Origin: Bacteroidia bacterium | GTDB lineage: Bacteria; Bacteroidota; Bacteroidia; Bacteroidales; JAPLDU01 | Assembly: GCA_026391255.1 (NCBI GenBank) | Contig: JAPLDU010000057.1 | Span: forward strand, 6,973-70,972 | Reading direction: 5' to 3' | DNA: 64,000 bases | Part shown: positions 1 through 64,000 of the stretch, piece by piece | How the letters are laid out: each line of letters starts with the position of its first letter | Numbering within the stretch: position 1 is the first letter of the stretch | Translations under genes and position numbers: made by a program | The notes under the pieces: generated by a model | Database searches by the model: none | What the model was told of the DNA's origin: nothing | Seen by the model: the letters and a program-made list of their open reading frames with translations, nothing else

Positions 1-837
1 CCCTGGCAATTGATGGCTGAAAGAAAAAAGGCCGTCATCAGGGTGATACCGGTGAACGATAATGGTGAACTGGTGCTGGAAGAATTAGAGAAACTGATCA
101 GTAAAAAGACAAAAATTATTGCTGTCACTCATATTTCCAATACCCTCGGAACTGTCAATCCTGTTTCTGAGATCATTAAAAAAGCCCATTCACAGGGAAT
201 ACCGGTATTACTGGATGGTGCACAGGCAGTACAGCATGGAACCGTGGATGTAAGAGAACTTGATTGTGATTTTTACGTTTTTTCAGGGCATAAGATATAT
301 GGTCCTACCGGAATTGGCGTCCTGTATGGAAAGGAAGAACTGCTTAGCCAGTTGCCTCCTTACCAGGGTGGAGGTGATATGATTGATAATGTGACATTTG
401 CCGGAAGTACTTTCAATGTATTGCCATTTAAGTTCGAAGCCGGAACCACTAACTTTGCCGGTGCAGTAGGTATGGCTGCTGCCCTTGATTATTTCAGTAA
501 TACGGGTATCGATAGTATTGTCAGCTATGAAAACGATTTGCTGAAATATGTCTATGAAAAACTTTCCCGTATTGATGGTCTGACATTATTTGGAAAATCT
601 GCATCACGAATTCCCGTTTTCTCATTTATCCTTGACCATATTCATCCATATGATACCGGTATGGTCCTCGATAAACTGGGCATTGCCGTCAGAACCGGTA
701 CTCATTGCAACCAGCCGCTGATGGACCGTTTCGGTCTGCCGGGAACAGTCAGGGCTTCTTTTTGTTTTTACAATACATTCGCCGAGGCAGATGCATTAAT
801 TGACGGGATAATGAAAGTGAAACAAATGTTCGGTTAA
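1..837 (+). CDS. sufS: Cysteine desulfurase SufS (class V aminotransferase), 5' end cut by the window edge
   Basis: Frame 1 is open from nt 1 (PWQLMAERK...); the ORF track lists 10..837. The PLP-lysine context FSGHKIYGPTGIG and the catalytic Cys loop RTGTHCNQPL match E. coli SufS by eye. sufE follows directly. Confidence 0.9.
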   Translation, partial: PWQLMAERKKAVIRVIPVNDNGELVLEELEKLISKKTKIIAVTHISNTLGTVNPVSEIIKKAHSQGIPVLLDGAQAVQHGTVDVRELDCDFYVFSGHKIYGPTGIGVLYGKEELLSQLPPYQGGGDMIDNVTFAGSTFNVLPFKFEAGTTNFAGAVGMAAALDYFSNTGIDSIVSYENDLLKYVYEKLSRIDGLTLFGKSASRIPVFSFILDHIHPYDTGMVLDKLGIAVRTGTHCNQPLMDRFGLPGTVRASFCFYNTFAEADALIDGIMKVKQMFG

Positions 838-920
838 TGTGATAATGTGGTAATGTGGTAATGTGGTAATGTGATATTTAATTTACTCATAACTCATTAC
901 TCATAACTCATAATTATTTT
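838..920 (+). repeat. Dispersed repeat family 3, copy 1 (gtggtaat array plus ttaatttactcataactcat.. array)
   Basis: It starts 1 nt after the sufS stop. It closely matches the reverse complement of 3523-3601. Confidence 0.8.
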
Positions 921-970
921 CTGATACCTGATACTACTTCTAAAAACCTACAGCCTAAACACCTGATAAA
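921..970. repeat. Short word arrays (gatacct words; ctaaaaacct/acagcct words)
   Basis: ctgatacctgatactac ... ctaaaaacctacagcctaaacacctgat. The same words recur at 10169-10204, 14145-14195, 17478-17500 and 23469-23506, and as reverse complements at 13941-13994 and 17629-17682. Confidence 0.7.
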
Positions 971-982
971 ATCAATAATGAA

Positions 983-1432
983 ATGAGCGCCACCGGACAA
1001 TCAATAAAAGATATCGAGGAGGAAATTGTACAGGAGTTTGAAGTATTTGACGACTGGATGGATAAATACAATTACCTGATCGAGCTAAGCAAAGACATGC
1101 CTGCGATTGACAATAAATTCAAAACTGATGAATATCTTATCCGCGGTTGCCAGTCAAAGGTTTGGCTGAATGCCAGCCTTGAAGGTGATAAAGTGATTTT
1201 TACCGCCGACAGCGATGCTATCATCACCAAAGGAATAATTTCATTGCTGATCAGAATATTGTCCCACAAGACTCCGGATGAGATCATCAATACTGAATTG
1301 TCGTTTGTCGACAGAATCGGATTGAAAGAAAACCTTTCACCTACGCGATCGAATGGCTTGCTTTCAATGATAAAACAAATGAAGTTATATGCCCTTGCTT
1401 ATAAAACTAAACTTAATCAAACGAAGCAGTGA
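983..1432 (+). CDS. sufE: Cysteine desulfuration (sulfur acceptor) protein SufE
   Basis: 149 aa with the SufE active-site context RGCQSKVWL and the C-terminal LSPTRSNGL motif. It lies next to sufS. Confidence 0.85.
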   Translation: MSATGQSIKDIEEEIVQEFEVFDDWMDKYNYLIELSKDMPAIDNKFKTDEYLIRGCQSKVWLNASLEGDKVIFTADSDAIITKGIISLLIRILSHKTPDEIINTELSFVDRIGLKENLSPTRSNGLLSMIKQMKLYALAYKTKLNQTKQ

Positions 1433-2079
1433 CTACAGAAGAAGTTCAACCCCGTCGTCTGCTGAGAACCGCCTATCTGCTCGGTATTATTACCGTGATC
1501 TATAATATTGCCGAGGGCTTGATTTCAATAGTTTTCGGAGCATCCGGCGATTCGCTGACCCTGCTTGGTTTTGGGATAGATAGTTTTGTTGAAGTGATCT
1601 CCGGGCTTGGAATTGTTCACATGATCTCAAGGATGAAAAGAGATCAGGAAGTGAGTGTTTGGGATAAAGCTGAAACTCAGGCGCTGTGGATAACAGGGAT
1701 AAGTTTCTTCATTCTTGCCGCAGGCCTTGTAATAAGTTCAATCCTGAAAATCATTCATCATTCTGAACCGACCACAACACTGGCAGGAATTATCATATCG
1801 GTGGTTTCAATATTGGCAATGTGGATACTGATGAGACAGAAAATTAAGGTTGGTAAAGCAATGGGTTCAGAAGCCGTCCTGGCAGATGCCGCCTGTACAC
1901 GTACTTGTTTGTATCTCTCATTTGTTTTGTTTTTTGCCAGTGCCGGGTATGAAATTTTCAGGATACCATATCTTGATATTGCCGGAGCGCTTGCCATTGC
2001 AGGCTTTGCTGTTCATGAAGGCTTTGAAGCAATAGAAAAAGCAAAGTCTGATTCATTGGTTTGCAAGAACGTAAATTAA
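1429..2079 (+). CDS. Polytopic membrane protein resembling a cation-diffusion-facilitator transmembrane domain, with no cytoplasmic domain
   Basis: 216 aa with about 6 hydrophobic segments. The N-terminal NIAEGLISIVFG..SLTLLGFGIDSFVEVISG resembles CDF TM1-2. The GTG start overlaps the sufE TGA stop (GTGA at 1429-1432). Confidence 0.5.
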   Translation: MTTEEVQPRRLLRTAYLLGIITVIYNIAEGLISIVFGASGDSLTLLGFGIDSFVEVISGLGIVHMISRMKRDQEVSVWDKAETQALWITGISFFILAAGLVISSILKIIHHSEPTTTLAGIIISVVSILAMWILMRQKIKVGKAMGSEAVLADAACTRTCLYLSFVLFFASAGYEIFRIPYLDIAGALAIAGFAVHEGFEAIEKAKSDSLVCKNVN

Positions 2080-2164
2080 TTTGAAAATTTGAAAATGTGC
2101 AAATTTGAAAATTAAATCCGTTTCACGGGAAAAAGATTAGCGACAACATATTAGTAAGTTTTGT
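2074..2164 (+). repeat. Dispersed repeat family 1, copy 1 (gaaaatttgaaaatgtgcaaatttgaaaattaaatccgtttcacggga..agattagcgacaacat..taagttt)
   Basis: It overlaps and abuts the stop codon of the 1429..2079 gene. By eye it aligns with 22461-22550 (+) and with the reverse complement of 20950-21040. Confidence 0.85.
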
Positions 2165-2199
2165 TTCCTAACCGTCTATTGTAAATGAAAACATGAAAA

Positions 2200-2523
2200 A
2201 TGGAAAATAATATTGATTTTCTTCAACTCGAAGACGAGATTGTTAAAGTGATTAAAACAATCTATGATCCTGAGATACCAGTCAATATCTATGATCTTGG
2301 GCTGATTTACCAGGTGAATGTGGATTACGACAACAAGGTGGAAATTGTGATGACTCTTACAGCTCCCAATTGCCCGATAGCTGATTCACTTCTTGCCGAG
2401 GTGAATGAAAAAATAGCTGAAATACCCGGTGTTGCCGAGGTAAAGGTTACACTGACCTTTGATCCTCCCTGGAGCAAAGAAATGCTGAGCGAGGATGCAC
2501 AGCTCGAATTGGGATTTATGTAG
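2200..2523 (+). CDS. DUF59/MIP18-family Fe-S cluster assembly protein (SufT-like)
   Basis: 107 aa with the DPEIPVNIYDLGLIY and LTAPNCP motifs typical of DUF59 Fe-S assembly proteins. It sits in a suf context. Confidence 0.8.
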   Translation: MENNIDFLQLEDEIVKVIKTIYDPEIPVNIYDLGLIYQVNVDYDNKVEIVMTLTAPNCPIADSLLAEVNEKIAEIPGVAEVKVTLTFDPPWSKEMLSEDAQLELGFM

Positions 2524-2536
2524 GATTGCCAGATAA

Positions 2537-3382
2537 TCAATAATCACCAAGCGTTTCTTCCAACTGACTCAGGGCTCTGGCAAGTTGTTCGTCGTTGGGC
2601 GCTACTCCGTGCCAGTGGTTGGTTCCCATCATAAAATCAACACCCATTCCCATTTCCGTTTTCATGATCATCATTACCGGCTTTTCATTACCGGTGTGTT
2701 GTTTGGCTATCTTCATGGTTGCCAGGATATCATTCATATCATTGCCGTTCATTTCGAGCACATCCCATCCGAATGAACTCCATTTGGCTCTGATATCTCC
2801 CAGTGGAATGATTTTATCCACTGAACCATCAATCTGCTGGTTGTTGTGATCTATGGTCGCAATCAGGTTATCCACTTTATGAGCAGCAGCAAACATGGCA
2901 GCTTCCCAGATCTGTCCTTCCTGAATTTCCCCGTCGCCATGAAGGCTGTAAATCAATTTATGATCACCGTTAAGCTTTTTGGTCAAAGCGGCGCCAATAG
3001 CAACCGACAATCCCTGTCCAAGAGATCCTGATGACATCCTGATTCCCGGCAGGTGCTCCTGTGTAGTGGGATGACCCTGCAAACGGGAGTTGAGTTTCCT
3101 GAAAGTCGACAATTCACTGACGGGAAAATATCCCGACCGGGCAAGCACACTGTACCAGACAGGAGATATATGGCCGTTGGAAAGAAAAAATATATCCTGG
3201 TCCTTACCATCCATGGTGAAATCAGTTGGGTCATGTTCGAGGATATTAAAATACAAAGCGGTGAGAAAATCGGCACAACCCAGCGATCCGCCCGGATGTC
3301 CTGATCTTGCTCCATTGGTCATTCTCAGAATATCACGCCTCACCTGAGTGGCAGTTCTTATCAGATCATTGGTTGAAAGCAT
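2537..3382 (-). CDS. Transketolase, N-terminal (TPP-binding) subunit of a split transketolase
   Basis: 281 aa with GHPGGSLG, the GDGE..EGQ.WEA TPP-binding motif and a HWHG C-terminal region. Its length matches the split N-subunit. Confidence 0.85.
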   Translation of the reverse strand: MLSTNDLIRTATQVRRDILRMTNGARSGHPGGSLGCADFLTALYFNILEHDPTDFTMDGKDQDIFFLSNGHISPVWYSVLARSGYFPVSELSTFRKLNSRLQGHPTTQEHLPGIRMSSGSLGQGLSVAIGAALTKKLNGDHKLIYSLHGDGEIQEGQIWEAAMFAAAHKVDNLIATIDHNNQQIDGSVDKIIPLGDIRAKWSSFGWDVLEMNGNDMNDILATMKIAKQHTGNEKPVMMIMKTEMGMGVDFMMGTNHWHGVAPNDEQLARALSQLEETLGDY

Positions 3383-3390
3383 ATTTTATT

Positions 3391-3425
3391 AGTTGTAAGT
3401 TGACAGTCGTAAGTTGTAAGTCAGG
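3391..3425. repeat. gtaagtt-word tandem array upstream of the transketolase gene
   Basis: agttgtaagttgacagtcgtaagttgtaagtcagg. Confidence 0.6.
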
Positions 3426-3430
3426 TATCA

Positions 3431-3522
3431 TGATGAGTGATGAGTGATGAGTGATGAGTCGTAGTCACGCATGGTATGCGTGTCAGGTTACAGGTCACAA
3501 GTCACAAGTCACGGGTCACAGG
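3431..3522 (+). repeat. Dispersed repeat family 2, copy 1 (gatgagt array, hairpin cacgcat-ggt-atgcgtg, gtcacaa/g array)
   Basis: It aligns with 17686-17773. It contains a 7-bp stem hairpin at 3466-3482. Confidence 0.8.
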
Positions 3523-3601
3523 AAATAATTATGAGTTATGAGTTATGAATTATGAGTAAATTAATTATCACATTATCACATTATCACATTACCACATTAC
3601 C
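3523..3601 (-). repeat. Dispersed repeat family 3, copy 2 (inverted)
   Basis: The reverse complement reads ggtaatgtggtaatgtgataatgtgataatgtgataattaatttactcataattcataactcataactcataattattt. Confidence 0.8.
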
Positions 3602-3622
3602 AAATTTTCAAATTTTCAAATC
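3601..3622. repeat. aattttca octamer array next to the rseP stop
   Basis: caaattttcaaattttcaaatc; this is the same word as in family 1. Confidence 0.6.
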
Positions 3623-3633
3623 ATTTTTTCACA

Positions 3634-5016
3634 TTATCTATGCATCCAACGGATAATATCGTTGAAATTTGCAAACAACAGCAACGAAAAAAGCAATACC
3701 ATTCCCACAATCTGGGCATATTCAAGGAATTTATCACCGGGTTTGCGGCCGGTAATGATCTCAAAAAGCAGAAAACACACGTGACCTCCATCCAGTGCAG
3801 GAATGGGAAGGATATTCATAAATGCCAGGATCACCGATAGGAAAGCAGTCATATTCCAGAAAACAGCCCAGTTCCATGATTTCGGGAAGATACTGCCAAT
3901 GGTGCCAAATCCTCCCAGTTGTTTGGCCCCTTCGCGGGTAAACACGTACTTCATCTGTTTCACATAGCTGACAAGTGTTTCAACACCAAGACCGATACCG
4001 GCAGGAATAGACGCAAAGAATCCATATGTAATCCGTTTGGTTTCAAAGAATGACCCGGGTTGCCTGTAAGCCACACCGATCTTCCCCAGTGAAGTGACCT
4101 TTAAAGTGAAATGCTGCACTGAATCATTCCTCCTGACTTCAATATTTGCTGATTTGTCCTTCAGCTTATCAAGCTGGGTCATGAATTCATAAGCGGAAGG
4201 AGTGAGTATATTATTGACAGATAATACAATATCATTCTTCTTTAATCCTGCTTCCTTAGCTGGGTTATTGGGTAAGACGCTGTCAATGACAAACGGAAAG
4301 CTGAAATCGACAAGCATGCTTACTTTTCTGGAAATCATTTTCTGGCTGAACCCTGCAGGAACAGGGATTGTGATCTTCTCTCCCTTACGTTCAACCACAA
4401 TGGTTTTCGCATTGTCAATAAGTATATGTGATGAAACATCGATGAAGCGTTCAATTTTAAAAGTATCGACACTCAGAATTTTATCCCCGTTTTTCAGCCC
4501 GATTTCAAGTGCCAGAGAATCACAGACTATTCCATATCTGGCATTTCCGGCAGGTACATATTCTTTTCCCCAGGTGTAAAGAATCATGGAATAAATACCG
4601 AGAGCCAGCAGAAAGTTGACAATTACGCCGCCAAGCATGATGAGCAAACGCTGCCAGGCCGGTTTGAAACGGAATTCCCAGGGTTGAGGCGGTTGTTTCA
4701 TTTGTTCGGTATCGAGAGATTCATCAATCATGCCGGAGATTTTCACATAACCACCTAGTGGAATCCAGCCGATTCCAAACTCAGTTTTCTCATATACGTC
4801 CGGATTATTTTCTTTGTTTTTTGAAAAAAAACTGACTATCCAACGGCCTCCGATATTCCTGAATTTGATGATCGAAAACCAGGCATTGAAAAACATGTAA
4901 AATTTTTCGATCCTTGTTTTGAAAAGCCTTGAAAATGCAAAATGTCCCATTTCATGGAGGATAACCAGTATGGTAAGGCTGAGCAATAATCCTGCTATTT
5001 GAGTGATAATTCCCAT
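3634..5016 (-). CDS. rseP: RIP (site-2) zinc metalloprotease RseP
   Basis: 460 aa with an N-terminal HEMGH zinc motif in a TM helix, PDZ-like central regions and a C-terminal NILPIPALDGG motif. It lies immediately downstream of dxr, a common arrangement. Confidence 0.9.
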   Translation of the reverse strand: MGIITQIAGLLLSLTILVILHEMGHFAFSRLFKTRIEKFYMFFNAWFSIIKFRNIGGRWIVSFFSKNKENNPDVYEKTEFGIGWIPLGGYVKISGMIDESLDTEQMKQPPQPWEFRFKPAWQRLLIMLGGVIVNFLLALGIYSMILYTWGKEYVPAGNARYGIVCDSLALEIGLKNGDKILSVDTFKIERFIDVSSHILIDNAKTIVVERKGEKITIPVPAGFSQKMISRKVSMLVDFSFPFVIDSVLPNNPAKEAGLKKNDIVLSVNNILTPSAYEFMTQLDKLKDKSANIEVRRNDSVQHFTLKVTSLGKIGVAYRQPGSFFETKRITYGFFASIPAGIGLGVETLVSYVKQMKYVFTREGAKQLGGFGTIGSIFPKSWNWAVFWNMTAFLSVILAFMNILPIPALDGGHVCFLLFEIITGRKPGDKFLEYAQIVGMVLLFSLLLFANFNDIIRWMHR

Positions 5017-5022
5017 AATTTC

Positions 5023-6177
5023 TTAGGTTTGGATAAATTCAGAAGTGATAATTCTCGTTTCTTGGTCGGTACTTATATAATCTGATAATGAAGGTTCTGA
5101 AATAAAGTGGATTCTGTTGATTGCTTTTTCAATCATAACGGGCATATCAGTAAAGCGGATACGGTTTTGAAGAAATGCTTTCACAGCCACTTCATTGGCA
5201 GCATTCAATGCACAGGGAATATTTCCGCCCCTGGCAAGCGCTTCAAAAGCCAGGGTCAGATTGCGGAAGACTTCGTAATCAGGTTTCTCAAAACTCAGGT
5301 TCGGGTAATCGGTAAAACTAAAACGCCGGAATGATGATTTAAGACGTTCAGGCCAGGCCAGTGCATACTGAATGGGCAGTTTCATATCCGGAAGACCCAT
5401 CTGTGCTTTCATTGAACCGTCTACAAACTGTACCATGGAATGAATCACTGATTGAGGATGAACGATCACATCGATCTGGTCGGGACTCAGGCCGAACAAC
5501 CACCGAGCTTCAATTACTTCCAGCCCTTTATTCATCATACTTGCAGAATCGATAGTGATTTTCTCGCCCATACTCCAGTTGGGATGGGTCAATGCCTCCC
5601 TGCGGGTTACATTCCTGAGAAATTCCAGGCTTTTTCCACGAAAAGGTCCGCCAGAAGCTGTCAGGTAGATTTTTTCTACCCGACTCATATCTTCACCGGC
5701 CATGCATTGGAAAATAGCCGAATGTTCCGAATCAACAGGGATGATGGATACATTGTTCTCCTGTGCCATGCAGGTAATCAATTCACCGGCAATCACAAGG
5801 GTTTCTTTATTTGCAAGAGCTATATCTTTGCCTGCCTGAATTGCCTTCACAGAAGGCAGAAGGCCTGCATAACCCACGATGGCAATCAGCACCATGTCAA
5901 TATCTGATAAACATGCTGCTTCGGCTACCTGTTCCTCACCGGCCATTACGGTAATACCTAAATATGACAATGCATCAGATACAACCTGGTATTTTTCTTT
6001 ATCTGCAATGACAACTGCTTTCGGGCGATGCTTAACAGCCTGCCTTATAAGTAGTTCTGAATTCCAGTTGGCAGTAAGTACCTCTACCTCAAAATGATCA
6101 GGATGGTTTTCAATCACATTAAGCGCCTGTACACCGATCGAACCGGTGGAACCAAGTATGGCAATGTGTTTCTTCAT
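5023..6177 (-). CDS. dxr: 1-deoxy-D-xylulose-5-phosphate reductoisomerase
   Basis: 384 aa with the GSTGSIG NADPH motif, LANKE, and the DSEHSAIFQC and HPNWSMG motifs. Confidence 0.95.
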   Translation of the reverse strand: MKKHIAILGSTGSIGVQALNVIENHPDHFEVEVLTANWNSELLIRQAVKHRPKAVVIADKEKYQVVSDALSYLGITVMAGEEQVAEAACLSDIDMVLIAIVGYAGLLPSVKAIQAGKDIALANKETLVIAGELITCMAQENNVSIIPVDSEHSAIFQCMAGEDMSRVEKIYLTASGGPFRGKSLEFLRNVTRREALTHPNWSMGEKITIDSASMMNKGLEVIEARWLFGLSPDQIDVIVHPQSVIHSMVQFVDGSMKAQMGLPDMKLPIQYALAWPERLKSSFRRFSFTDYPNLSFEKPDYEVFRNLTLAFEALARGGNIPCALNAANEVAVKAFLQNRIRFTDMPVMIEKAINRIHFISEPSLSDYISTDQETRIITSEFIQT

Positions 6178-6203
6178 CAGGCTGGCAGCTTAATTTAGAA
6201 AGG

Positions 6204-7076
6204 TCAGAAAATAATATATTTCTCGGGGTTAAGCGGTGCCCCGTTATACCAAAGCTCAAAATGAAGATGCGGTCCGGTGGATAATTCCCCTGTATTTCCG
6301 ATGATGGCGATTGGCTCTCCTGCAGTAACATGACTGCCAATCGATTTTAAAAGTTCGGAATTATGTTTATAAACCGATATCAGGTTGTTTCGGTGCTGAA
6401 CCTGTATGATGTACCCAAAATCTATTGTCCATGTGGCATCAATAACTGTTCCGTCAAGAACTGATGTGATCACTGAGTTTTGGGCAGCAACTATATCTGT
6501 ACCGTAATGATTTTTGACCAGATCAAATTTAGCAGTGATCAGTCCTTTCAAGGGAGTAAAGAAGTGAATCCCGCTCAGAGTATTACCTGAACCGGCATTC
6601 TCGGAAGATGAAATATTAAGCGCATCCTCACTTTCAACTCTCTTCCGCAGCATTGAATCATCCTTTGATTTTGTAAATTTGATATTATCGTATTTTTTGG
6701 TGGTATCTTCTTTCTGGTCAATGGATTTGATTTTCTTACCATCCAGTATGTTTTTCAGATTAGTCAAAAATTGGTCCCTCAGGTGAATTTCATACTCCAA
6801 TGAGTCAGTTTTAAACGAATTCCTGATAATCTTTTTTCTCATATTGCCGTCGGGATAACCGGGAATAAATTCACGTAAAGGAGTAAAGGCGATAAGTATG
6901 GTAACAGCGGTGATCAGAATGATTGCGGATAATCCGACAACTACAAATACATTCATTCTTGACAGCCGGAATGAAACTACTTCTTCAAAGGTAGTATCAT
7001 TCAGGATCTTCAGATGGTATTTATCCCTGAATTTGCTGAAAATGCTGGTTTTCTTTATTAACCTTTTTGCTGCCAT
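6204..7076 (-). CDS. M23 family metallopeptidase (peptidoglycan DD-endopeptidase-like) with an N-terminal membrane anchor
   Basis: 290 aa with one N-terminal TM segment and a C-terminal M23 signature (HYGTD...GNTGELSTGPHLHFE). Confidence 0.85.
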   Translation of the reverse strand: MAAKRLIKKTSIFSKFRDKYHLKILNDTTFEEVVSFRLSRMNVFVVVGLSAIILITAVTILIAFTPLREFIPGYPDGNMRKKIIRNSFKTDSLEYEIHLRDQFLTNLKNILDGKKIKSIDQKEDTTKKYDNIKFTKSKDDSMLRKRVESEDALNISSSENAGSGNTLSGIHFFTPLKGLITAKFDLVKNHYGTDIVAAQNSVITSVLDGTVIDATWTIDFGYIIQVQHRNNLISVYKHNSELLKSIGSHVTAGEPIAIIGNTGELSTGPHLHFELWYNGAPLNPEKYIIF

Positions 7077-7204
7077 GTATGAATATACGGATCAGTATCC
7101 GTAAAAAATGCAAAGGTAATCAGTTTTGTAAATATGTGAATAAGTTGGTTCAGGTTTCATGGTTCGACCTATAGTATTTTATTTCTGAAATCTTGACGCG
7201 TTTT

Positions 7205-7370
7205 GGCAAAAAAATCCAAAATACAAATCACAAAAAACAAATAATAAACAATTTTAAAATTTCAAATACCAAACAAACTAATTTGATTTTGTCATTTTGT
7301 TGATTGATATTTATTTGTTATTTGTATTTTGAGATTTGTGATTTCTTGTTTGGTTCTGGCTCGTCCAGGT
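7205..7370. repeat. A/T-rich intergenic block of caaa/tttg words with inverted symmetry (between mpl and the M23 peptidase gene)
   Basis: caaaatacaaatcacaaaaaacaaataa... faces ...ttatttgttatttgtattttgagatttgtgatttcttgtttgg. The words caaaatacaaa and aaatcacaaa recur as reverse complements in shuffled order. Confidence 0.55.
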
Positions 7371-7382
7371 TGGGTTTCATAA

Positions 7383-8741
7383 TCAATTTACTACCTTTTG
7401 AGCCAGTTCAGGAAAATCAATTCCGGAAAAATTGCCTGAGCTCATCAGTAATAAATTGCTGTTGTGCCAGTGGGTTGACAACAGCCGCTCTGTCATTTCA
7501 CCGGGTTCGGTGAATACTTCAATGTTTGAACCGCCAAATGCATGTGCTACCATTTCAGGACTGATTGCAGGCAATCTTTTGTGCTCAATGGTATGCGGGT
7601 CAAAATATACATAAGCAATATCAGCCGGCAGCATAGTACCTGCATATTCTGATAAGAAATTCATATTTAAGCTGCTGAAGGTATGCAGTTCCATGCACGC
7701 CACTAATTTACGTGCGGGAAATTGTTCTTTAACTGCTTTTATTGTCGCCATTAATTTAGATGGGGAATGGGCAAAATCAAGAAAAACACTGGTATGTTCA
7801 TTTTTTGCCAGGAGTTGAAGCCGTTTTGCCGCACCGGCAAAGCTGCAGATTGCCTCGTAAAATTGACCGTCACCAACACCGAGTTCTTTACAAACAAGCC
7901 TGGCGCCGTTTATATTCTGCAGATTATGCTTACCGAAAATTTTCAGCTTGTAAGAATTATTATCAGTTATTAATGAAGTCACCCCGTCTTGTGTAATGGA
8001 TTCATGGGTTGTATAGGGAATAATTTTAAGTCCGGCAGGGGCAGAGCCGGTCAGCATGCCAAGCAATTCATCATTCTGGCAGTAAATCAGGGTGCCGTTT
8101 TTTTCAATCAGGCCGATAAATTTTCTGAACTGTTCAATATAGTTTTCAAAAGTGGGAAATACATTGATATGATCCCATGCTATACCGCTGAGTAATGCCA
8201 CATGTGGTTTGTACAGATGGAACTTTGGCCGCAGGTCGGTAGCGGACGAAAGGTACTCATCACCTTCGAAAACTGCAATGGGCGCTTCTTCGGTGATCCT
8301 GACCATGGTGTCGAAACCTTCAAGTTGTGAACCCACCATATAATCAAAATCCATATGATGGTATCGTAATACATGCATTATCATCGATGTGATAGTAGTT
8401 TTTCCGTGACTTCCGCCAATGACCACCCTTTTTTTATTCCGGCTCTGTTCGTACAGATATTCAGGAAAAGAAAAAATCCTCAGCCCCAGGCCGGTTGCCC
8501 TTTCAAGCTCCGGATTATCTGCACGGGCATGCATTCCCAGAATAACAGCATTTATATCGGGGGTAATCTTTTCAGGATACCAGCCCCATTGCAGAGGCAA
8601 TAATCCAACCTTTGCCAGCCTGCTGCGGGCAGGATCAAAAATTTCATCATCCGAACCGCTTACCTGGTAACCCTTCTGGTGAAGGGCAATAGCAAGGTTA
8701 TGCATCACGGCGCCTCCCATGGCTATCAGGTGTATTCTCAT
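7383..8741 (-). CDS. mpl: UDP-N-acetylmuramate:L-alanyl-gamma-D-glutamyl-meso-diaminopimelate ligase (Mpl, murein peptide recycling)
   Basis: 452 aa of Mur-ligase architecture. It has an N-terminal Rossmann region (IHLIAMGGAVMHNLA) and a GSHGKTT P-loop, and its length and N-terminus fit Mpl/MurC-type ligases. Confidence 0.8.
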   Translation of the reverse strand: MRIHLIAMGGAVMHNLAIALHQKGYQVSGSDDEIFDPARSRLAKVGLLPLQWGWYPEKITPDINAVILGMHARADNPELERATGLGLRIFSFPEYLYEQSRNKKRVVIGGSHGKTTITSMIMHVLRYHHMDFDYMVGSQLEGFDTMVRITEEAPIAVFEGDEYLSSATDLRPKFHLYKPHVALLSGIAWDHINVFPTFENYIEQFRKFIGLIEKNGTLIYCQNDELLGMLTGSAPAGLKIIPYTTHESITQDGVTSLITDNNSYKLKIFGKHNLQNINGARLVCKELGVGDGQFYEAICSFAGAAKRLQLLAKNEHTSVFLDFAHSPSKLMATIKAVKEQFPARKLVACMELHTFSSLNMNFLSEYAGTMLPADIAYVYFDPHTIEHKRLPAISPEMVAHAFGGSNIEVFTEPGEMTERLLSTHWHNSNLLLMSSGNFSGIDFPELAQKVVN

Positions 8742-9019
8742 TGTATTATTCTCAATTTACAAATTACATTAACGGATTTTTCAGAACCGTAATACTAATG
8801 ATATATCAAAATAATTGCAAGCTTGTAAAATATTCCGGTTTTTTTAATCACAACTCCGGATTTTCACATAAATTGCAGAAATTTTAATCCTGATCATTCA
8901 GTCTGTATGGCTGAAGATTTTTGATAAAATTTGACAGGTTGCTGGATATTATATTCTCAGAATACAGATGGTTTGGCTGATAATAGAAACTGTTTTGATT
9001 TTTTAATTTTATATATTTT

Positions 9020-9111
9020 GCCACCAAGTCACTAAGACATCAAGGAACACAAAGTGCTCATTTACTGAAATATTATCTTTGTGAACCTTTGTGCCTTAGA
9101 GCCTTTGTGGC
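9020..9111. repeat. Imperfect 35-nt inverted repeat (27/35 complementary) with a 22-nt spacer; REP/MITE-like hairpin element
   Basis: The left arm is gccaccaagtcactaagacatcaaggaacacaaag (9020-9054). The right arm is ctttgtgaacctttgtgccttagagcctttgtggc (9077-9111). I counted the complementarity by hand. Confidence 0.75.
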
Positions 9112-9155
9112 AGAAAAATGATTCATTAATTAGCATTAATAAAATTCTAAACCAC

Positions 9156-9518
9156 TTGAAAAGTTACAAAAAAGCATTGGGTTTGCTGATAGCTTGTCTG
9201 CTGATAAGTTCATGTGCAGATCATTGGCTAAATGAAACAGATACTTCAATACTTACCGGCAGAGAATGGCAGTTAAATTCCTGTACTAATGTGAATGCAA
9301 ATACTGATGTAATTGTGTCGAATTATTTGTACAATTTTTATGCTGATGGTACCTACAGACTTTTAAGCGGAAATGATGCGTATACCGGAACATGGCAGCT
9401 ATTGCAGGATAATGACTACCTTAAGATTGGCAATGATATATACAGAATAATTGACCTTACAGGTGATGTTATGATTTTGCGTTACGGTGAATATGAATTT
9501 TCCTTTCTTCCGGTTTAG
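9156..9518 (+). CDS. Small hypothetical lipoprotein
   Basis: The ORF track gives 9081..9518 from a GTG. Its first 25 codons are read through an inverted-repeat element (9020-9111). An in-frame TTG at 9156 yields LKSYKKALGLLIACLLISSC, a lipoprotein signal peptide with a lipobox Cys. The start is uncertain. Confidence 0.5.
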   Translation: MKSYKKALGLLIACLLISSCADHWLNETDTSILTGREWQLNSCTNVNANTDVIVSNYLYNFYADGTYRLLSGNDAYTGTWQLLQDNDYLKIGNDIYRIIDLTGDVMILRYGEYEFSFLPV

Positions 9519-9558
9519 ATAAACAAATCAAAAAAGACTTACGACTTATGACTATTGA

Positions 9559-10017
9559 CTATTTATCTTCTTCCGATATCTTTTTACCATCTTTAAATGT
9601 CACTTTTTTCAGTATCCGGCCCCCTGCTTTGTAGAATGTCCAGATGCTGTCAGGTTTATCATGCTTGTAATACCCTTCGTATAGCCTGGATCCATCTTCA
9701 TTCCATACTGGTCCGGCACCTTCACGGAAACCATCTTTATAATTGCCTTCGCTTTGTTTATTACCGTTTTCAAACCAGGTAGTCCAGTGGCCGCTTTTTA
9801 ACCCGTTCTTAAATTCTCCTTCCATTGATTTTTCCCCGTTTTCATAGAATCTGACTTCTTTTGCCAAATTTTTATTGCTGCCGGAAACGCTGTAATATTC
9901 AATCTTTTTTGGTGCTCCGCTGGGGTATTTATCGACGATCTCTTCTTTCAGGTTATCCCCTGAACATGAAAACAGGATGACGACCGGCAGGGCCAGTACC
10001 AGATTTCTCTTTATCAT
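9559..10017 (-). CDS. MORN-repeat (YwqK-family-like) lipoprotein
   Basis: 152 aa with the signal/lipobox LPVVILFSCSG, then repeated G.K.G.W..W..NG / EG.Y..G motifs typical of MORN variant repeats. Confidence 0.7.
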   Translation of the reverse strand: MIKRNLVLALPVVILFSCSGDNLKEEIVDKYPSGAPKKIEYYSVSGSNKNLAKEVRFYENGEKSMEGEFKNGLKSGHWTTWFENGNKQSEGNYKDGFREGAGPVWNEDGSRLYEGYYKHDKPDSIWTFYKAGGRILKKVTFKDGKKISEEDK

Positions 10018-10130
10018 GTTAAATCTTTTAAGTTTTTAGTGTCAATTGTCAAGGTGCTATTGAGGAATAGTCTGTAAAACATTTCAAATAACAGACTGAA
10101 ATGGTTTAGAACATAAATTTTTCTGCATTC

Positions 10131-10204
10131 AACTCATTATGTATCATGTATCACTTATCACGTTGTCCTGATACCTGATACTTGATACCTGATACCCGAT
10201 ACTA
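10131..10204. repeat. Word-repeat array (actcatt / gtatca / gatacctg words) downstream of the ornithine carbamoyltransferase gene
   Basis: aactcattatgtatcatgtatcacttatcacgttgtcctgatacctgatacttgatacctgatacccgatact. Confidence 0.7.
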
Positions 10205-10249
10205 ATTCAAAATAATTACGGTCTGCCGACTAAGCTGTTACAAATTGCA

Positions 10250-11251
10250 CTAAGCACCTAATGTAGCGACCATCACTGCCTTGATGGTATGCATTCTGTT
10301 TTCGGCCTGGTCAAATACAATGGATGCACCTGATTCAAAAACATCGTCTGTAACTTCCATGGCTTCCAAGCCAAATTTCTGGAATATCTCTTCCCCGACT
10401 TTGGTGTTTCTGTTGTGAAATGAAGGCAGGCAGTGCAGGAATTTGACACTGGGATTACCTGTAAGTTCCATTACTTTTTTGTTTTTCTTGTAGGGCAGGA
10501 GCAGTTTTATTCGTTCTTCCCAAATGGCATATGGTTCTCCCATTGATACCCAGACGTCTGTATACAGGAAATCACAATCTTTAACGGCTTTTTCCACATT
10601 ATCTGTGATTGTGATTCTTGCGCCGGTTTCCTTTGCTATTTCCTGGCACTGCCGGACTAATTCAACTGATGGCTGGCATTTTGCCGGTGCTGCAGCGCGA
10701 TAATCCATTCCAAGCATGGCCGCACCTACCATTAATGAATTCCCAACATTGTTCCGGGCATCACCCAGGAAACAAAATGTGATCTGGCTCAATGGCTTAT
10801 CGCAATGCTCAATCATGGTCAGAATATCTGCCAATAGCTGTGTCGGATGAAACTCATTGGTAAGACCATTCCAGACAGGTACTCCCGAATATTGTGCAAG
10901 TTCTTCCACTATACTTTGTCCGTACCCGCGGTACTCAATAGCGTCGTACATTCTGCCCAGCACACGGGCAGTGTCCTTCATCGATTCCTTATGACCGATC
11001 TGTGTTCCGGAAGGATCGATATAAGTAACATGAGCTCCCTGGTCGTAAGCAGCAACTTCAAATGCACACCGGGTCCGTGTTGAGGTTTTCTCAAATATCA
11101 GGGCAATATTCCTGCCTTTTAGCCTCTGCTGCTCCGTCCCTGCATACTTGGCTGCCTTCAACTCTTTTGAAAGATCAAGTAAAAATTTCAATTCCTTCGG
11201 AGTAAAATCCAATTCCTTCAGAAAACTTCTGTTTTTTAAATTAAATGCCAT
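10250..11251 (-). CDS. arcB: Ornithine carbamoyltransferase, probably catabolic given the carbamate kinase neighbour
   Basis: 333 aa with the STRTR carbamoyl-phosphate motif, HPTQ, the SMG ornithine-binding motif (here DVWVSMG) and HCLP. Confidence 0.9.
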
Positions 11252-11265
11252 ATCTTTTATTTTTA

Positions 11266-11314
11266 GAACTTTATAAACTTTATGAACTTTATAAACTTTT
11301 AACTTAATGAACTC
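11266..11314. repeat. aactttat octamer array between arcC and the ornithine carbamoyltransferase gene
   Basis: gaactttataaactttatgaactttataaacttttaacttaatgaactc. Confidence 0.7.
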
Positions 11315-11323
11315 TGAAATAAT

Positions 11324-12271
11324 TTATTTCACAATCTTTGTTCCGGCGCCAGGATTTCCCAATTCCGTAGCTTTAGTGATAATGGTTTCTTTCCCGGTGT
11401 TCTCGACAAAAATAATAGCAGCCCTGATTTTAGGAGCCATACTTCCTTCTGCAAAATGACCTTCGGAAAGCATTTGCCTGGCTTGAGCCACTGTGATGAC
11501 ATCCAGTGCTTTTTCCCCGGGTTTCCTGAAATTGATGAAAACCTTCGGGACATCCGTTAATATATAAAACTCATCAGCATTGACCTGGGAAGCAAGCAGC
11601 GAAGATGCAAGATCTTTATCAATGACAGCATCAATTCCCTGCAATTTATTTTCCGATACATAAAAAACAGGAATACCTCCTCCGCCTACTGCTACAACTA
11701 CCTGCCCATCCTTTGCTATCTTTTCAATGGTTTTTCTGTTAGCTATCACTTGTGGTTTGGGCGAAGCAACCACTTTTCTCCATCCCCGGCCTTTTGGATC
11801 TTCGGCAAATACAGATTTACCGGCTTCTTTCAGCTTTTCAGCTTCTTCTTTTGAATAATAAGGTCCGATTGGTTTTGTCGGGTTTTGGAATGCAGGATCA
11901 TTCTTATCAACCAGCACTTCCGTGATAATTGTGATCACATCACGATCAAGGCCATGTTGTATCAGCACATTCCTTAATTGCTGTTCAATCATGTAACCGA
12001 TGAACCCCTGTGAATAGGCGCCGCATATATCCAGCGGCATTTCCGGAAGGTTAAACAACTTGGCCCCGGCCTGATTCTGCAATAATATATTTCCCACCTG
12101 TGGCCCGTTGCCGTGAGTGATCACTAAGTTGTAATCAGATTTGATCAGTTCAAGCAAATGCTGACAAGTTTCATAAACATTCTGTTCCTGTTCGTCAATT
12201 GTTCCTTTTTGTCCGTCGCGAATCAGCGAATTTCCACCCAATGCGACAACTGCTAACTTTTTCATAAACAC
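11324..12271 (-). CDS. arcC: Carbamate kinase
   Basis: 315 aa with an N-terminal VVALGGN and with THGNGPQVG and GGGGIPV motifs. The real start may be the second Met at 12265. Confidence 0.9.
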   Translation of the reverse strand: MFMKKLAVVALGGNSLIRDGQKGTIDEQEQNVYETCQHLLELIKSDYNLVITHGNGPQVGNILLQNQAGAKLFNLPEMPLDICGAYSQGFIGYMIEQQLRNVLIQHGLDRDVITIITEVLVDKNDPAFQNPTKPIGPYYSKEEAEKLKEAGKSVFAEDPKGRGWRKVVASPKPQVIANRKTIEKIAKDGQVVVAVGGGGIPVFYVSENKLQGIDAVIDKDLASSLLASQVNADEFYILTDVPKVFINFRKPGEKALDVITVAQARQMLSEGHFAEGSMAPKIRAAIIFVENTGKETIITKATELGNPGAGTKIVK

Positions 12272-12485
12272 CGTATTTCATTAAAGTCTGCAAAACTAAA
12301 ATATTTTGTTCATAATAAACATCTCTGTTTTTTCAAGACTGAGATAAAATAATATATTAAGAAAATGTTTTGGATTTTAATTATATCTGTTATATAATTC
12401 ATATTCAACTTCTTTTGCATGCCCAAAAGTACTTAGCGAAGCGGTCTCACGAACCCCGACCTGTCGGGGTGAGTAACCAAAAGGG

Positions 12486-12586
12486 CACCACGAACGAGAC
12501 GTTTCGACAAGCTCAACGCCCATTTCTTTTGGTAACCGGCCATTGAGCCTGTCGAAATGGCATGTTGTATTCCGCACCGTTCGTGG
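12486..12586. repeat. Nested imperfect hairpin of about 100 nt in the arcC upstream intergenic region
   Basis: The outer stem pairs ccacgaacg (12488-12496) with cgttcgtgg (12578-12586). The inner stem pairs tttcgacaagctcaa (12502-12516) with ttgagcctgtcgaaa (12544-12558), with one mismatch. Confidence 0.7.
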
Positions 12587-12785
12587 ACAGCTAACGCACA
12601 GGGCTTTCATGGTCAAATATATGTGAAAAGAATATGGGATATGTAAGTTTTTTCAAATATTTTCATAATAAATGGGTGCGAAGCATAAAATAAAATATTC
12701 CTTATCAACGAATTGCTGTTTGAGTGAAGTCGAGGAACGAGACGGAACGAGTTCATCCGCCGTGGCGGACGTTAAGTCTTTTTTG

Positions 12786-12813
12786 CATACTTTTTGTGAC
12801 GACAAAAAGTATG
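12786..12813. repeat. Perfect 11-bp stem hairpin (catactttttg-tgacga-caaaaagtatg)
   Basis: I checked the arms 12786-12796 and 12803-12813 by hand. Smaller hairpins lie nearby at 12454-12469 (ccccgac/gtcgggg) and 12766-12779 (tccgcc/ggcgga). Confidence 0.7.
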
Positions 12814-12991
12814 AAGAAACAAATGCAGAAAATCATCTGGTAAAATTCAAAACAGTTTTTAAATTTGAGATAAATAGTTACATATCATGGATATAGGCTT
12901 TAATCCATATATTTGTCGGTAGATTCTGTTTTATGCATATATGTCGCTTAACAGTTCATTAAATTTTTAATTTTATTTGCGTTTAATTTAA

Positions 12992-13933
12992 GTGATTTTT
13001 GCCATAACACATTATAATTTGATAAGACATTTACGACATAAAGAAATAGATAAGAAAAAATGGGATTTGTGCATCCGTTCCTCCTTTAATGGAAATGCAT
13101 ATGCTAACTCCTGGTATCTCGATATCATGTGTCCCGGCTGGCAGGCATTGATTGAAGGTGATTATATGAAAGTGATGCCATTGACAGCCGGTAGAAAATT
13201 CGGAATTTCCTATCTCTATCAGCCATTTTTTACACAGCAATTAGGAGTATTTTCACTCTCAGAACCCGATTCAGAAAGTGTTGTGGAGTTTCTGCGGGCA
13301 ATCCCGGCAGAGTTCAGGTACGTGGATATTAATCTGAATGTGAATAATAAACTGGAGGAAGCCGGTTTTGAAATAAAAATGAAAGACAATTATTTACTCC
13401 ACCTTATCACACCATATAATAAGATAAGCAGCAGCTATTCTTCAAATACAAGAAGAAATGTCAGGAATGCTGAAGAGAGTAACATAACCATAAAATCAGG
13501 CATTCAACCGGAGGAATTGCTGGAGCTATATCAACGGGAAGTCGGTGGCAGGGTGACTTCGTTGAAAAAAATGCATTACCGGCGGTTGTATGCACTCATT
13601 TCTTATTGTTTGCAGGAAGGATACGGAGAAATACTGGGGGCCTTCTTACCCGGAGGAAAGTTATGCTCTGCGGTATTTTTGGTCACATCAGGTACTCATT
13701 GCATTTACCTCCTGCCCTGTTCAGATGACAAGGGAAAACAAACCAGTGCAATGTTTTTGCTTATTGATAATTTTATCAGGGTTCATGCCGGCCGGAACCT
13801 GGTTCTTGATTTCGAAGGATCAAATATTGAAAGTATAGCAAGATTCTACGCTGGTTTTGGAGCGAGTTCCTGCGAATATATCAATGTCAGGATCAACAGG
13901 CTTCCGATTTTATTACGAAAGTTCAAACCATAA
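12992..13933 (+). CDS. Conserved hypothetical protein, probably a GNAT/FemAB-like acyltransferase fold
   Basis: 313-aa ORF. The N-terminal HKEIDKKKWDLCI..S.NGNAYANSWYLD..CPGWQALI..DY..VMPL pattern recalls a Bacteroidota family usually annotated as GNAT-like. The start is uncertain (GTG 12992 or in-frame TTG 13019). Confidence 0.45.
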   Translation: MIFAITHYNLIRHLRHKEIDKKKWDLCIRSSFNGNAYANSWYLDIMCPGWQALIEGDYMKVMPLTAGRKFGISYLYQPFFTQQLGVFSLSEPDSESVVEFLRAIPAEFRYVDINLNVNNKLEEAGFEIKMKDNYLLHLITPYNKISSSYSSNTRRNVRNAEESNITIKSGIQPEELLELYQREVGGRVTSLKKMHYRRLYALISYCLQEGYGEILGAFLPGGKLCSAVFLVTSGTHCIYLLPCSDDKGKQTSAMFLLIDNFIRVHAGRNLVLDFEGSNIESIARFYAGFGASSCEYINVRINRLPILLRKFKP

Positions 13934-13940
13934 TCAATAG

Positions 13941-13994
13941 ATTAGGAAGGCTGAAGGTAATTAGGCTGTAGGCCTTTAGGCTATAGGCATTAAG
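13941..13994. repeat. aggct-word array (reverse-complement form of the ctaaaagcct words)
   Basis: attaggaaggctgaaggtaattaggctgtaggcctttaggctataggcattaag. Confidence 0.7.
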
Positions 13995-14144
13995 ATAAAT
14001 AAACAATAGACGCTTTATGACCTAAATTAACTTTTGATTTATGAATATCGATTAACGAATTATAATTTTAGAAGAAACTGATAATCTGAAATCTAGAAAT
14101 CGTTAATCCTTGTTCTTAGATCAGTATCATTGACTTTAACGACA

Positions 14145-14195
14145 GACTAAATACCTAAAAGTCTACAGTCTAAAAGCCTCCAGCCTATGTTCCTG
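14145..14195. repeat. ctaaaag/ctacag word array upstream of upp
   Basis: gactaaatacctaaaagtctacagtctaaaagcctccagcctatgttcctg. Confidence 0.7.
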
Positions 14196-14274
14196 CAGGA
14201 TAACCTGAATAGTCACATATATTTGAATTTCATATATTGGAATTGCTTATTTTTACTGCAAAATTACATAACAC

Positions 14275-14925
14275 ATGGTAAAAATTCTCGGACACGGTAA
14301 TTCTATCATTAACCAGTTTCTATATGAGATAAGAGATGAAAATGTACAGAAGGACAGTCTTAGATTCAGAAGAAACATGGAAAGATTGGGTGAAATATTT
14401 GCCTATGAAATTAGCAAGGAATTAAATTTTGAGGTTCAGCAGGTTCAAACGCCGCTGGGAATTGCCAGTGTCCCGGTTTTGTCTGATAAAATTGTAGTTT
14501 CATCAGTTATGCGTGCCGGACTTCCTTTACACCAGGGAATCCTGAATATTTTTGACAAGGCCGAGAACGCCTTCATTTCAGCCTACCGCCAATATGAAAA
14601 AGATGGCACATTTGAGATTCAATTTGGTTATTTATCAAGCCCCGGCATTGATGAAAAAGTAGTGATACTTGCTGATCCGATGATTGCCACAGGTGCATCA
14701 ATGATTATTGCCTGCCAGTCGTTACTGGAAAAAGGCAATCCCCGGCATGTCCATATTGTTGCGCTGATTGCCAGCAGGGAAGGACTTCAGTACGTACAGA
14801 AAAGACTTGATATGCAACATACCACTATCTGGCTGGGTGCTGTGGATGATGAACTGACCGTAAAAGCATTTATAGTTCCCGGGTTGGGTGATGCCGGAGA
14901 CCTGGCTTTTGGGGCAAAAGAATAA
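14275..14925 (+). CDS. upp: Uracil phosphoribosyltransferase
   Basis: 216 aa with the PRPP-binding loop VVILADPMIATGAS and the C-terminal VPGLGDAGD motif. Confidence 0.9.
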   Translation: MVKILGHGNSIINQFLYEIRDENVQKDSLRFRRNMERLGEIFAYEISKELNFEVQQVQTPLGIASVPVLSDKIVVSSVMRAGLPLHQGILNIFDKAENAFISAYRQYEKDGTFEIQFGYLSSPGIDEKVVILADPMIATGASMIIACQSLLEKGNPRHVHIVALIASREGLQYVQKRLDMQHTTIWLGAVDDELTVKAFIVPGLGDAGDLAFGAKE

Positions 14926-17379
14926 CTAAAACTGGAGCTGCAGGGATACCCTGAGTCCGAACTTCTGTATTTCAGGATTGTCTAAATAAGACAAACGCCA
15001 TACTGCATCTACCCGGATGATCTTCAGAATATTTTCAATTCCGACCCCGGCTTCATAATAGGGTTTGGTTAACCCATGGAGGTTTGTAGGAAAATCTACT
15101 ATTTTACTGTGGTCATCACTCAAACTGCCGATCAATCCCCTGCCATAAGCTACTTCACGAAGTTTGAGTTTCCTAAGCAATGGAATTTTATTCAGGAAAA
15201 ATCCCATAAAATGGTATTCGACGAAAAGGCTTGCCCATTTATCACTGGCAAATTCATAGTAATTCATCATGTTGAAAGCTAAGGGATCAAATGCAAAGGT
15301 TTCGTTTCCCTCATGCAGCTTGAGCAGGGGATAGGGAACATCACCGAATATCTGTCCTGCATTGATGGCATAGTTAATATAACCAACCGTACCGGTATTA
15401 AAGTAATGAGTAATGTTCAGGTTGAGCCTGGAATATTGATATTTGCTGTTAAATACTCCTTTCAATCCATAAACAATACTGAAATCTATTATCGGGAAAT
15501 CAGAGCCGAGGCTGGTTTGCTCGAATTCCCCGTTCACGATTCTTTCATGCCATGCAAAATGAGTATTGAGCTTGATTTCAGAGGTATTCAGACTTGACAA
15601 ATTGCCGGTTGGGGTATTTAATGGGATCAGAATAGTTGGGAAAAGTTGATCATGGGTCAGTGTGATTTTATTCGAAAAACCCTGCATCCATTCTTTTTCA
15701 TAGGAACCTTGTGCTCTTCTGACGGATGTCATCTTATCAAAAGGCCTGCGTTCTAGAACGGATGACAAGATGTTATCATCAAGAAATGCATTCTGGCTTT
15801 TCCCAAGTTGCTCAATATCGTCCAGGTATAATAATGAAACAGCGCTGCGGGGAGACCGGTTGAAAATATAGGTTGCTCCAAGACCGTATTTAATTTTTTC
15901 ATCTGCGGAACCGTAAGCAATATGCCCTTCAAACATAAGGCTTTTACTGAAATTATCCGATGTCCTTCCACCAAACCTGTAACGGTTACCTTCGGTCTTG
16001 TTATAACTGAACAAGGTGTAATAGGGTCCGATTTCAAATTTGTGAATGGTATAATAACCTGTAACAAAAGCAGTCACAACGTTAGCAAATGTCTTGAAAA
16101 TAGGGACATTCTTCACCGAATCGACCATTTCATAAATACCTTTTTCCTTGTTAGTGAGCTCAAGGTGTCTTGATTTCTGCCAGTATTCATCTGATTTGTC
16201 AAGAGCATCCAGTTTTACAATAATATCTGTTTTTTCAGCAAAAATATTCTTAGGAATAGGTTGATCAACAATAATGTTTTTGTATGATGTGGTCTTTCTT
16301 CCGAATAATCCTTTCGTTTTATTGGTCAGGTTCAGGTCAATAAATAATGTACTCAGGGTTTGAAACCAGGTGCCATTTACACTTTCGTACTCATTTTCGG
16401 CCACAAAATCATGTACATAATTGATATTCACATCATCAGCAAGCCTGATCTTAGACTTTTTAATGGCAAAAGTGGTGTCGTTAACCCAAAAATCGCCTTT
16501 AAATGTGAATTCCTGTTTTCTCCTTGGTTTGAATGAGATTTGGTAACACCATTTATTATCAATGAAAGTACTGTCGACCAGGTAATATTTATAATATAAT
16601 TTGCCGAATGAAGATATTGGCGAAACAAACGGCTGGTCAAATATGGGGATCAGGTTATCATAGATATTTACATCCTGGTACATCTGTCCTGTGAACTGTG
16701 AAATGCTCTCATTCTTGACCCCGGACATTTTGCTGGCTTTTATTACTTCCCTGGTTCCTTTCGGCTCGCCCCTGTAATAAAAATCAGAAAGGGTTTCAGT
16801 AATAAATATCGGCAGGTAGGATTTCCCGGTTACAACATTTGTATCAACATAATTAAATACAAATGCAATCTTTTTAAAAGCTCTGTTTTGTTTAAACTTA
16901 TCATCAATGTTATTAACGTCTACTTCAATTTTATTATAGACTTCGTATTGATATGTTGAAAGATTTTTTTGATTGTTTTTTTCTTTGTTTTCCAGGATTT
17001 TATCGATGATGCGCAATGCGGGATTAACACCCGGTTTTACTGTGATTTCGGATAAATTAAAATTGGATGGCTTCAGTTCGATATCATGATTCTGAAAACT
17101 ATTCTTTTTGACTGCAACGGATTGCTGCTTGTAACCAATGCAGGAGATTGTAAGCGAATCGAAATTTTTTTTTGTCTCAATAAAGTAATTACCATCAAAA
17201 TCAGTAATGGTACCTATTGTGCTTCCTTTAAAATACACTGATACGAATGGAACCGCTTCCTTGGTCTCGGAATCAGTAATCTTACCCCGGATTTTTGTGC
17301 TTTGGGAATAAACCATTCCCGATAATGAAAGGAAAAGCAGCTGTATTAAACAAAATCTATATGTAATGCTAACAGACAT
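14926..17379 (-). CDS. CarboxypepD_reg-like domain plus DUF5686 family protein (predicted outer-membrane beta-barrel-like)
   Basis: 817 aa with a signal peptide and an N-terminal IRGKITDSETKEAVPFVSVYFKGSTIGTITDFDGNYFI carboxypeptidase-regulatory-like fold. A long aromatic-rich body ends in F, as in Bacteroidota DUF5686 proteins. Confidence 0.7.
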   Translation of the reverse strand: MSVSITYRFCLIQLLFLSLSGMVYSQSTKIRGKITDSETKEAVPFVSVYFKGSTIGTITDFDGNYFIETKKNFDSLTISCIGYKQQSVAVKKNSFQNHDIELKPSNFNLSEITVKPGVNPALRIIDKILENKEKNNQKNLSTYQYEVYNKIEVDVNNIDDKFKQNRAFKKIAFVFNYVDTNVVTGKSYLPIFITETLSDFYYRGEPKGTREVIKASKMSGVKNESISQFTGQMYQDVNIYDNLIPIFDQPFVSPISSFGKLYYKYYLVDSTFIDNKWCYQISFKPRRKQEFTFKGDFWVNDTTFAIKKSKIRLADDVNINYVHDFVAENEYESVNGTWFQTLSTLFIDLNLTNKTKGLFGRKTTSYKNIIVDQPIPKNIFAEKTDIIVKLDALDKSDEYWQKSRHLELTNKEKGIYEMVDSVKNVPIFKTFANVVTAFVTGYYTIHKFEIGPYYTLFSYNKTEGNRYRFGGRTSDNFSKSLMFEGHIAYGSADEKIKYGLGATYIFNRSPRSAVSLLYLDDIEQLGKSQNAFLDDNILSSVLERRPFDKMTSVRRAQGSYEKEWMQGFSNKITLTHDQLFPTILIPLNTPTGNLSSLNTSEIKLNTHFAWHERIVNGEFEQTSLGSDFPIIDFSIVYGLKGVFNSKYQYSRLNLNITHYFNTGTVGYINYAINAGQIFGDVPYPLLKLHEGNETFAFDPLAFNMMNYYEFASDKWASLFVEYHFMGFFLNKIPLLRKLKLREVAYGRGLIGSLSDDHSKIVDFPTNLHGLTKPYYEAGVGIENILKIIRVDAVWRLSYLDNPEIQKFGLRVSLQLQF

Positions 17380-17628
17380 TTATTTTTGAAAAGGCACTAA
17401 ATTAGCTGAACCCATTATATTTTAGTACATCTGGCATGATTAAAAAAAAGGATAAAGCTTTACGCTATACCCTTTAAAAACCTAAACCCTAAATTATGAA
17501 AAATTAATTATGTTATTATAAAACAATGTTATAGATATTATGTGAATAAGTGTTTTACCGTTTATATAAACGGGTTTAAACCGAAAATGTTTAGTGTTGC
17601 AGATTTATTACAGGGTATTTATTCAGTA

Positions 17629-17682
17629 AGGCAGGCTATAGGCTATTAGTCCGTAGGTCTTGAATCGGTATCAGGTAACAGG
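17629..17682. repeat. aggct / tatcagg word array next to family 2 copy 2
   Basis: aggcaggctataggctattagtccgtaggtcttgaatcggtatcaggtaacagg. Confidence 0.65.
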
Positions 17683-17685
17683 AGG

Positions 17686-17773
17686 AGTGATGAGTGATGA
17701 ATTATGAGTTATGAGTCGTAATCACGTATGGCATGCGTGTCAGGTGACAGGTCACAAGTCACGGGTCACAGGA
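17686..17773 (+). repeat. Dispersed repeat family 2, copy 2
   Basis: agtgatgagtgatga..gagtcgtaatcacgtatggcatgcgtgtcaggtgacaggtcacaagtcacgggtcacagg. The hairpin is at 17723-17739, and its C-to-T change keeps a G-U-compatible pair. Confidence 0.8.
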
Positions 17774-17819
17774 CAAAATGAGAAAATAGGGTAAGTAATT
17801 GAATTTTATTCATGAGACT

Positions 17820-17851
17820 AAATTTTCAGGAACAAAGTGAACTGAAAATTT
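17820..17851. repeat. Perfect 10-bp inverted repeat (aaattttcag ... ctgaaaattt) with a 12-nt spacer, upstream of valS
   Basis: The arms are 17820-17829 and 17842-17851. GC-rich small hairpins follow, including ccagggcttgccctgg at about 17918-17933. Confidence 0.6.
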
Positions 17852-18041
17852 TAAGTCGAATCATCCCGACAAAGTCGGAGGGTAAATACCCCGTAGCTCT
17901 GCTGCGGAACTTTGGGTCCAGGGCTTGCCCTGGGGTACATACCCGTGATTTTCCTAAACTCCTGGTGGTCTATAGTTTAAACACAATAAATTAAAGCTAA
18001 AAATATGTTAAACAAAAAATAATATGTGTCTTTTATTATAA

Positions 18042-18075
18042 TTGATTTTCCCGGTGTTCATTTTTATTATTTTTG
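18042..18075 (+). promoter_or_regulatory. Candidate Bacteroidota-type promoter for valS (-33-like aTTG, -7 box TAttTTTG)
   Basis: tatttttg at 18068-18075 matches TAnnTTTG. attg at 18041-18044 lies 23 nt upstream. ATG 18108 is about 33 nt downstream of the -7 box. Confidence 0.3.
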
Positions 18076-18107
18076 CAATCTTTTTTGAGAACGATAAAAA
18101 ACAGATA

Positions 18108-20744
18108 ATGGAAATACCAGCAAAGTACGATCCTGTCGAGAAGGAAGATAAATGGTACCGGTATTGGATGGAAAATGGCTTTTTCAGATCAGTCCCTGAT
18201 AGCAGGGAGCATTACACTATTGTAATCCCGCCGCCGAATGTAACCGGTGTGCTACATATGGGTCACATGCTGAACAATACCATACAGGATGTACTTGTCC
18301 GCCGCGCAAGAATGTTGGGTAAAAATGCCTGCTGGGTTCCCGGGACTGACCATGCCTCTATTGCTACTGAAGCTAAGGTGGTGGCGAAACTCAGGGATCA
18401 GGGTATCAGCAAATCTGATCTCACACGGGAAGAATTTCTTAATGCTGCCTGGGAATGGACAGAAAAACATGGCGGAATAATACTCGAGCAACTTAAAAAG
18501 CTTGGAGCTTCCTGCGATTGGGAAAGAACAAAATTTACCATGGACCAGGAATTGTCTGAAAGTGTCATTGATGTCTTTATAGCACTATATAAGAAAGGCC
18601 TTATTTACCGCGGAATCCGGATGATCAACTGGGATCCTGCTGCTAAAACCGCATTATCTGACGAAGAAGTCATCTATAAAGAACTCCAGTCAAAATTATA
18701 TTATATACGGTACAAAGTGGTTAATTCGGAAAATGAATGGGTTACCATAGCCACTACCAGGCCGGAAACAATTTTGGGTGACACCGCTGTCTGTGTTCAT
18801 CCTGAAGATGAACGCTATTTTCATATTAAAGGTAAAAGTGTATATGTTCCGCTTATTAAAAGAATCGTTCCGGTTATTTCCGATGAGTATGTCGACAGGG
18901 AGTTTGGCACCGGCTGCCTGAAGATCACTCCGGCCCATGATGTAAACGACTACGCAATAGGAATAAAATATAACCTTCCATCTATCGACATATTCAATGA
19001 AGATGGCAGCATGAGCGAAGCAGCCATCCTGTATACCGGGAAAGACAGGTTTGAAGTAAGAAAACTGATCACCCAGCAACTGACTTCAGAAGGAAATCTG
19101 GTAAAGATTGAAGATTACGTAAACAAAGTAGGATTCTCCGAACGGACTGACGCAGTTATTGAACCTCGTCTTTCAATTCAGTGGTTTCTTAATATGAAGG
19201 AAATGGCCGTACCGGCACTCGAAAATGTTTTAAATGATAATGTTCAGCTTGTACCATCGAAGTTTAAAAATACTTACCGCCATTGGATGGAAAATGTCAG
19301 GGACTGGTGTATTTCGAGGCAGTTATGGTGGGGACACCGTGTACCGGCATATTATATTGCCGGTTCTAAAGAATTTGTGATAGCAAAAAATGCACAGGAA
19401 GCTTTGTCTCTTGCCCGTGAAAAAACCGGCAATCTTTCACTTCAGTTGCAGGATCTGAAACAGGATGAAGACGTACTCGATACCTGGTTCTCCTCCTGGT
19501 TGTGGCCCATTTCCGTATTTGATGGTATCAGGTTCCCTGGGAATGAGGACATGAAATATTATTATCCTACCAATGATCTGATCACTGCACCGGAAATACT
19601 TTTTTTCTGGGTGGCCCGGATGATCATGGCAGGTTATGAATTTGCCGGAGCAAAACCATTTCAAAATGTTTATCTCACGGGGATTGTACGTGATCACCTG
19701 GGAAGAAAAATGTCCAAATCTCTGGGTAATTCACCGGAACCGCTGGAACTGATCAATAAATATGGTGCTGACGGCGTACGTGTCGGTATGCTACTATGTT
19801 CCCCTGCCGGTAACGACCTTCTGTTTGACGAAGGATTACCTGAGCAGGGCAGAAATTTCGTTAATAAATTATGGAATGCATTCCGGCTAATTAATGGATG
19901 GGAGGTGGATATTAATCTGCAACAACCTGAAGCATCCCGTATTGCCGTCGAATGGTTCTCTTCCGTTCTCAACCAGAATATCGTTCAACTTGATGAACAA
20001 TTCGCAAGGTTCAGAATTTCCGAGGCACTCATGACAGTTTATAAATTGATAAGAGATGAATTTTCTTCCTGGTACCTTGAAATAGTAAAACCTCCTTTCA
20101 GGCAATCGATTGATAAGAAAAGTTACGATGCAACCATCGCCTATCTTGATAAACTTTTGCATTTCCTGCACCCTTTTATACCTTTTGTTACCGAAGAGAT
20201 ATGGCACCTCATTAATGAACGAAGAAAAGGCGATAGTCTCATGATCTCATTGTTGCCAAAACCAGGTTATTTTGATCAGGAACTTACCGATAAATTTGAT
20301 ACGGCACGGGAAATAGTCGCCAATGTTAGAAAGATCAGGAATGACAGGAATATTCATGCAAAAGACCACGTTCATCTTTATATACGTGATACTTCAGAAA
20401 CATTTGATCACTTGCTTGACCCGGTACTCATAAAGCTTGGTCTGCTAACTGCAGTCAGCTCCTTCGGTGATAAGGCAGATCATTCCGCAGCATTTATCAT
20501 TAAATCCTGGGAATTCTATATTCCCCTGGAACATAAGATCGATAAAGAAGAGGAAATTAAAAAACTTCTCGGTGAACTTGAATATACCAGGGGTTTTTTG
20601 GATATGGTAATGAAAAAGCTCAGCAATGACAGATTTATTCAAAGCGCTCCTGAAAAAGTGTTATTGCTCGAACAGGCCAAAAAGGCAGATGCTGAGGCAA
20701 AGATAAAAGTGCTCCTCGGGAATATCGAAAACCTGAGAAAGTAA
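18108..20744 (+). CDS. valS: Valine--tRNA ligase
   Basis: [13 protein letters not shown] (HIGH) and KMSKS motifs, with a coiled-coil C-terminus. The ORF track starts at 18042, but those 22 codons are AT-rich and hydrophobic. ATG 18108 (MEIPAKYDP...) fits ValS N-termini. Confidence 0.93.
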
Positions 20745-20890
20745 TCTTCTATCTTATTTACTTTTTCGAAATCTGATTTCAGCTGATCAGTTTTTATATA
20801 CTTTTGTATTTGCAGATTCAATGGGCATTTATTATTAAGATAATTATCCGGGTTTTGCAGACTGAAGAATGTGAAAATGTGATTATACTT

Positions 20891-20936
20891 ATTGCCTAGT
20901 GCCTATTGCCTATTGCCTAGTGCCCAGTGCCTGATT
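20891..20936. repeat. tgcctat heptamer array next to family 1 copy 2
   Basis: attgcctagtgcctattgcctattgcctagtgcccagtgcctgatt. Confidence 0.75.
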
Positions 20937-20949
20937 AGTCGCTTAAGAT

Positions 20950-21040
20950 AGCAAACTTATCAACATGTTGTCGCTAAACATATTCCCGTGAAACGGATTT
21001 TATTTTCAAATTTTCAAATTTGCACATTTTCAAATTAATT
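20950..21040 (-). repeat. Dispersed repeat family 1, copy 2 (inverted), ending 25 nt upstream of the pepP start
   Basis: The reverse complement reads aatttgaaaatgtgcaaatttgaaaatttgaaaataaaatccgtttcacgggaatatgtttagcgacaacatgttgataagtttgct. Confidence 0.85.
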
Positions 21041-21065
21041 TAGTAACTAATTAAATAATTACGAT

Positions 21066-22460
21066 ATGTTTCCGAAAGAATTATACATCAACCGCCGCGA
21101 GCAATTGCGGAAAAAACTGCAGAGTGGAATAGTTTTATTACCGGGTAATCTTGAATCGCCCATGAATTATCCTTCCAATGGATATCACTTCAGACAGGAC
21201 AGTAATTTCCTGTATTTTTTTGGGGTTGATCTTCCCGGGATTGCCGGTATTCTTGATATTGACGAAGGTAAAGACATTCTTTTCGGAAATGATACTGATA
21301 TTGAGGATATTATCTGGATGGGTCCTCAGAAATCCATGAAAGAATTCGGGACCGACAGCGGAGCTTCCAGGGTGGAACCATATTCCGGATTGGCAACATA
21401 TATCGGATCAGCCATTGCCAAAGGAAGAACCATTCAGTATCTTCCTCCATACAGGCCGGAAAATAAAATGATCATGGGCAAATTGTTAGGTATATATCCT
21501 GACCGCATCAGGGATTATTCTTCAGTTCAGCTTATCAGGGCGATTATCAGCCTGAGAGAAATCAAAGACAGGTATGAAATTGAAGATATTGAAAAGTGTG
21601 AGGATGTTGCTTATGAAATGCACACCACTGCCATGAAAATGGCAAGACCCGGCATCCTTGAAAGCGAGATTTCCGGAGTGATTGAGGGTATTGCCCTGAA
21701 ATATGGAGGTATGATTTCTTTCCCGGTGATCTGTTCCATTCGTGGAGAAATACTGCACAATCATAATCATGGCAATCTTCTGAAAGAGGGCGATTTATTA
21801 ATTACTGATGCTGGTGCTGAATCGTCCCTGCACTATGCTTCCGATATTACCCGTACTTTTCCGGTGACAGGTAAATTTACACAGAAACAAAAGGATATTT
21901 ACCAGATTGTGCTGGATGCCAATAATACGGTGACTGCATCTTCAAAGCCTGGCATGACTTACCAGAGCGTTCATTTGCAGGCTGCCAGAGTGATAGCAGG
22001 CGGATTAAAAGACCTTGGGCTGATGAAAGGGGATATTGATGAGGCTGTTGCAGCCGGGGCTCATGCTATGTTTTTCCCACATGGTCTTGGTCACATGATG
22101 GGCCTCGATGTACATGATATGGAAGATATGGGCGAAGATTATGTTGGTTATGATTCTGAAATAAGCCGTATAGACCAGTTTGGAACTGCATACCTGAGGC
22201 TTGGAAAACGATTGAAACCAGGTTTTGTTATTACAAATGAACCAGGTATTTATTTTATTCCCGAGTTAATCAGCCAGTGGAAAAATGATAATAAATTTAG
22301 TCAGTTTATTAATTACCCGGCCGTTGAGCAGTATCTCGGGTTCGGAGGTATCCGGCTTGAAGATGACATTCTGATCACTGAATCGGGCTGCAGGATCCTG
22401 GGCAAAAAGCGGGTGCCGGTTACAATAAATGAAATTGAAAATATAGTGGGCAATATCTGA
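21066..22460 (+). CDS. pepP: Xaa-Pro aminopeptidase (M24B, aminopeptidase P family)
   Basis: 464 aa with M24 metal-ligand motifs (DAGAE...YASDITRT, HGLGHMMGLDVHD, NEPGIY, IRLEDD). Confidence 0.85.
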   Translation: MFPKELYINRREQLRKKLQSGIVLLPGNLESPMNYPSNGYHFRQDSNFLYFFGVDLPGIAGILDIDEGKDILFGNDTDIEDIIWMGPQKSMKEFGTDSGASRVEPYSGLATYIGSAIAKGRTIQYLPPYRPENKMIMGKLLGIYPDRIRDYSSVQLIRAIISLREIKDRYEIEDIEKCEDVAYEMHTTAMKMARPGILESEISGVIEGIALKYGGMISFPVICSIRGEILHNHNHGNLLKEGDLLITDAGAESSLHYASDITRTFPVTGKFTQKQKDIYQIVLDANNTVTASSKPGMTYQSVHLQAARVIAGGLKDLGLMKGDIDEAVAAGAHAMFFPHGLGHMMGLDVHDMEDMGEDYVGYDSEISRIDQFGTAYLRLGKRLKPGFVITNEPGIYFIPELISQWKNDNKFSQFINYPAVEQYLGFGGIRLEDDILITESGCRILGKKRVPVTINEIENIVGNI

Positions 22461-22550
22461 ATTAATTTGAAAATTTGAAAATGTGCAGATTTGAAAATTA
22501 AATCCGTTTTACGGGAATTAGATTAGCGACAACATTTTGGTAAGTTTGCT
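22461..22550 (+). repeat. Dispersed repeat family 1, copy 3, starting 1 nt after the pepP stop
   Basis: attaatttgaaaatttgaaaatgtgcagatttgaaaattaaatccgttttacgggaattagattagcgacaacattttggtaagtttgct. Confidence 0.85.
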
Positions 22551-22568
22551 GTCTGAAGAGACTAGGAA

Positions 22569-23310
22569 ATGATAATTATTCCCGACAATTAAAGTACAAA
22601 AATTTGGAAGGCTATACCAGTTTCGGAAAGGTACCGATAAGGTATCGATCATTGGGCGAGGGAAATACGATTGTTCTTCTGCATGGTTATCTTGAATCCC
22701 TCGAAGTTTGGGGGAAATTCGAATATTTACTGGCAAATCATTTCAGGGTTGTAAGCATTGATTTACCCGGGCATTAACTGGATATTCCCTGGGAGGATAT
22801 GTCAGCCTTGCCTTCCTTGAAAAGTATCCTTCAAGATTATCCGGAATTTGTCTGATGCATTCAAATCCCTGGAGCGACCAACCAGAAAAAAAAGCCAATC
22901 GCGACAGGGAAATCGAACTGGTGAGATCTGGTAAAAAGAATATAATAGCTTCTAATAACATGATCCAGTCTTTCTCCGATACGAATACACAATTGATGAA
23001 AACAGAAGTTGACAGGTGCATTCAGATGGCCGTCTCCACTCCTGATGACGGTATCATTGCTATGCTGGAAGGGATGAAAGTCAGGCCGGATCGAAGTGAA
23101 ACGCTGAAAAAATCAATTTTACCTGTTTTATTGATCTTTGGTAAGTACGATCATTATCTGCCTCTCGATAAAGCTTTGACCATGACTCAATTATTGGGAA
23201 TACCCACTTTTCTTGTCCTTGAAAATTCAGGCCATATGGGGTTTCTTGAAGAATCTGAAATAGCTTCTGACTTTATTATCAAAAATATTCAATCAGTTAC
23301 TTCCTGGTAA
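22569..23310 (+). pseudogene. Alpha/beta-hydrolase pseudogene with an internal deletion, a frameshift and an unclear start
   Basis: The frame with pos mod 3 = 2 reads ...[45 protein letters not shown], then TAA at 22775-77. The frame with pos mod 3 = 1 opens at 22762 and reads ..GYSLGGYVSLAFLEKYPSRLSGICLMHSNPW... through to SGHMGFLEE and the stop at 23310. About 30-40 aa normally separate DLPGHG from the GxSxG elbow, and they are missing here. No clean ATG exists in the N-terminal frame; ATG 22569 is in a third frame. Confidence 0.75.
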
Positions 23311-23325
23311 AACAAGCATCCGGAA

Positions 23326-23354
23326 GATTGGGATTTGAGGATTTGAATATTTGG
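23326..23354. repeat. ggatttga octamer array downstream of the hydrolase pseudogene
   Basis: gattgggatttgaggatttgaatatttgg. Confidence 0.6.
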
Positions 23355-23468
23355 AAAAGAAAATTCAATCAAACATAATTCAGGTTAATCTCTAAACATG
23401 AAAAAGAATATTTTTCATGACTTCTTATCTACAGCCAGTTTAACTGCCAAACGAAATAAAAATACATA

Positions 23469-23506
23469 GACTAAAAACCTAAAAGCCTTTATCCTATCTT
23501 CCTGAT
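23469..23506. repeat. ctaaaa(a)cct word array
   Basis: gactaaaaacctaaaagcctttatcctatcttcctgat. Confidence 0.6.
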
Positions 23507-23841
23507 CAGTTACTTGTTATTATTAACTTTTCAGATTCGACAATTAAAATACATTTAAATTAATCTTCTGTGCTTGTCAGATTCTGTTATTTCTGATTTT
23601 TTTGCTACTTTTGAATGTTGTAAAAACATTAATTAATGGATTGTTTGTAATTACATAATATTCAATTGAATATTAATATTTTTCAAAAATTTATTAATTT
23701 ATTATTAAAAATTTCAAATAAGGTTTGTACTTTTCGACATAATTTTTTATGTTTACTGTTTGTAAAAAAATGAATTATAAGGGATAAGTTTACTTTTATA
23801 TGATATTGATTAATTGCGTTGTTTGCAATAAGGTAGCTTTA

Positions 23842-23874
23842 TTGTCTGCGGGAATTTTGCAAAATTTATATTTG
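23842..23874 (+). promoter_or_regulatory. Candidate Bacteroidota-type promoter for gene A (-7 box TAtaTTTG)
   Basis: tatatttg at 23867-23874 is the only TAnnTTTG match I found when scanning between about 23840 and the ATG at 24043; I did not scan 23311-23840. attg at 23841-23844 lies 22 nt upstream. This implies a 5' UTR of about 165 nt. Confidence 0.25.
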
Positions 23875-24042
23875 CTTCCTTTCCGTGCTTTATATATAAA
23901 ATCCTGCTTTCCGGTATCCCGGATAGCTTTTTTCATTTCATTTTCTGAAAAATCATGCCAATAGCATGAATTCAAATTAAATTAGTTAAGATATTATAAA
24001 TAAGAACATTAGTTAATAAACAATAATTTAATACCTAAGATT

Positions 24043-27000
24043 ATGAGAATGTTTACTAATTTTTTACGGAGTAGTAAAATTTCTGTATCAGATGTAAGAT
24101 TGCTGGGTTTCATTGTACCGGTATTTTTACTGTTGGTAAGTTTTCAGGTTAGCAATGCACAGTTATCGGTTAGTGTGACTGTTCAAACTGCCCTTATGTG
24201 CAATGGTGATACCAATGGTGCCTTACAGGCTAATCCTGATGGAGGCACTGCACCATATAGCTATCATTGGAGTAATGGGGTATCTACCCAGATAGCCAGT
24301 AATCTGGTTGCAGAAACTTACAATGTTACGGTTACAGATCATAACAGTAACACGGCTTCAACATCATATACGCTTACACAACCAACCGAGTTGGCAATTT
24401 CTTTTACTTCCCATCCTGTTACATGTTATGGAGGAAGCGACGGTGAAATTACTGCTTCTGTTTCCGGTGGTATTTCTCCGTATTTTTATCTATGGGGAAA
24501 TGGCAATACTACTGACAGTTTATCAGGTTTGCCTTATGGTGAATATGGTATTACCGTATTTGATGCCAACAGTTGTGTTGTACAGTCTTCTTTCCTGTTA
24601 ACACAATCACTCCAGATCAAAATATTCCAGAGCGGAATTCTAAATATCTTATGTAATGGAGCCAGCACGGGCTACATACACATTACCTATACAGGTGGTG
24701 TTTCTCCTTATCAGTTTCTGTGGACAGGGGGTTATACTACTCAGAATATTGACAATGTTCCGGCCGGAAACTATACTGTTACTCTGACGGATTCAAACGG
24801 ATGTAAGGCGACTAAAGCTTTTACCCTTACACAGACAGCTGTGATAAATCCGGTGATTACTCCCGTGAATGTTGTCTGTAGCGCTGACCTGACAGGCTCT
24901 TTATCTGATTCAATCACCGGAGGTACAAGCCCGTATTCATACACTTGGTCCACCGGCGCAACAACTAAGAATATTTCCGGACTGGGCACTGGTACATACA
25001 GGGTGACGGTAACGGACAGCAATAACTGTAAAAATACTGCATCTGCAAGCATTATTGCTACTTCTTTAATGACATTCTCATTACAAAAAACAGATGAAAC
25101 ATGTTACGGTCTTAATGATGGTTCCGCAACTGTTAATATTTCCAGCGGTAATCCTGTTTATAGTTATCATTGGTCGAACAGCGGAAGCACTGCCACAATC
25201 AGTGGACTCCCCATAGGTAGTTACAATGTTACCGTTACTGATGGAAATGGATGCCCGTTTGTATCTTCGAGTGTTCAGATTGTCGGACCTACACAGATTC
25301 AATATTCTACAACCGTTACTGATGTAACCTGTAATAGTGGATCAGATGGCGCTGTGCAGCTTAGTGTTTCAGGTGGAACAAGTCCTTATACTTTTGCCTG
25401 GGGTAATAATGCAACAACTCAGAATATTTCAGGACTTCATGCCGGAGATTACCAGGTGACAATTTATGACAACAATAATTGTAATACTACTACAAGTGTA
25501 ACTGTTAATCAACCTCCAGCATTGATGGCTTCATTATCAGCAAGCAATGCCTCATGTTATCTTTATAATGTTGCTCTATCCGTTTCAGGAGGAAGCACAG
25601 GTTATTCTTACTACTGGTCTGATTTTTCCAGTAGTACTGGTTTAAGCGGTGTTCTTGCAGGGCATTATTCAGTTACGGTGACAGATAGTCATCAGTGTAC
25701 TGTGACTGCCGGCATATCAATTACACAACCTGATACACTTAAGGTTACCGTTTCCGGTTATCAGAATGTGGATTGTCGTGGAAATTCAAACGGATATGTT
25801 CATATCACAGTGACAGGAGGAACAACTGGATATCAGTACTCTTGGAGCAATTTTGCGACCACCCAGAATATTGATGGTATTTCAGGCGGTACTTACTCAG
25901 TTACCGTTACTGATGCAAAAGGATGCGTGGCTACTGCTCAGCAGATTATCAATGAACCTGCTTCAGGAATTACTGCCATACTGAATGTTACCAATGTGAA
26001 TTGCCATGGTAATTCTACAGGGGCAATCGACCTTATACCCTCAGGTGGAACTTCTCCTTATTCATTCCTGTGGAATAACGGTTCTACTGATGAAGATCTG
26101 TCAGGTATTCCTGCGGGTCCTTATTCTGTAGCTGTTAAAGATACTGATAATTGTATTTACTATTTTTCAACTGAGGTTGAACAACCAGAAGCTGATCTGG
26201 TGATCAGCAATTTCAATGTGACTAATATTAATTGTCATGGTAACCACAACGGAATAGTTACTATCAATGTCACAGGTGGTACTATACCATATTATTATAG
26301 TTGGTCGAATGGTGCTACCAGTCAAAACCTTCTTGGACTTGGACCAGATACTTATAGCGTTGTAGTTACCGACAACCTTGGTTGCACTACTTCGGGCTCG
26401 TACCAGGTTTCTCAGCCGGATACATTGGTTGCAGGTTCTACATATGGTAATATTCTTTGCCATGGAGGTACAACTAATATTTCTGTTTCAGCAACGGGTG
26501 GTGTTGCTCCTTACTCCGGAACCGGAACTTTTACTGTAAACGCAGGACCATATTCATATACTGTAACAGATGCTAACTTATGTACTTCAATTACTTCCGG
26601 TTCAATAAATGAACCTGGCCAACTGTATATTGACCTCAGCGCTTCTCCTTCTTCAATATTATGTAATGGAGGCACATCAACTATTACTATTGGCGCCCAT
26701 GGTGGTGTACCACCTTATCAGGGAACAGGCGATAGTACTGTTACTGCAGGAGGTTATTTATATACAGTTTATGATTCAAACGGTTGTCCTGCTTCCGGAA
26801 CCATTCAGGTGACCGAACCGGGTGTTCTGAATATAAGTGTATCTGCAAATCCAAACCCATTACTTTGTCACGGAGATTCAGCCACAGTCACTGTAACAGC
26901 AAGCTATGGTACTCCACCTTATACTGGTACCGGGATATTTAAAGAAATTGCAGGGACATATTCTTATACTGTTACTGATAATAATGGCTGTTCTGCTTCT

Positions 27001-27070
27001 CAGAATCTGACAATTACTCAACCTGATGCATTGGTTGCAGGTTCTACATATGGTAATATTCTTTGCAATG
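24043..27070 (+). CDS. Giant SprB-repeat cell-surface protein 'gene A', 5' segment (signal peptide plus repeat modules) up to the frameshift
   Basis: ORF-track entry 24043..27414. The N-terminus (..LLGFIVPVFLLLVSFQVSNAQ) is signal-peptide-like. It is followed by repeating C.G..DG.I...V.GG..PY.Y.W....T..I.GL..G.Y.VTVTD.NGC modules. Meaningful repeat translation stops at about 27070, and the 27071-27414 tail is out-of-frame junk. Confidence 0.85.
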
Positions 27071-27630
27071 TACGACTAATATTTCTGTTACTGCAACCGG
27101 TGGTATTTCTCCTTATAGTGGAACTGGTACTTTTAGCGTACATGCAGGACCATATTCATATAGTGTGTCGGATGCTAACGGATGTTCTTCAACTACTTCC
27201 GGTTTTATTTATGAACCTGACCAACTGTATATCGATCTCAGCGCTAATCCTTCTTCAATATTATGTAATGGCGGCACCTCAACTATTACTGTTGGCGCCC
27301 ATGGCGGTGTATCACCATATCAGGGAACAGGCAATTTTATCGTTACCGCAGGGGGACATTTATATACAGTTTATGATTCAAACGGTTGTCCTGCTTCCGG
27401 AACCATTCAGGTAACCGAACCAACTGTTCTGAACATCAGTGTATCTGCAAATCCAAATCCATTACTTTGTCACGGCGATTCAGCCACTGTCACTGTAACA
27501 GCAAGCTTTGGTACTCCACCTTATACCGGTACAGGAACATTCAAAAAAATTGCAGGAACATATACATACACAGTTACTGATCATAATGGTTGTAATGCAT
27601 CACAGGAGATTACAATTACGCAGCCTTCTG
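26423..27630 (+). repeat. Tandem duplication of a 606-bp unit (three ~67-aa modules) inside gene A
   Basis: Copy 1 (26423-27028) and copy 2 (27029-27630) align collinearly at roughly 90% identity by eye. Their first 38 nt (26423-26460 and 27029-27066) are identical. Copy 2 lacks 4 nt directly after that identical run. Confidence 0.85.
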
Positions 27631-30600
27631 CCCTTGTAGCTTCTTCGTCTGCTACTCCGATTTTGTGCAACGGCGGAACTTCTACTGTATCAGTTTCAGC
27701 TTCGGGTGGTACCACTCCATATTCCGGAGTCACTGATTATACTGTAATTGCAGGTTCATATACTTATTCAGTAACCGATGCTAACGGATGTACAGCTATA
27801 ACTAGTATTACCATCACTCAACCTGGCGCTCTTGCATTAGCCCCAACCATTCATAACGGACATTGCTTTAACGCAAATGACGGATATATTCACCTGCTTA
27901 TTTCCGGTGGAGTAACTCCTTATGCAATTCTCTGGTCAACTTCGGAAACTACCGCCAATATTGATAACCTGGCAGCCGGTGGCTATCAGGTTAATGTTAC
28001 AGATGCCAATGGTTGTCAGATATCCGGTTCTTACGAGATATCTCAACCACCCGCATTAACTGTACAGGCACATGGCACTGACCTTACATGTTACCACAAT
28101 TACACAGGTGTGGTATGGGCGGTCGTCGGAGGAGGTACTACTCCATATTCATATCATTGGATAAATTCTGCCACTACCGATACTGTTAATGGCTTAACCA
28201 TCGGATACTATTCGGTGGTCGTAACAGATGCCAATAACTGTATTGCTTCATCTGATATTATTATTAATGAACCTGATTTACTCATAATTTCCCTGAGTAC
28301 CACTAACGTACCCTGCAATGGAGGAACAGGTACCATTACCAGTTTTGTCCAGGGTGGTTCGGGACAATATGCATATAACTGGTCAAACGGAGCTACCACT
28401 GCAAATCTGACTGTTGTTGCCGGTACCTATATAGTAACGGTGACCAGCGGTGTTTGTATTGTTAAAGATTCGGCGACTATTGTCCAACCACCGGTGTTGC
28501 GCGCTCAGATTGATTCAATTCATAATGTGATGTGCTATGGTGATCATAATGGATACATTTATGTTACAGTTTCCGGTGGTGTTACTCCATATGCTTATAT
28601 TTGGACCAACGGAGCCACAATTGAAGATCTTACCGGGCTCAACGGAGGAAGCTATCAATTAACGGTTACGGATATGAATAACTGTCATGTGACTCTCAGC
28701 CAGACAATCAGTGAACCTTTAGCTCCCTTAACGACAGCAATTTTCGGTACAAACCTGCTCTGTTATAATGATTTTACCGGCACTGACAGTTTAGCCATCA
28801 GTGGCGGAACTACACCATATTATATATATTGGAATAACGGAGCAACAATTCAGAAACTGAATCATGTGGCTTCAGGAAATTATTCAGTGACTGTGACTGA
28901 TGCTCATGGTTGCACTTCTATCCAGAGTAATACTCTTACCCAACCATCTGAGATCATTGTCCAGACTGCTGTATTAAGTAATGTTTCCTGTTATGGCCTG
29001 CACGATGGTGCAGCATATCTTTCATCAATTACCGGAGGCGTTACTCCTTTTACAATCCAATGGACAGGTCCGAATAATTTTACATCTTCCGATCAGACTA
29101 TTAACAATCTGTACGCAGGAACTTATTATGTTAATGTGTTTGATGGAAACAATTGTCCTGCTACCATACACCCATCTGTAACTGTTACACAACCAGATCC
29201 ATTAGTAGTGACATATTATAAGCAGAATGTCGATTGTTATGGAAACAGCACCGGCGGAATTGATATTACCGTGACGGGAGGAACAACTCCTTATATTTAT
29301 GCCTGGAGTAATTCTGCCACAACCCAGGATATTACAGACCTGAGCGCAGGTAGTTACACCTTAACCCTTACTGATTATCACGGTTGTATTGTTGATACAA
29401 CAATTACCATATATCAGCCTGATGCACCATTAATGATTAGTACTTATTCAGTCCACAATGTAAATTGCTTTGGAGGAAACGACGGTTATATTAATATTAC
29501 AGTAACAGGTGGTACCACTCTTTATAGCTACCAATGGTCAAACGGTGAATCTACACAGACTACCACAAATCTGGCTGCCGGAGTGTATAGTGTGACTGTT
29601 ACTGATGCCCATGGATGCAAGGTTTATATGACGTTTGATGGATTCGATGAAGTCACTCAGCCGGATGCTCCACTAGCTCTGGATTATGAGGTTACCGATG
29701 TCAGTTGCAACGGTTTTAGTGACGGTAATGTTTCCCTTACTATTACAGGTGGTACACCTCCATATATAAAAGACTGGTATGATCACCTTCATAATGTTAT
29801 AGGTCATAATGCTTATATCGATGGAATTCCTGCGGGTAATTACAGTGTGGTAGTGACGGATGCAAATAATTGCGTTATCAGCGCTCAAATGACTGTTAAT
29901 CAACCAGTACTTCTGACTTTATCAGATTCTACATCTCATTATCACCAGTTCCAGGTCAGTTGTTACGGATCAAGTGATGGTTGGATTACAGTAATTCCTG
30001 CCGGTGGTACTTCTCCATATACTTATCTTTGGGACATTGGTTCTACAGTTGCTCATATCACTGGCCTTGCTGCCGGTTCATATCATGTTACTGTAACTGA
30101 TGCACACGGTTGTATTTCAAATATCACCGTTGTCCTTAACGGGCCAACTCCTGTTCAAATCCCCGAGCCTGTTCTTGTGAACATTTCATGTCATGGCGGA
30201 AACAACGGATCAATAAATATTTCACCGCTGGGCGGAACAGGTGTGTTTACTTACTACTGGACAGGTCCGAATAATTTTACAGCGTATTCCCAAAATATTA
30301 ATAACCTGTATGTTGGGACCTATTATATTACCGTTACTGACCAGAATGGTTGCAATGCTGATGCTAATTATTCACTTTCAGAACCGGAAGCATTACAATT
30401 AAGTTCAGTGTTATCTAATTACAATGGATTTAATGTTAACTGCTATGCCAATAACGACGGTTACATCAATACCACCATCAGCGGTGGAACATCTGGATAT
30501 ACATATCATTGGAGCAACGGAGCAACCACAGGTAATATTATGAACCTGTATGCCGGTAATTATTCTCTTACGGTGACTGATGCTCATGGTTGTATTATTA

Positions 30601-33600
30601 CCGGAGCCTGGACACTTACAAAGCCTGATCTATTGATTGCACAGGCCAATATTACATCAAATTATCACGATCAAAATATCAGTTGTAACGGTGCCAATGA
30701 TGGTGCTGCCTGTGTAGTTGGCCAGGGAGGCCTGACTCCTTACACTTATTTATGGTCAAATGGCGCTACTACATCATGTATTAGTGGTTTGCAGCCGATA
30801 AGCTACAATGTTACCATTACAGATTTCAATGGATGTGTAAGCAATAGCAATGTTGGCGGCAATTTACCGTGGACTTACAACGTAACTGAGAATTCTGCTG
30901 TTATTTTACTTCAGACCAATACGGTATTATTAATAGGCAGCCCTGCTCAGCCAATAGCCGTTGGCGATTACATCGGCGTATTCTATACCAATGGCGGTAA
31001 CCTCGTTTGTGGTGGTTACATGTTATGGAACGGATCGAATAACTCTATCACCGCCTGGGGAGATGATCCAATCACCGTTGGTGTGAAAGAAGGTTTTGCT
31101 CCCGGTGAAACATATACCTGGAAAATCTGGAGACCATATTTTGGTGAATTTAATGCTACTGCTGCTTATATTCCTATCATTCCTCCAAATCCACCTTTTT
31201 CAGCTACTTCTCATTATTCAAACGATGGAATATCCGGCCTTTTAAGCTTAATTTCGACTGAAACACTGAATATCACTCATACCGTGATCCAGCTACATCA
31301 GCCGGCTGCTCTGAGCTTATCGTTCAATACTACCAATGTTCTTTGTTCCGGCGGTTATTCCGGATCAATCAATCTTACTGTTACCGGCGGAACTATGCCT
31401 TATACATATTTATGGTCTCCCGGAGGCGCTACTACTCAAAATATAAATGCATTACAAGCTGGTATGTATTATGTAACCGTAATGGACGTCAATAATTGTT
31501 CTGTCACCGGATCGGTTCAAATAACCAGCCCGGAACCACTTTCATACGAGATAATTACTAATGATGTATCATGTTACGGTGGATCAGATGGAAGAGTACA
31601 AATAATTCCTTCCGGCGGTGTTTCTCCATATACATTTAACTGGGGAGGTTATAATCCTGTAGCATTGGCTGCCGGAACCTATAATGTAACAATTACTGAT
31701 CATAATAACTGCCAGCAGGTGGCAACGTTTGATATTTATCAGCCTTCAGTGCCTATGACTCTGCAGTATCAGGCAAACAATGTAACCTGCTACGGGTATT
31801 CCAATGGTTCAATATCACTCTCAGTTGAGGGAGGGACTATAACACCATGTGGTCATTATAGTTTTTCCTGGTCTGGCCCGAATTATTATTTTAATGAATC
31901 ACAAAATATAAATAATCTCATCGCTGGTATATATACTGTTACTGTTACCGATTGCAATGGTTGTATAAAAATTCAAAGTGTGACAGTCGGACAACCGGAT
32001 GCAATTACTATACCGGGTTTAATCTCTAATTATAGTGGTTATGGCGTTAGTTGCAACGGTTCAGCCGATGGATCAATAAATATAACTGTAATGGGTGGCA
32101 CTACACCATATATTTATATGTGGGATAATTTAGCAACAACAGAAGATATGTCAGGTTTGACTTCAGGTGTTTATAGTGTGATAGTTCATGATGTTAACAA
32201 CTGTATGGGAAGTGCCAGTTTCTCGTTAACTGAACCCGCTCATATCACATTGAGTGCTGTTGCTACATCATCATTTGTTGTTAATGGAAATACTTACAAT
32301 ACTACCTGTAATGGGAATAACGGTACTATTAGCTTGTCTGTCAGCGGTGGTTCTGGAATTTATTTCTACCATTGGTCATATGGACAGACCACTCAGAATC
32401 TGAATGGTGTTCCGGCGGGATATTATACTGTTACAGTTACTGACAGCAACGGATGCCAGGCTGTTTCAAATACTGTGAACCTCACAGCTCCCGGCCCGCT
32501 CGATGTTACCTTGAGTTCAGATAATTTCAATGGTTATCAGATACAATGTAATGGTATGACTGCCAATTTGTACCTGAACTGGTCAGGTGGTGCATCACCT
32601 TATAATATATACTTTAATAACGGAGTATTTGCCATGAATGTAACCGGTAACACCTATTCACATTCCGGCTTTGCACCTGGTACTTACTGGGCTGCAATTT
32701 ATGATCATAATGGATGCGGAAGGTTATCAAATCAGTTTACTGTAACTCAGCCAGCTCCAATTCAGTTCCCTCCAAATGCTGTTACAAGTGTTAGTTGTCA
32801 TGGCGACGGTGATGGTTCCATTAATCTTACAAATATGTTGGGTGGCGTTCCTCCTTTCACTTATCAATGGGATTATAATGCTAACTGGTCAACTGCTGCA
32901 CAGATTACAGGATTACCTGGTGGATCATCATACTATGTTGTTGTATGGGATGCTAACGGTTGTTCGGAAGGAACCACATTTACCATACCTGAACCTGCTC
33001 CTTTGGTGTATCTCAGTAATACAACAGGAAATGTTTCCTGTTACGAAGGATCAAACGGACATATTACACCATCTGTATCCGGTGGTACATTACCATATTC
33101 CTACACTGCCATGAATCAGAGCAATGTCTTGTTTAACCAGATAATTGCACTACCAGCCGGGACATATTCCGTTACTGTTACAGATGCACATGGTTGTACT
33201 GCTGTAATGAATGGTATTGTAATAACCCAGCCGGTTATGTTAATGGCTTCTTCTTCTTCTACAAGTATTTTATGCCACGGAGGTAATTCAACAGTCACTG
33301 TTTCTGCTACCGGAGGCACATTGCCCTATACCGGAACAGGAACATATACAGTTGTTGCAGGTACTTATTCCTACACGGTTAGTGATGCTCTTGGATGTAA
33401 TTCAGTTACAACAATCACGGTTACAGAACCAACTGTTCTTACTGCTTCTTCCGTAGCTACTCCGATTTTATGTAATGGTGGAAATGCCACTGTAACTGTT
33501 ACTGCTTCGGGAGGTACTGGTTTAATTAGCGGAACAGGTACATTTAACAGAACTGCAGGTACATGGTCATTTACAGTTACAGATGCCAATGGTTGTACAG

Positions 33601-36600
33601 CAACTACATCAGTAACTATTGCACAACCAACACCTGTTGTTGTTGAATTATCAGCTACTCAAATTGCCTGTTATGGTGGCAACTCAACAGTTACCGTCAG
33701 TGCAACCGGAGGAACAGGTACATATACCGGAACAGGTACATTTACCAGAACATTTGGAACCTGGTCGTTTACAGTGACAGATGCCAATGGTTGTTCAGGA
33801 TCATCAAGTATTACCATATCACAGCCCACTCAACTGACTGCTTCTGCTTCAACAACCATTGTTTCGTGCAATGGCGGAAGTGACGGAACCATCACATTAT
33901 CAGTTTCCGGTGGTATTACTCCTTATTCGTTTAACTGGGCTGATGGACCTACCACACAAAATCGCAGTGACCTTACTGCCGGAACCTACTATGTAGTGGT
34001 TTATGATGGAAACGGTTGTTTTGTTGATGTAAATGCAACTATAACAGAAAATACATTATTGCATGCTATTGCAAATCCGGGTGTTATCTTATGTCAAGGT
34101 GGCAGTACAAATGTTGTTATCACGGCTACAGGAGGAACAGTACCATATTCAGGAACCGGTACTTTTACCCAGTCAGTTGGAAGTCACACATATACAGTAA
34201 CTGATATTAATCAATGCACAGCCAATATCTTGGTTACTTTAACGGAACCTGCTTTATTGCAAGCTATAGCAACTCCTGGTTTTATTCCATGTCATGGAGG
34301 CAGTACCAGTGTTGTTATCACCTCAACAGGTGGAATCGGAATAGTTACAGGAACCGGTACATTTACTCAGTCTGTGGGTAGCCACACATACACTGTGACG
34401 GATGCTAACGGATGTACTGCTTCTACTATCGTTACATTAACTGAACCTGCTACCCTTGCTTATACATTAACCATTAACTCTCCATTATGCCATGGAAGCA
34501 GTGATGGTTCAATTGACCTGAATGTTACCGGAGGAACAACTCCTTATACCTTTATTTGGAATACAGGTGCAACCGATCAGAATCTGACAAATATCGGCGT
34601 TGGCAGTTATTCAGTTACCATATATGATATGCATTCATGCTCTGTCAGCGGATCATTTGTTGTAACGCAGCCTAATGCATTAGGAATACAATACAGTATA
34701 ACAAGTTCGACCTGCGGGTTATCTGATGGTGAGATATTAATTACCGGTTATTCCGGTGGTACTGCACCATATTTGGTAACCTGGGCTCATACTGTTTCAC
34801 ATAACCCGATACAACTCTATCTTGCTCCCGGAAATTATTATGCAACCATTACAGATGCTAATAATTGTGAACTGACTCAAGTATTTACAGTTGTTAACTT
34901 TAATCATTTGTCCTTTGTAACTGCTCCAATTCATAATGTCAGTTGTTTTGAAGGAAATGACGGATCAATTACCCTTTCTGTTTCGGGTGGCTTCCTTCCT
35001 TTGACCTATTTATGGTCCAATGGTGAAACCACACAGAATGCTGTTAATCTGACGGCAGGTTTTTACACAGTTACGGTTATTGATGCAAACGGATGTACAG
35101 GAACTACCAGTGCCACTGTGATACAGGCACCCAGCCTTCTGCACTCCAGTATTTCTTCATCAGCAGTTTCTTGTCCCGGAGGTAGTAATGGTGCTTTGGA
35201 TCTAACAGTACTTGGTGGCTTAACGCCATATACATATCATTGGAATACAGGAGCTACAACCGAAGATCTCAGCAATCTGCCGGCAGGTAATTATTCTGTA
35301 ACTGTGACTGATTACTATGGTTGTCAAAACATTCCGACAGCTACTGTTGAGCAGCCTCCTGTTATTCAGGCAACATTCGTAAAATCTAATTACAACGGTT
35401 ATAATATAAGTTGTTTTGGTTCTGCTACAGGGAGTATCGATATGACAGTTATCGGTGGTACAACTCCTTATACTTATCTCTGGTCAACAGGTGCTACCAC
35501 ACAAAACCTTGCCAATACGTCAAACGGCAATGCTTCAAATGTGACTTACACCGTTACCATTACCGATCATCATGGTTGCACCCAAACAGCCTCTACCATA
35601 ATGACTCAGCCTGGTACTCCGAACCTGCAGTTTACTCATCCACCTATCACAACTTGCTATGGTGATCCGATAGGACATATTACGCTGACGGTGACATTTA
35701 CTGGATTAACTCCTCCTCCTCCATACACATATCTCTGGTCAAACGGTGCTACAACACAAAGTTTAACGAATATACCAGGAGGAATATATTTTGTAACATT
35801 CACCGATGCTAACGGATGCCAGACAATGACCCAGACAACTCTTATACAACCTACTCAGGTAATTGCTACTGCAACTACGACTACCAACTTTAACGGTTAT
35901 AATGTTAGTTGTTTCGGTTCATCTAATGGCGCTGCCATTGTTAATGCAACTGGTGGTAATGGTCCATATACATTTAAGTGGAGTGATCCATCCGGTACTA
36001 CAAATCAGACAATTTCAGGAATTACTGCAGGTACATTTAACGTTACCGTTACCGACTCTCATACTTGTACAGCAACCTCTTCAGTGATACTTACCCAGCC
36101 TCCGGCTATCACATTATCGTCGCAAATTACAATCGTGAATTGCAATGGTAACAATACGGGCGCTATTGACGTTACTCCCGGCGGAGGTGTTTTACCTTAC
36201 TTATTTCAGTGGTCTAACAGTTCGACAACACAGGATATTTCAAACCTGGTTGCCGGATTTTATTCTATCACACTTACTGATGCAAATACGTGTACTGCTT
36301 CTGCAAGTTACCTTGTTACTCAGAGTTCAGCTATCAATATCACTAATCCGGTGATTACTAAAGTCAATTGTTACGGTAGTGCGACCGGAATGATCAGTAT
36401 TACAGTATTTGGAGGAAGTTCGCCTTACGACTTTAACTGGTCAAATGGTAGCACTGTTCAAAATCCTTCGGGACTGTTAGCCGGGCCTTATAATCTTACG
36501 ATAACAGATGCACATGGATGTACTAAAACAGCTTCTTATACAGTTACCACGAATCCTCAGTTAACATTATCAGGGCCGATTAACAATGTTTCCTGTTTTG

Positions 36601-39600
36601 GAGGTAATAATGGAGCTATTAATATTATAGCTGGAGGTGGTGTAACACCATATTTATATATTTGGAGTGACGGACCTACTTCTCAAAACAGATCAGTCCT
36701 TGTTGCAGGTACGTATAATATCACTGTTATTGATGCCGCATTATGTAGTATTACCGGTTCCTTTATCGTTACTCAGCCAGACCAGTTAATTGCCGATGAT
36801 GTCATTACAGACGTAAGTTGTTACGAGGGTACGAATGGCGCAATTAATCTGACTGTTACCGGTGGTACGACTCCATATTCATACGTTTGGAGCAATGGAG
36901 CACATACTAAAGATATCAGTAACCTGGTTGCAGGTAATTACTCTGTGGTAATCACAGATACTCATTCATGTACAATCAGTGGAGCTTATGTTGTGAATCA
37001 ACCTCCAATTTTCCTGGCAAATACTCAATTAGTATCAGGAATCAGTTGTTTCGGCTCCAGTGACGGAGTAGTAACTGTGGTTGAGACCAATGGTGTTGCT
37101 CCATTTACCTATCTTTGGAGTAATGGCGGTTCTACAGCCACAATTTCAGGACTTGCTACCGGAACTTATTCTGTTACGGTAACCGATGCCCATGGTTGTG
37201 TAGCTAATAGTGTTCTTCCTCCATTCCCATGGAATTTTACGGTTACCAGTACAAATCATACAATAGCAATTCAACCTTCAACAGTATTTGATATTGGCGG
37301 AAGTAATATCCAGATAGGTGACTATATCGGAGTTTTCTACAACTATGGCGGTACTTTACATTGTGGTGGTTATGTACAGTGGACAGCTGCCAGTGCTTCC
37401 TTTGGTACTTCCCTGGCTGCCTGGGGAGTTGACGTAAGTGGTGATGGATTCGTATCTGGTGAACCATTTAACTGGAAAATATGGCGTTCAAGCTTTGGAT
37501 ATGATGTGAATGCTACTGCTGTAGCCAATCCGTTATTTGACCCGTTCAATTTTAATAACGGCTCACTAAGTGCTCTTCAATCACTCACTGTCAGCCCGTC
37601 GGATATTCCGACTGATCCTAATCAGATTACATTAACACAACCTACACCTGTAACAGCAGCCATATATATGATATCCTCTCCGATAACATGTGCCGGTGGT
37701 GTTACTTCACTTATTGCTGCTCCTGCCGGTGGTACAGCTCCTTATTCATTCCTCTGGAGTAATAATGTCACTACCCAGACTTTGAATAATATACCTGTTG
37801 GTACATATTACCTTACGGTTACTGATGCTCATGGATGTACCGGAACAGCTCAGTATATTGTTACCGGACCTGATCCGTTTGCATTTAGTTACTCAGTTAA
37901 TGAACCTTCCTGCTATGGATATTCCAATGGTTCTGCAGATGTGACGGTTACTGGTGGTGCTTCACCTTATACGATTATCTGGACTACCATAGGCCAGTTC
38001 GGAACCCATGCTTCCAACCTTTCTGCAATAACATATCCGTTATTTATCATTGATAGTCATAACTGTACCGGATACTCATCAGTATCTGTTGCTCAACCTG
38101 ATGCAATCAGCCTGTTTACAACTGTAACCAATATTAATTGTAATGGATCTGCAACCGGAGCTATTACCCTGGCTGTTACAGGAGGAACATCGCCTTATAC
38201 TTACAACTGGTCTAACGGAGCTACAACTAAAGATATCAGCGGACTCGTTGCTGGCACATACACAGTAATAGTCACTGATTTAAACGGTTGTACATCATCA
38301 ACTAGTGCAACTGTCACTCAATCTGCTGCAATAGGAATAACATATGTGGTTACTGACAATAACTGCAATTATAACCAGATTGGTGCTATTAATATCACAG
38401 TTACGGGAGGTACTTCACCTTATACTTATTCCTGGTCAAACGGAGCGACAACTGAAGATATCAGTGGTCTTACTTCAGGAACTTATCATGTGGTTGTAAC
38501 AGATGTTAATGGTTGTACCGGAAGTACAAGTGCCACGGTTTCTATTATTAATCCTCTGTTTGAGACTTTAAAGATTATAACCCCGGTGAGTTGTGCTGAA
38601 GGGAATAATGGTTCTGTTCATATTGTAATCAATTTTGGTCATAATAATATTACCTGGAAAGATTTCAACAATGTTACCCTTACTACTTCATATGATGCTG
38701 CTTCATCAACCTTAAGTAATGTCATTTCCGGTATTTATTATGTAAATGTATACAACCTGATAACCGGCTGTACATTGCTTGATACTGTTGAAGTTACCGA
38801 ACCGGATCCTCTCACATATGATGCAGTTGTCACCAATGTAAGTTGTTACAAGGGTTCAAATGGCGGAGTTGACCTGACTGTTTACGGAGGAACTACCCCG
38901 TATACCTACCAGTGGTCAACCGGAGCTGTAAATCTTGGAACTACACAGGATCTGACTAATAAAAAGGCAGGTACTTACAAAGTTATTGTGACTGATGCAC
39001 ATGGTTGTACATTTGATGCAATATTTACTCTTACCCAGCCTACTAAGATTACCCCAAGCGTATTGATTTCCAACCTGAATTGCAACGGCGATCAGTCTGG
39101 CAGTATTGATCTGAGCGTCAGCGGTGGTATTACTCCTTATTTATACAACTGGAGTACCGGAGCTCATACACAGGATATTTCAGGATTATCCGGAGGAACA
39201 TATGTTGTGTCAGTAACTGATGAAAATGGTTGTGTTGTTGTAAATACATCCGTAGTGACTGAACCTGCTGTTCTTGCTGTTACAATGTCAGGAGTGAATG
39301 TCAACTGTTATGGTGGTAATGACGGCCATGCAACAGCATTAGTATCAGGCGGAACAACTCCACCTATTAATTTTGTCTGGAGCAACGGAGGAAGCAATGA
39401 TAATATTTCAGGGATATATGCAGGTACTTATTATGTAAGTGTTTATGATGCTAACGGTTGTAATGCTTTGAATTCAATTGTAATTACAGAACCTCCACAA
39501 TTGACTCTTAGTGTAATTCAGGATGTATTCAACAGCGGCTCATTCTGTGAAGCACTTGCAACTGCCGGTGGTGGTTCACCCTCTTATACTTATCAATGGT

Positions 39601-40067
39601 CGAATGCTCCATATTTTTCTACTACTCCAAGGGCTACACACTTGACTCCCGGTACGGTCTATACTGTTACAGTTACTGATACTCATGGTTGTTCCATTGT
39701 CGGAAGTGTTTTGATTCAGGCAAACCCATTGCAACCACAGATTGTTGATAATGAGTATAACCGTCAGGACAATCAGCAGCAAGTCAATCTGACACCTGTC
39801 ATCGATATTAGTAAAGAAATTACTGTGTATCCGAATCCAAACAAGGAAGGGCGCTTTACTGTTAATTTCGGTACCGTCAATGTGAATAATGCCCGGATTA
39901 AAGTATTTGACCAGTTCGGTAAGTTAATTTACACTGAGTTATTACTTAATAATGAAAACTCCCTGTTCATTCTGAACCTCAATAGTGTAGCTGCCGGAAC
40001 CTATTTCCTGCAGATTAATACTGATCATAACGGAATTCTTAACAAACAGCTCATAATCACCGAATAA
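27063..40067 (+). CDS. Giant SprB-repeat cell-surface protein 'gene A', 3' segment (4,334 codons) ending in a T9SS C-terminal sorting domain
   Basis: ORF-track entry. The same module family continues from codon 27072 (TTNISVTATGGISPYSGTG...). Restoring 4 nt gives 16,029 nt, or 5,343 codons, from 24043 to 40067. The C-terminus matches the Por_Secre_tail pattern. Confidence 0.9.
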   Translation: MQCTTNISVTATGGISPYSGTGTFSVHAGPYSYSVSDANGCSSTTSGFIYEPDQLYIDLSANPSSILCNGGTSTITVGAHGGVSPYQGTGNFIVTAGGHLYTVYDSNGCPASGTIQVTEPTVLNISVSANPNPLLCHGDSATVTVTASFGTPPYTGTGTFKKIAGTYTYTVTDHNGCNASQEITITQPSALVASSSATPILCNGGTSTVSVSASGGTTPYSGVTDYTVIAGSYTYSVTDANGCTAITSITITQPGALALAPTIHNGHCFNANDGYIHLLISGGVTPYAILWSTSETTANIDNLAAGGYQVNVTDANGCQISGSYEISQPPALTVQAHGTDLTCYHNYTGVVWAVVGGGTTPYSYHWINSATTDTVNGLTIGYYSVVVTDANNCIASSDIIINEPDLLIISLSTTNVPCNGGTGTITSFVQGGSGQYAYNWSNGATTANLTVVAGTYIVTVTSGVCIVKDSATIVQPPVLRAQIDSIHNVMCYGDHNGYIYVTVSGGVTPYAYIWTNGATIEDLTGLNGGSYQLTVTDMNNCHVTLSQTISEPLAPLTTAIFGTNLLCYNDFTGTDSLAISGGTTPYYIYWNNGATIQKLNHVASGNYSVTVTDAHGCTSIQSNTLTQPSEIIVQTAVLSNVSCYGLHDGAAYLSSITGGVTPFTIQWTGPNNFTSSDQTINNLYAGTYYVNVFDGNNCPATIHPSVTVTQPDPLVVTYYKQNVDCYGNSTGGIDITVTGGTTPYIYAWSNSATTQDITDLSAGSYTLTLTDYHGCIVDTTITIYQPDAPLMISTYSVHNVNCFGGNDGYINITVTGGTTLYSYQWSNGESTQTTTNLAAGVYSVTVTDAHGCKVYMTFDGFDEVTQPDAPLALDYEVTDVSCNGFSDGNVSLTITGGTPPYIKDWYDHLHNVIGHNAYIDGIPAGNYSVVVTDANNCVISAQMTVNQPVLLTLSDSTSHYHQFQVSCYGSSDGWITVIPAGGTSPYTYLWDIGSTVAHITGLAAGSYHVTVTDAHGCISNITVVLNGPTPVQIPEPVLVNISCHGGNNGSINISPLGGTGVFTYYWTGPNNFTAYSQNINNLYVGTYYITVTDQNGCNADANYSLSEPEALQLSSVLSNYNGFNVNCYANNDGYINTTISGGTSGYTYHWSNGATTGNIMNLYAGNYSLTVTDAHGCIITGAWTLTKPDLLIAQANITSNYHDQNISCNGANDGAACVVGQGGLTPYTYLWSNGATTSCISGLQPISYNVTITDFNGCVSNSNVGGNLPWTYNVTENSAVILLQTNTVLLIGSPAQPIAVGDYIGVFYTNGGNLVCGGYMLWNGSNNSITAWGDDPITVGVKEGFAPGETYTWKIWRPYFGEFNATAAYIPIIPPNPPFSATSHYSNDGISGLLSLISTETLNITHTVIQLHQPAALSLSFNTTNVLCSGGYSGSINLTVTGGTMPYTYLWSPGGATTQNINALQAGMYYVTVMDVNNCSVTGSVQITSPEPLSYEIITNDVSCYGGSDGRVQIIPSGGVSPYTFNWGGYNPVALAAGTYNVTITDHNNCQQVATFDIYQPSVPMTLQYQANNVTCYGYSNGSISLSVEGGTITPCGHYSFSWSGPNYYFNESQNINNLIAGIYTVTVTDCNGCIKIQSVTVGQPDAITIPGLISNYSGYGVSCNGSADGSINITVMGGTTPYIYMWDNLATTEDMSGLTSGVYSVIVHDVNNCMGSASFSLTEPAHITLSAVATSSFVVNGNTYNTTCNGNNGTISLSVSGGSGIYFYHWSYGQTTQNLNGVPAGYYTVTVTDSNGCQAVSNTVNLTAPGPLDVTLSSDNFNGYQIQCNGMTANLYLNWSGGASPYNIYFNNGVFAMNVTGNTYSHSGFAPGTYWAAIYDHNGCGRLSNQFTVTQPAPIQFPPNAVTSVSCHGDGDGSINLTNMLGGVPPFTYQWDYNANWSTAAQITGLPGGSSYYVVVWDANGCSEGTTFTIPEPAPLVYLSNTTGNVSCYEGSNGHITPSVSGGTLPYSYTAMNQSNVLFNQIIALPAGTYSVTVTDAHGCTAVMNGIVITQPVMLMASSSSTSILCHGGNSTVTVSATGGTLPYTGTGTYTVVAGTYSYTVSDALGCNSVTTITVTEPTVLTASSVATPILCNGGNATVTVTASGGTGLISGTGTFNRTAGTWSFTVTDANGCTATTSVTIAQPTPVVVELSATQIACYGGNSTVTVSATGGTGTYTGTGTFTRTFGTWSFTVTDANGCSGSSSITISQPTQLTASASTTIVSCNGGSDGTITLSVSGGITPYSFNWADGPTTQNRSDLTAGTYYVVVYDGNGCFVDVNATITENTLLHAIANPGVILCQGGSTNVVITATGGTVPYSGTGTFTQSVGSHTYTVTDINQCTANILVTLTEPALLQAIATPGFIPCHGGSTSVVITSTGGIGIVTGTGTFTQSVGSHTYTVTDANGCTASTIVTLTEPATLAYTLTINSPLCHGSSDGSIDLNVTGGTTPYTFIWNTGATDQNLTNIGVGSYSVTIYDMHSCSVSGSFVVTQPNALGIQYSITSSTCGLSDGEILITGYSGGTAPYLVTWAHTVSHNPIQLYLAPGNYYATITDANNCELTQVFTVVNFNHLSFVTAPIHNVSCFEGNDGSITLSVSGGFLPLTYLWSNGETTQNAVNLTAGFYTVTVIDANGCTGTTSATVIQAPSLLHSSISSSAVSCPGGSNGALDLTVLGGLTPYTYHWNTGATTEDLSNLPAGNYSVTVTDYYGCQNIPTATVEQPPVIQATFVKSNYNGYNISCFGSATGSIDMTVIGGTTPYTYLWSTGATTQNLANTSNGNASNVTYTVTITDHHGCTQTASTIMTQPGTPNLQFTHPPITTCYGDPIGHITLTVTFTGLTPPPPYTYLWSNGATTQSLTNIPGGIYFVTFTDANGCQTMTQTTLIQPTQVIATATTTTNFNGYNVSCFGSSNGAAIVNATGGNGPYTFKWSDPSGTTNQTISGITAGTFNVTVTDSHTCTATSSVILTQPPAITLSSQITIVNCNGNNTGAIDVTPGGGVLPYLFQWSNSSTTQDISNLVAGFYSITLTDANTCTASASYLVTQSSAINITNPVITKVNCYGSATGMISITVFGGSSPYDFNWSNGSTVQNPSGLLAGPYNLTITDAHGCTKTASYTVTTNPQLTLSGPINNVSCFGGNNGAINIIAGGGVTPYLYIWSDGPTSQNRSVLVAGTYNITVIDAALCSITGSFIVTQPDQLIADDVITDVSCYEGTNGAINLTVTGGTTPYSYVWSNGAHTKDISNLVAGNYSVVITDTHSCTISGAYVVNQPPIFLANTQLVSGISCFGSSDGVVTVVETNGVAPFTYLWSNGGSTATISGLATGTYSVTVTDAHGCVANSVLPPFPWNFTVTSTNHTIAIQPSTVFDIGGSNIQIGDYIGVFYNYGGTLHCGGYVQWTAASASFGTSLAAWGVDVSGDGFVSGEPFNWKIWRSSFGYDVNATAVANPLFDPFNFNNGSLSALQSLTVSPSDIPTDPNQITLTQPTPVTAAIYMISSPITCAGGVTSLIAAPAGGTAPYSFLWSNNVTTQTLNNIPVGTYYLTVTDAHGCTGTAQYIVTGPDPFAFSYSVNEPSCYGYSNGSADVTVTGGASPYTIIWTTIGQFGTHASNLSAITYPLFIIDSHNCTGYSSVSVAQPDAISLFTTVTNINCNGSATGAITLAVTGGTSPYTYNWSNGATTKDISGLVAGTYTVIVTDLNGCTSSTSATVTQSAAIGITYVVTDNNCNYNQIGAINITVTGGTSPYTYSWSNGATTEDISGLTSGTYHVVVTDVNGCTGSTSATVSIINPLFETLKIITPVSCAEGNNGSVHIVINFGHNNITWKDFNNVTLTTSYDAASSTLSNVISGIYYVNVYNLITGCTLLDTVEVTEPDPLTYDAVVTNVSCYKGSNGGVDLTVYGGTTPYTYQWSTGAVNLGTTQDLTNKKAGTYKVIVTDAHGCTFDAIFTLTQPTKITPSVLISNLNCNGDQSGSIDLSVSGGITPYLYNWSTGAHTQDISGLSGGTYVVSVTDENGCVVVNTSVVTEPAVLAVTMSGVNVNCYGGNDGHATALVSGGTTPPINFVWSNGGSNDNISGIYAGTYYVSVYDANGCNALNSIVITEPPQLTLSVIQDVFNSGSFCEALATAGGGSPSYTYQWSNAPYFSTTPRATHLTPGTVYTVTVTDTHGCSIVGSVLIQANPLQPQIVDNEYNRQDNQQQVNLTPVIDISKEITVYPNPNKEGRFTVNFGTVNVNNARIKVFDQFGKLIYTELLLNNENSLFILNLNSVAAGTYFLQINTDHNGILNKQLIITE
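30861..31260 (+). other. Recurrent ~125-aa non-SprB insert domain ('GDY-GVFY/CGG/AWG/WKIW' domain), copy 1 (gene A)
   Basis: LPWTYNVTENSAVILLQTNTVLLIGSPAQPIAVGDYIGVFYTNGGNLVCGGYMLWNGSNNSITAWGDDPITVGVKEGFAPGETYTWKIWRPYFGEFNATAAY...NDGISGLLSLIS. Confidence 0.8.
37215..37595 (+). other. Recurrent insert domain, copy 2 (gene A)
   Basis: FPWNFTVTSTNHTIAIQPSTVFDIGGSNIQIGDYIGVFYNYGGTLHCGGYVQWTAASASFGTSLAAWGVDVSGDGFVSGEPFNWKIWRSSFGYDVNATAV...NNGSLSALQSLTV. Confidence 0.8.
39819..40064 (+). other. T9SS C-terminal sorting domain (Por_Secre_tail / type A-like CTD) of gene A
   Basis: ITVYPNPNKEGRFTVNF....ARIKVFDQFGKLIYTE......FILNLNSVAAGTYFLQINTDHN..NKQLIITE shows the typical VYPNP start, the G.Y.. hydrophobic pattern and the terminal beta-strand. 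Confidence 0.8.
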
Positions 40068-40101
40068 GTAATAAATTTTTAACTGATTTATATGGTTTAA
40101 A

Positions 40102-40129
40102 GATCGGGTGGCCGAAAGGCCATCCGATC
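40102..40129 (+). terminator. Hairpin with a GAAA tetraloop between gene A and gene B (candidate terminator or attenuator)
   Basis: gatcgggtggcc-gaaa-ggccatccgatc forms a 12-bp stem with one mismatch. It lies 35 nt after the gene A stop, followed by AT-rich sequence but no clean T-run. Confidence 0.5.
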
Positions 40130-40153
40130 ATATAATTATAAAAATTCTTAATT

Positions 40154-43100
40154 ATGAAAAAATTATATATTTTATTACCAGTTTTCACATTTGTAGCTTT
40201 ATTTTCTTTAGCTCAGACAATTCCATTCAGTGAAAATTTTGAAGGTTCCACTTCATTGCCCAGTGGATGGACAGTTGAAAAAGCCCCGGGTTCGACCGGC
40301 TGGCTTGTTGGTAATAATTTAGGTTCCGGAGGTTTTACCATACCCTCGCATACCAATTATGCTGCGTCAAATGATGACTTGTGCAATTGTGATATGAGTA
40401 TTGATTACCTTATCACTCCGTCACTTGACTTTAACGTGGGTAGTGGGGTACTCCTTGAGTTTGATGCATTTCTGCCCAGTTATTATTATCCCACTGATTC
40501 AAGGGGATATGTCGAGGTCAGATCCGGTGGCGGACCATGGCAGGCTGTTTATACAGTACCTGTTAACCCTGGCTGGCAGCACCTGGTAGTGGATTTGTCT
40601 GCCTTCGAAGGACAAACTGTACAGGTAGGATTTCATCATAACGATGGAGGTTACCATTCATCCGGTTTCGCAATTGATAATGTTTATATTTACCCCGTGT
40701 TCCAGTATGACGTTGGTGTCGTTTCCTGGGATTCACCAGTTACGGGTTGTTTAAGCAATAATGAATCAGTTACTATTACTGTTAAGAATTTTGGAACCTT
40801 GGCTTTTTCAGGATTTACCGCATATTATTCCATAAATGGTGTGAACAGTACACCTGTAAATGTGACTCAGACCATTCTTCCGGGAGCAACGTATTCTTAT
40901 ACTTTTAGCGCCACAGCTAACCTTTCTGTTGGAAATAACCTGTGTAATGCTACTGTAACAACTTCTGGAGATGGAAATTCAACCAATAACTCTTTAAGCA
41001 GTAATGTTACTGTAAAAAGATATAATGAAATTACCATTCCGTTTACTGAAAACTTCAATACCAATTCCAGTAATTATCTTGAAGTAACATCAAATTCAAA
41101 TGCATATTCTGTGATAAGCGGAGGATACGTTTCAATGACAGGTACAGGAAGTGGTGCTTCCTGGATCGGTGGTAGTGGATTTCCTCCTACAACTGCTTCC
41201 AATGCCTGGAATGATAATATATCCTACCAATCACAAATTGATATTAAATGTGATGGTGGAAATGTTCCTGTAAATACTTCAAAACTTGAACTTTTACTTG
41301 ACTTAAGGCAGGAAATCGTTAATTATTTGAAATATAGCTGGTTCAGTGTTTGGGTGAACGGTATACAAATTGCCGACACTCAGGGTAACCTGAATTTTAA
41401 TCCTTCCACACCTAATTCTGACCCATGGACAACACATACTTTCGATTTATCCGCTTATCAGAACCAGGCATTTACCATTGTTCTGAAAGCATCATGCAAA
41501 AAATCAACGGATGCCGTTTTTATTGACAATATAATTATCAGGCAAAGAAATGTTGCCGATGCCGGTATATACCAACTTCTTTCACCGATCAGTGATTGCG
41601 GCCTGGCAAATCACTCTGATATTATTGTGAAAGTGAAGAATTTTGGACTTGAATCTATTTCCAATATACCTGTATATTATAAAATTGACGGTGGTCCGGC
41701 ATTATTGGCCGGAAATGTTCCCGGTCCTATTTTACCCGGAATGATATCTGCTGCTTATACATTTTCAAATAAAAATACGCCCGGGTTACAAAACGTAGGA
41801 ACTCATAGTTTCGTGATTTATACAGCTCTTCCCGGGGATATATATCATAATGAAAATGATACACTGTCTTCACAAATCATTCATCTGCCTTTGATCAGCG
41901 ATTTTCCATATACCGAGAATTTTGAAGGCACTCAGTATTGGTCGGCAGGAGGAGTCAATTCTTCCTGGCAGCTTGGGATTATGTCTGGTAAAACTGTCAT
42001 GACACTAAATCCCACAGGTTCTAAATCATGGGTTACCAATCTCAGCGGTAATTATAATAATAATGAAGCTTCTTATGTAGAAAGCCCGTGTTTTGATTTT
42101 AGCACTTTAATGCATCCTGTGTTTGAAATGAAACTTTGGTATAATACAGATGCAAATGCCGACGGGGCACAGTTACAGGCAACCTATGATGATGGCGCAA
42201 ACTGGAATATCATTGGTACATTGGCGTCACCGCCAAATTTAAATAACTGGTACAATAATATTGTTTCTGCCCTGGGTGGCCTTGCCGGATGGACTGATAA
42301 CTCAGGTGGCTGGGTTACTGCAAGTATGCAGTTGCCTAATATTTATTCAGGAAAATCACAGGTTAGATTCAGAATATATTTTGCTTCTGATGCTGATAAT
42401 GGTTATCCTGTAGAATCAAATTATGACGGGATTGCATTTGATGATATTAATATTCATGACCTGCAGGCAAATACCGATATCAGGCTGATGAACTGGGCTG
42501 CTCCTTTATCAGGCATTAACCTGACATCAATTGAAACAGTCAGCTTGCATGTTAAGAACCTGGGATTAGGAAACATTACTCATTTCAATGCTTCGTATTC
42601 AATTAACGGCGGAGCTACTTTTACATCCCAGAGTTTCACATATACAATTACTCCCGGCAGTGAAGCTACTGTTAATTTCAGCACACCTGCTAATTTCTCA
42701 ACACCAGGTACCTACAATTGTGTTGCTTTTGTCAGTATGACCGGTGATGAAAATCACCTGAACGATACTATTCATACGACAATTCAAAATACATTGGTAA
42801 TTAATCAATTCCCTTACGCCCAGTATTTCCAGTCAAACAACGGTTACTGGTACAGCGGAGGTACTAACTCCTCATGGGAGTGGGGGGTACCCGCAGGAAT
42901 AACCATTCCGTTTGACTCTACCAGTACAAATAAAGCTTGGGTGACCGATCTTGACGGAGATTACAATAACAATGAGTTTTCGTGGGTGCAAAGTCCGGTA
43001 TTTGATTTCAGTTCATTAATTCAACCTGCAATTTCAATGCGGATTGCTTACGATGCTGAAGGGTATACAAATGACGGTTCAAATCTTCAGTACTCGCTTG

Positions 43101-46100
43101 ACGGTGGAAGCACCTGGACCACGGTTGGCACCGTGGCTGCATCTCCGAATACTGATAACTGGTATGTTAATTTTATCACCAGTCTCGGAGGCGAGCCCGG
43201 TTGGACTGATTATTCAGGAGGTTGGATCAATTCTTATCATACCCTCAGTGCGCTTGGTGGTCAGCCAAATGTGATTTTCCGGGTTTTATTTGGTTCAGAT
43301 GAATCAAATACATTTGAAGGTATGGGCTTTGATGATGTAAGAATTTATGAAAATGCCCCTCATGACCTGCATATGATGGCCTGGACTGCACCTACAGTTG
43401 GTTGCGGACTTGGAAATGAACACATTACTGTTCAGGTAAAGAACGAGGGTTATTTTATTGAGAATAATTTCCAGATTCAATATTCTATTAACGGTGGCGC
43501 TACATTTGTTACCGAAGTAGTTAGTACACCTGTTGCTCCCGGAGCAACTATTAATTATACCTTCAGTACTTTGGCAAACTTCAGCGCACCAGGTACTTAT
43601 AATAGTATTGCCCAGGTTCTTCTGGCTGGGGATGTTACTCCTGCAAACAATAGCATTAACTTCACAGTTAATTCTTCCCCTCTGATCACAATGTTCCCAT
43701 ATATTCAGGGCTTCGAAAGCGGTAGTGACAACTGGGTTGCTGGTGGAACCAGCAGCTCGTGGCAGCTTGGTCATCCTGCAGGTACCATTATTAATAGTGC
43801 TGCAACAGGAGTGGACGCATGGGTTACAAACCTCACCGGCAATTATAATACATCTGAAAATTCCTACGTTGAAAGTCCATGCTTTGATTTCAGCGTAATG
43901 TCTAACCCGACGTTCCAGTTCAAGTACATCAAGAATTGTGAATCCTATGGCAATTTTTATTTTGATGGTGCCAGACTGGAATATTCAACAGATGGAGGTA
44001 ATACATGGAATGTTGTTGGTGCTTATAATGATACAACAAATTGGTACAATGCACCCCAGATTTACGCCTTTGAACTCCAGACCGGATGGTCCGGAACAAA
44101 TCCAAACTGGTTAACAGCAGGTCATAATTTACCGATGCTCGCTCATATGTCAAATATTAAATTCCGCGTTTCATTTGCTTCTGACGATTATAATGACCTG
44201 GAAGGCTTCGGTTTCGACGATGTGAAAATCTATAATGATGTACCGGCCGATATCGGAGTATCCCAGATTACCAGCCCTGCAACCGGTTGCGCCAATACTT
44301 CCACAAGTATCGTGCAGGTTGTAATTAAAAACTATAACGTTACTACATTTGCCGCAGGAAATTCATTCAACGTGGCTTATCAGTTATTTGGATATGCTCC
44401 TGTGATTGAGACAGTGACATTAGCACAGGATCTGTTGCCAAATAATACCATGAATTATTCATTTGCAACCGGCCTTAGTTTACCTGTTAATGGTGGCACC
44501 TATTCATTGACTTCATATACAATTCTTCCTGAAGATGCTAACAATTTCAACGATACCACGGTTTCTTCTGTATTAGTGTACCCAGATCCAGTTATTAATG
44601 AAACGGTAACCAATGTTTCATGTAATAATTTCAGTGATGGAATGATATCAGTTGCCATATATTCAGGCGTTACTTATCATTGGTCAAATGGCCAGACCAA
44701 CTCATCTATTTCAGGCCTGATTGCTGGTGATTACTCTCTTACTGTTACCAATAGTTACGGTTGCCAGACTGTAAAGACAATATCAGTTACCCAACCCCAA
44801 CAACTTATAGCATATTCAACTGCAACTGAGATACTTTGTAATGGAGAAACAACCAACATAACTGTTACTGCCCAGGGTGGTACTTTACCTTATTTCGGAA
44901 CAGGTAATTTCGTGAGACCTGCCGGTACATATCAATTTATTGTTACCGATGCTCATGGATGTACAGCCAGTACAACTATATCAATTACTGCACCTGATGC
45001 ATTATCAGCTTCATCTTCAGTAACAACGGCAATTAATTGTTATGGTCAGACAGGTCAGATAACCGTAAGCGCCCAGGGCGGAACACCACCTTATAGTGGT
45101 GACGGTATTAAATCCGAACATGCAGGCACATATACCTATACAGTGACTGATTCAAAAGGTTGTTCAGCCACTACTATGATTACTATTTCAGAACCTCCTT
45201 TATTAATTGTAAACGCTACTGCTTCTTCTGTACTTTGTAATGGGGGCATAGCAACAGTAACTGTTTCAGCCAGCGGTGGAACACCTCCTTATTCAGGAAG
45301 CGGTACTTTCTATGCTGGTAGTGGAACATATTCTTATACTATGACAGATGCTGCAGGTTGCAGTGCTTCAACCTTGATAACAATTACTGATCCTGTTGCA
45401 TTATCTGCTACATTCTCAAAGTCTGAGTATGATGGTTACAACATTAGTTGTTATAATCTGACAAATGGATATGCAGTTGTTCATGTTTCGGGGGGCACTA
45501 CTCCATATAGTTATCATTGGAACAATGGTGTTACTGTCGATTCTATTGGTAATGTTGGTGCAGGTACTTATCATGTAACCATTACTGATGCTAACGGGTG
45601 CACACTTGGAGGTACTATGAATCCCGAGACCGTTGTGTGGAACTATATCAATACCGGAGATACTCATGAAATTCTGATATCTACGACCTGCACAATAAAT
45701 GTTGATGGAAATATTATTACTTCCGGGGATTATCTGATAGGTGTATTTTACGATTCATTGGGAGTCATGACATGCGGTGGTTATATTGACTGGAATGGTG
45801 CTCCGACAGCATTCCCTGCATGGGGTGCTGAATCTGGTATTATTGACGGTTTTGCTAATAATGAAGCATTTACTTTTAAATTTTTACGTCTTGCTGATAA
45901 TCAGTTAATTGATGTTGATAATGTTCAGTATGATCTTACATTCCAGAACCAGGGATTTTATCAGTCAAATGGCCAAAGTTCATTATTAAGTCTGACAGGT
46001 CATTCCGTCCTGCCGGTGACTACTCCGGATCTTGTCACTACATTAATCGAACCCTCGGCTATTACTATTACTTTTACTCCTTCAAATTATGGTGGATTTA

Positions 46101-49100
46101 ATGTCAGCGCTTTTGGCGCTAACGATGGATTCCTTGTTGCTGTTCCAAACAATGGCATTCCACCTTATAGTTATTTCTGGAATGGTCCAAATGGGTTTAC
46201 AGCTACCACAGCGAATATCAGCGGTCTGTATGCCGGAACCTATTTTGTTACCGTGACTGATGCTTTTGGTTGTACAGGAGTTGCTTCATTTATGATGATA
46301 CAAATATCAAATATGAACATCTCGGCACAATTCCAGAATGCTTCCTGTAATGGCTATTCAGACGGATGGATCGATATTACTGTCACAGGGGGAACAGATC
46401 CTCTGACTTATTACTGGACAAAAAATGGTTCATATTTTGCAAATACTGAAGACCTGACAGGAATTTCAGCTGGTTCTTACATGGTGGTTGTTACTGATCA
46501 ATATTTTTCAACCATTACTTATTCTGTTGTACTTACAGAATCCATGTCATTACCATTGGTTGAGGATTTTGAAGGAGGGGTTTTACCGGCTGGATGGACC
46601 AGATCAAACCAGGAACATTCACACGGATGGGAATTTGGTGATAGTAATTCACTTAGTAGTTTCTTCTTTGACCCACCGGCACATACACTTTTTGCAGCTT
46701 CAAATGATGATTTGTGGGGCTGCGACGATGGTTTTGGCAATGATACATGTAATGATGCATCTGCTGACCTTTTAATTACTCCGATGCTTGATCTTACAAC
46801 TATAAATTATTCTCACGTTACACTGACATTTGATGCATATTATCCAGATAATAGTATTCCGGGTTCAAATGCTACTGTTGAAGCTACAATAGATGGAGGT
46901 TTGTCATGGTATGTGCTTTCCACATTGTCAAATGATCCAAATGGTTGGCAAAATGGTTTAACAGTTTCACTGGATAATTATATAGGATTCTGTAATGTTC
47001 AGATAGGCTTCCGTTATAATGATGGAGGTTTTTGGGCATTCGGATTTGCTATTGATAATGTAAATATTCTTGGAGTGGCAATTCCTCCTAATGACCTAGC
47101 TGTTACTGCCTGGGATTCACCTGCTGAAGATATTTGTAATGCCGGTAATAATGTACCTGTTACCATTACAATTACAAATGATGGTTCTGTTTCAGTCAGC
47201 GGATTCAGCGCTTCTTATTCCATCGATGGTGGATTGACCTATGTTACCGAGATAGTTCCAAATGTAATTCCTCCGTTAGGGTCAATAAATTATACATTCA
47301 TTCAGACGGCCAATTTCTCAGTTATTGGAACTTATCATTGCATTGCCTCAGTGACTATTGCCGGTGATGCTAATTTAGCCAATAATGTAATATCCGGAAT
47401 TACTGTCAATACCCATTCGAATATTTCTTCATTCCCATATCTTGAAAATTTTGAGTCCGGCACCGCAGCTGATTTTAAACTGGAAGCCTCAAGTGATGCT
47501 TCCATCTCAATCGGAAGTGATGGGTCAGATTTGTCATTGATCATGGCAGGTCAGAATCCTTCAGACGGATGGTTCGGTGGCTTAAATGCCACTGCCAATG
47601 ATGCATGGAATCTGAGCATTGTTCATCATGCAGATGCTCAGACATTTTGCCCAATTAATGCAAGTTCAATGTCTTCGCTTATATTATTACTCGATCTGAA
47701 GCAGGTATTTGAAACATCACCCACCAACAGTTGGTTCAGGGTGTTGGTTAACGGTAATCCTGTGGCTGATGTGAATGGACATACTGATTTCAACCCGACA
47801 ACAATGAGCGATCCGTTTGTGACTCTGAAATATGATCTGGATGCTTTTGCAGGAAGCAGTTTCATGCTTGAACTACAGGCATGTGACCGTGATTACCTCG
47901 ACAAAGTATTTGTTGATAACGTAATTTTAAGAGCAAAGAATAAAGATCTGGCAATCACAGCAATTAATTTACCTGTTGAAAAATGCCAGATGACAAATAG
48001 CGAAGCAGTTGAAATTACTGTTAATAACCCAGGTGAATTGGCTGTTTCATTCTTTGATGTTTTCTTCCAGGTTGATGGTGGTACAATTGTGACTGAGTCT
48101 GTAAACCATCTTATTAATCCCGGTTCATCGTATGTTTATTCTTTTACAGGAACTGCAGATCTTTCTCTTTTAGGAAATCATTCTCTTTTGGCAGGGGTAA
48201 ATCTTGCAGGAGATATGAATACTACAAATGATATGATGGCAAAGAGTTTTGAAACAAAACCTTATATTTCTTCATTCCCTTATTTATCTACTTCTTCTGA
48301 ATTGCAGAATTTCTGGACACCCGGTGGTACAAACAGTTCCTGGATATTTACATCAGGTACCTATTGGAAGACTGGTGTGACAACTTATAATAATAATGAG
48401 AACTCATATGTTGAAAGTCCCTGTTTTGACTTCTCATCATTGATTAACCCGGTATTTGAATTTAATATCAATTACCAGACTGAATTTGATCAGGATGGCG
48501 CTTCGCTGCAGTATTCAACGGATGGTATTAATTGGTATACACTTGGAAATACAGGAGATCCGAATAACTGGTACACATATTCCAATAAATGGACCGGATC
48601 AGGTCCCGGATCATTTGTGATTGCAAAACATTTGCTGAATGGTTTGGCAGGCCAATCCAACGTGAGATTCAGAATTAAATTCGTATCTGATGCAAATGGA
48701 GTTTATTATGGATTCTCTTTCGATAATGTAAAGATTTATGAAATGTTCGATTTGGGTATTACTGCTTTGACGCCAGCATCAGGATGCCCTGGAACTTATA
48801 TATATCCGACGGTTACCATAAAGAATTTCAGCATGGTTAATATACCTGCCGGTACAGTGATTCCTGTTAATTATCAATTTAACGGTGGATCCACAATTAC
48901 TGAAAATGTTACTCTTGCTGCTGATTTACTGGCTAATGGTACTACCTCCTATTCTTTTTCCAGTGGTTTTGCGTTACCTATGTCAGCTACTTATAACATT
49001 AACGCCAGTACAGGTTATCTTAATGATTTAAATTCAACAAATGATTATTATTACGGATCAGTTGTTTCTCTGCCTCTTCCAATAGCTGAAGCTGGTAATG

Positions 49101-52100
49101 ATCAGCATATTTGTTTCGGGAATTCTGCTTTCCTGACGGCAACCGGAGGTGGTTCCTATGCATGGAATACCGGTGATTTTACTCAGAGTATTACTGTATA
49201 TCCTCTGACAACAACAGTATATACTGTTACTGTTACAAACACAAACCAGTGCGTTAGTACCGACCAGGTTACAGTATTTGTGAATAATCTTCCAATTGCC
49301 GATGCCGGTCCAGATCAGGTGGTTTGTTATGGTACACCGGCCACTCTGACCGCCACAGGTGGAGTTTATTATTTGTGGAGCACTTTTGAAACTACAGCTT
49401 CAATAAATGTCACCCCAACCGCATCTGAAATATATTACGTTACCGTAACAGATGGAAATGGTTGTTCTTCTTCTGATTATGTAAATGTTACAGTTTTAGA
49501 TCTTCCGGTGGTAAATGCCGGGAATAATATAACTGTATGTAATGGACAAAGTGTTACACTGACTGCCACAGGTGGCGATTCTTATTCATGGGATAATAAT
49601 GTCGAACAGGGAGTTCCATTTGTACCCCAGTATACTACACTATATACTGTTACAGTTACTGACAATAATGACTGTTCTAATACCGGTAATGTTACTGTTT
49701 TCGTAGATCCTCAGATCAGTTTATCCTTTGTTAGTGTTATGCCTTCCTGTGCTGGATATTCGAACGGTTCGATTGACCTTACAATAATTGGTGGTTCTAC
49801 TCCATATCAGATTCTTTGGTCAACAGGTAGTACGAATGAAGATATCAGTGGTCTGGATGCTTCTCAATATTCTGTGGTCGTGACAGATGCTTTTAACTGT
49901 TCATCTTCGTTGAATGTAGATATTTTGCAACCCAATCAATTGACATTATCAATATTTGATATTGGTAATTATTCCGGTTATAGTGTGAGTTGCCATGGTG
50001 CTGCTGATGGTAGCGCTTCTGCTGTCGTAAATGATGGAACTGCCCCGTATTCATATTTGTGGAGCAACGGAAGTACAGTTAACCCTGCAACTGGTTTGAC
50101 TGCCGGAGATTATTCTGTCGTTGTGACTGATGCGAAAGGATGTCAGATATCAGGTAATATTACCTTAACAGAACCTGACGTTTTGCATATTGGTAGTAGT
50201 ACTACACCTGTTACTTGTGTTGGAGCCAGTGATGGAAGTATCAATATTATTGTTGATGGTGGAACTACTCCTTATATATATTATTGGAATAACGGAGTTA
50301 CAACCCAAAATGTTAGCAATGTGCCGGCAGGTAATTATTCTGTAACTGTAACTGATTATTATGGCTGTCAGAATTTTGCGACAGTCACTGTCGAACATCC
50401 CGTTGGTATTCAGGCATCGTTTATAAAATCTGATTTCAACGGTTATAATATTAGTTGTTTTGGTTCTGCTACAGGAACTATCGATTTGACAGTTAATGGT
50501 GTTACATCTCCTTATACTTATCTATGGTCAACTGGTGAAACCACTCAAAACCTTGCCAATATTTCATTGGGTAATTCTTCAAGTGTAACTTATACTGTTA
50601 CTATTACCGATAATAATAATTGCACCCAGACGGCCTCTACCATTATGACTCAGCCAGGTACTCCTATCTTTCAGTTTTCTCATCCACCTATCACCACTTG
50701 CTTTGGTGATTCGATTGGACATATTACACTGACTATTAGTTTTACAGGACTTACTCCTCCTTCACCTTATACCTATCTGTGGTCAAACGGTGCAACAACA
50801 CAAAATTTGACGAATATTCCAGGTGGAGCTTATTCTGTTACTTTTACCGATGCAAACGGATGTCATACTGATGCACAAACTACACTTTCCCAACCTGCTC
50901 AGTTAATTGCTTCTGCAACTGCAATTACCAACTTTAACGGTTATAATGTTAGTTGCTTCGGTTCATCTAATGGTGTTGCCGTAGTTAATGTAACTGGTGG
51001 CACTCCTTTATATACATATAAGTGGAGTGATGTATCCGGTACTACAAATGATACACTTTCAGGAATTTCTGCAAGCATGTTTAGGGTTACTGTGACCGAC
51101 TCTCACTTTTGTACAGCAACTTCTTCAGTGACACTTACACAACCTTCGGCTATCACTTTAATGTCGCAAATTACAAATGTTATTTGCAATGGTGGCAGTA
51201 CTGGTGCTATTGACCTTACACCAGACGGTGGTGTTGTACCTTATGGTTATCATTGGTCTAACAGTTCCACAACACAGGATATTTCAAACCTGATTGCCGG
51301 AATTTATTTGGTTACAGTTACTGACCATAACGCATGTACTGCTACTGCTCCTTATACTGTAACACAGAACACAGCTATTTCTCTTACTGCTGTGATCACA
51401 AAGGTTAGTTGCTACGGTGGAGTAAATGGTATGATCAATATCACTGTATCAGGAGGTAATACTCCTTACAACTTTAACTGGTCAAATGGCAGTACACTTG
51501 AAGATATTTCAGGATTAACCGCAAGTATTACTCCTTACACAGTTACAGTAACAGATGCACTTGGATGTAATAAAACTGGTTCATATACTGTTAGCCAGAA
51601 TCCACAGCTTACTATATCAGAGACAATCACCAATGTTGCATGTAATGGAGGTAATAATGGAGCTATTCAAATTAATGTTGAAGGTGGTGTTACACCATAT
51701 GCATTTAATTGGAACGATGGACCTACTTCTCAAAACAGATATAATCTCGAAATGGGTACCTATTATGTCACAGTTATTGATGCTGCATTATGTAATATTA
51801 CCGGATCATATACAATTACTCAGCCAGACCAGTTAATAGTCAATTATTTTATTACAAACTTAAACTGTTATCAGGGTTCAAATGGCGCTATTAATCTGAC
51901 TGTTAGTGGTGGTACAACTCCTTATTCATACGACTGGAGCAATAGTGCTACTACAGAAAATATTGACAATCTGTTAGCAGGTAATTATTCAGTGGTTATT
52001 ATGGATGCCCATTCCTGTGCCTTCAGTGGAGCTTATGTTGTGACTGAACCTCCTATTTTCCAGGTTAATACTCAGGAAGTGTCTGGAATCAGTTGTTACG

Positions 52101-55100
52101 GCTTCAATGACGGAGTTGTAACTGCCGTAAAGACCAACGGAATAAGCCCATTTACATATCAATGGAGTAATGGTGGTTCAACAGATACTATTTCAGGACT
52201 GGCTCCGGGAACTTATTCTGTTACTGTAATTGACGCCAATGGTTGTGTTGCCAACAGTGCAACTCTGCCATTGCCGTGGAATTATTTGGTTACCGGTACA
52301 AATCATACTATAGCTATTCAGCCTTCAACAGTATTTGATATTGGCGGAAGTAATATCCAGATAGGTGACTATATCGGAGTATTCTACAACTATGGTGGAA
52401 CTTTATATTGTGGTGGTTACGTACAGTGGACTGCTGCCAATGCTTCCTTTGGTACTTCCCTGGCTGCCTGGGGAGCTGACGTAGGTGGTGATGGATTTGT
52501 TTCAGGTGAAGCATTTAACTGGAAAATATGGCGTTCAGCATTGGGATATGGAGTAAATGCTACTGCTGTAGCCGATCCGTCATTTGATCCTTTTTATTTT
52601 AATAACGGCTCACTAAGTGTTCTTCAATCACTTTCTGTTGCCCCGTCTGATTTACCGACCGATCCTTCGCAGATTACATTAACAGAACCCACATCTGTAA
52701 TAGGAACTATATATATGTCAACTCCTCCGATAGCATGTGCCGGTGGTGTTACCTCTCTAATAGGTATTCCTGACGGTGGCACTGCTCCTTATTCATTCCT
52801 CTGGAGTAATAATGTCACTACCCAGGATTTAAATAATGTGCCTGCTGGAACATATGACCTTACGGTTACTGATGCTCACGGATGTACCGGTACGGCTCAG
52901 TATATTATTGAAGAACCGGATCCGCTTGCATTTGATTTCTCTGTAATTAAACCTAGCTGTTATGGCTATTCAAATGGTTCTGCCGACGTGACAATTACTG
53001 GTGGTATTTCACCATATGTGATTATTTGGACTTCCATCGGTCAGTTTGGAACTCATGCTTCTGACCTGTTTGCAGGAACCTACCCTGTTTTAGTCATCGA
53101 TGGTAACAACTGTTTAGCAAATGCATCAGTTAATGTTGGTCAACCGGATGCTCTGTTTGCATCTGCAGTGGAAACCAATAATGCCGGTTATTCCGGTACT
53201 GAAGGAGCAATTGACTTAACGGTAACCGGTGGTACTATTCCTTATTCATATGTATGGTCGGATGGAGAAACCACTGAAGATATTTCAGGCTTAACAGTTG
53301 GAACTTATACTGTTACTGTTACTGATGCCAATTATTGCAGTACTACTGCAAGCGCTACTATTGAACTTATACCGTCATTAAGTATTTCCTGGACACTTGT
53401 CAATCCTCAGTGTTATGGATACGATGGTTCGATTGACCTTCAGGTTCAGGGCGGTATACAACCATATTCCTATCTGTGGTCAGATAATGAAACAGTTAGC
53501 TTAATTTACGTACTCGCTGGTGTATATGACGTTACCGTAACTGATTATAATGGATTATCAGGAACAGCTGAGATTATTGTGAATCAGCCTCCTGCCATGA
53601 CTATTTTGGCTGTTGTAACTGATCCGACCTGTCAGGGTGGATCAAACGGAGCTATTGACATAACGGTTACAAATGGTGTCTCTCCACTCATTTATTGGTG
53701 GTCAAACGGTAGCTTTGATGAAGATTTAAGTGGATTAACAGCAGGTTCATATGCTGTAAACGTGTGGGATATCAACGGATGTCATGTTACTGCTGACTAT
53801 ACACTTACCGATCCTGTTGAATTATTTGCAATAATTAGTATTACAAGCAATTATAATGGTCAGGCTATCAGTTGCAACGGAGCTGCTGATGGAATGCTTG
53901 ACGTCATTGCATCAGGTGGTACTACTCCTTATTCATATATTTGGAGTACCGGAGCTACTGATAATGAAATCAGTGGTCTTATTGCAGGCACCTATTTCGT
54001 TACTGTTCATGATGCAAATAACTGTTCGACAAGTGGAATTTCAGTTATTCCAAACGTCGGATCAAATGTTGACTGGAGCTATACTATTACTTCAATTCCA
54101 ACTCATCTGATTTATGTACCTGCAGATGCTGTTAATGTTGATGGAATGCCATTATCCTGGGGCGATTATGTGGGTGTCTTTTATAATGTTAACGGAGGAT
54201 CATTGGCCTGCGGAGGATTTATGTTATATACCGGGTCAGATAATTACATTTCTGCATACGGAGCTGATCCGGGAATGAATAATGGTTTTGCCATTGGAGA
54301 AGAATTCAAATGGAAAATATATAAATCGGCTGAAAATTTGACACTTGATGCTGACCCGATTTATGATATTGTTGACTTTACTCAATCAGCCTGGTTTACT
54401 CCTGATGGAATTTCAGGCTTGACATCCCTCACCGGATCGCTTAACGGTCAGACTATAGCTCAGGGTATTGTTTTAGGACAACCTGATGCAATTTCTCTTA
54501 CTCTCGATATTTCAAACTACAATGGTTATGCAATATCCTGTTACCAGGCCAACGATGGTGCTGTAGTTGCCAATGTTACAGGAGGGACTTCTCCTTACAG
54601 TTATTACTGGTCAAATGGTAGTATATTGCAGGGAGCTGATCAGTTAGCACCCGGAGATTATAGTGTGACGGTTACTGATGCCAATGGCTGTTATGCTGTT
54701 GTTAACTTTACCATCACAGGACCTGATCAGTTAGTTGCCAATTATTCGGCTACTGAGATATTATGCTATGGAGGTACTTCAGATGTAACCATCTGGGCAA
54801 CCGGCGGAACTGCACCTTATAGTGGAGAAACCACGGTCTCATTACCCGCAGGAACATATACTTATACAGTCGGTGATGCCAATGGATGCACTGCAGATGT
54901 AACATTTACAATCACAGAGCCTTCACCGTTAGGAGGATTTTATTCTTATACTGATATAAGTTGTTATGGAGCAGCAGATGGAACTATTGACTTTTTTGAT
55001 ATTTATGGAGGTATTCCCCCTTATGAATACAGTGTAGACGGAGGATTAACCTGGCAGTTGAGCGAATATTTTACAGCACTGGGACCTGACACATTCCAAT

Positions 55101-58100
55101 TACAAGTCAGAGATGCTAACAATTGTTATGCGTATGGTGTACATGTCGTTGCGGAACCTTCTCAGTTAGTAGCCAATTATTCAGCTACTGATATATCATG
55201 TAACGGTGGGACTTCATATGTGACCATCTGGGCAACCGGAGGAACAGCACCATACAGTGGAGAAACGACCGTTTATTTATCAGCCGGTACATATACCTAT
55301 TCGGTTAGTGATGCCAATGGATGTACAGCAGATATAACCTTTACCATCTCGGAACCCAATCAGTTAGTTGCCAATTATTCGGCTACTGAAATATTATGTG
55401 CCGGAGGCACATCAGATGTAACCATCTGGGCAACAGGCGGAACCCCGCCATATTCAGGAGAAACGACAGTTTCCTTGCTGACCGGTACATATAATTATAC
55501 AGTTACTGATGCAAATGGATGTACAGCCAATATTAGTTTTACTATTACCGAACCTCCGGTATTTACATTAACTGCATATGTAGTTAATCCGATCTTATGC
55601 TATGGTGATAGTGCAGATGTATACTGGTATACCAATAACGGTGAATATGGAGACATTTTCCTGACTGCAGGTGGCTGGATACTTAGCATTTCAAACAGTA
55701 ATGGTTGTATTGCAATTGACACAATTTTCATTACAGGACCTGATCAGTTAGTTGCCAATTATTCAGCTAGTACTATTTTATGTGCCGGAACTAATTCAGA
55801 TGTCACCATCTGGGCGACTGGAGGAACTCCGCCATATTATGGAGAAACTATAGTATCGTTGCCAGCCGGAACATATACATATTCAGTAGAAGATGCCAAT
55901 GGATGTTATGCTGATGTTACATTTATAATTACAGAGCCAGATCAATTAGTTGCCAATTATTCAGCTTCCGATATTTTATGCACAGGAGGCACATCCGATG
56001 TAACCATCTGGGCAACCGGAGGAACAGCACCGTACAGTGGAGAAACAATAGTATCATTACCAGCCGGATCTTATACGTATACAGTCAGTGATGCCAATGG
56101 TTGTACAGCAGAAATTACATTTACCATAACAGAGCCGGATCAGTTAGGAGGATCTTTTACATATACAAATATATCCTGTTATGGATTTGCCGATGGATCC
56201 TTTGATATTTTCTATATTTACGGTGGAACTTTGCCTTATGAATACAGTATTGACGGAGGTTTGACCTGGCAGTCCGACGGAAATTTCACAGGTCTGACGG
56301 CAGGAGATTATCAATTACTTGTTAAAGATGCAAACCAGTGTATAGTAGGCGCTGATTGGACACTGACGCAACCCGATCAGTTAGTGGCTAATTATTCAGC
56401 TACTGATATATCATGTAACGGTGGGACTTCATATGTGACCATCTGGGCAACCGGAGGAACTGCACCATACAGTGGAGAAACGATAGTGTATTTATCTGCG
56501 GGGACATATACCTATTCGGTAAGTGATGCCAATGGATGCACAGCAGATGTATCATTCACGATCACGGGACCTGATCAGTTAGTTGCCAATTATTCGGCTA
56601 CTGAAATATTATGCTTTGGAGATAGTTCAGAAGTAACCATCTGGGCAACCGGCGGGACTGCACCATATTCAGGAGAAACCACGGTCTCATTACCTGCAGG
56701 TCATTATACTTATACAGTCAGTGATGCCAATGGATGTTCAGCTGATGTTACATTTGACATCACACAGCCATATCGGTTAGGAGGTTTGGTTTATTATACT
56801 AATGTAACTTGTTACGGATTTTCTGATGGGACATTTGACATACAATTAATTGGAGGTACTCCTCCTTATGAATATTCCATTGATGGAGGATTGACCTGGC
56901 TGTCAACAGGATATTTTACAGGATTAGCGCCAAATATTTATCCTATTCGGGTCAGAGATGCAAATCTTTGTTATAATGGCGTTGACATAACAATAACACA
57001 ACCGGATCAATTAGTTGCCTATTATTCATCTACTGATATTTCATGCTTCGGCGATGTTTCTTACGTGACCATATGGGCTACCGGAGGAACTGCACCGTAC
57101 AGCGGTGAAACCACAGATTATTTATCACCTGGTACATATACCTATTCTGTAAGTGATGCCAATGGATGTACGGCAGATATTACATTTACGATTACAGCGC
57201 CTGATCAGTTAGTTGCCAATTATACAGCAACAGATATTTCATGCTACGGCGATTTTTCCAATGTAAGCATATGGGCAACAGGAGGAACCTCACCATATAG
57301 CGGAGATACCACGGTATCATTGCCAGCGGGAGAATATACCTATACAGTGAGTGATGCCAATGGATGTACAGCAGAGGTAACATTTATCATCACACAGCCA
57401 GATTTGTTAGGAGGATATTTTGTTCCTTCTGAAGTGACATGTTATGGATTTGCAAATGGAAGTATTGACATTTACGTAGCCGGAGGTACTCCTCCTTATA
57501 TATATAGTATAGATGGAGGTTTAACCTGGCAGTCCGACCAATATTTTGCAGGATTGGATGTGGGAGATTATTATATACTTGTAATGGATGCAAACCAGTG
57601 TACAGGTTATGGTTTCTGGACAATCACCCAACCTGATCAGTTAGTTGCCAATTATTCAGCAACAGATATTTCATGCTATGGCAATGTTTCCTATGTGACC
57701 ATATGGGCAACCGGAGGAACAGCTCCATACAGCGGTGAAACTACCGTTTATTTATCAGCCGGCACATATACCTATTCGGTAAGTGATGCCAATGGATGTA
57801 CAGCTGATGTTACCTTTACAATTACAGGACCAGCCAGTCCATTAACAGCCAATTATTCAGCTACTGATATATTATGTGCCGGAGGTACTTCAGATGTGGT
57901 CATTTGGGCAACCGGAGGAACTGCACCTTATAGTGGAGAAACCACGGTTTCATTACCAGCCGGAACATATACCTATACAGTAAGTGATGCCAATGGATGT
58001 ACAGCAGATGTTACATTTACCATCACAGAACCGCAGTCATTATTTGGATATTTTTCATATTCTGAAATCTCATGTTTTGGATATGCCGATGGGTCAATTG

Positions 58101-61100
58101 ATATTTATTACATGACCGGAGGAACTTTGCCTTATGAATATAGTGATGACGGAGGCTTGACATGGCAGTCCAGTGAATATTTCACCGGATTGATGGCAGG
58201 AGATTATAATTTAGAAGTCCGGGATGCAAACGGTTGCACAGCTTATGGTTATATAACTCTTTATCAACCTGATCAAATCGTTATCTCGGGTAATGTGACT
58301 GATGTCAGTTGTTTTGGTAACTTAAATGGTGCAATTGATATCTCGGTGACAGGTGGAGTACCGGATTACTTTGTCTATTGGAGCAATGGTTCAACTGATA
58401 TGAACCTTTCAAATCTTGCAGCCGGAAATTATACTGTCACAGTAGTTGATGAAACCGGTTGCTCTGCAACTATGACCTTTAATGTTAACTCACCCGCTAT
58501 GCCGGTTCTTGATTATTCAGTGACTGAAGTATCATGCTTCGGTTATGCTGATGGTGCAATTGTAATATATGATATTGCTGGAGGAGTTTCACCATTTACC
58601 TATCTCTGGAGTACTGGTTCAACAGTAAATAGTATTTACAATTTATCTGCTGGAACTTATTCTGTTACGGTAACTGATTACAATGGTTGCGTGAGTCAGG
58701 CTGATATTATTGTAACTGAGCCTGATATTATTTCCATTTCTGAAATTTCACATAATGTTTCCTGCTATGATGGTACTGACGGATCAATAGATCTTACTGT
58801 TACCGGAGGAACTCCAGGTTATACATACCACTGGAATTATTTTACCAGTGATGTCATGAACTGGACCTATACTAATACCGGAACCAACCATGCAATTCTG
58901 ATCACTACCAATGCAACTATATTACTTAATGGTAACCCGATAGGTATCGGCGATTATATTGGTGTGTTCTATCATAACCAGCTTGGTCATCTTGTATGTG
59001 GAGGATATGCTCAGTGGAATGGGAACAATACAAATATTTCAGCATGGGGTTCAGACTACAACATGTCGACAGGCCAGAGTCTCTATAATGGATTCGCTAT
59101 TCACGAACAGTTTATTTTCAGAATTTGGCATGCTGCCGATGGCCTGATCTACGATGTTAATGCCACGTATTTTTCAGGAGAACCTGATATGCAATATTAT
59201 GTAACTGATGGAATCAGCAGTGTCAGTTCATTAATTGGAAACTTTGAATTGAATGATTTGCCAGGTACTGAGGACCTTGTGAATATTGGGGCAGGTACTT
59301 ATTCTGTTACTGTAACAGATTCTCATAATTGCACTGCTACGGCACAGATAATTATTACCGAACCTCCTATTCTCCACTTATCAGTGGTCAAAACAAATGC
59401 TCATTGCTATGGCAGTAATGACGGAACAATAAACCTTACCGTAACAGGTGGCACAGCGCCATATTCTTATCTATGGTCAAATGCTGCCACTACTGAAGAT
59501 ATTGCTAATCTGTCAGCCGGTACTTACTTCGTTACTGTTACCGATCATAATGGTTGCCAGGATGTAATTGGTGCGATTATTTATCAGTCATCTCCATTCA
59601 GCTTTACATCTACTCAAACGAATGTAAATTGCAATATTGGTAATAATGGATCAATAAATCTGACACTTACCGGTGGATTATCTCCATTTATCTTCCATTG
59701 GTCAAACGGGGCTACTACTCAAAATTTAAATAATCTGGTTGCCGGTACTTATAATGTATCTATCACAGATGCTACGACCTGCACTTTGACTGGTAGTTTT
59801 GTAATTGACCAGGCTGTTTCATTAACAGTTACTTCAAATTCTGTAAATGAAACCTGCAACGGAAACAATACCGGATCAATTACTCTTACTGTAACGGGAG
59901 GTACAACTCCATACACATACCATTGGAATACCGGTGCTACTACACAGACAATAAATAATCTTTATGCCGGTAATTATACAGTCACTGTTACAGAAGCCAG
60001 TGGTTGTTACAAGGTTTCAACATTTACCGTAAATCAGCCTGTTGTAATTAGTGTCATATTAACAAAGACAAATATTACCTGTTTCGGTGGTAATAATGGA
60101 ACAATAAGTACGTCGGTATCAGGTGGTACTGCTCCTTATTATTATCATTGGTCAAACGGTACTACTGTTCAGAATCTTTCAAACCTTGCTTCCGGTTTAT
60201 ATATTGTTACTGTTACCGATAGTAATGGCTGCTTTAATACTGCTGCAACTACGATCAATCAACCCACGCAGATTATCCTTACATTTAACAAAACCAATGT
60301 ATCATGTTATGGTGCGGCTAATGGTACTGTACATTTGACAGTATCCGGTGGAGCATCTCCATATACTTATCTGTGGTCGACTGGTGCTACAACATCCAAT
60401 ATTACAGGCCTGATTATTGGAACTTACTATGTTACAGTTACTGATAATGCAGGATGTAAGAAAACAGGAAGTACTATAATTACTCAACCTGCTGTAATCA
60501 ACCTGACTTTCAATGCTACAAATATTACATGTAATGGTGGATACAATGGAAGTATCAATCTGACTGTCAGTGGTGGTATGCCCGGATATACCTATGTTTG
60601 GTCAAATAGTGCCACCACCCAGAATCTTGCTAATATCGGTGCTGGGACATATTCAGTCACAGTAACCGATATGAATGGATGTACAAAAACAGGAAGTAAG
60701 ACAGTATCTCAATCTGGCTCTATTGTTTTAAGTCTGACAAAATCAGATGTTACATGCTTTGGCGGTAGCAATGGTTCGGTCAATCTGGTTGTTGTTTCAG
60801 TAGGAGCAACACCTTTCTTATATCATTGGTCAAATGGTTCTACTTCTCAGAATCTGAATAATGTTACTGCTGGAAATTATAACGTAACTGTTACTGATGC
60901 AGGTGGTTGTACTTCAACATCCGGAATTAGCGTTATTCAACCTGCTGCATTGGTTGCTACTTCAACAGCAACATCAATTCTATGTCATGGTGGCACTGCC
61001 ATTATAACAGTGGGTGCTAACGGTGGTACAGCTCCTTATTCCGGAACAGGAACATTTACTGTATCTGCCGGTACCTATACTTATACAGTGACAGATTCTC

Positions 61101-64000: not shown

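Follow-up and report, generated by a model that had tools for sequence, protein, structure and literature searches.

Tandem repeats with units of 7-8 bases occupy the spaces between housekeeping genes in an uncultured member of the Bacteroidia, and the present analysis confirmed that they are real. A preliminary description of this DNA held that no known class of repeat matches them. This is wrong: intergenic tandem hepta- and octanucleotide arrays are an already described type, found in cyanobacteria, Beggiatoa, Xanthomonas, Geobacter and a few Bacteroidetes (PMC4692102, PMC4679880, bioRxiv 10.1101/2022.06.06.494920, PMC2700814). On balance we favor their interpretation as non-coding repetitive DNA of the STRR or long simple sequence repeat (SSR) type, which probably was born by slippage, went unseen by mismatch repair, was copied in the form of composite blocks and is tolerated after stop codons.

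Abundance, period and layout of the arrays

Within the window, by which we mean the whole 64-kb stretch of DNA analyzed, the array census covered positions 1-24042 and used TRF along with a separate detector of our own. Of the 13 intergenic gaps that measure 40 nt or more, 11 contain period-7 or period-8 arrays, which agrees with the earlier impression that nearly every gap is affected, but gaps are actually filled only at 838-982, 3383-3633, 9519-9558 and 11252-11323. No array lies in either of the purely divergent gaps, 8742-9080 and 12272-12991, which are presumed to hold promoters only. Arrays account for 889 of 4497 intergenic bases (19.8%); the share is 0.45% for coding bases, and shuffled gaps average 13.7 bases (0.3%). 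They typically comprise 4-5 units and span 25-55 nt, 55 nt being the maximum; the 21 real arrays in the window have 3.2-6.9 units (median 4.4), with none between 2.6 and 3.2. Our detector recovered 8 period-7, 4 period-8 and 1 period-9 arrays, nearly none in 20 block shuffles, and zero arrays of periods 3-6 and 10-13, such that the signal is confined to periods 7 and 8 except for the period-9 array at 11262-11314. Intergenic DNA has a self-match of 0.367 for lag 7 and 0.333 for lag 8, compared to about 0.29 at other lags, and that of coding DNA is flat at lags 7 and 8. The intergenic excess persists with all detected arrays masked (z of 3.3 at lag 7 and 2.6 at lag 14), and we read this residual periodicity as decayed arrays. 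The features are as follows:

835-965, plus strand: mosaic of the SufS/SufE gap (TRF, sequence, repeat pair I3, alignment, independent contig L353), with TAATGTGG / GTGGTAAT x4.9 at 835-873 (TRF; overlaps the SufS TAA stop), then ttaattt, ACTCATA x4 (TRF x4.1, 885-913), attattt, CTGATAC x2 and CCTAAAA/CCTACAG units
836-935, plus strand: family C copy 1 (repeat pair I3, alignment)
2074-2178, plus strand: family A copy 1, beginning in the final codons and stop of the CDF gene (repeat family D2, alignment A1, TRF); AATTTGAA / TTTGAAAA x4.5 with variant unit tgtgcaaa at 2078-2113 (TRF), and 3' of it a non-tandem tail, aaatccgtttcacggg ... ttagcgacaacat ...
3391-3425 (TRF 3391-3421), plus strand: AGTTGTA/GTAAGTT x4.4, 8 nt upstream of the tktN start codon at 3382
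3431-3520, plus strand: family B copy 1 (repeat family D4, alignment A2), made up of GATGAGT x4 (TRF 3431-3459), hairpin CACGCAT-GGT-ATGCGTG (3466-3482) and GTCACAA/G x4-5 (TRF 3490-3520)
3507-3622, minus strand: inverted family C copy 2 (3507-3606) plus trailing array (repeat pair I3, alignment), containing TTATGAG x4 (TRF 3529-3557) and ATTATCAC x6.9 (TRF 3564-3618), followed by CAAATTTT x2.6 (TRF 3601-3621), which ends 11 nt from the rseP stop
7208-7352, minus strand: two degenerate, AU-rich heptamer arrays as an inverted pair, arms 7217-7267 and 7281-7331, lying downstream of the Mur ligase gene (repeat pair I5, TRF, fold)
9536-9563, plus strand: small array, GACTTAC/T x3, in a 40-nt convergent gap
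10131-10204, plus strand: period-7 run in register, tgtatca tgtatca cttatca cgttgtc, then CTGATAC x5 (TRF CCTGATA x5.1, 10167-10202)
11262-11314 (TRF 11262-11313), plus strand: AACTTTAT(G/A) x6, period 8-9, filling the OTCase/amino-acid-kinase gap
13941-14195, plus strand: foldback-like gap (TRF, repeats D5 and I23, RNA fold); AGGCT-type arrays at 13941-13994 (TRF 13962-13988) are reverse-complementary to CCTAAAAG/CCTACAG arrays at 14145-14195 (TRF 14154-14187), and the arms enclose a GAAATCT array (14074-14101) as well as an inner hairpin
17629-17775, plus strand: AGGCT-type units (17629-17660), then family B copy 2 (17688-17775; 88% identical to 3431-3518; TRF arrays 17685-17716 and 17741-17772; repeat family D4, alignment A2)
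20863-21061, no strand given: tgaagaatg units, TGCCTAT/G x5.7 at 20890-20936 (TRF 20893-20932, as TGCCTAG) and family A copy 3 (20936-21043, minus strand; TRF array 21002-21036), which ends 22 nt before the AmpP start (TRF, I1, I2, alignment)
22460-22564, plus strand: family A copy 2, beginning at the AmpP TGA stop (TRF array 22464-22499; D2, I1, alignment)
23326-23506, plus strand: GGATTTGA x2.8 at 23326-23354 (TRF 23332-23353; TRF, sequence) and a weak CCTAAAAG-type copy at 23469-23506 (repeat D5)

TRF detected arrays at essentially all coordinates where words had been reported by eye, and these words are far commoner in intergenic DNA than composition predicts: the 12 listed words occur there 56 times as against 6.1 +/- 2.4 expected, at 13 times their density in coding DNA. 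Two assignments required correction, as tttgaaaa is present at 3601-3622 and 21003-21040 as its reverse complement and not on the same strand, and the supposed actcata array at 10131-10145 is a single actcat unit followed by tgtatca units. Adjacency to stop codons is accurate for SufS, the CDF gene and AmpP (0-3 nt), but in the other gaps the first array lies 7-118 nt from the stop.

The suspicion that assembly or binning of the MAG contig created the arrays is effectively refuted. It could draw on the fact that breaks of short-read unitigs fall within arrays (Logan contigs end at 847, 2101 and 3573, with L001 and L002 both breaking at 3573), and 3383-3633 is the one gap that independent contigs do not wholly span. 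However, contigs assembled by Logan from four other runs match the window with 100% identity over 847-2101, 3573-7041, 3573-6606 and 4783-7205 and contain complete arrays, with L353 covering 847-2101 including the whole 847-982 mosaic. Furthermore, arrays of at most 55 nt are shorter than one sequencing read, and unrelated assemblies show the same architecture.

Distribution in relatives and word vocabulary

Comparison of orthologous gaps in relatives, a check suggested earlier, showed lineage-specific gain and loss of arrays. Related uncultured Bacteroidales (L006, L012, L014 and L094) display mosaics of this kind, built from other words and placed in different gaps, L004, L013, L092 and L093 are essentially array-free, and an array-free sister lineage lies at the same distance as the array-bearing relatives. 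For example, rseP and tkt are separated by 251 nt in the window, by 209 nt in L006 and by 11 nt in L004. Protein C-termini are the same as in relatives; hence, the arrays start just after native stop codons. Among six near-identical strains of the sister lineage there are no indels, and the order of unit variants is kept across copies diverged by 12-16%; thus, the arrays look static rather than slippage-prone, which argues against slippage. At 10131-10204 words morph into one another in register.

The arrays have no special vocabulary, and arbitrary heptamers form them. Of 69 arrays in 1.32 Mb of unrelated loci, 32 have heptamer units, making this the most frequent period, and in viral contigs three tandem copies of AAAATTC, a permuted control heptamer and ACTCATA gave 64, 39 and 22 matches respectively, all far above the chance expectation for a 21-mer. 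At least 120 metagenome loci carry an AAAATTC array; among the matches listed their GC content extends from 22% to 68%, and 61% of the 120 loci listed have further period-7 or period-8 arrays. One contig of 63% GC has AT-rich words, which we count against slippage. A search of Rfam, in line with the earlier statement, returned no family matching the arrays, and no TTTTGAA or TAACTGA array was found in the window.

Composite blocks, RNA structure and alternative explanations

The arrays were not all made in place, as composite blocks have been copied between gaps. The copies of these blocks (families A, B and C; about 90-108 nt, 84-88% identity) lie in both orientations in unrelated gaps and carry matching unit variants, with one unit-order permutation between copies of family A. 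The view of the words as modular and joined in varying combinations and orientations is borne out by these repeat pairs and alignments. In the alignment the three family A copies have a common left end, AATTAATTTG, and about the same right end, which is easier to reconcile with insertion of a discrete unit than with gene conversion, whose end points would vary. Two of them begin exactly at or in a stop codon, and copies 2 and 3 form 108-nt inverted repeats flanking the AmpP gene. Family C copies have two modules in common and then different arrays in each, a mosaic end point more like recombination. It is conceivable, if quite unlikely, that these composites and the foldback-like unit at 13934-14274 are small non-autonomous mobile elements with bodies or arms of tandem repeats, which would be mobilised in trans and would have spread the arrays mainly by transposition, analogous to REP/BIME with RAYT transposases, IS200/IS605-derived palindrome elements or foldback elements. 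The dispersal and shared ends of the copies are consistent with this, the stop-codon starts would fit a target preference, and in the middle of family B a 7-bp palindrome follows GTAG or GTAA. Likewise, the 13934-14274 gap contains inverted arms some 45 nt long, and short-read assemblies break within arrays as expected of multicopy sequence. However, besides the recombination-like end point of family C, the alignments of all three families reveal no terminal inverted repeats or target-site duplications, and the 64-kb window has no transposase or RAYT gene. Only 2-3 copies were seen per family; about 350 fetched loci yielded no homologue of the composites beyond matches to the arrays themselves and no second copy of the whole foldback-like gap, and the family A pattern is absent from the genome and metagenome collections searched, which do not include the source MAG.

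An unlikely, though somewhat less remote, alternative is that the arrays are functional cis-elements, acting as multivalent platforms to which a nucleoid-associated or RNA-binding protein would bind, or else as structural modules in the RNA, with envisaged roles in transcription termination or insulation, stabilisation of the upstream mRNA or tuning translation of the next cistron. Precedents for the binder are the IHF/HU-type proteins proposed for Geobacter elements and the S1, Csp or CsrA-type proteins for TAACTGA repeats. This would be compatible with the location at gene junctions, often 0-15 nt past stop codons, and with the narrow size of about 4-5 units, which recalls G. metallireducens, where elements have four or five (PMC2700814). 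Array gaps have no canonical intrinsic terminators, a phage-like contig (L335) carries one word family at nearly all gene junctions, and in Nostoc constructs deletion of the heptamer repeats altered recO promoter activity (bioRxiv 10.1101/2022.06.06.494920). Adjacent arrays are reverse-complementary in 27% of cases versus 14% of random pairs. Minus-strand RNA of the 7185-7382 gap forms a long hairpin followed by GGAUUUUUUUGCC (U7; z -3.47, 0 of 200 shuffles as stable), and folds with z of -6.06 and -2.6 were obtained for the 13934-14274 gap and the minus strand of 3383-3633. Together, the inverted pairs and these three significant folds hint at selection for structure. However, most gaps have no structure beyond that of shuffles (z +0.25 to -1.9). 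At least 12 unrelated words in 24 kb, and different words in relatives, argue against one sequence-specific binder. Moreover, neither position nor presence is conserved at orthologous junctions, a sister lineage having gaps of 11-25 nt; orientation to flanking genes is inconsistent, with family A facing both ways and family B upstream of different gene types; and stop codons in the words are not clearly enriched (23 observed versus 22 expected per strand; 38 versus 33 on either strand, marginal p 0.03). The control heptamer forms arrays about as frequently as real words, and this, along with words and positions that are unconserved between relatives, leaves the idea of a designed system of spacers unsupported. 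The other earlier suggestion, of the footprint of a mechanism that generates such arrays, comes close to the slippage and copying that we prefer.

A scenario for the origin of the arrays

Strand slippage in replication or repair amplifies 7-8-nt units, and MutS-type mismatch repair has difficulty recognising loops longer than roughly 4 nt. We propose that the words of the window were amplified by such slippage and that arrays persist because their loops would escape this repair. Point mutation would erode them while new variants are amplified, giving a patchwork in which fresh arrays stand beside eroded period-7 sequence. From time to time, whole composites (array, linker, array or tail; about 90-110 nt) might be copied to other gaps in either orientation, most likely by ectopic recombination or gene conversion for which shared arrays provide the seed, or by mobilisation in trans. 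Copies would survive only where harmless, namely right after stop codons and inside intercistronic gaps, inflating otherwise compact gene junctions. Any function is likely to be secondary and local: a minority, as inverted pairs forming long hairpins, may act as 3' stem-loops or terminators. The range of 3.2-6.9 units around a median of 4.4 speaks against simple slippage, which predicts a long tail, and the scenario does not account for the 7-8-nt unit size, the narrow array size or the copying mechanism.

Relationship to known repeat classes

Both Mazel's STRR repeats and Mrazek's long SSRs are cited in PMC4692102, which reports over-representation of heptamer SSRs in intergenic DNA and their attribution to polymerase slippage (citing Mrazek 2007). 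As described in PMC4679880 and PMC4692102 after Mrazek et al. 2007, long SSRs with 5-11-nt units are the same kind of short-unit tandem tracts beyond chance length, likewise heptamer-dominated, intergenic and phylogenetically scattered, with slippage as proposed origin. Unlike them, the window arrays have octamers as commonly as heptamers, are short (4-5 units) and packed side by side as mosaics, and have whole composites duplicated between gaps. The cyanobacterial STRR or contiguous heptamers (Calothrix PCC 7601, Nostoc/Anabaena, Microcystis) also comprise several heptamer words amplified in non-coding DNA, often mixed and near start or stop codons (PMC4679880; contiguous heptamers of Nostoc, bioRxiv 10.1101/2022.06.06.494920), and the word AAAATTC of the sister lineage is the Nostoc word TTTTGAA on the other strand. 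The window differs in its uncultured Bacteroidia host, its 8-nt units and its lack of arrays of the Nostoc word, and cyanobacterial arrays can be much longer, e.g. GGGGATT x26 (PMC4692102).

The TAACTGA repeats of marine Beggiatoaceae and the heptamer assemblages of Gramella, Aequorivita and Elizabethkingia (MacGregor 2015, PMC4679880) are likewise intergenic heptamer sets. That study noted "larger assemblages of heptamer repeats" in Bacteroidetes beside the TAACTGA repeats, and mixed assemblages in both Microcystis and Bacteroidetes. As in the window, close relatives with the same neighborhood have shorter, repeat-free gaps, contigs end in repeats and hosts include Bacteroidetes. However, Beggiatoaceae have a single dominant word in forward orientation just upstream of start codons, whereas the window has many words, none of them TAACTGA, with a bias towards the upstream stop codon. 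Geobacter metallireducens has dispersed, multicopy elements in which an octanucleotide (GTTGCTYN) is repeated four times in tandem or a heptanucleotide (MTYCTGA) five times; like the window arrays, they often form opposite-strand pairs, lie between housekeeping genes and are absent from the sister species (Aklujkar et al. 2009, PMC2700814). There each class has one conserved word in 16-49 copies and is interpreted as a regulator-binding site; in contrast, the window concatenates many words with 2-5 copies each in 24 kb. With enterobacterial REP/BIME the analogy is one of layout only, namely short intergenic modules in varied order and orientation, mostly past gene 3' ends. The REP unit is an imperfect palindrome, about 35 nt long with a GTAG end, and is tied to RAYT transposases, whereas the window units are 7-8-nt direct tandem repeats, with a small palindrome in family B only.

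Reality and distribution of the arrays

The first 24 kb of the window encode housekeeping functions, namely sufS, sufE, a CDF transporter, an Fe-S assembly protein, the transketolase N-terminal subunit, rseP, dxr, an M23 peptidase, a Mur ligase, an ornithine/aspartate carbamoyltransferase, an amino-acid kinase, upp, a DUF5686 protein, valS and aminopeptidase P. The gaps between these genes had been described in a preliminary account as filled with tandem arrays of 7-8-nt words. TRF calls arrays at essentially all of the positions in question, and two of the sites listed there for the word tttgaaaa sit on the opposite strand. A self-match detector recovered 13 arrays (eight of period 7, four of period 8 and one of period 9), with approximately none in block shuffles; scanning of periods 3-15 with this detector uncovered no arrays of other periods except for a harmonic at 14. 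The non-redundant set of intergenic arrays comprises nine of period 7 and ten of period 8, and one array has a period of 8-9. In intergenic DNA the self-match reaches 0.367 at lag 7 and 0.333 at lag 8 over a background of about 0.29, and harmonics appear at lags 14, 15 and 21; coding DNA displays only a period-3 ripple with no excess at lags 7 or 8. Arrays cover 889 intergenic bases (19.8%) and 0.45% of the coding DNA in the same 24 kb, and shuffled gaps yield a mean cover of 13.7 bases (0.3%). The words are indeed commoner in intergenic DNA than composition predicts, as the twelve named ones occur 56 times in 4.5 kb when 6.1 +/- 2.4 are expected. At least one array is present in 11 of the 13 gaps of at least 40 nt in the first 24 kb; none lies in 8742-9080 or 12272-12991, the only two gaps that are purely divergent. 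The description of the gaps as filled holds for four of them and is overstated for the rest.

Four other sequencing runs have yielded contigs that match the window at 100% identity, including one that covers the entire mosaic at 847-982, and these contigs end within arrays. The arrays are therefore not an artefact of a single assembly and are multicopy. Thus, the arrays as initially observed are genuine.

The remaining 40 kb consist of three giant SprB-repeat ORFs with nearly no intergenic DNA, and because of this their freedom from arrays is uninformative. These ORFs (24043-64000) encode 1123 aa, 4334 aa and >7900 aa (open at the window end) and consist of 198-nt repeats; a G+C-rich hairpin (GATCGGGTGGCCGAAAGGCCATCCGATC) but no array is present in the 87-nt gap at 40068-40154. 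Separately, the alpha/beta-hydrolase gene at 22600-23310 looks disrupted, with the N-terminal region bearing the HG motif (about 22670-22790) and the ORF at 22855-23310 lying in different frames.

Array anatomy and composite families

Individual arrays contain 3.2-6.9 units (median 4.4) and span 25-55 nt, and neighbouring arrays are joined by linkers (ttaattt, attattt) whose length is likewise 7 nt. Words recur at 2-5 gaps within the 24 kb. The arrays are not all independent, in that three composite blocks, in which arrays are combined with linkers or tails, recur between gaps:

Family A: 2074-2178, 22460-22564 and the reverse complement of 20936-21043; a TTTGAAAA array followed by a tail of 70 nt that is not repetitive
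Family B: 3431-3518 and 17688-17775; a 7-bp palindrome with a GATGAGT array before it and a GTCACAA array after it
Family C: 836-935 and the reverse complement of 3507-3606; a GGTAATGT array joined by a linker to an ACTCATA array

Copies within these families are 84-88% identical. The TTTGAAAA array of every family A copy includes the odd unit tgtgcaaa, and the ends of the block are common to all three copies, two of which start in or at a stop codon. Each family C copy runs on past the ACTCATA array into a different array. Alignment of the copies of all three families together with their flanks revealed neither terminal inverted repeats nor target duplications, and searches of the genome and metagenome collections gave no match to the family A pattern. 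In intergenic DNA from which all detected arrays had been masked an excess at lag 7 remains (z 3.3), which we read as the trace of eroded older arrays. Some composite copies constitute inverted repeats of 100-108 nt: the pair 20936-21043/22457-22564 flanks the aminopeptidase P gene and the pair 836-935/3507-3606 flanks the sufE-CDF-FeS-tktN block. No inversion is evident at these pairs, because the sister lineage represented by locus L006 has the genes in identical order.

Gain and loss among relatives

The RseP of the window is identical to MCX6257812.1 (named 'Bacteroidia bacterium'), and its closest relatives show 76% identity. The nearest species-representative ValRS sequences are 62-66% identical over the full length and 72-75% identical for three partial matches on short contigs; the closest of these derive mostly from uncultured Bacteroidales. 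Two lineages, both at 76% RseP identity to the window, differ sharply in their gaps. In one (L004/L005) the gaps of the M23-dxr-rseP-tkt region are 11-24 nt and free of arrays. In the other (L006-L011), synteny with the window extends through the suf operon; its gaps measure about 200 nt, and their arrays use words different from those of the window (AAAATTC, AGTTTAC-AGTCCTC, TTCTCAT and TGCCCCA) at partly different junctions. The C-termini of the proteins are equal in length across the window and both lineages; hence the arrays begin directly past native stop codons. The six strains L006-L011 differ by 0.01-0.06% and by no indel, and no copy-number polymorphism was found among them. Of the relatives collected by ValRS, L012 has four arrays, the first of them 5 nt past the valS stop, the Bacteroidales UBA4073 locus (L014) has nine heptamer arrays in 17 kb as called by our own detector, with arrays no more than about 20-65 nt from both contig ends, and L013 has a single one; Roseimarinus (L015) and most other such loci have none. 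Arrays are also present in a more distant Bacteroidota MAG (L094) and in two Bacillota MAGs. The trait is therefore patchy and specific to lineages, and both its words and their positions evolve fast.

The dxr/rseP junction (6 nt in the window; 12 nt in L004) is occupied in L006 (9787-10000) by a long inverted repeat (ACTGCTCCGAAAAGT ... ACTTTTCGGAGTGGACT) enclosing a CACCAAAA array. In L094 we also encountered exact 141-nt tandem duplications (7936-8218 and 9586-9871; 99-100% identity) within the M23 and dxr genes, which may be assembly artefacts.

RNA structure and sequence signals

Three of about 12 array-bearing gaps fold more stably as RNA than their shuffles:

3383-3633, minus strand: fold z -2.6
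7185-7382, minus strand: fold z -3.5; a long AU-rich hairpin followed by U7
13934-14274: fold z -6.1; the arms are complementary arrays

The remaining array-bearing gaps fold no better than shuffles, and general RNA structure was rejected as an explanation. A scan for intrinsic terminators found 11 sites, most of them within genes, when 15.8 were expected, and with the exception of the AU-rich hairpin at 7185-7382 the arrays lack the G+C-rich hairpin and U tract that such terminators place after a gene. Sigma-70 consensus promoters are not enriched in a scan that does not model Bacteroidetes promoters. The 49 array words contain stop codons in 23 cases per strand as against 22 in letter shuffles (either-strand p 0.03, which is marginal), and a triple-frame stop function for the period-7 words was rejected. 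A contingency-locus or phase-variation reading was likewise rejected, as the arrays are intergenic, lie beside housekeeping genes and are stable in L006-L011. Comparison with Rfam returned nothing at gathering score over the 64 kb and nothing credible at E <= 1 in 800-3700 and 12200-18100. No tRNA genes were found in the window.

Two G+C-rich stretches were noticed in the course of this analysis. Within one of the array-free divergent gaps, 12380-12800 is strongly structured and non-coding and contains a long hairpin (about 12474-12590); for 12272-12600 the MFE z is -5.1 on one strand and -4.4 on the other, and the stretch has neither an Rfam match nor a copy among the fetched loci. The second (17850-17960), upstream of valS, contains several small palindromes (e.g. 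CCAGGGCTTGCCCTGG) and has no second copy among the fetched sequences.

Arrays in public sequence data

Of 69 arrays in 1.32 Mb of unrelated loci, 32 have period 7, more than any other period. Three tandem copies of AAAATTC, a word of the L006 lineage, were recovered from at least 120 contigs in a metagenome scan, with G+C content ranging from 22 to 68% among the matches listed; 61% of the listed contigs contain further period-7/8 arrays, and 23 have at least four. Among viral contigs, 64 matches were obtained with three tandem copies of AAAATTC, 39 with those of the permuted control AATACTA and 22 with those of ACTCATA. The frequency of the control implies that any heptamer can form arrays and counts against a privileged vocabulary. 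The other 203 arrays from metagenome loci use 142 words with only weak sharing, and together with the control counts (39 versus 64) this led us to reject a vocabulary shared across phyla as evidence for a specific binder. Adjacent arrays are reverse-complementary in 27% of pairs versus 14% at random, in a sample biased by its collection. In a predicted viral contig (L335 1-12692; IMG/VR UViG_3300035392_000147) heptamer arrays of a single word family (ACTCATA, ATTCATA, AATTATG) are found at almost every junction between small co-directional ORFs, and this pattern and the reverse-complementary neighbours suggest some order. A metagenome contig of 63% G+C (L210 1-14598), has AT-rich heptamer arrays in most gaps, often two per gap, including a reverse-complement pair AAATGCA/TTTGCAT directly 3' of a stop codon (11565-11646).

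Origin and significance

We consider it fairly probable that the arrays are born by slippage, escape mismatch repair and are turned over by mutation, that composite blocks are copied between gaps, and that arrays are tolerated past stop codons and within operon junctions, with any structural roles being local and secondary. That the arrays are instead functional platforms appears rather unlikely; the three stably folding gaps speak for it, and the remaining gaps, which fold no better than shuffles, against it. We regard it as unlikely that the composite blocks are mobile elements; family A copies do share their ends, and no RAYT or transposase gene is present in the 64-kb window.

Four features do not follow from simple slippage: arrays vary little in size and are stable, family A copies have coincident ends, and inverted neighbours are in excess. 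There might be a widespread and unrecognised process that installs blocks of about 30 nt (4-5 tandem 7-8-nt units) at gene junctions, often as inverted pairs, in bacteria of several phyla and in phages. On this view the arrays would be the product or the target of that process rather than slippage debris, and the blocks would serve as modules with a structural or protein-binding role, or else form the arms of mobile elements of the foldback type. We entertain this proposal, improbable as it is, on account of the narrow block size, the array stability and the identical family A ends, as well as the reverse-complement excess, the AT-rich words in the 63% G+C contig and the phage-like L335.

Intergenic heptamer arrays have been noted since 1990. 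The uncultured Bacteroidales clade studied here is among the densest carriers, with about one-fifth of its intergenic DNA in arrays and operon junctions swollen from about 10 nt to 250 nt. Array-bearing and array-free sister lineages at equal distance provide a natural experiment on differences in gene content, polymerases and repair. On a practical level, short-read assemblies break at gene junctions because of the arrays, which could also pass for regulatory motifs or mobile elements in annotation.

Comparison with known repeat classes

The preliminary description knew of no class that these arrays match; tandem hepta- and octanucleotide classes have, however, already been described (PMC4692102, PMC4679880, PMC2700814). 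As cited in PMC4692102, STRR are tandem heptanucleotides in non-coding DNA, described in Calothrix, and heptamers are over-represented among prokaryotic SSRs, which is ascribed there to polymerase slippage; this paper also stated that, as of 2015, detailed literature on heptameric repeats was nonexistent. The STRR unit is a heptanucleotide whose words are dispersed at many genome loci of a (heterocystous) cyanobacterium (Mazel 1990). The window arrays are about half 7-nt and half 8-nt, and their words occur at 2-5 gaps in 24 kb; their host, unlike that of STRR, belongs to Bacteroidia, as indicated by the SprB repeats, DUF5686, the RseP name and the Bacteroidales-nearest ValRS. TAACTGA repeats are reported from Beggiatoaceae, cyanobacteria and five Bacteroidetes, together with mixed heptamers and 'larger assemblages of heptamer repeats'; close relatives in which the gaps are shorter lack them, and contigs terminate in the repeats (PMC4679880). 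Two tandem TAACTGA copies with at most one mismatch have no match in the window. In Nostoc, TTTTGAA heptamers reported to lie contiguously close to start codons influence the expression of reporters (bioRxiv 10.1101/2022.06.06.494920), and TTTTGAA arrays are absent from the window.

In Geobacter metallireducens multicopy intergenic elements consist of four tandem octanucleotides or five tandem heptanucleotides, are often paired on opposite strands and are missing in G. sulfurreducens (PMC2700814). The unit number is alike in the window (median 4.4), and recurrence and opposite-strand pairing are seen for some of its arrays, and there is no sequence similarity. MITEs are multicopy and have terminal inverted repeats and target-site duplications; families A, B and C have neither, and the gap at 13934-14274 has inverted arms yet no second copy in the window or any fetched locus. 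REP/BIME elements are imperfect palindromes of about 20-40 nt with a GTAG end and a RAYT gene, whereas the window units are direct repeats, and only family B has a 7-bp palindrome, preceded by GTAG or GTAA. CRISPRs combine 23-47-nt repeats with unique spacers of similar length, unlike the contiguous, spacerless 7-8-nt units of the window. The long SSR class with 5-11-nt units (Mrazek 2007), in contrast, is defined by tracts exceeding random expectation, with non-triplet units confined to non-coding DNA and heptamers prominent, and the window arrays agree with it in all these respects. Rather than revealing a dedicated new kind of genetic system, the window arrays are a genuine and very dense case of a known but poorly understood class, in a lineage not previously described as a carrier.

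Follow-up and report, generated by a model that had tools for sequence, protein, structure and literature searches.

The window analysed here is a 64-kb stretch of a Bacteroidia contig. It contains pepP (21066..22460, + strand), which encodes a Xaa-Pro aminopeptidase with AMP_N and Peptidase_M24 domains, the product being identical to MCX6257825.1 of a Bacteroidia MAG. The gene is bracketed by two copies of a non-coding, AT-rich element of about 103–108 bp that is located at gene junctions and present as three dispersed copies in 24 kb, each of the window copies measuring 107–108 nt. Copy A (2072..2178, + strand) fills the spacer between a cation-efflux gene (1429-2079, with its TAA stop codon at 2077-2079) and an Fe-S assembly gene (ATG at 2200). 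Copy B is inverted (20936..21043, – strand), with 22 nt between its octamer end and the pepP ATG (21066) downstream. Copy C (22457..22564, + strand) is situated between pepP and the ancestral ATG (22569) of a hydrolase gene, which is decayed.

All three copies (A on the + strand, B on the – strand and C on the + strand) had been recognized in the initial annotation of this DNA, and their existence is confirmed; each copy runs ~15 nt further than was given there. The end of copy B had been put 25 nt before the pepP ATG rather than at the measured 22 nt, and copy C had been described as beginning 1 nt past the pepP stop codon, whereas the CTGA with which this copy starts contains that stop codon (TGA, 22458-22460). 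The overlap of copy A with the end of the cation-efflux gene was correctly described, the TAA lying inside the copy. The observation that the gaaaat-rich end of each copy faces the adjacent coding sequence is literally accurate but carries little weight, as copies A and C nearly fill their spacers, with their opposite ends 21 nt and 4 nt, respectively, from the next start codon.

Probes of 18 and 25 nt each matched three sites, exactly copies A, B and C, compared with 0.07 and 0.00 sites expected from shuffled sequences, and a search with nhmmer with its filters off revealed no fourth copy in the 64 kb. The pairwise identity over the whole element is 83–85% (90–92 matches in 108 aligned columns). 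Direct reading of the sequence revealed no conserved ORF in the element, and interpretation of the element as a small ORF was rejected on this basis.

Structure of the element

Each copy has two parts, an array of octamers (AATTTGAA x4.5) and, joined to it, a unique core of 64 nt. The array occupies only about the first 44 nt of the element, with 4.4–4.5 units of AATTTGAA per copy, and this part conforms to the intergenic short-period arrays of the short tandemly repeated repetitive (STRR) kind, which have head-to-tail units of 5–11 nt in at least three copies and are restricted to spacers. In copy A (array at 2078..2113, + strand) a variant unit, AATGTGCA, is the third in the array, and copy C (22464..22499, + strand) has the same unit order. 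In copy B (21002..21036, – strand) the variant unit is the second, a shift that is a whole-unit rearrangement.

The non-repetitive core (AATCCGTTTYACGGGAA...TTAGCGACAACAT...TAAGTTT...GACTA) is 80–86% identical among the copies. The initial annotation had allowed that the copies might have only low-complexity gaaaat words in common; the core matches even when searched alone, with nhmmer E-values of 5e-21 to 6e-20 (~1e-20), and the similarity therefore goes beyond these words. Both ends of the element, AATTAATTTG... on one side and ...GACTA on the other, are sharp and in identical register in all three copies. In the head, each of the three frames meets a TAA or TGA triplet within ~24 nt.

Signs of insertion

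No terminal inverted repeats (TIRs) were found: in all three copies, the first 35 nt aligned to the reverse-complemented last 35 nt give a score of 6–7, which is reached by 32–91% of shuffled sequences. The genes of the window include no transposase, and specifically no RAYT or Y1 transposase. Assignment of the element as a MITE in the strict sense was rejected because TIRs are absent, and assignment as a REP or REPIN was rejected within the window, given that the only conserved stem is 4 bp and a RAYT or Y1 transposase is lacking.

The flanks of the copies (gTA...cTA for A, cTA...cTA for B and cTG...cTA for C) fit a TA or CTA duplication, yet they hardly vary between copies. Since these bases are near-invariant, they may be termini of the element rather than target duplications. 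Removal of the element together with one TA regains compact gene junctions, giving '...aac gta ttg TAA', 15 nt and the ATG (2200) for copy A, and '...atc TAG gaa ATG(22569)' for copy C if its TG is read as TA. The G in the CTGA of copy C is the sole change at that position that retains a stop codon (TAA to TGA). As the copies have diverged by 15–20%, there is no sign of recent activity.

The spacers were compared with those of syntenic relatives at 62–72% amino acid identity, which is too distant for empty sites to be defined at the base level. The relative L061 (72% amino acid identity in PepP) has the same gene order, with neither the element nor short-period arrays, and its successive spacers are 73, 262, 43, 36 and 552 nt long, compared to 341, 728, 321, 108 and 732 nt here (728 nt being the figure after correction of the valS start to 18108). 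In a second relative, L135 (62% amino acid identity in the cation-efflux protein), the suf-CDF-FeS block is kept and the core is absent. A further contig from the Logan assemblies, L132, was considered as a diverged strain; it is identical over 555 nt and then drops to ~60% identity, and was disregarded as probably being an assembly chimera.

With a probability of roughly 0.6, we interpret the element as a lineage-specific, TIR-less dispersed repeat, non-coding and MITE-like in size and behaviour, made of an octamer head and the 64-nt core and inserted independently at gene junctions. The copies would have landed separately in AT-rich junctions, most likely at a TA dinucleotide, and for copies A and C the target TA may have been part of, or beside, the stop codon of the upstream gene. 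After such an insertion, the stops in three frames would end the upstream protein after 0–2 extra codons, which is presumably tolerated, and this tolerance of stop-codon insertions could account for the octamer end abutting coding sequences. The element would also widen once-tight junctions and, more speculatively, a –7-type box at its right end could re-supply transcription to the downstream gene; any effect of the element on expression is probably incidental. The earlier interpretation is thereby retained in part: the element is small, discrete, multi-copy and probably inserted, but it is neither the boundary of a cassette nor a strict MITE.

Array-rich spacers and passive copying

Short arrays are a general feature of the spacers. 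Of 4478 intergenic nt, ~785 are in arrays with units of 7–9 nt, with none of note in coding sequence, and the arrays scoring 40 or more are all in spacers. A core-less, solo array of the AATTTGAA octamer (3601..3621, – strand) lies 13 nt past the M50 protease stop codon, its sense orientation matching that of copies A and C. Composite repeats are also common to spacers in two further families, one at 836-935 and 3507-3606 and the other at 3431-3520 and 17685-17772. Given spacers full of 7–8 nt arrays and other composites, the element family appears to be one instance of a genome-wide habit.

These spacers, as mosaics of arrays that have composites in common, also lend themselves to a different explanation, in which recombination, gene conversion or template switching, seeded by the 7–8 nt arrays, passively carried ~100-nt patches from spacer to spacer, the element being one such patch. 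The solo octamer array, the differing order of array units between copies, which shows slippage dynamics, and the absence of TIRs and of a transposase are all consistent with such copying. However, conversion tracts should vary in length, while all three copies have identical sharp boundaries at both ends; the right ends of copies A and C have no array that could seed an exchange, and the junctions in the excision reconstructions are clean. We regard passive copying as the strongest of the competing explanations, though a rather improbable one.

Promoter motifs

Copy C contains TAAGTTTG (22541..22548, + strand), a perfect match to TAnnTTTG, which we take to be the consensus of the Bacteroidetes –7 promoter box (Bayley et al. 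2000). The box points out of the right end of the element, and 20 nt separate it from the ancestral ATG of the hydrolase gene downstream. In copy A, the near match TAAGTTTT (2155-2162, 7/8 positions) lies 37 nt upstream of the ATG of the Fe-S gene, and in copy B TAAGTTTG (20952-20959, – strand) points away from any gene. Because TAnnTTTG occurs 33 times in 24 kb, with 16 of the occurrences intergenic, its presence in the element is weak evidence of function. Direct reading of the sequence revealed no –33 TTG at the proper spacing from the box.

These motifs bear on the possibility that the element is a selected cis-regulatory module, acting as a promoter, as a protein-binding array in the 3'-UTR, or as an insulator pair that makes pepP a separate transcription unit. 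Besides the boxes in copies A and C, a palindromic CAAATTTG (7/8 match) is found 43 nt upstream of the pepP ATG, and L061 has a box of its own, TATATTTG, in the 36-nt spacer between pepP and the hydrolase gene, which the element could replace. There is also precedent, in that the BrickBuilt element has promoter activity (PMC4596501) and post-transcriptional regulators have been proposed to act at heptamer arrays (PMC4679880). Nevertheless, we consider a selected regulatory role unlikely: in addition to the abundance of TAnnTTTG, the missing –33 TTG and the direction of the box in copy B, copy C is followed by a decayed gene, the genes flanking the copies have no functional relation, the invariant blocks of the core are no more clustered than expected by chance (p = 0.13–0.24), and the relatives manage without the element. 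For paired regulatory or insulator elements, as suggested in the initial annotation, there is no indication, the –7 box being so frequent a motif.

RNA structure

A mini hairpin (CCGT-TTC-ACGG) is present in copy A (2118..2128, + strand), copy B (20986-20996, – strand) and copy C (22504-22514, + strand, loop TTT). The conserved hairpin described in the initial annotation thus exists as CCGT-TTY-ACGG in all three copies; with 4 bp and a 3-nt loop, it is too small to carry weight, and since the sole substitution falls in the loop it is uninformative on covariation. Covariation, suggested earlier as a check, did not emerge from the alignment of the copies, for which RNAalifold gave 0 compensatory pairs on either strand and an unfavourable covariation term. 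The octamer array folds as an AU-rich hairpin.

The conserved 4-bp stem and the AU-rich hairpin of the array would be compatible with a multi-copy structured small RNA or a cis-acting RNA motif. This explanation is very improbable, as the register of the AU-rich hairpin is shifted in copy B, compensatory pairs are lacking on both strands, the folding z-scores range from –2.1 to +0.2 (between –1.3 and +0.2 for five of the six folds, both strands included), and Rfam gave no match at gathering thresholds in the 64 kb and, with E allowed up to 5, none for the element (positions 1-24100). An intrinsic terminator was rejected, as no copy combines a GC-rich stem with a T run after it. A terminator scan flagged only copy B, where TCCGT/ACGGG forms a 5-pair stem with one G-T pair followed by the tail AATATGTTTA, which barely meets the T-count rule of the scan; the equivalent tails of copy A (AAAAAGATTA) and copy C (AATTAGATTA) are not T-rich.

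The pepP locus

The inverted pair around pepP, with one copy 22 nt upstream of the gene and the other right on its stop codon, had been likened to the boundaries of a MITE-bounded cassette. The closest relative, L061, keeps the order valS-pepP-hydrolase with spacers of 43 and 36 nt and no element, indicating that pepP is a resident gene. Identity between copies B and C is 85%, which does not exceed that of A to B or of A to C. Under random placement, two of three copies fall in adjacent spacers with p = 0.27, and are both adjacent and inverted with p = 0.14, and the bracketing of pepP is most likely a chance outcome. Synteny and the divergence of the copies show that B and C were inserted separately and long ago, one into each spacer beside a resident gene, and are not the ends of a cassette. 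Nothing found here points to a special link between the element and pepP, and the element is an ordinary small dispersed repeat rather than a gene cassette.

That pepP was carried by a composite element or cassette with the inverted pair as its boundaries is consequently the least credible of the explanations and effectively refuted, in view of the valS-pepP-hydrolase-SprB order conserved in an element-free relative, the mere 85% identity of the flanking copies and an arrangement expected by chance, and its integron-type variant fares no better, since attC sites are direct with RYYYAAC/GTTRRRY cores while the copies here are inverted. Consistently, an integron attC site was rejected on direct reading of the sequence, no RYYYAAC...GTTRRRY core-site pair being present in the copies, and a composite transposon or mobile cassette was rejected because B and C are only 85% identical and pepP occupies the same syntenic position, unflanked, in L061.

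Copies in other sequence collections

To look beyond the window, short-read contigs of the Logan assemblies, which are built with k = 31, were examined for five runs (ERR15302175, ERR15302179, ERR15302191, ERR15302223 and SRR20698651). Terminal 30-mers of these contigs begin at 2072 and 22457, the left edge of the element, and at 21044, one base outside it; copies A, B and C of the window have no 30-mer in common. At k = 31, contig breaks at the left edge of the element suggest further copies, or variants, outside the window. This argument hinges on the k of the assembler, and strain-level polymorphism in array length could give the same breaks.

Look-ups by exact protein gave nothing but short Logan contigs of the pepP/element locus itself, and those for valS (under either of two starts) and for the fragment of the hydrolase gave no match. 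An exact-pattern scan for the 18-mer AAATCCGTTTYACGGGAA gave 59 matches in 185,579 species genomes and 65 in JGI metagenome contigs, each of them single and in unrelated taxa. As none agrees with the full element over more than 24 nt, these matches are attributed to chance. In viral contigs, the 18-mer of the first signature had four single matches (at the 18-mer level only) and the second signature had none, and no match to the element was found in the plasmid and phage collections. As far as these sequence scans extend, the element family is lineage-specific, with nothing similar in the other collections scanned.

Comparison with known repeats and implications

As it stands, the element is chiefly a matter of annotation: it accounts for short-read assemblies breaking up at gene junctions, and the family also explains spacers several times longer than those of relatives. 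A bolder proposal, which we offer as a long shot, is that the element and its sister composites, in which 7–8 nt arrays are joined to short unique or hairpin cores, arose from a single, so far undescribed insertion system of this Bacteroidia lineage that does not depend on TIRs. This system would target TA at stop codons, bring in a pad of stops in three frames together with an outward promoter, and remodel operon junctions. It might have a mechanistic link to the process by which STRR-type heptamer arrays spread in cyanobacteria and Beggiatoaceae. If TIR-less mobility and stop-codon targeting are true, they would provide a handle on the origin and spread of array-rich repeats in bacterial spacers, and would bear on whether such repeats rewire operon junctions in Bacteroidetes.

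Several known repeats resemble the element in part. TA-targeting MITEs derived from IS630/Tc1-mariner, such as the Correia elements of Neisseria, are ~100–150 bp long, intergenic and often at gene ends; they are TA-flanked, can bear outward promoters, have clear TIRs and fold into long hairpins. The element is like these in size, gene-end location and TA flanks, but without their TIRs and long hairpins. The small dispersed repeats (SDRs) of Nostocales, reportedly described by Elhai and co-workers in 2008, are TIR-less, non-coding, mobile-looking repeats of ~21–27 nt, often nested in other repeats, and their host genomes also abound in heptamer arrays. Here too a TIR-less non-coding repeat is found in a genome rich in 7–8 nt arrays, though the element is ~4x longer. 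The STRR heptamer arrays of cyanobacteria were reportedly described by Mazel and co-workers in 1990.

REP, BIME and REPIN sequences are GC-rich imperfect palindromes of 20–40 nt mobilized by RAYT transposases (PMC3116915). Like them, the element is a short non-coding dispersed repeat at gene 3' ends (PMC3116915), but it is AT-rich, its conserved palindrome is only 4 bp, and the window has no RAYT gene. BrickBuilt, a MITE of Porphyromonas gingivalis, is strictly intergenic; a tandem repeat lies within it, and it shows activity as a promoter (Klein et al. 2015, PMC4596501). The two elements are alike in being multi-copy, species-restricted intergenic repeats of Bacteroidetes, in combining a tandem repeat with a unique part, and in carrying promoter-like elements (PMC4596501). 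However, BrickBuilt has a unique 'leader' and 'tail' compared to one unique arm here, and it is much longer, with small inverted-repeat ends and a 23-nt unit, while the present element has no TIRs and an 8-nt unit (PMC4596501). The two have zero sequence similarity.

Beggiatoaceae, and also a few Bacteroidetes, have intergenic heptamer arrays (MacGregor 2015, PMC4679880). The element shares with STRR and heptamer arrays the 7–8 nt units, the confinement to spacers and the frequent position at start or stop codons, and in both cases the spacers are shorter and array-free in relatives that keep the gene order (PMC4679880). The heptamer arrays are pure, whereas in the element an array and a 64-nt unique core travel together, and the unit differs, being AATTTGAA here and TAACTGA in the heptamer arrays (PMC4679880). 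The window also contains a heptamer array, of TGCCTAG (20890..20932, + strand), which adjoins the right end of copy B.

Identification and extent of the element

Direct reading of the three sites and alignment confirmed the three-copy element proposed in the initial annotation. Copy A lies at 2072-2178 (+ strand), and copies B (20936-21043, – strand) and C (22457-22564, + strand) flank pepP, the gene for Xaa-Pro aminopeptidase. The same arms were recovered independently by a repeat finder with 84-85% complementarity, and element probes of 18 and 25 nt matched at these three sites only (shuffles give 0.07 and 0.00, respectively). No fourth copy was detected in the window by a profile search with filters off. 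Three boundaries needed revision: the similarity continues ~15 nt beyond the right end originally assigned, the first bases of copy C include the pepP stop codon (CTGA, stop 22458-22460) instead of following it, and 22 nt separate the end of copy B from the pepP ATG at 21066.

An octamer array makes up the first ~44 nt of the element (AATTTGAA x4.5, including a single variant unit, AATGTGCA), and the remaining 64 nt form a core of ordinary non-repetitive sequence that is 80-86% identical between copies. Because this core matches by itself (E ~1e-20 in a profile search), the copies share far more than low-complexity words. The element is shown to be a discrete, multi-copy, non-coding unit, without counterpart in syntenic relatives. 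It is real but ordinary: a lineage-specific, MITE-like dispersed repeat lacking terminal inverted repeats, in a spacer-repeat-rich Bacteroidia MAG. Its significance is modest, and would rise only if a genome-wide census showed an insertion mechanism that targets stop codons and is independent of terminal inverted repeats.

Gene context of pepP

The initial annotation had likened the bracketed pepP to a MITE-bounded cassette. In one relative (L061/L062) the gene order is identical (upp-DUF5686-valS-pepP-hydrolase-SprB), and the spacers around pepP are 43 and 36 nt long, without trace of the element; in a second relative, L064, the valS-pepP spacer is also short (22 nt). The conserved order and the short, element-free spacers indicate that pepP is resident and that both spacers have been enlarged around it. 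A composite moved as a unit is expected to have near-identical ends, and the cassette is rejected since copies B and C (85% identity) are no closer to each other than A is to B (83%) or to C (85%). The adjacency is also compatible with chance: when copies were placed at random in the 19 spacers of the gene-dense part, two of the three fell in adjacent spacers in 27% of trials, and were both adjacent and inverted in 14%. These results show that the bracketing by an inverted pair is not a cassette; it is best read as coincidence.

Junctions and proposed origin

The ends of the element are sharp, the similarity opening at (C)T(A/G)AATTAATTTG and closing at ...GACTA or ...GTCTA in all three copies, with flanks gTA...cTA (A), cTA...cTA (B) and cTG...cTA (C). 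If TA is taken as the target duplication and the element is deleted together with one TA, both co-directional junctions become compact and sensible. Without copy A, the cation-efflux gene would end '...aac gta ttg TAA', 15 nt from the ATG of the Fe-S assembly gene; without copy C, and with its left TG read as TA, pepP would end '...atc TAG', 3 nt from ATG 22569, which aligns with the hydrolase start of the relative. The present stops of both upstream genes fall within the first bases of the element, and the sole difference between copies at the stop position, TAA versus TGA, preserves the stop codon. These features are consistent with insertion at a TA that was part of the stop codon or lay next to it, but fall short of proof: the flanking bases are nearly constant from copy to copy, and the relatives have diverged too far to provide empty sites at base level.

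We propose that the copies inserted at TA dinucleotides within AT-rich junctions. In the octamer head, TAA and TGA occur in all three frames within ~24 nt, so that an insertion beside a stop codon would add at most two residues to the upstream protein and hence survive. Tolerance of such insertions may explain why the octamer end abuts coding sequence. Copying through recombination between array-rich spacers and a selected regulatory module are both less well supported than this insertion.

Near the right end of the element lies TAAGTTTG, a perfect Bacteroidetes -7 box; it sits 20 nt before the ancestral hydrolase ATG, and a 7/8 match lies 37 nt before the Fe-S gene ATG. Such a box could restore transcription of the downstream gene once a tight junction had been split, a speculative idea; however, TAnnTTTG was found 33 times in 24 kb, no -33 element lies at the proper distance from the box and the box of copy B faces no gene. 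Among the three copies the core showed no sign of block-wise constraint, the clustering of invariant blocks not being significant (p = 0.13-0.24).

A structured RNA is likewise less well supported. The hairpin noticed initially (CCGT-TTY-ACGG) is present and carries little weight, with only four base pairs and a single substitution, located in the loop. No Rfam family matches the element, most folds of individual sequences do not exceed shuffles in stability (z from -2.1 to +0.2, five of six within -1.3 to +0.2), and a check for covariation yielded an alignment fold with 0 compensatory pairs on either strand; the RNA reading is thus not supported. A classical MITE fails on the absence of terminal inverted repeats, for which the scores stay at the level of shuffles. 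Inverted orientation and absent core sites exclude an integron attC site. An intrinsic terminator is rejected: the scan gave a weak site in copy B only (a stem of five pairs that includes one G-T, and a tail barely meeting the T-count rule), and the tails of copies A and C are not T-rich.

The alpha/beta-hydrolase gene 3' of copy C (22569-23310) looks decayed. Against the 276-aa protein of the relative, it lacks residues 58-89, and its two surviving parts are in different frames; the frame opened by the ancestral ATG 22569 closes after 7 codons. Either the gene is a true pseudogene or the assembly contains an indel.

Search for further copies

An exact scan of 185,579 species genomes, and of the metagenome contigs, with the hairpin 18-mer returned single chance matches, none of which extends. 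Plasmid and phage collections contained no match to the element, and viral contigs gave 4 single matches with the 18-mer alone and 0 with the second signature. Logan short-read contigs of the same organism come from five sequencing runs; they match the window base for base and stop at the element. The 30-mers at their ends begin at 2072 and 22457, in exact agreement with the left edge given by the alignment, and another begins at 21044, one base outside the element; one contig ends at 2101 and those of three other runs start at 2102, a break position common to four runs. Logan is built with k = 31, and breaks of this kind need other loci or variants with the same first 30 nt and different flanks; the three window copies have 0 30-mers in common. 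The breaks point to further copies outside the window, array length polymorphism within the population being an alternative cause, and they independently support the left boundary.

The Logan contigs (L001, L130-L134) all end inside spacer repeats (window 847, 2101/2102, 3468, 21015 and 22486), so these repeats break up short-read assemblies at almost every junction between genes. Contig L132 matches perfectly over 555 nt, beyond which identity falls to ~60% inside the transketolase gene, and is therefore probably chimeric.

Spacer repeats in the host genome and its relatives

The element is one instance of a general tendency of this genome towards spacer repeats. Of the 4478 intergenic bases in the first 24 kb (spacers of 1-24042), ~785 belong to tandem arrays with units of 7-9 nt; coding sequence contains nothing comparable. 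The units represent at least ten different sequences, including TAATGTGG, ACTCATA, TGATGAG, CAGGTCA, CCTGATA and TGCCTAG, for example at 835-913, 3391-3621, 10167-10202, 17685-17772 and 20890-20932; the octamer of the element also forms a solo array 13 nt past the stop of the M50 protease gene. With a period of 7 or 8, three units are enough to close all three reading frames. A stop triplet occurs on one or both strands in 19 of 20 array units of the window, compared to 77% expected from composition, a marginal excess (about p = 0.04) from arrays that are not independent.

Two more composite families are present. One, (TAATGTGR)n + TAATTTA + (CTCATAA)n, forms an inverted pair at 836-935 (+) and 3507-3606 (–), 87% complementary, and in the 836-935 copy the first repeat unit starts with the cysteine desulfurase gene's own TAA stop (835-837). 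The other (3431-3520 and 17685-17772, both +) has a 7-bp hairpin core, CACGCAT-GGT-ATGCGTG, with TGATGAG-type heptamers on the left and CAGGTCA/ACAAGTC heptamers on the right; its aligned stretch is ~86% identical (mean column identity).

Window spacers are 1.3 to 7 times longer than those of the array-free syntenic relative L061. Another syntenic relative, L135 (JGI sample 3300045411), carries heptamer arrays of its own (CATGGAG, GAGAAAT, AATTTTG and the 14-mer TAAACTGAGGACTG, which resembles the published TAACTGA repeat) as well as a small core-plus-array repeat, with sites at 4107-4280, 6725-6776, 2617-2646 and 8821-8847. Its dispersed core (CCCAACCTGCA...) is fused to an AATTTTG array in two spacers, and its AATTTTG-type arrays occupy the same two spacers as the AATTTGAA arrays of the window. 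Intergenic heptamer arrays have been described in Beggiatoaceae, cyanobacteria and a few Bacteroidetes, close relatives of which have shorter, array-free spacers (PMC4679880), and an intergenic MITE of P. gingivalis has a tandem repeat at its centre and shows promoter activity (PMC4596501). The spacer repeats of the window are of the kind already described in these studies.

Two long spacers contain GC-rich, hairpin-rich non-coding stretches (12400-12800 and 17840-17965, including ccccgacctgtcgggg, ccgccgtggcgg and ccagggcttgccctgg) that are very unlike the AT-rich arrays. They gave no Rfam match, and could represent another class of repeat or unannotated RNAs.

The protein encoded by pepP is identical to MCX6257825.1, which belongs to a 74.5-kb contig of a MAG labelled 'Bacteroidia bacterium'. 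The next best among 5.8 billion proteins is only 72% identical, and thus no close relative is on record. The first 24 kb encode housekeeping functions (suf genes, dxr, M50 protease, murein ligase, arginine pathway, upp, valS, pepP), with no transposase among their genes. The longest valS ORF opens at TTG 18042 (window 18042-18108); alignment with the relative places the true start at ATG 18108 (MEIPAKYDP...), making the upstream spacer 728 nt. From 24 kb on, the window is occupied by giant SprB-repeat genes. The one at 24043-40067 is split between two ORFs that overlap (24043-27414 and 27063-40067), an arrangement implying a frameshift near 27.1-27.4 kb; its L061 homologue is a single ORF of >5000 aa. 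The remainder of the window, to 64 kb, is further SprB-repeat coding sequence.

Follow-up and report, generated by a model that had tools for sequence, protein, structure and literature searches.

A 4-nt gap splits a giant SprB-repeat gene in a Bacteroidia bacterium: recent deletion or local assembly error

The DNA analysed here, hereafter the window, is a stretch of 64,000 nucleotides from the assembly of an uncultured Bacteroidia bacterium (GCA_026391255.1, contig JAPLDU010000057.1). On its forward (+) strand, to which all coordinates given below refer, it carries what looks like one very large gene, gene A, lying in two different reading frames. This raises the question of whether gene A is one gene broken by the loss of 4 nt, and, if so, whether that loss took place in the organism or in the making of its consensus sequence. 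From its sequence, we take gene A to be one gene of 5,342 codons that encodes a giant cell-surface protein built of SprB repeats. With a probability of roughly one half, which makes it marginally likelier than a consensus error, the 4-nt loss is a genuine deletion in at least part of the sequenced population, that is, a recent or polymorphic knockout of a large and costly adhesin.

Gene A contains an internal tandem duplication, the first copy of which occupies 26408-27013 (606 nt, or 202 codons, corresponding to three SprB-like repeats of 66-68 aa) and the second 27014-27615 (602 nt). Within the duplicated unit the repeats take the form ...ILCxGG(T/S)TxxVxAxGGxxPYxGxG...DxNGC... Local alignment of 26408-27024 against 27014-27626 gave a single gap, of 4 nt, at 27070/27071, where copy 2 lacks GAGG, or GGAG, relative to copy 1; in a gap-free repeat finder, the spacing between repeat copies drops from 606 to 602 nt across the same position. 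The sequence of copy 1 at 26455-26484 is CTTTGCCATGGAGGTACAACTAATATTTCT, and that of copy 2 at 27061-27086 is CTTTGCAATG^TACGACTAATATTTCT, with the gap at the caret; both match what a first-pass annotation of this DNA had quoted. The junction as deposited (AATG/TACG) is TTTGCAATGTACGACT, and its 4-nt-longer counterpart is TTTGCAATGGAGGTACGACT, with AATGGAGGTACG as its core. The first-pass annotation had also placed the lesion exactly at the start of copy 2, which needs correction: the unit boundary is at 27013/27014 and the lesion lies 57 nt inside, in the first repeat of the second unit, where the missing nucleotides take out the G-G of the C-x-G-G repeat core.

The map of stop codons bears out the proposed change from frame 1 to frame 0, as well as the continuation of the 5' ORF as junk up to 27414. 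Frame 1 is open from 24013 onwards and meets its stop at 27412-27414, and frame 0 is open over 27057-40067, the 3' part of gene A, with homologous reading from 27072. Since the last stop in frame 0 is at 27054, a switch of frame that keeps homology is confined to 27057-27072. When GAGG is added after 27070, a single ORF of 16,029 nt is obtained, with 5,342 codons and a single terminal stop, whose translation across the junction reads ...GNILCNGGTTNISV... / ...STYGNILCNGGTTNISVTATGG... Adding GGAG after 27069 leads to the same product, which means that there is 1 nt of microhomology at the lesion. The earlier claim that a 4-nt loss splits a single gene is therefore upheld, both by the single gap and by the repaired ORF, and the alignment offers only this gap, and no other indel, to explain the frame change.

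What the two parts encode was established with profile searches and by inspection. The 5' fragment, ORF1 (24043-27414, frame 1; GenBank MCX6257828.1), encodes 1,123 aa with nine SprB repeats, and PF13573, the SprB-repeat family, matches it over 9 stretches (E = 1.5e-87). Two 800-aa samples of the 3' ORF, ORF2, match the same family over seven and eight stretches (1.1e-48 and 7.7e-67, respectively). SprB repeats are thus present on both sides of the lesion, and in the repaired protein C-x-G is found in 59 repeats. The N-terminus of ORF1 (24043-24162; MRMFTNFLRSSKISVSDVRLLGFIVPVFLLLVSFQVSNA/Q) resembles a signal peptide, as judged by eye from the translation, with a basic n-region, a hydrophobic core, LLGFIVPVFLLLVSF, and an SNA-Q site. 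A type A type IX secretion system (T9SS) sorting domain is found at the far 3' end only (39825-40058), in the last 78 residues, where PF18962 (E = 2e-14, 54.1 bits against a cut-off of 27) and TIGR04183 (E = 6e-14, 51.8 bits against a cut-off of 23) both match.

According to one account of the system (PMC12618676), the proteins that the T9SS secretes are equipped with a Sec signal peptide and with a C-terminal domain. An intact gene A product would therefore be expected to leave the cytoplasm by Sec export through its N-terminal signal peptide, and then to cross the outer membrane by the T9SS, which would recognise the type A C-terminal domain. As deposited, the predicted Sec signal and the sorting domain sit on separate ORFs, in different frames, and are joined only after the 4 nt are restored. 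Translation of the gene as written, from its true start, would give a product of 1,123 aa with the predicted signal peptide, some 1,009 genuine repeat residues, 114 junk residues and no sorting domain; the other 4,330 codons would include the sorting domain, with neither a start context nor a signal peptide. Because the export and the sorting signals are on different ORFs, neither product should be displayable; since T9SS cargo generally has to carry the two signals on the same polypeptide, we infer that the deposited allele is null for surface display. No T9SS-machinery family was recognised among those window ORFs that were scanned.

A search of protein representatives returned thousands of homologues of 2,000-7,400 aa. 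In the giant homologues P0151, P0196 and P0241 the motif ILCxGG(T/S)T is contiguous in every repeat, without any frame break. Gene A is akin to the giant SprB-repeat T9SS cargo of Bacteroidota in its SprB repeats, its type A C-terminal domain and its signal-peptide-like N-terminus. It differs in that, as deposited, signal peptide and sorting domain are in different frames, and its nearest relatives are at most 55-60% identical to it, over individual repeats only; among 80 related Bacteroidales loci that were compared, none has the gene in synteny. With SprB, the gliding adhesin of Flavobacterium johnsoniae, gene A has in common the repeat family, the giant size and secretion by the T9SS. In the F. 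johnsoniae operon sprF accompanies sprB, whereas downstream of gene A there is a second, putative giant cargo gene, gene B, which has a choice-of-anchor J domain and MAM/CARDB-like matches. Furthermore, SprB relies on SprF, a PorP-like protein, and its sorting domain is of type B (PMC9143113), in contrast with the type A domain of gene A. PF13585 (CHU_C) remains under its cut-off of 27 on gene A (E = 0.0031, 18 bits), only the type A model passing, and we thus rejected the idea that gene A is a SprB orthologue.

Divergence between the two copies provides a relative age for the lesion. Codon-aligned in the repaired frame, the copies show a dS of 0.35, a dN of 0.10 and a dN/dS of 0.28, and their differences fall 25/14/45 on the first, second and third codon positions. 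Within the part that ORF1 reads off-frame (27071-27411) the counts are 15/10/23, so that the third positions of frame 0 are favoured there too. It follows that copy 2 has been evolving as frame-0 coding sequence for almost its whole existence as a duplicate. No stop occurs in the 13,008 nt that follow the lesion. Taking about 4.5% of random substitutions to create stops, we estimate that neutral divergence since the lesion amounts to roughly 0.5% at most, and that the lesion is at least 70-fold younger than the duplication. The open 13 kb downstream, together with the divergence of the copies, indicates that the lesion is far younger than the duplication event and unrelated to it.

The two copies are identical at 518 of 602 aligned bases, that is, 86%, or 85% when the gap is counted, and not at about 90% as had been given for most of the unit. 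The first-pass annotation had drawn attention to 38 nt of complete identity just upstream of the lesion. This tract does exist (27029-27066, equal to 26423-26460) and ends 4 nt before the lesion, but it is neither the sole nor the longest one: some 290 nt downstream there is an exact tract of 55 nt (27358-27412, equal to 26756-26810), and further identical runs measure 24 and 20 nt. Random redistribution of the 84 mismatches over the 602 nt produced an identical run of 38 nt or more in 21% of shuffles (P = 0.21), one of 55 nt or more in 1.2-1.5%, and the two together in about 0.2%. The identity of the two copies is thus patchy, and either uneven constraint or old patches of gene conversion could account for this. 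However, the argument that the 38-nt tract by itself marks a breakpoint of recombination, gene conversion or misassembly is weak as it was put, given P = 0.21 and the longer run elsewhere. Another consideration is where the lesion falls within the two giant genes. The lesion has the end of an exact repeat, 38 nt or longer, no more than 5 nt away, which is true of only 1.2% of positions in genes A and B; if repeats from 20 nt upwards are counted, the share rises to 5.3%. The placement of the lesion beside the boundary of the 38-nt repeat favours a repeat-related cause, as moderate evidence that was noticed after the fact.

Could the frame change be read through by the cell? A programmed -1 (or +2) ribosomal shift, or slippage of RNA polymerase, near 27057-27072 would give a full-length protein, and the change needed, from frame 1 to frame 0, does equal a -1 shift. 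Moreover, the two ORFs overlap by 352 nt (27063-27414), 358 nt being open in both frames (27057-27414), and the off-frame tail of ORF1 (27071-27414; 114 codons, non-homologous and hydrophobic, then a TAA stop) is unusually long, its 113 stop-free codons making it the second longest of 687 such runs. Yet 67 of these 113 stop-free codons are common to the equivalent frame of copy 1, and the excess is modest. The residual surprise is only about P = 0.08, by estimate, and we set the long tail aside as a sign of selection. As to the signals that recoding calls for, the annotated absence of a homopolymer or slippery heptamer was confirmed over 27040-27412, a region in which every phase is free of X XXY YYZ heptamers and no homopolymer exceeds 5; the longest in 27000-27420 is GGGGG at 27351. 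Tandem Repeats Finder (TRF) detected no tandem micro-repeat at the lesion. The 100 nt downstream fold no better than their shuffles (minimum free energy of -17.7 kcal/mol against a shuffle mean of -18.9, z = +0.37), so no stimulatory structure is apparent there, and an Rfam scan of the whole window returned no family at gathering score. In addition, the product of a shift would be without the conserved G-G of the repeat core, and the frameshift is not conserved in the giant homologues, which read straight through ILCxGG(T/S)T, the best available identity being at most 60%. With neither heptamer, homopolymer nor RNA structure, programmed frameshifting or slippage was rejected as a candidate, and we regard a full-length protein made in this way as extremely improbable.

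A functional split, in which both ORFs are expressed as separate proteins, is how the public record could be read. GenBank lists two CDSs and no pseudogene, namely, MCX6257828.1 and a CDS of 3,845 aa that starts from an ATG at 28530. ORF1 is 100% identical to the former (P0001, 'MAG: SprB repeat-containing protein [Bacteroidia bacterium]', 1,123 aa), and the latter (P0133) is 100% identical to window 28530-40067. The contig on which MCX6257828.1 lies measures 74,523 bp. These matches mean that the GenBank deposit itself carries the lesion. Nonetheless, the second CDS as annotated begins in the middle of a repeat, and the uncalled stretch that precedes it (27415-28529) consists of perfect SprB repeats in frame 0; at the other side, the last 114 residues of ORF1 are off-frame. 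Before 27400 the only candidate starts in frame 0 are a TTG at 27063 and a GTG at 27165, and neither is followed by a hydrophobic leader, in keeping with the annotated want of a credible start or signal peptide in the 3' ORF; indeed, no signal peptide follows any candidate start. An internal promoter for ORF2 was considered and dropped, promoter-like sites being no commoner than expected by chance. Finally, a sorting domain is useless without Sec export, at least as the T9SS is presented in that same account (PMC12618676). Two working proteins from this locus thus seem every bit as improbable as recoding.

A second gene of the window shows a defect of a similar kind. The alpha/beta hydrolase gene that lies just upstream of gene A is also broken, at around 22,774, where its N-terminal part (22604-22777, frame 2) gives way to a C-terminal part that resumes in frame 1 at 22774. 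In syntenic orthologues, which lie downstream of an aminopeptidase gene, 32 residues separate the two segments, pointing to an out-of-frame deletion of about 97 nt in the gene of the window; GenBank lists only the C-terminal fragment of 173 aa (P0297). The other genes scanned in the first 24 kb (1-24 kb) look complete by profile coverage, and the first gene is cut by the start of the window.

This leaves the two explanations that the first-pass annotation had named, real inactivation by mutation and an error of assembly or consensus. That was the right choice to pose, and the site gives no sign of slippage or recoding. Under the second explanation the gene is intact in the organism, and the 4 nt were lost while a short-read assembler or scaffolder was resolving two tandem units of 86% identity, at the place where the assembly path leaves the 38-nt tract. 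Several points speak for it. The source is a metagenome-assembled genome (MAG), and in short-read MAG scaffolds there are local errors backed by no read, of which one genome of 1.13 Mb had 13, one of them in a repeat-containing gene (PMC7111523). The lesion, 4 nt past an exact inter-copy repeat, is where a repeat-induced error is expected, and few positions of the two giant genes are so close to such a boundary. The 13 kb downstream are perfectly open, and a second clean frame-breaking lesion, that of the hydrolase gene, is found 4.3 kb upstream; two lesions that leave otherwise perfect ORFs have the look of an artefact, and two in 64 kb fits the published order of magnitude (PMC7111523).

Several observations nonetheless count against an assembly error. 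First, assemblers based on De Bruijn graphs output only k-mers seen in reads. Second, a mis-join at the repeat would add or remove a whole unit of 602 or 606 nt, or would swap copy-specific SNPs, and would not remove 4 nt. Here, every k-mer of 12 nt or more across the gap occurs only once in the window, with bases specific to copy 2 on either side, A at 27067 and G at 27074, from which we rejected a chimeric join of two paralogous copies present in the window. Third, exact repeats of 38 nt or longer have about 50 further boundaries in genes A and B, and none of these shows a frame break. More broadly, the 13 kb of gene A that lie 3' of the lesion and the 23.9 kb of gene B, some 37 kb altogether, are open across 174 exact repeat pairs of at least 20 nt, and there are no Ns in the window. 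Fourth, the loss of about 97 nt in the hydrolase gene is in unique sequence and is hard to blame on repeats; this second clean lesion, in a non-repetitive gene with no repeat to mislead an assembler, is counted in favour of a real deletion. Against a genuine deletion, on the other hand, it counts that losses of 4 nt seldom arise spontaneously outside a repeat or homopolymer. Taking all of this into account, we consider a local assembly or consensus error to be a serious contender, with chances that fall somewhat short of even.

Gene A may also be set beside known cases. With recent frameshift pseudogenes and polymorphic nulls of large surface-protein genes it shares a single frame-breaking indel, an otherwise intact ORF and a large mutational target. 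From typical contingency-locus frameshifts it differs in that its 4-nt loss involves no repeat tract or homopolymer. With the local assembly errors of short-read MAGs (Chen et al. 2020, PMC7111523) it shares the MAG source, the richness in repeats, the adjoining exact inter-copy repeat and the otherwise perfect frame. The defining feature of those errors is a consensus without perfect support from any read (PMC7111523). Gene A differs in that the k-mers across its gap are unique and are flanked by copy-specific bases.

Searches for relatives returned no second copy of the junction. Scanned as an exact pattern, the junction had 0 matches among genome contigs and among metagenome contigs, whichever gap length was used, and exact-protein look-ups gave no match for ORF1, for the 3,845-aa CDS or for either hydrolase fragment. 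MCX6257828.1 forms a singleton cluster among 15 billion proteins. For the aminopeptidase, an exact match was found in a Logan contig of 1,472 nt from run ERR15302191, 100% identical to window 21015-22486; judging from this identity, ERR15302191 is an independent run that holds the same strain, although its contig reaches neither lesion. Elsewhere, identity was at most 62% for the aminopeptidase among the matches listed for GTDB species representatives, at most 33% for the junction in JGI metagenomes, and at most 55-60% in protein searches, such that no close relative was found in any collection searched.

If the deletion is real, one may further ask whether it could be reversed. The tandem duplicate would then serve as a spare, or repair template, and a crossover or gene conversion downstream of the lesion would restore the gene, taking it from OFF to ON at recombination frequency. 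A crossover within the 55-nt tract, between 26756-26810 and 27358-27412, would delete 602 nt including the lesion and yield an intact, uninterrupted ORF of 15,423 nt and 5,140 codons; one within the 38-nt tract would not restore the ORF. The patchy identity of the copies, with both long runs so rarely reproduced in shuffles, is compatible with past gene conversion. Still, 55 nt of identity inside DNA that is 86% identical make a poor RecA substrate, no site-specific recombinase or invertible element lies nearby, and the step from ON to OFF is without a mechanism, so that restoration is an arithmetical possibility and not an observation. We consider such a switch highly unlikely, albeit a little less so than recoding or a functional split. 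Were it true, the population would keep a giant surface protein in a recombination-reversible OFF state.

Based on these results, the feature is an ordinary one: a very recent gene-killing lesion or a local assembly error, and not a new mechanism. Its significance is mainly for data quality and annotation. In GenBank, a T9SS cargo gene of 5,342 codons is divided between two proteins that look unrelated, the first of which gains 114 junk residues, and 27415-28529, which is 1.1 kb of coding sequence, is left uncalled. Protein databases then take in artefactual sequences of this sort as singleton clusters. The alpha/beta hydrolase gene next to gene A has the same kind of problem. For the organism, if the deletion is real, as we marginally favour, gene A would add another to the recent knockouts that are commonly met in large surface-protein genes, in this case of a costly giant adhesin.

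In the public annotation, the 3' part of gene A, the giant SprB-repeat gene whose frame is split by the loss of 4 nt at 27070/27071, is represented by a CDS of 3,845 amino acids (28530-40067; database protein P0133, 100% identical). The start assigned to this CDS, the ATG at 28530, falls in the middle of a repeat, and the 1.1 kb of in-frame SprB repeats from 27415 to 28529 are left without any CDS call. On the 5' side, the off-frame tail of ORF1, the upstream fragment of gene A, runs for 113 codons without a stop (27073-27412, frame 1), the second longest among the 687 +1-offset runs of genes A and B (mean of about 18). The equivalent stretch in copy 1, the first of the two internal tandem units, contains three stops. 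Since the stop-free run common to copy 1 and copy 2 makes up 67 of the 113 tail codons, the length of this tail is probably due to chance.

Gene A is adjoined by a second broken gene, which encodes an alpha/beta hydrolase (22604-23310, + strand). When compared with its syntenic orthologues, this gene lacks about 97 nt of its interior at approximately 22774-22777, a loss that breaks the frame. The deletion removes the 32 residues that lie between DLPGH and the GxSxG nucleophile elbow in all syntenic orthologues, and the GenBank entry covers only a C-terminal fragment of 173 amino acids (P0297).

Repeated sequences were also found elsewhere. First, gene A contains a further internal tandem duplication at 34056-34451 (period of 198 nt, two copies, 76% matches). 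Second, an element about 88 nt long, intergenic and rich in TTTGAAAAT motifs, occurs twice on the + strand, at 2074-2161 and 22460-22547, with around 93% identity (five mismatches), a repeat match for which the chance expectation is 0. The copies lie directly 3' of the stop codons of unrelated genes, for a cation-efflux protein and an aminopeptidase P, and neither has a match in Rfam. Third, the 86-nt spacer between the stop codon of gene A and the ATG of gene B (40154) holds a GC-rich inverted repeat, GATCGGGTGGCC GAAA GGCCATCCGATC (40104-40131), that looks like a terminator stem, and genes A and B may thus be separate transcription units.

Gene B, the second giant ORF (+ strand), extends from 40154 past the end of the window at 64000, with more than 7,900 codons. 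Its start resembles a signal peptide, and it includes a choice-of-anchor J domain, together with weak MAM/CARDB-like matches and, at 54.7-63.9 kb, densely packed internal repeats that are exact over as many as 71 nt. Genes A (35213-38134) and B (50257-53181) have in common a block of about 2.9 kb with 80% identity, in which the longest exact run is 59 nt. Along this block the offset shifts from 15,044 to 15,047 nt, an indel that keeps the frame. The shared block suggests that the two giant genes are linked by duplication or gene conversion. In the protein homologue search, no match was longer than about 1.7 times its query (at most 1,398 amino acids for an 800-residue query and 246 for a 143-residue query), and therefore giant or much longer homologues, the window's own ORFs included, can escape it.

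A contig from Logan (ERR15302191_4980298), assembled from ENA run ERR15302191 and independent of the window's assembly, corresponds to 21015-22486 with 100% identity over 1,472 nt, which indicates that this strain is also sampled elsewhere. The reads of ERR15302191 could decide both lesions, in gene A and in the hydrolase gene.

Follow-up and report, generated by a model that had tools for sequence, protein, structure and literature searches.

Gene B and its place in the window

The stretch of DNA analyzed here (the window, 64,000 nucleotides) comes from a Bacteroidia bacterium known only from a MAG and contains a giant gene, gene B, in which a sequence-only reading had seen one N-terminal head, built of beta-sandwich and CARDB-like modules, occurring twice in the same protein. 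Three questions follow: (i) whether the second block is a true copy of the first, (ii) how and when it arose, and (iii) what a protein with two such blocks might do at the cell surface.

24043..40067, + strand: gene A, the upstream partner, an SprB-repeat protein that has no head and ends in a T9SS type A tail
40154..40216, + strand: start codon and signal peptide of gene B, MKKLYILLPVFTFVALFSLA followed by Q, read directly from the sequence

The frame of gene B is free of stops from the ATG at 40154 on the + strand to the window end at 64000 (7,949 codons). The gene runs past the window end; thus, the protein has at least 7,949 aa, and its own C-terminus lies outside the window. A signal peptide with an Ala-Gln site is recognizable by eye, and cleavage is expected before Gln21 according to the Bacteroidetes Q-rule (PMC5837995); in the orthologues, Ala-Gln likewise stands immediately ahead of the first domain. 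The Pfam SprB family (PF13573) matched the N-terminal part with 71.5 bits and the remainder with 903 bits over 34 stretches, which makes gene B an SprB repeat protein. No close match to its first 1,500 aa was found in the protein collection (the best has 38% identity), and the best locus in the genome contig collection is 45% identical. Most likely, the product of gene B is a very large cell-surface fibre secreted by the T9SS.

Gene A has SprB repeats in both of the ORFs as which it is read because of a 1-nt frameshift near 27066-27072, and its C-terminus matches the T9SS type A sorting domain TIGR04183 (50.7 bits). A headless SprB-repeat gene just upstream is a constant feature of gene order in nine related loci. 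The remaining neighbors are housekeeping genes, and neither they nor gene A provide a signalling context. Signalling output domains, transmembrane sensors and signalling families are also absent from the Pfam and NCBIfam output over the 7,949 aa, and the description of the head as "sensor-like" is thus unsupported.

Module organization of the two blocks

Domain searches and comparison of the modules with each other yielded the following map:

40217..40699, + strand: block I, CoA-J jelly-roll, aa 22-182 (NCBIfam NF038128, 53.1 bits, cut-off 30)
40700..41023, + strand: block I, CARDB 1, aa 183-290 (Pfam CARDB, 25.3 bits, cut-off 22.7)
41024..41548, + strand: block I, module X, aa 291-465, ending in AVFIDNIIIRQR, a jelly-roll without a curated model
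41549..41893, + strand: block I, CARDB 2, aa 466-580 (BLASTP and local HMM kinship to other CARDB modules)
41894..44587, + strand: block I, three MAM-like/CARDB pairs, aa 581-880, 881-1175 and 1176-1478
44588..46543, + strand: inter-block stalk, SprB aa 1479-1824, INS aa 1825-1960, SprB aa 1961-2130
46544..49081, + strand: block II, CoA-J aa 2131-2306, CARDB, X aa 2423-2595, CARDB, MAM-like aa 2701-2865, CARDB to aa 2976
49082..49723, + strand: three Ig_7/PKD-like repeats immediately following block II, aa 2977-3190 (Pfam Ig_7, PF19081, 37.7 bits, cut-off 27.3)
49724..64000, + strand: SprB-repeat stalk, running off the window, with three INS domains at aa 4039-4169, 4638-4765 and 6234-6367 (local HMM)

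The module order and motifs of the sequence-only reading were recovered throughout. Block I (aa 22-1478) consists of the modules described. Block II (aa 2131-2976) repeats the order with a single MAM-like unit, that is, with two MAM-like/CARDB pairs fewer. The spacer, put at about 2 kb of SprB modules with one insert domain, measures 652 aa (1,956 nt), and its SprB repeats match Pfam SprB with 86.6 and 44 bits. The motifs FPYTENFE, WVTNLSGNYNNNEASYVESPCFDFS, FDDINI/FDDVRI/FDDVKI and FIDNIIIR are all present.

Family labels fared unevenly. The choice-of-anchor J (CoA-J) label is borne out in both blocks, with NF038128 scores of 53.1 (I) and 33.8 bits (II) covering positions 2-162 of the 162-position model; module X and the MAM-like modules did not match this model. 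The CARDB label (PF07705, gathering cut-off 22.7 bits) also holds, the whole protein scoring 59.6 bits. Taken singly, four of the eight CARDB modules pass the cut-off (25.3, 24.0, 24.9 and 27.5 bits; I3 and I4 are among them, and the 27.5 bits belong to II2), one reaches 20.0 bits, and three, including I2 and I5, have no Pfam match but are linked to the others via BLASTP and a local HMM.

For the MAM label, comparison of profiles with solved structures supports remote homology, whereas single modules fall below the gathering cut-offs of MAM (PF00629, 26.4 bits), InhA-like_MAM (PF20773, 26.9 bits) and Reelin_subrepeat-B (PF21471, 27 bits). The highest single-module scores are 26.4 bits for InhA-like_MAM and 24.1 bits for Reelin_subrepeat-B; the corresponding values of 56.5 and 54.4 bits are sums over the 3,100-aa N-terminal part. 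A MAM-like+CARDB profile matched the structures of Reelin (E 7e-12) and the Bacillus InhA MAM-like region (4yu5, E 1.4e-8). These modules are thus best filed, on sequence grounds, as MAM-superfamily-like and not under any single Pfam family. The three in block I are 41-44% identical to each other. No LamG-type family, also proposed for checking, was among the Pfam and NCBIfam matches to the region or to single modules.

Module X has no Pfam or NCBIfam match above cut-off, and its profile matched none of the PDB sequences; it is represented by 743 cluster representatives and has no curated model. The same lack of a curated model applies to the INS insert domain, which has no Pfam or NCBIfam match and recurs in gene B and in gene A. 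A literature search on CARDB plus MAM in Bacteroidetes found nothing relevant. Choice-of-anchor J is mentioned in the literature only in passing.

A single jelly-roll superfamily

By profile comparison, CoA-J, module X and the MAM-like modules are one superfamily. Using hhalign, we obtained probabilities of 99.7% for CoA-J against MAM-like (E 6e-27), 97.2% for CoA-J against X and 96.4% for X against MAM-like; CARDB, the negative control, gave 1% or less. The three types have in common an N-terminal (L/F)P(F/Y)xExFE motif and a C-terminal G(F)xID(N/D)(V/I)xI motif. The head can therefore be described as a repeated unit of a jelly-roll plus a CARDB module, present five times in block I and three times in block II.

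The predicted folds agree with this description. The AlphaFold model of module X (pLDDT 92.9) matched CBM22/35/4/61 and the meprin MAM region in Foldseek, the matches to carbohydrate-binding modules being generic ones with TM-scores of about 0.45-0.55. The model of the MAM-like+CARDB di-domain (pLDDT 89.4) resembles jelly-roll-plus-Ig modules, namely the N-terminal regions of GH2, the MAM-Ig region of RPTPmu, and Reelin.

Origin and age of the second block

Aligned with each other, as the sequence-only reading had proposed, the two blocks are colinear (aa 2132-2964 against aa 22-871, 886 columns, 35.8% identity, E 1.5e-118), and this similarity, well above chance level, supports block II as a true paralogous copy of block I. 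The closing CARDB modules of the two blocks are mutual best matches, which suggests that the entire block was copied. No third copy of the head was found in the rest of gene B, in the upstream gene A or in ORF C.

Duplication of a whole head-plus-stalk unit, one of the two origins suggested earlier, is rejected. The stalk after block I (SprB-INS-SprB) best matches aa 5867-6554 and 3673-4316, far downstream, and its match to the segment following block II is the weakest among the best twelve matches listed; that segment opens with the three Ig_7/PKD-like repeats, which occupy the same position in the gene B orthologues. Block II may have arisen by fusion of two genes or by internal duplication. 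No remnant of a signal peptide or sorting domain is visible in the sequence at the block I/II junction.

The same two-block plan was found in six other proteins from independent assemblies in the NCBI, JGI, ENA and Logan collections (L002, L034, P0237, P0239, P0240 and P0246). Thus, the family counts seven members or more, of which the four complete at the C-terminus are 5.2-6.6 kaa long; gene B exceeds 7.9 kaa. Among the pairs compared, the highest identity between two members is 58.5% (L002 and P0246). Since the plan is kept in at least six other uncultured Bacteroidia, the two-block architecture is real and represents an uncharacterised form of a common type of secreted surface protein.

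This conservation also refutes the reading of the second head as an artefact, whether of misassembly or of a sequencing error joining two adjacent genes, and the chance that it is one is practically negligible. Repetitive genes are commonly misassembled, and the adjoining SprB-type gene does have a 1-nt frameshift; however, the frame of gene B is open across the junction, a single two-block gene recurs in all six assemblies, and the blocks, only 36% identical, are too divergent for repeat collapse or expansion.

In a tree of the window and L002 lineages, block I groups with block I and block II with block II, each clade having 100% bootstrap. By this tree, the block duplication is older than the split of at least these two lineages. 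When L034 and P0004/P0005 are added, the deeper rooting of block I against block II has a bootstrap of 30-44%. In most relatives, with L034 as the main exception, the best match of a jelly-roll is its positional counterpart (37-61% identity), whereas for SprB stalk segments the best match mostly lies at some other place in the stalk (33-44%). The positional agreement of most modules shows that the duplication is an old one that has persisted; the best reading is that block II is an ancient copy of block I, kept since.

Across the relatives, the spacer that precedes block II ranges in length from about 150 to 1,500 aa, and the blocks are constant. This pattern, together with the exact alignment of the block II start with the mature N-terminus of block I (aa 2132 against aa 22), would suit a polyprotein that is cut before block II to release or rearrange two head-bearing pieces, like processed T9SS adhesin/protease complexes. 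We consider such processing very unlikely: no conserved cleavage motif was seen at the junction in the sequences read, the Pfam and NCBIfam output for gene B includes no protease domain, and the freed N-terminal piece would have no anchor.

Sorting domain and mode of anchoring

All four relatives that reach the C-terminus end in a T9SS type A sorting domain (TIGR04183, 43-47 bits, cut-off 23). The hallmark of SprB orthologues, a type B domain (TIGR04131) with a PorP/SprF-like gene immediately downstream, was not found in these relatives. At L042 and L044, no PorP/SprF-like gene occurs within 10 kb downstream; the genes there are metG-like, CN_hydrolase and similar. Type A domains lead to static anchoring or release, while the type B domain of SprB directs cargo to the gliding track, and SprB given a type A domain is exposed at the surface yet does not move (PMC12618676).

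These observations bear on whether gene B encodes a true SprB-like mobile gliding adhesin, a track-coupled fibre whose two heads grip the substratum. Its stalk does consist of dozens of SprB repeats, and SprB of Flavobacterium johnsoniae is a giant repetitive gliding adhesin (PMC12635249). Moreover, RemA of F. johnsoniae, an adhesin with a type A domain and a lectin domain, is still involved in gliding (PMC12618676), and a type A domain therefore leaves some room for a role in motility. Nevertheless, the type A domain in four of four relatives, the lack of a PorP/SprF-like gene at both loci and the immobility of SprB with a type A domain make a mobile adhesin unlikely.

Proposed function of the two arrays

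We rather favor, with moderate confidence, a statically anchored T9SS surface fibre whose outer third bears two multivalent, probably ligand-binding arrays. The protein would be exported by Sec, with the signal peptide cut before Gln21, and taken across the outer membrane by a C-terminal type A sorting domain, predicted from the relatives and lying outside the window. It would then be held statically by its C-terminus at the cell surface, or released. C-terminal anchoring would therefore leave the N-terminus pointing outward. The ~3,000 residues that would thus be outermost comprise eight jelly-rolls of one superfamily (CoA-J, MAM-like and X, all CBM-like in fold), each with a CARDB Ig-like spacer behind it, in two arrays, five at the tip and three lower, with a short SprB-repeat spacer between. 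The two arrays would be where the adhesin likely binds its ligand, probably a glycan or surface polymer bound multivalently, and the other ~5,000 residues, made up of SprB repeats and INS domains, would form the stalk. Orientation, static anchoring, binding function and ligand class are all features that we infer for this protein.

The beta-sandwich arrays could instead be purely structural, forming rigid, perhaps calcium-stabilised rods or a protective coat without a specific ligand. In many T9SS cargo proteins, M4 and M36 peptidases among them, CARDB and MAM-like modules have an accessory or spacing role, and no ligand-binding residues were identified in this analysis. On the other hand, no part of the protein is better conserved than the jelly-rolls, which, in contrast to the stalk repeats, have mostly retained positional orthology; a repeat type dedicated to the stalk is already present; and the arrays are distal, the first domain starting within a few residues of the mature N-terminus. 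We therefore regard a solely structural role as rather improbable. The internal array might, instead of being a passive relic, bind independently as a second site with a function of its own, set about 150-1,500 aa below the tip depending on the protein and docking the upstream headless SprB-repeat fibre or cross-linking fibres, an idea that we advance only as a long shot.

Comparison with known systems

Gene B has in common with SprB of F. johnsoniae a very large size, an SprB-repeat (PF13573) stalk and expected T9SS-dependent surface display. SprB differs in its type B sorting domain, its SprF carrier and its movement on the gliding track (PMC12635249, PMC12618676), whereas the gene B family ends in type A and has no SprF-like neighbor within the 10 kb of downstream sequence at hand. 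In this comparison, which covers size, stalk, sorting domain and gene neighborhood, what sets the family apart is its bipartite jelly-roll/CARDB region. By analogy, we regard RemA as the nearest functional analogue, being a T9SS type A surface adhesin with a sugar-binding-type module (PMC12618676); however, its lectin domain is another kind of module and is not set out in repeated arrays.

The head had been called unusual for an SprB-type protein, which is overstated. The CoA-J/CARDB/X start also occurs on the SprB-repeat proteins P0004 and P0005 (loci L001 and L003), which share with gene B the signal peptide, this start followed by SprB repeats, and the same upstream headless SprB-type gene; their head, however, goes on with four CoA-J modules without CARDB spacers, and no second block is present in the available part. 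Alternating MAM-like/CARDB arrays are common in T9SS cargo. NCBI "choice-of-anchor J" or "T9SS type A sorting domain-containing" proteins such as P0001, P0003 and P0007 draw on the same module families, alternating in the same way in units of ~290 aa, and P0003 aligns with 98% of block I (31% identity). They are, however, only 1.4-2.5 kaa long and have a single array, with neither a second one nor a long SprB stalk. By sequence profile, the MAM-like modules have their closest relatives of solved structure in the Bacillus InhA MAM-like domain (E 1.4e-8) and Reelin subrepeat B (E 7e-12), which share with them an Asp-box-like S.DGG.TW hairpin; InhA is a metalloprotease that is secreted, and Reelin belongs to the animal extracellular matrix, contexts unrelated to that of gene B.

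Implications

Environmental Bacteroidota are rich in giant T9SS surface proteins, of which hardly any but SprB and RemA have been characterised. The fixed features of the family described here are the two-array N-terminal region, an anchor signal of type A and not type B, and a constant headless upstream partner. If the internal array does dock the partner fibre or cross-link fibres, this conserved gene pair would build a two-component surface mesh or a two-ligand adhesin. Three seemingly different module types now fall into one jelly-roll superfamily and, without opening a new mechanism, the analysis offers better annotation and concrete modules for binding studies.

Domain organization of the gene B product

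The reading frame of gene B, the giant SprB-repeat gene, lies on the + strand, starts at ATG 40154, and stays free of stop codons for 7,949 codons up to the end of the window. Its N-terminus reads as a typical signal peptide, MKKLYILLPVFTFVALFSLA|Q, whose A|Q site matches the Bacteroidetes Q-rule (PMC5837995), and the first domain begins two residues past the expected cleavage site. The sequence-only reading had proposed two N-terminal module arrays, blocks I and II; the module order, sizes, and motifs it quoted were all found in the translation, and a colinear BLASTP alignment of residues 2132-2964 with residues 22-871 (35.8% identity, E 1.5e-118) confirmed that block II is a second copy of block I. 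Module-by-module BLASTP and local HMMs identified 8 CARDB-like, 4 MAM-like, 2 choice-of-anchor J (CoA-J), and 2 X modules, and no extra copies elsewhere in gene B or in the upstream gene.

Modules and repeats of genes A and B (block coordinates translated from the sequence-only reading)
gene B, aa 22-1478, + strand: block I
gene B, aa 2131-2976, + strand: block II
41024-41548 and 47420-47938: module X, two copies in gene B
45626-46033, 52268-52660, 54065-54448, and 58853-59254: insert domain INS, four copies in gene B
gene A, aa ~1270-1405 and ~3390-3475: insert domain INS, two copies
49082-49723: three Ig_7/PKD-like repeats, pattern ..A.AG.DQ.IC.G....L.A.GG..Y.W...

The two blocks are separated by SprB repeats, a 130-aa INS, and SprB repeats again, and block II is followed by the Ig_7/PKD-like repeats and then by ~4,750 aa of SprB repeats. 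Since the Ig_7/PKD-like repeats occupy the same position behind block II in the relatives, the conserved region runs beyond the end assigned by the earlier reading. The INS domain (~130 aa, pattern W.Y..T..H.I.I...GDYIGVFY..G...C.GY..W) also occurs in all relatives and has no match in Pfam or NCBIfam. A search of the whole available protein revealed no enzymatic or signalling domain.

Common fold of the CoA-J, X, and MAM-like modules

Both CoA-J modules score above the NCBIfam choice_anch_J cut-off of 30 (53.1 and 33.8 bits), and four of the eight CARDB modules singly exceed the Pfam cut-off, the other four being tied to them by internal similarity. Taken singly, each MAM-like module falls slightly under the Pfam cut-offs of InhA-like_MAM, MAM, and Reelin_subrepeat-B. 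A profile of 26 MAM-like+CARDB units matched the structures of Reelin (E 7e-12), the MAM-like region of Bacillus InhA (4yu5, E 1.4e-8), and the CARDB NMR structure 2l0d (E 0.011). The Reelin and BNR matches are explained by an Asp-box-like S.DGG.TW hairpin that every MAM-like module contains.

Neither Pfam nor NCBIfam has a curated model for module X. Its predicted structure (pLDDT 92.9) is a jelly-roll that in Foldseek resembles CBM22, 35, 4, and 61, the meprin MAM region, and Eph ligand-binding domains (E ~1e-4, TM-scores 0.45-0.55). Among 1.84 billion proteins, the family comprises 743 cluster representatives at E <= 1e-3 and 152 at E <= 1e-30, and is frequently positioned between CARDB modules of T9SS proteins.

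Profile-profile comparison aligned CoA-J with MAM-like modules over their full length (99.7% probability, E 6e-27), CoA-J with X at 97.2%, and X with MAM-like at 96.4%, whereas the negative control, CARDB, gave <=1%. All three types share the N-terminal motif (L/F)P(F/Y)xExFE and the C-terminal motif G(F)xID(N/D)(V/I)xI. Judged by their sequence profiles, CoA-J, X, and MAM-like modules are thus homologous jelly-rolls, and the simplest description of the arrays is a ~290-aa unit, in which a jelly-roll is joined to a CARDB Ig-like domain, with five copies in block I and three in block II. The ExFE and ID(N/D) motifs may form a calcium site, as in related jelly-rolls. The model of one jelly-roll+CARDB unit (pLDDT 89.4) matches further modules that pair a jelly-roll with an Ig domain, for example GH2 N-terminal regions, RPTPmu (MAM-Ig module), and Reelin, with a poor fit of relative domain orientation.

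Conservation of the two-block plan

T9SS cargo proteins of Bacteroidota widely carry alternating MAM-like/CARDB arrays, among them proteins of 1.4-2.5 kaa and M4 peptidases; the related protein P0003 aligns with 98% of block I (31% identity). The complete two-block plan was found in six further proteins. L002 comes from a Bacteroidales MAG and L034 from a JGI metagenome; P0237, P0239, P0240, and P0246 were retrieved with the module X profile. Six independent assemblies contain this plan, which excludes the possibility that the two-block gene arose as an assembly artefact. Architectural differences among these relatives are small: (i) the last CARDB of block I is missing from P0246 and L002, (ii) block II of P0237 has no MAM-like module, and (iii) the inter-block spacer ranges from ~150 aa (P0239) to ~1,500 aa (L034).

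The gene B product shares 48.5% identity with L002 in block I and 40.8% over the spacer plus block II. In most relatives the best match of each jelly-roll is its positional counterpart (37-61% identity), L034 being the main exception, whereas SprB segments mostly match best elsewhere in the stalk (33-44%).

Two partial proteins, P0004 (locus L001) and P0005 (L003), begin with a CoA-J/CARDB/X head as in gene B and continue into SprB repeats. Their head is of a paralogous type from the same MAG as L002, with the order CoA-J, CARDB, X, four tandem CoA-J without CARDB spacers, and SprB repeats. At three other loci (L035-L037), ~625-aa proteins carry a CoA-J straight after the signal peptide with up to 47% identity to the second CoA-J of gene B; the subtype of this CoA-J therefore also exists as an ordinary N-terminal domain.

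Age and origin of the second block

In the tree of CoA-J/CARDB/X triplets, block I of the window groups with block I of L002 and block II with block II (100% bootstrap each; deeper nodes are unresolved). Thus, the duplication predates the split of at least the window and L002 lineages, and all 15-16 modules have persisted since. The closing CARDBs of the two blocks are mutual best matches, which suggests that copying took in the entire block, with a later change in how many MAM-like/CARDB pairs there are.

The earlier reading had offered two origins, duplication of head plus stalk or fusion of two genes, and only part of this interpretation stands. The stalk behind block I best matches distant downstream SprB-INS-SprB cassettes (aa 5867-6554 and 3673-4316). 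Among its twelve best matches listed, the one to the segment directly behind block II is the weakest, so that copying of the stalk together with the head is not supported. Fusion of two adjacent genes is plausible, since block II starts precisely at the position aligned with the mature N-terminus of block I and adjacent tandem SprB-type genes are present at every locus. At the junction, gene B retains no trace of a sorting domain or signal peptide that would prove fusion.

Genomic context and the upstream gene

In the window and at nine related loci (L001-L003, L034, and L040-L044), the end of a headless SprB-repeat gene lies ~70-140 nt ahead of the CoA-J-headed giant gene; in the window, this conserved pair lies within 21066-64000. 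Wherever scored (gene A and L042-L044), the upstream product has a type A C-terminal tail. The upstream gene of the window, gene A, appears as two overlapping ORFs in different frames, and an 86-nt spacer with a hairpin separates its stop from the start of gene B.

Features of gene A and the intergenic spacer
24043-27414, + strand: first gene A ORF, SprB-rich
27063-40067, + strand: second gene A ORF, SprB-rich
40102-40129: GC-rich 12-bp hairpin, GATCGGGTGGCC GAAA GGCCATCCGATC, followed by A/T-rich sequence

Near 27066-27072 the SprB repeat ILCN/GTTNISVTATGG carries on in the +1 frame, which fits one missing G: the junction has AATGTACG, AATGGTACG would encode ILCNGTTNISVTATGG, and the first frame becomes junk precisely there. 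As read from the sequence, gene A is a single ~5.3-kaa gene that lacks 1 nt; the deletion is a sequencing error or marks a pseudogene. Between the two paired genes, the hairpin may act as a terminator or attenuator.

Housekeeping genes lie upstream (valS, dxr, rseP, arcC, and genes for ornithine carbamoyltransferase and Xaa-Pro aminopeptidase), the last being common to the window, L042, and L043. The window ValS is 100% identical to MCX6257824.1; the next-best ValS has 74% identity, and those of Bacteroidales and Marinifilum ~68%.

Probable anchoring and proposed function

A T9SS type A sorting domain (TIGR04183, cut-off 23 bits) ends all four relatives whose C-terminus was reached (43-47 bits), as well as the gene A product (50.7 bits), and no PorP/SprF-like gene was found within 10 kb downstream at L042 or L044. 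In contrast, SprB of F. johnsoniae has a type B domain and requires SprF (PMC12635249). The gene B family resembles SprB in the repeats only; with type A tails in these four relatives and no SprF-like neighbor at L042 or L044, it is not an SprB orthologue. Type A domains lead to static anchoring or release, and SprB given a type A domain reaches the surface but is immobile (PMC12618676); cargo with type A domains is attached to anionic LPS in the sense of a reported link (PMC9143113). The gene B family is most likely a static fibre; a role in gliding is possible at a lower probability.

With the C-terminus of such a fibre at the cell surface, the N-terminal 3,000 residues would be distal. The jelly-rolls, the best-conserved part of the protein, would share their fold with carbohydrate-binding modules and MAM adhesion modules, and the CARDB domains may serve as spacers between them. 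Multivalent binding of the two arrays to a polymer or surface is the most likely role. A purely structural role of the arrays, or proteolytic processing of the protein, is possible but less probable than such binding.

The giant T9SS surface proteins to which gene B belongs are a well-known class. Within it, the two-block head is a conserved, previously undescribed architectural variant.

Follow-up and report, generated by a model that had tools for sequence, protein, structure and literature searches.

The window, by which we mean the whole stretch of 64,000 nucleotides analysed here, ends within a very long gene, gene B. A single open frame of 23.8 kb (40142-64000) holds it and runs unbroken across all 25 modules of the repeat described below to the window end. 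Its product opens with an N-terminal signal peptide of the Sec type, MKKLYILLPVFTFVALFSLAQ at 40154, read straight from the translation. A part of ~1,500 residues with MAM, CARDB and choice-of-anchor-J regions comes first and is followed by a long chain of SprB-type modules. Pfam places MAM, CARDB and Reelin-B-like regions in the N-terminal third of the protein, and NCBIfam recognises the choice-of-anchor-J domain at its N-terminus. The SprB family of Pfam (PF13573, gathering score 28) matches with 345 bits over 40154-52000 and with 641 bits, in 24 stretches, over 52001-63997.

Upstream of gene B lies a second giant gene of SprB repeats, gene A (27057-40067), which is closed by a type-A T9SS sorting domain (Por_Secre_tail, 55.6 bits). 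In its full extent this upstream SprB-repeat gene, with its own sorting domain, spans 24043-40067 and is split by a 4-nt frameshift. Two further observations concern the pair of giant genes and their surroundings, namely a 2.9-kb exchange between genes A and B and a widespread domain of ~125 aa for which there is no Pfam model. A scan for rho-independent terminators between genes A and B found none, though a 12-bp hairpin is visible there, and the only overlapping or antisense open reading frames at 54-64 kb are four of 71-100 aa, none of them repeated. The signal peptide, taken together with the type-A sorting domains of gene A and of the two nearest gene-B homologues (P0260 and P0311, see below), points to export through the T9SS, so that gene B would encode a giant surface protein of T9SS type. 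It may serve as an adhesin or stalk, to judge by family resemblance alone. The rest of the window consists of housekeeping genes, among them dxr, rseP-like, murC-like, argF-like and valS. The Dxr of the window is identical to protein MCX6257813.1; the nearest other Dxr homologue is 71% identical to it, which indicates that the lineage is poorly sampled. In look-ups of exact proteins, gene A and ValRS gave no match and Dxr was found on just three short Logan contigs; runs ERR15302191, ERR15302179 and SRR20698651 carry the same organism.

Gene B contains two arrays of a three-module super-repeat, the second of which continues beyond 64000 (Table 1). The unit comprises two modules of 66 aa (A1 and A2) and one of 78-79 aa (C), giving a length of 630-636 nt or 210-212 aa. 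The A module reads DQLVANYSAT.I.C.G..S.VTIWATGGTAPYSGETTV.L.AGTYTY.VSDANGC and the C module, which carries PYEYSIDGGLTWQ, reads ..LGG......CYG..DG..D....GG..PYEYSIDGGLTWQS...FTGL....Y.L.V.DAN.C. In the module map, block 1 runs A-C, A-A-X and then four full A-A-C units; block 2 runs A'-A-C, A-A-A-C and finally an A cut by the window end. The degenerate module X has no Pfam match at E<=1. One of the generic SprB modules that lie between the blocks has a non-SprB domain of ~130 aa nested within it (58850-59245).

Table 1. Positions of gene B and of the components of its super-repeat arrays
Feature	Position	Strand	Description	Evidence
Gene B	40154..64000	+	At least 7,949 aa; 3' end beyond window	Open frame, translation, Pfam, NCBIfam
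Super-repeat block 1	54725..58270	+	Six units	Module map, blastn, Tandem Repeats Finder 198-nt periods
U0	54725-55159	+	A2-C	Module map
U1	55160-55741	+	A1-A2-X	Module map
Module X	55556..55741	+	62 aa, degenerate, at C position of U1	Module map
U2	55742-56374	+	A2-type, A2, C	Module map
Example C module	56138..56374	+	79 aa, with PYEYSIDGGLTWQS	Alignment, Pfam, motif scan
U3	56375-57004	+	A1-A2-C	Module map
U4	57005-57634	+	A1-A2-C	Module map
U5	57635-58270	+	A1-A2-C	Module map
Other C module starts	54923, 56771, 57401, 58034, 62735, 63563	+		Alignment, motif scan
Generic SprB modules	58271..60940	+	Y.W.NG.T type, between the blocks	Translation, Pfam
T family	60941..62338	+	Seven short 'GGTAPYSGTG' modules of 66-70 aa	Tandem Repeats Finder period 198
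Super-repeat block 2	62339..64000	+		blastn against block 1, module pair identities
U6	62339-62968	+	A'-A1-C	Module map
Module A'	62339..62536	+	Chimeric	Half-by-half identity, blastn HSP start 62428
U7	62969-63799	+	A1-A1-A2-C	Module map
U8	63800-64000	+	A1, cut by window end	Module map

A previous reading of this DNA from its letters and open reading frames (hereafter the sequence-only reading) had already described a three-module super-repeat here. Its limits (54716, 58265 and 62340) are correct, lying within ~10 nt of module boundaries, and the super-repeat is real: besides the period of 630-636 nt, blastn of the region against itself at an offset of 633 gives 74.5% identity across 1,893 nt (1,209 bits).

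All modules of the super-repeat are SprB-type Ig-like domains. A single generic module scores 42 bits against the SprB profile, single C modules score 27-34 bits over positions 2-37 of its 37, and single A modules 22.8-27.5 bits over positions 2-29 of 37, a partial match slightly short of the gathering score of 28, with a weak match to Big_9 in addition. An AlphaFold2 model of A1-A2-C, built from an alignment of 49 sequences (pLDDT 97.7), has three consecutive beta-sandwich domains, in which the extra residues of the C module form a short added strand and a loop. The solved structures that match the model best are two cryo-EM fragments of GhpA (E 1.7e-6, TMq 0.59), followed by eukaryotic tandem Ig-domain adhesion molecules. 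By sequence, a search of the PDB with a profile of the unit gave chance-level matches only, and phmmer with gene B against all PDB sequences gave no match at E<=1e-3. A further candidate, an isopeptide-forming pilin domain suggested by TIGR03786 (79.6 bits), was discarded. That score is a sum of weak matches to the 'AGTYTYTVSD' strand, no stretch of which passes alone, and lysine is absent from all 17 A modules, which rules out a Lys-Asn isopeptide pair.

The C modules deserve separate mention. Their protein sequences are 61% identical among themselves, compared with 36% to A and 31% to generic modules, which upholds the view of the sequence-only reading that the third module forms a subfamily of its own. 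All seven contain the Asp-box consensus S-x-D-G-G-L-T-W, in the form S(I/V/D)DGGLTW, and in a motif scan of the window they are confined to the super-repeat. The match to the BNR/Asp-box family (PF02012) is 13-15 bits per copy, below the cut-off of 27, and the motif aligns weakly (E 0.85) to the Asp-boxes of a sialidase, PDB 7lbu. The AlphaFold2 model places it on a loop within a small beta-sandwich, not in a propeller blade. The idea that C might be a new kind of module was rejected, since the 'YS.DGG.T' form is seen at 11 of 127 related loci, in 56 modules most of which have Y or F at the end where the present ones have W, and it matches the SprB profile at full length. The C module is, in short, a genuine subfamily with an Asp-box motif, of an already known form.

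How alike are the copies? With generic SprB modules from gene B itself as the baseline, nucleotide identity averages 76% between A modules (maximum 91), 69% between C modules (maximum 90) and 51% between generic modules (maximum 59); the corresponding values are 71% within the T family and 57% between A and T modules. The units therefore do stand out from ordinary modules of the same gene, contrary to the outcome that the sequence-only reading had named as its refutation. Between the blocks, blastn aligns 56464-57409 with 62428-63373 (82.1% over 948 nt, offset 5964) and 55730-56571 with 63155-63996 (82.5% over 842 nt, offset 7425). The collinearity of 56720-57180 with ~62690-63140 noted previously is found within the first of these offsets, at 86.3% identity. 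C modules also pair across the blocks, that at 56138 with that at 63563 (about 90-91%) and that at 56771 with that at 62735 (85%). Overall, long alignments between units have DNA identities of 74-82%, so about one base in five differs; the closest module pairs lie at 90-91%, with 91% as the ceiling for any two modules. The longest exact runs common to two copies are 71, 62, 62 and 47 nt.

The age of the array is best judged from synonymous change, for which divergence statistics were computed over 16 A modules. pS averages 0.51, the medians are 0.87 for dS and 0.14 for dN/dS, and the lowest dS of any pair is 0.24. First, second and third codon positions are 87, 90 and 59% identical, respectively, and four-fold degenerate sites 52%, against a random expectation of 30%. 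Of 66 residues, 33 are invariant, and for 26 of these more than one codon is used. Conserved residues under several codons, combined with diverged third positions, mean that the likeness is held at the level of the protein and that the DNA beneath it has drifted much of the way towards saturation. The description of the units as near-identical, with very high nucleotide identity, must accordingly be abandoned.

A neighbour-joining tree separates the A modules into two clades according to whether they hold the first or the second place in the unit, which implies an old duplication of the unit as a block. The A modules of block 2 interleave with those of block 1, and five residues (positions 13, 20, 39, 41 and 48) tell A1 from A2. 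Identity of A1 to A2 is 76.4% inside one unit and 75.9% across units, a result that speaks against the concerted evolution raised by the sequence-only reading. A Sawyer-type permutation test, which assumes exchangeable variable sites and offers modest evidence, found long concordant runs in the pairs 55160/56375 (global P 0.0095) and 62537/63167 (P 0.022). Some short-tract exchange between A modules, amounting to two conversion tracts at most, has thus probably taken place. There is no array-wide concerted evolution, and no sign of recent amplification or homogenisation. The three-module unit has been copied at least eight times, long ago.

These figures bear directly on an alternative in which the units, being near-identical, were recently amplified or are steadily homogenised, with a copy number that is unstable in the population. 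That the units are 76% identical where generic modules are 51% identical would be in keeping with it, as would the two possible conversion tracts, and repeats of 95-98% identity do exist in other genes of the SprB-repeat family. In the present array, however, median dS is 0.87 with no pair under 0.24, four-fold sites are only 52% identical where chance gives 30%, and adjacent modules resemble each other no more than distant ones do. Exchange by RecA requires identity over some tens of bases, which the exact runs of 47-71 nt could supply; but homologous recombination falls steeply at 10-25% divergence, and the long alignments are 74-82% identical only. We consider the alternative very unlikely. 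Rearrangement of the array is possible and should be rare.

A different concern is that the number and order of units were made by mis-joining or collapse of repeats during assembly. The source is a MAG contig, the 4-nt frameshift in the neighbouring gene shows that it may contain errors, and three of the exact repeats, of 62-71 nt, exceed the k-mer sizes usual for short reads. Reads of 100-150 nt nevertheless span the exact repeats, none of which is longer than 71 nt. Each unit moreover has its own set of substitutions, with module pairs at most 91% identical, and the frame is open through 25 of 25 modules, all of which makes such an artefact very unlikely. No second, independent assembly of this array was found in scans of genomes and metagenomes. 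With about one base in five differing, exact runs of 71 nt or less and an open frame, neither the copy-number instability nor the risk of assembly collapse or expansion that the sequence-only reading drew from the similarity of the repeats follows. The array is an ordinary and fairly stable repeat, which that reading located correctly and whose likeness it over-described.

The origin of block 2 can be traced in its first module. The first half of A' is 43% identical to A modules and the second half 78% on average (89% at best); over ~90 nt it starts like the 'PYSGTG' modules that precede it, and from there on it is of A type. This chimera and the start of the blastn HSP place the 5' breakpoint of block 2 at ~62428, within the conserved GG..PYSG motif. 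Sequence comparison relates block 2 to block 1 through segmental duplication.

We searched for the unit well beyond the window. Neither among 185,579 species genomes nor in the JGI metagenomes did any full-unit relative exceed 47% identity. Relatives of the unit in the databases reach ~45-60% identity at best and are built of 66-aa modules of the 'GGTAPYSGTG' kind in tandem, from MAGs of Flavobacteriales, Bacteroidales and other Bacteroidota (matches P0001-P0058); the proteins listed for this short query were all less than 1.75 times its length, so that giant proteins may be beyond its reach. The A modules are thus the form that a short, widespread SprB-like module has taken in this lineage, with the T family as the parent type. 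The nearest homologues of gene B, P0260 (6,632 aa) and P0311 (6,282 aa), share 46-48% identity with it across the first ~1,700 aa and can be followed in collinear order to about residue 4,600, and both end in a type-A T9SS sorting domain (Por_Secre_tail). The A-A-C blocks have no counterpart in either, the best identity there being 30-37%, which makes the arrays a lineage-specific expansion. The part of gene B inside the window is longer than these two proteins by about 1,300-1,650 aa; the A-A-C blocks in the window add up to ~1,740 aa.

Repetition of this kind is nonetheless common. Of 127 related loci taken from species genomes and metagenomes, blastn detects internal repeats in 106, and the top internal alignment is at least 500 nt long in 60. 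In 35 its offset is at least 350 nt, corresponding to a period of several modules or to a more distant segmental copy. Periods of 600, 603, 675, 684, 747, 849 and 945 nt are examples, and many of these loci have internal repeats that reach 85-98% identity, higher than the units of gene B. The same module types, in periods that span between two and seven modules, are found at loci L008 (period 600), L065 (603), L009 (675), L120 (684) and L027, the last of which has 'YSINNG.T.Q' modules and the order A-A-C-C. In this family of SprB-repeat genes, then, neither higher-order repeats nor the C-type loop is out of the ordinary. The particular A ('VTIWATGGTAPYSGETTV') and C ('PYEYSIDGGLTWQ') variants, on the other hand, were not found in other SprB-repeat genes, where the best match was 47%.

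Taken together, it is quite probable that the arrays represent an old, lineage-specific block amplification in the stalk of a giant T9SS-type protein, maintained under purifying selection. This putative stalk is a string of small Ig-like beta-sandwich modules, the SprB repeats, each with a conserved pair of cysteines. A unit of three modules, A1-A2-C, would have been amplified in it as a block, presumably by unequal recombination, and a later copy of part of the resulting array would have landed ~6 kb downstream, its breakpoint falling within a module at ~62428. Synonymous sites have since drifted most of the way to saturation, with purifying selection keeping the proteins alike and also holding the five residues that separate first- from second-position modules. 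The array would thereby add length to the stalk and give its surface a pattern that recurs every three domains, and would by now be a fairly stable part of the gene.

The obvious comparison is with SprB, the gliding-motility adhesin of Flavobacterium johnsoniae (6,497 aa), likewise a giant Bacteroidota surface protein of short, Cys-containing Ig-like repeats. The differences are several. Unlike SprB, gene B has its ~1,500 aa of N-terminal MAM, CARDB and choice-of-anchor-J regions. Genes like sprC and sprD, which lie upstream of sprB in operon order, are absent directly upstream of gene B, where the neighbour is the SprB-repeat giant. In SprB the sorting domain is of type B and the carrier is SprF (PMC12635249; PMC9143113), in contrast to the type-A domains borne by gene A and by the gene-B homologues P0260 and P0311.

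The second comparison is structural. GhpA of Aureispira, a T9SS substrate of 5,898 aa, forms a heptameric grappling hook whose stem contains 52 Ig-like repeats (10.1101/2024.01.29.577165). Its structures (PDB 9flw and 9flp) consist of tandem small Ig-like domains like those of the modelled A1-A2-C unit, at ~20% identity in structural alignment; the likeness is at the level of the fold only.

GhpA invites the question of whether the period of the array is itself functional, the A1-A2-C unit being kept because the stalk needs a fixed three-domain register. Such a register could, by analogy with the GhpA heptamer, serve the lateral packing of several chains, or it could present Asp-box loops at regular spacing. 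All units retain the residues specific to A1 and A2 although synonymous change is close to saturation, yet the same pattern would arise without a register if each domain had simply been under ordinary purifying selection after a block duplication. The C type is confined to the unit and multi-module periods occur in relatives too, including the A-A-C-C of L027; yet the order of the unit is broken in places (A-A-X, A-A-A-C and A-C), and the nearest homologues, P0260 and P0311, manage without the array. The best structural match is to the stem and neck of GhpA, but sequence homology to GhpA is absent. We regard a functional register as unlikely; position-specific conservation is compatible with one and does not require it.

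A well-known case of the same pattern is titin, in whose Ig/Fn3 super-repeats domains at the same position are more alike than neighbours, through block duplication followed by position-specific constraint. Titin is eukaryotic and intracellular and is built from other domain families, and its period matches the lattice of the thick filament.

Beyond annotation, the finding is of little importance. The A and C variants are particular to a poorly sampled lineage, and the arrays illustrate how duplicating a three-domain unit as a block has enlarged a giant surface protein in Bacteroidia. They also illustrate that likeness between repeats at the protein level can mask well-diverged DNA, so that instability or difficult assembly need not be expected of such arrays. 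A function of the three-domain period, if demonstrated, would enrich what structures have revealed of T9SS fibres, GhpA among them, and an Asp-box loop recurring at regular spacing would, if real, provide a repeated putative binding site along the fibre.

Genes A and B, the two giant SprB-repeat genes, also carry a domain of about 125 residues that is not a SprB repeat and occurs in six copies across the two (Table), with the pattern W.Y..TG..H.I...GDYIGVFY...CGGY..W....AWG.D...GF..GE.F.WKIW. The last copy in gene B is nested, sitting within a SprB module. A Pfam search with the domain gave no match, and its AlphaFold model, a β-sandwich with a pLDDT of 74, had no significant match in the PDB. 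Profile searching nevertheless reached E ≤ 1e-3 with 2,956 cluster representatives, a single protein having as many as 15 copies, and this looks like a widespread but uncurated domain family. Pfam likewise matched no family to module X, which stands in place of the C module in one three-module (A-A-C) unit of gene B.

The open reading frame upstream of gene A, ORF1, overlaps gene A, which is open from 27057, and the two together are apparently a single gene split by a frameshift. The break lies at about 27070-27075, where 'tgcaatgtacgact' is some 4 nt shorter than its paralogue at 27666, 'tgcaacggcggaacttct'. P0285, an intact homologue of 5,048 residues, has an N-terminus nearly the same as that of the split gene; its identity to gene A is 49%. 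The split could be a matter of a pseudogene, of phase variation or of sequence error. The junction of ORF1 and gene A is straddled by a direct repeat, which is a further three-module period, located in this upstream gene. The longest repeat in the window is the stretch common to genes A and B; it indicates segmental exchange or duplication between both giant genes.

A hairpin, GATCGGGTGGCC-GAAA-GGCCATCCGATC, whose stem includes one G-T pair, lies past the stop of gene A and ahead of the gene B start. It was not reported by the terminator scan because no T-run follows it.

The window comes from a contig of 74,523 bp in an NCBI 'Bacteroidia bacterium' MAG, its Dxr being MCX6257813.1; short contigs from ERR15302191, ERR15302179 and SRR20698651, three sequencing runs, encode the same protein. 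Since the closest other Dxr is only 71% identical, the source lineage is a deep and poorly sampled one.

Features of the window and internal repeats of related loci
Feature	Position	Description
ORF1	24043-27414	signal peptide and SprB repeats
ORF1 plus gene A	24043-40067	apparent single gene, split
Direct repeat	26408-27185, 27014-27791	0.78 kb, offset 606 nt, 80% identical
Gene A/gene B repeat	35223-38104, 50267-53151	2.9 kb, 80.2% DNA identity
Hairpin	40102-40129	12-bp stem, GAAA loop
Module X	55556-55741	62 aa, degenerate, both cysteines retained
Domain copies, gene A	30867-31262, 37221-37613	~125 aa
Domain copies, gene B	45650-46040, 52268-52660, 54065-54460, 58850-59245	~125 aa
L087 repeat	9272-13033, 15561-19319	92% over 3.8 kb
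L053 repeat	6014-9410	96% over 1.9 kb
L019 repeat	1-1209, 14609-15817	98% over 1.2 kb

Internal repeats are far more alike in related giant genes from other metagenomes, at the loci L087, L053 and L019, and these would suit a study of repeat instability better than the A-A-C array of gene B.
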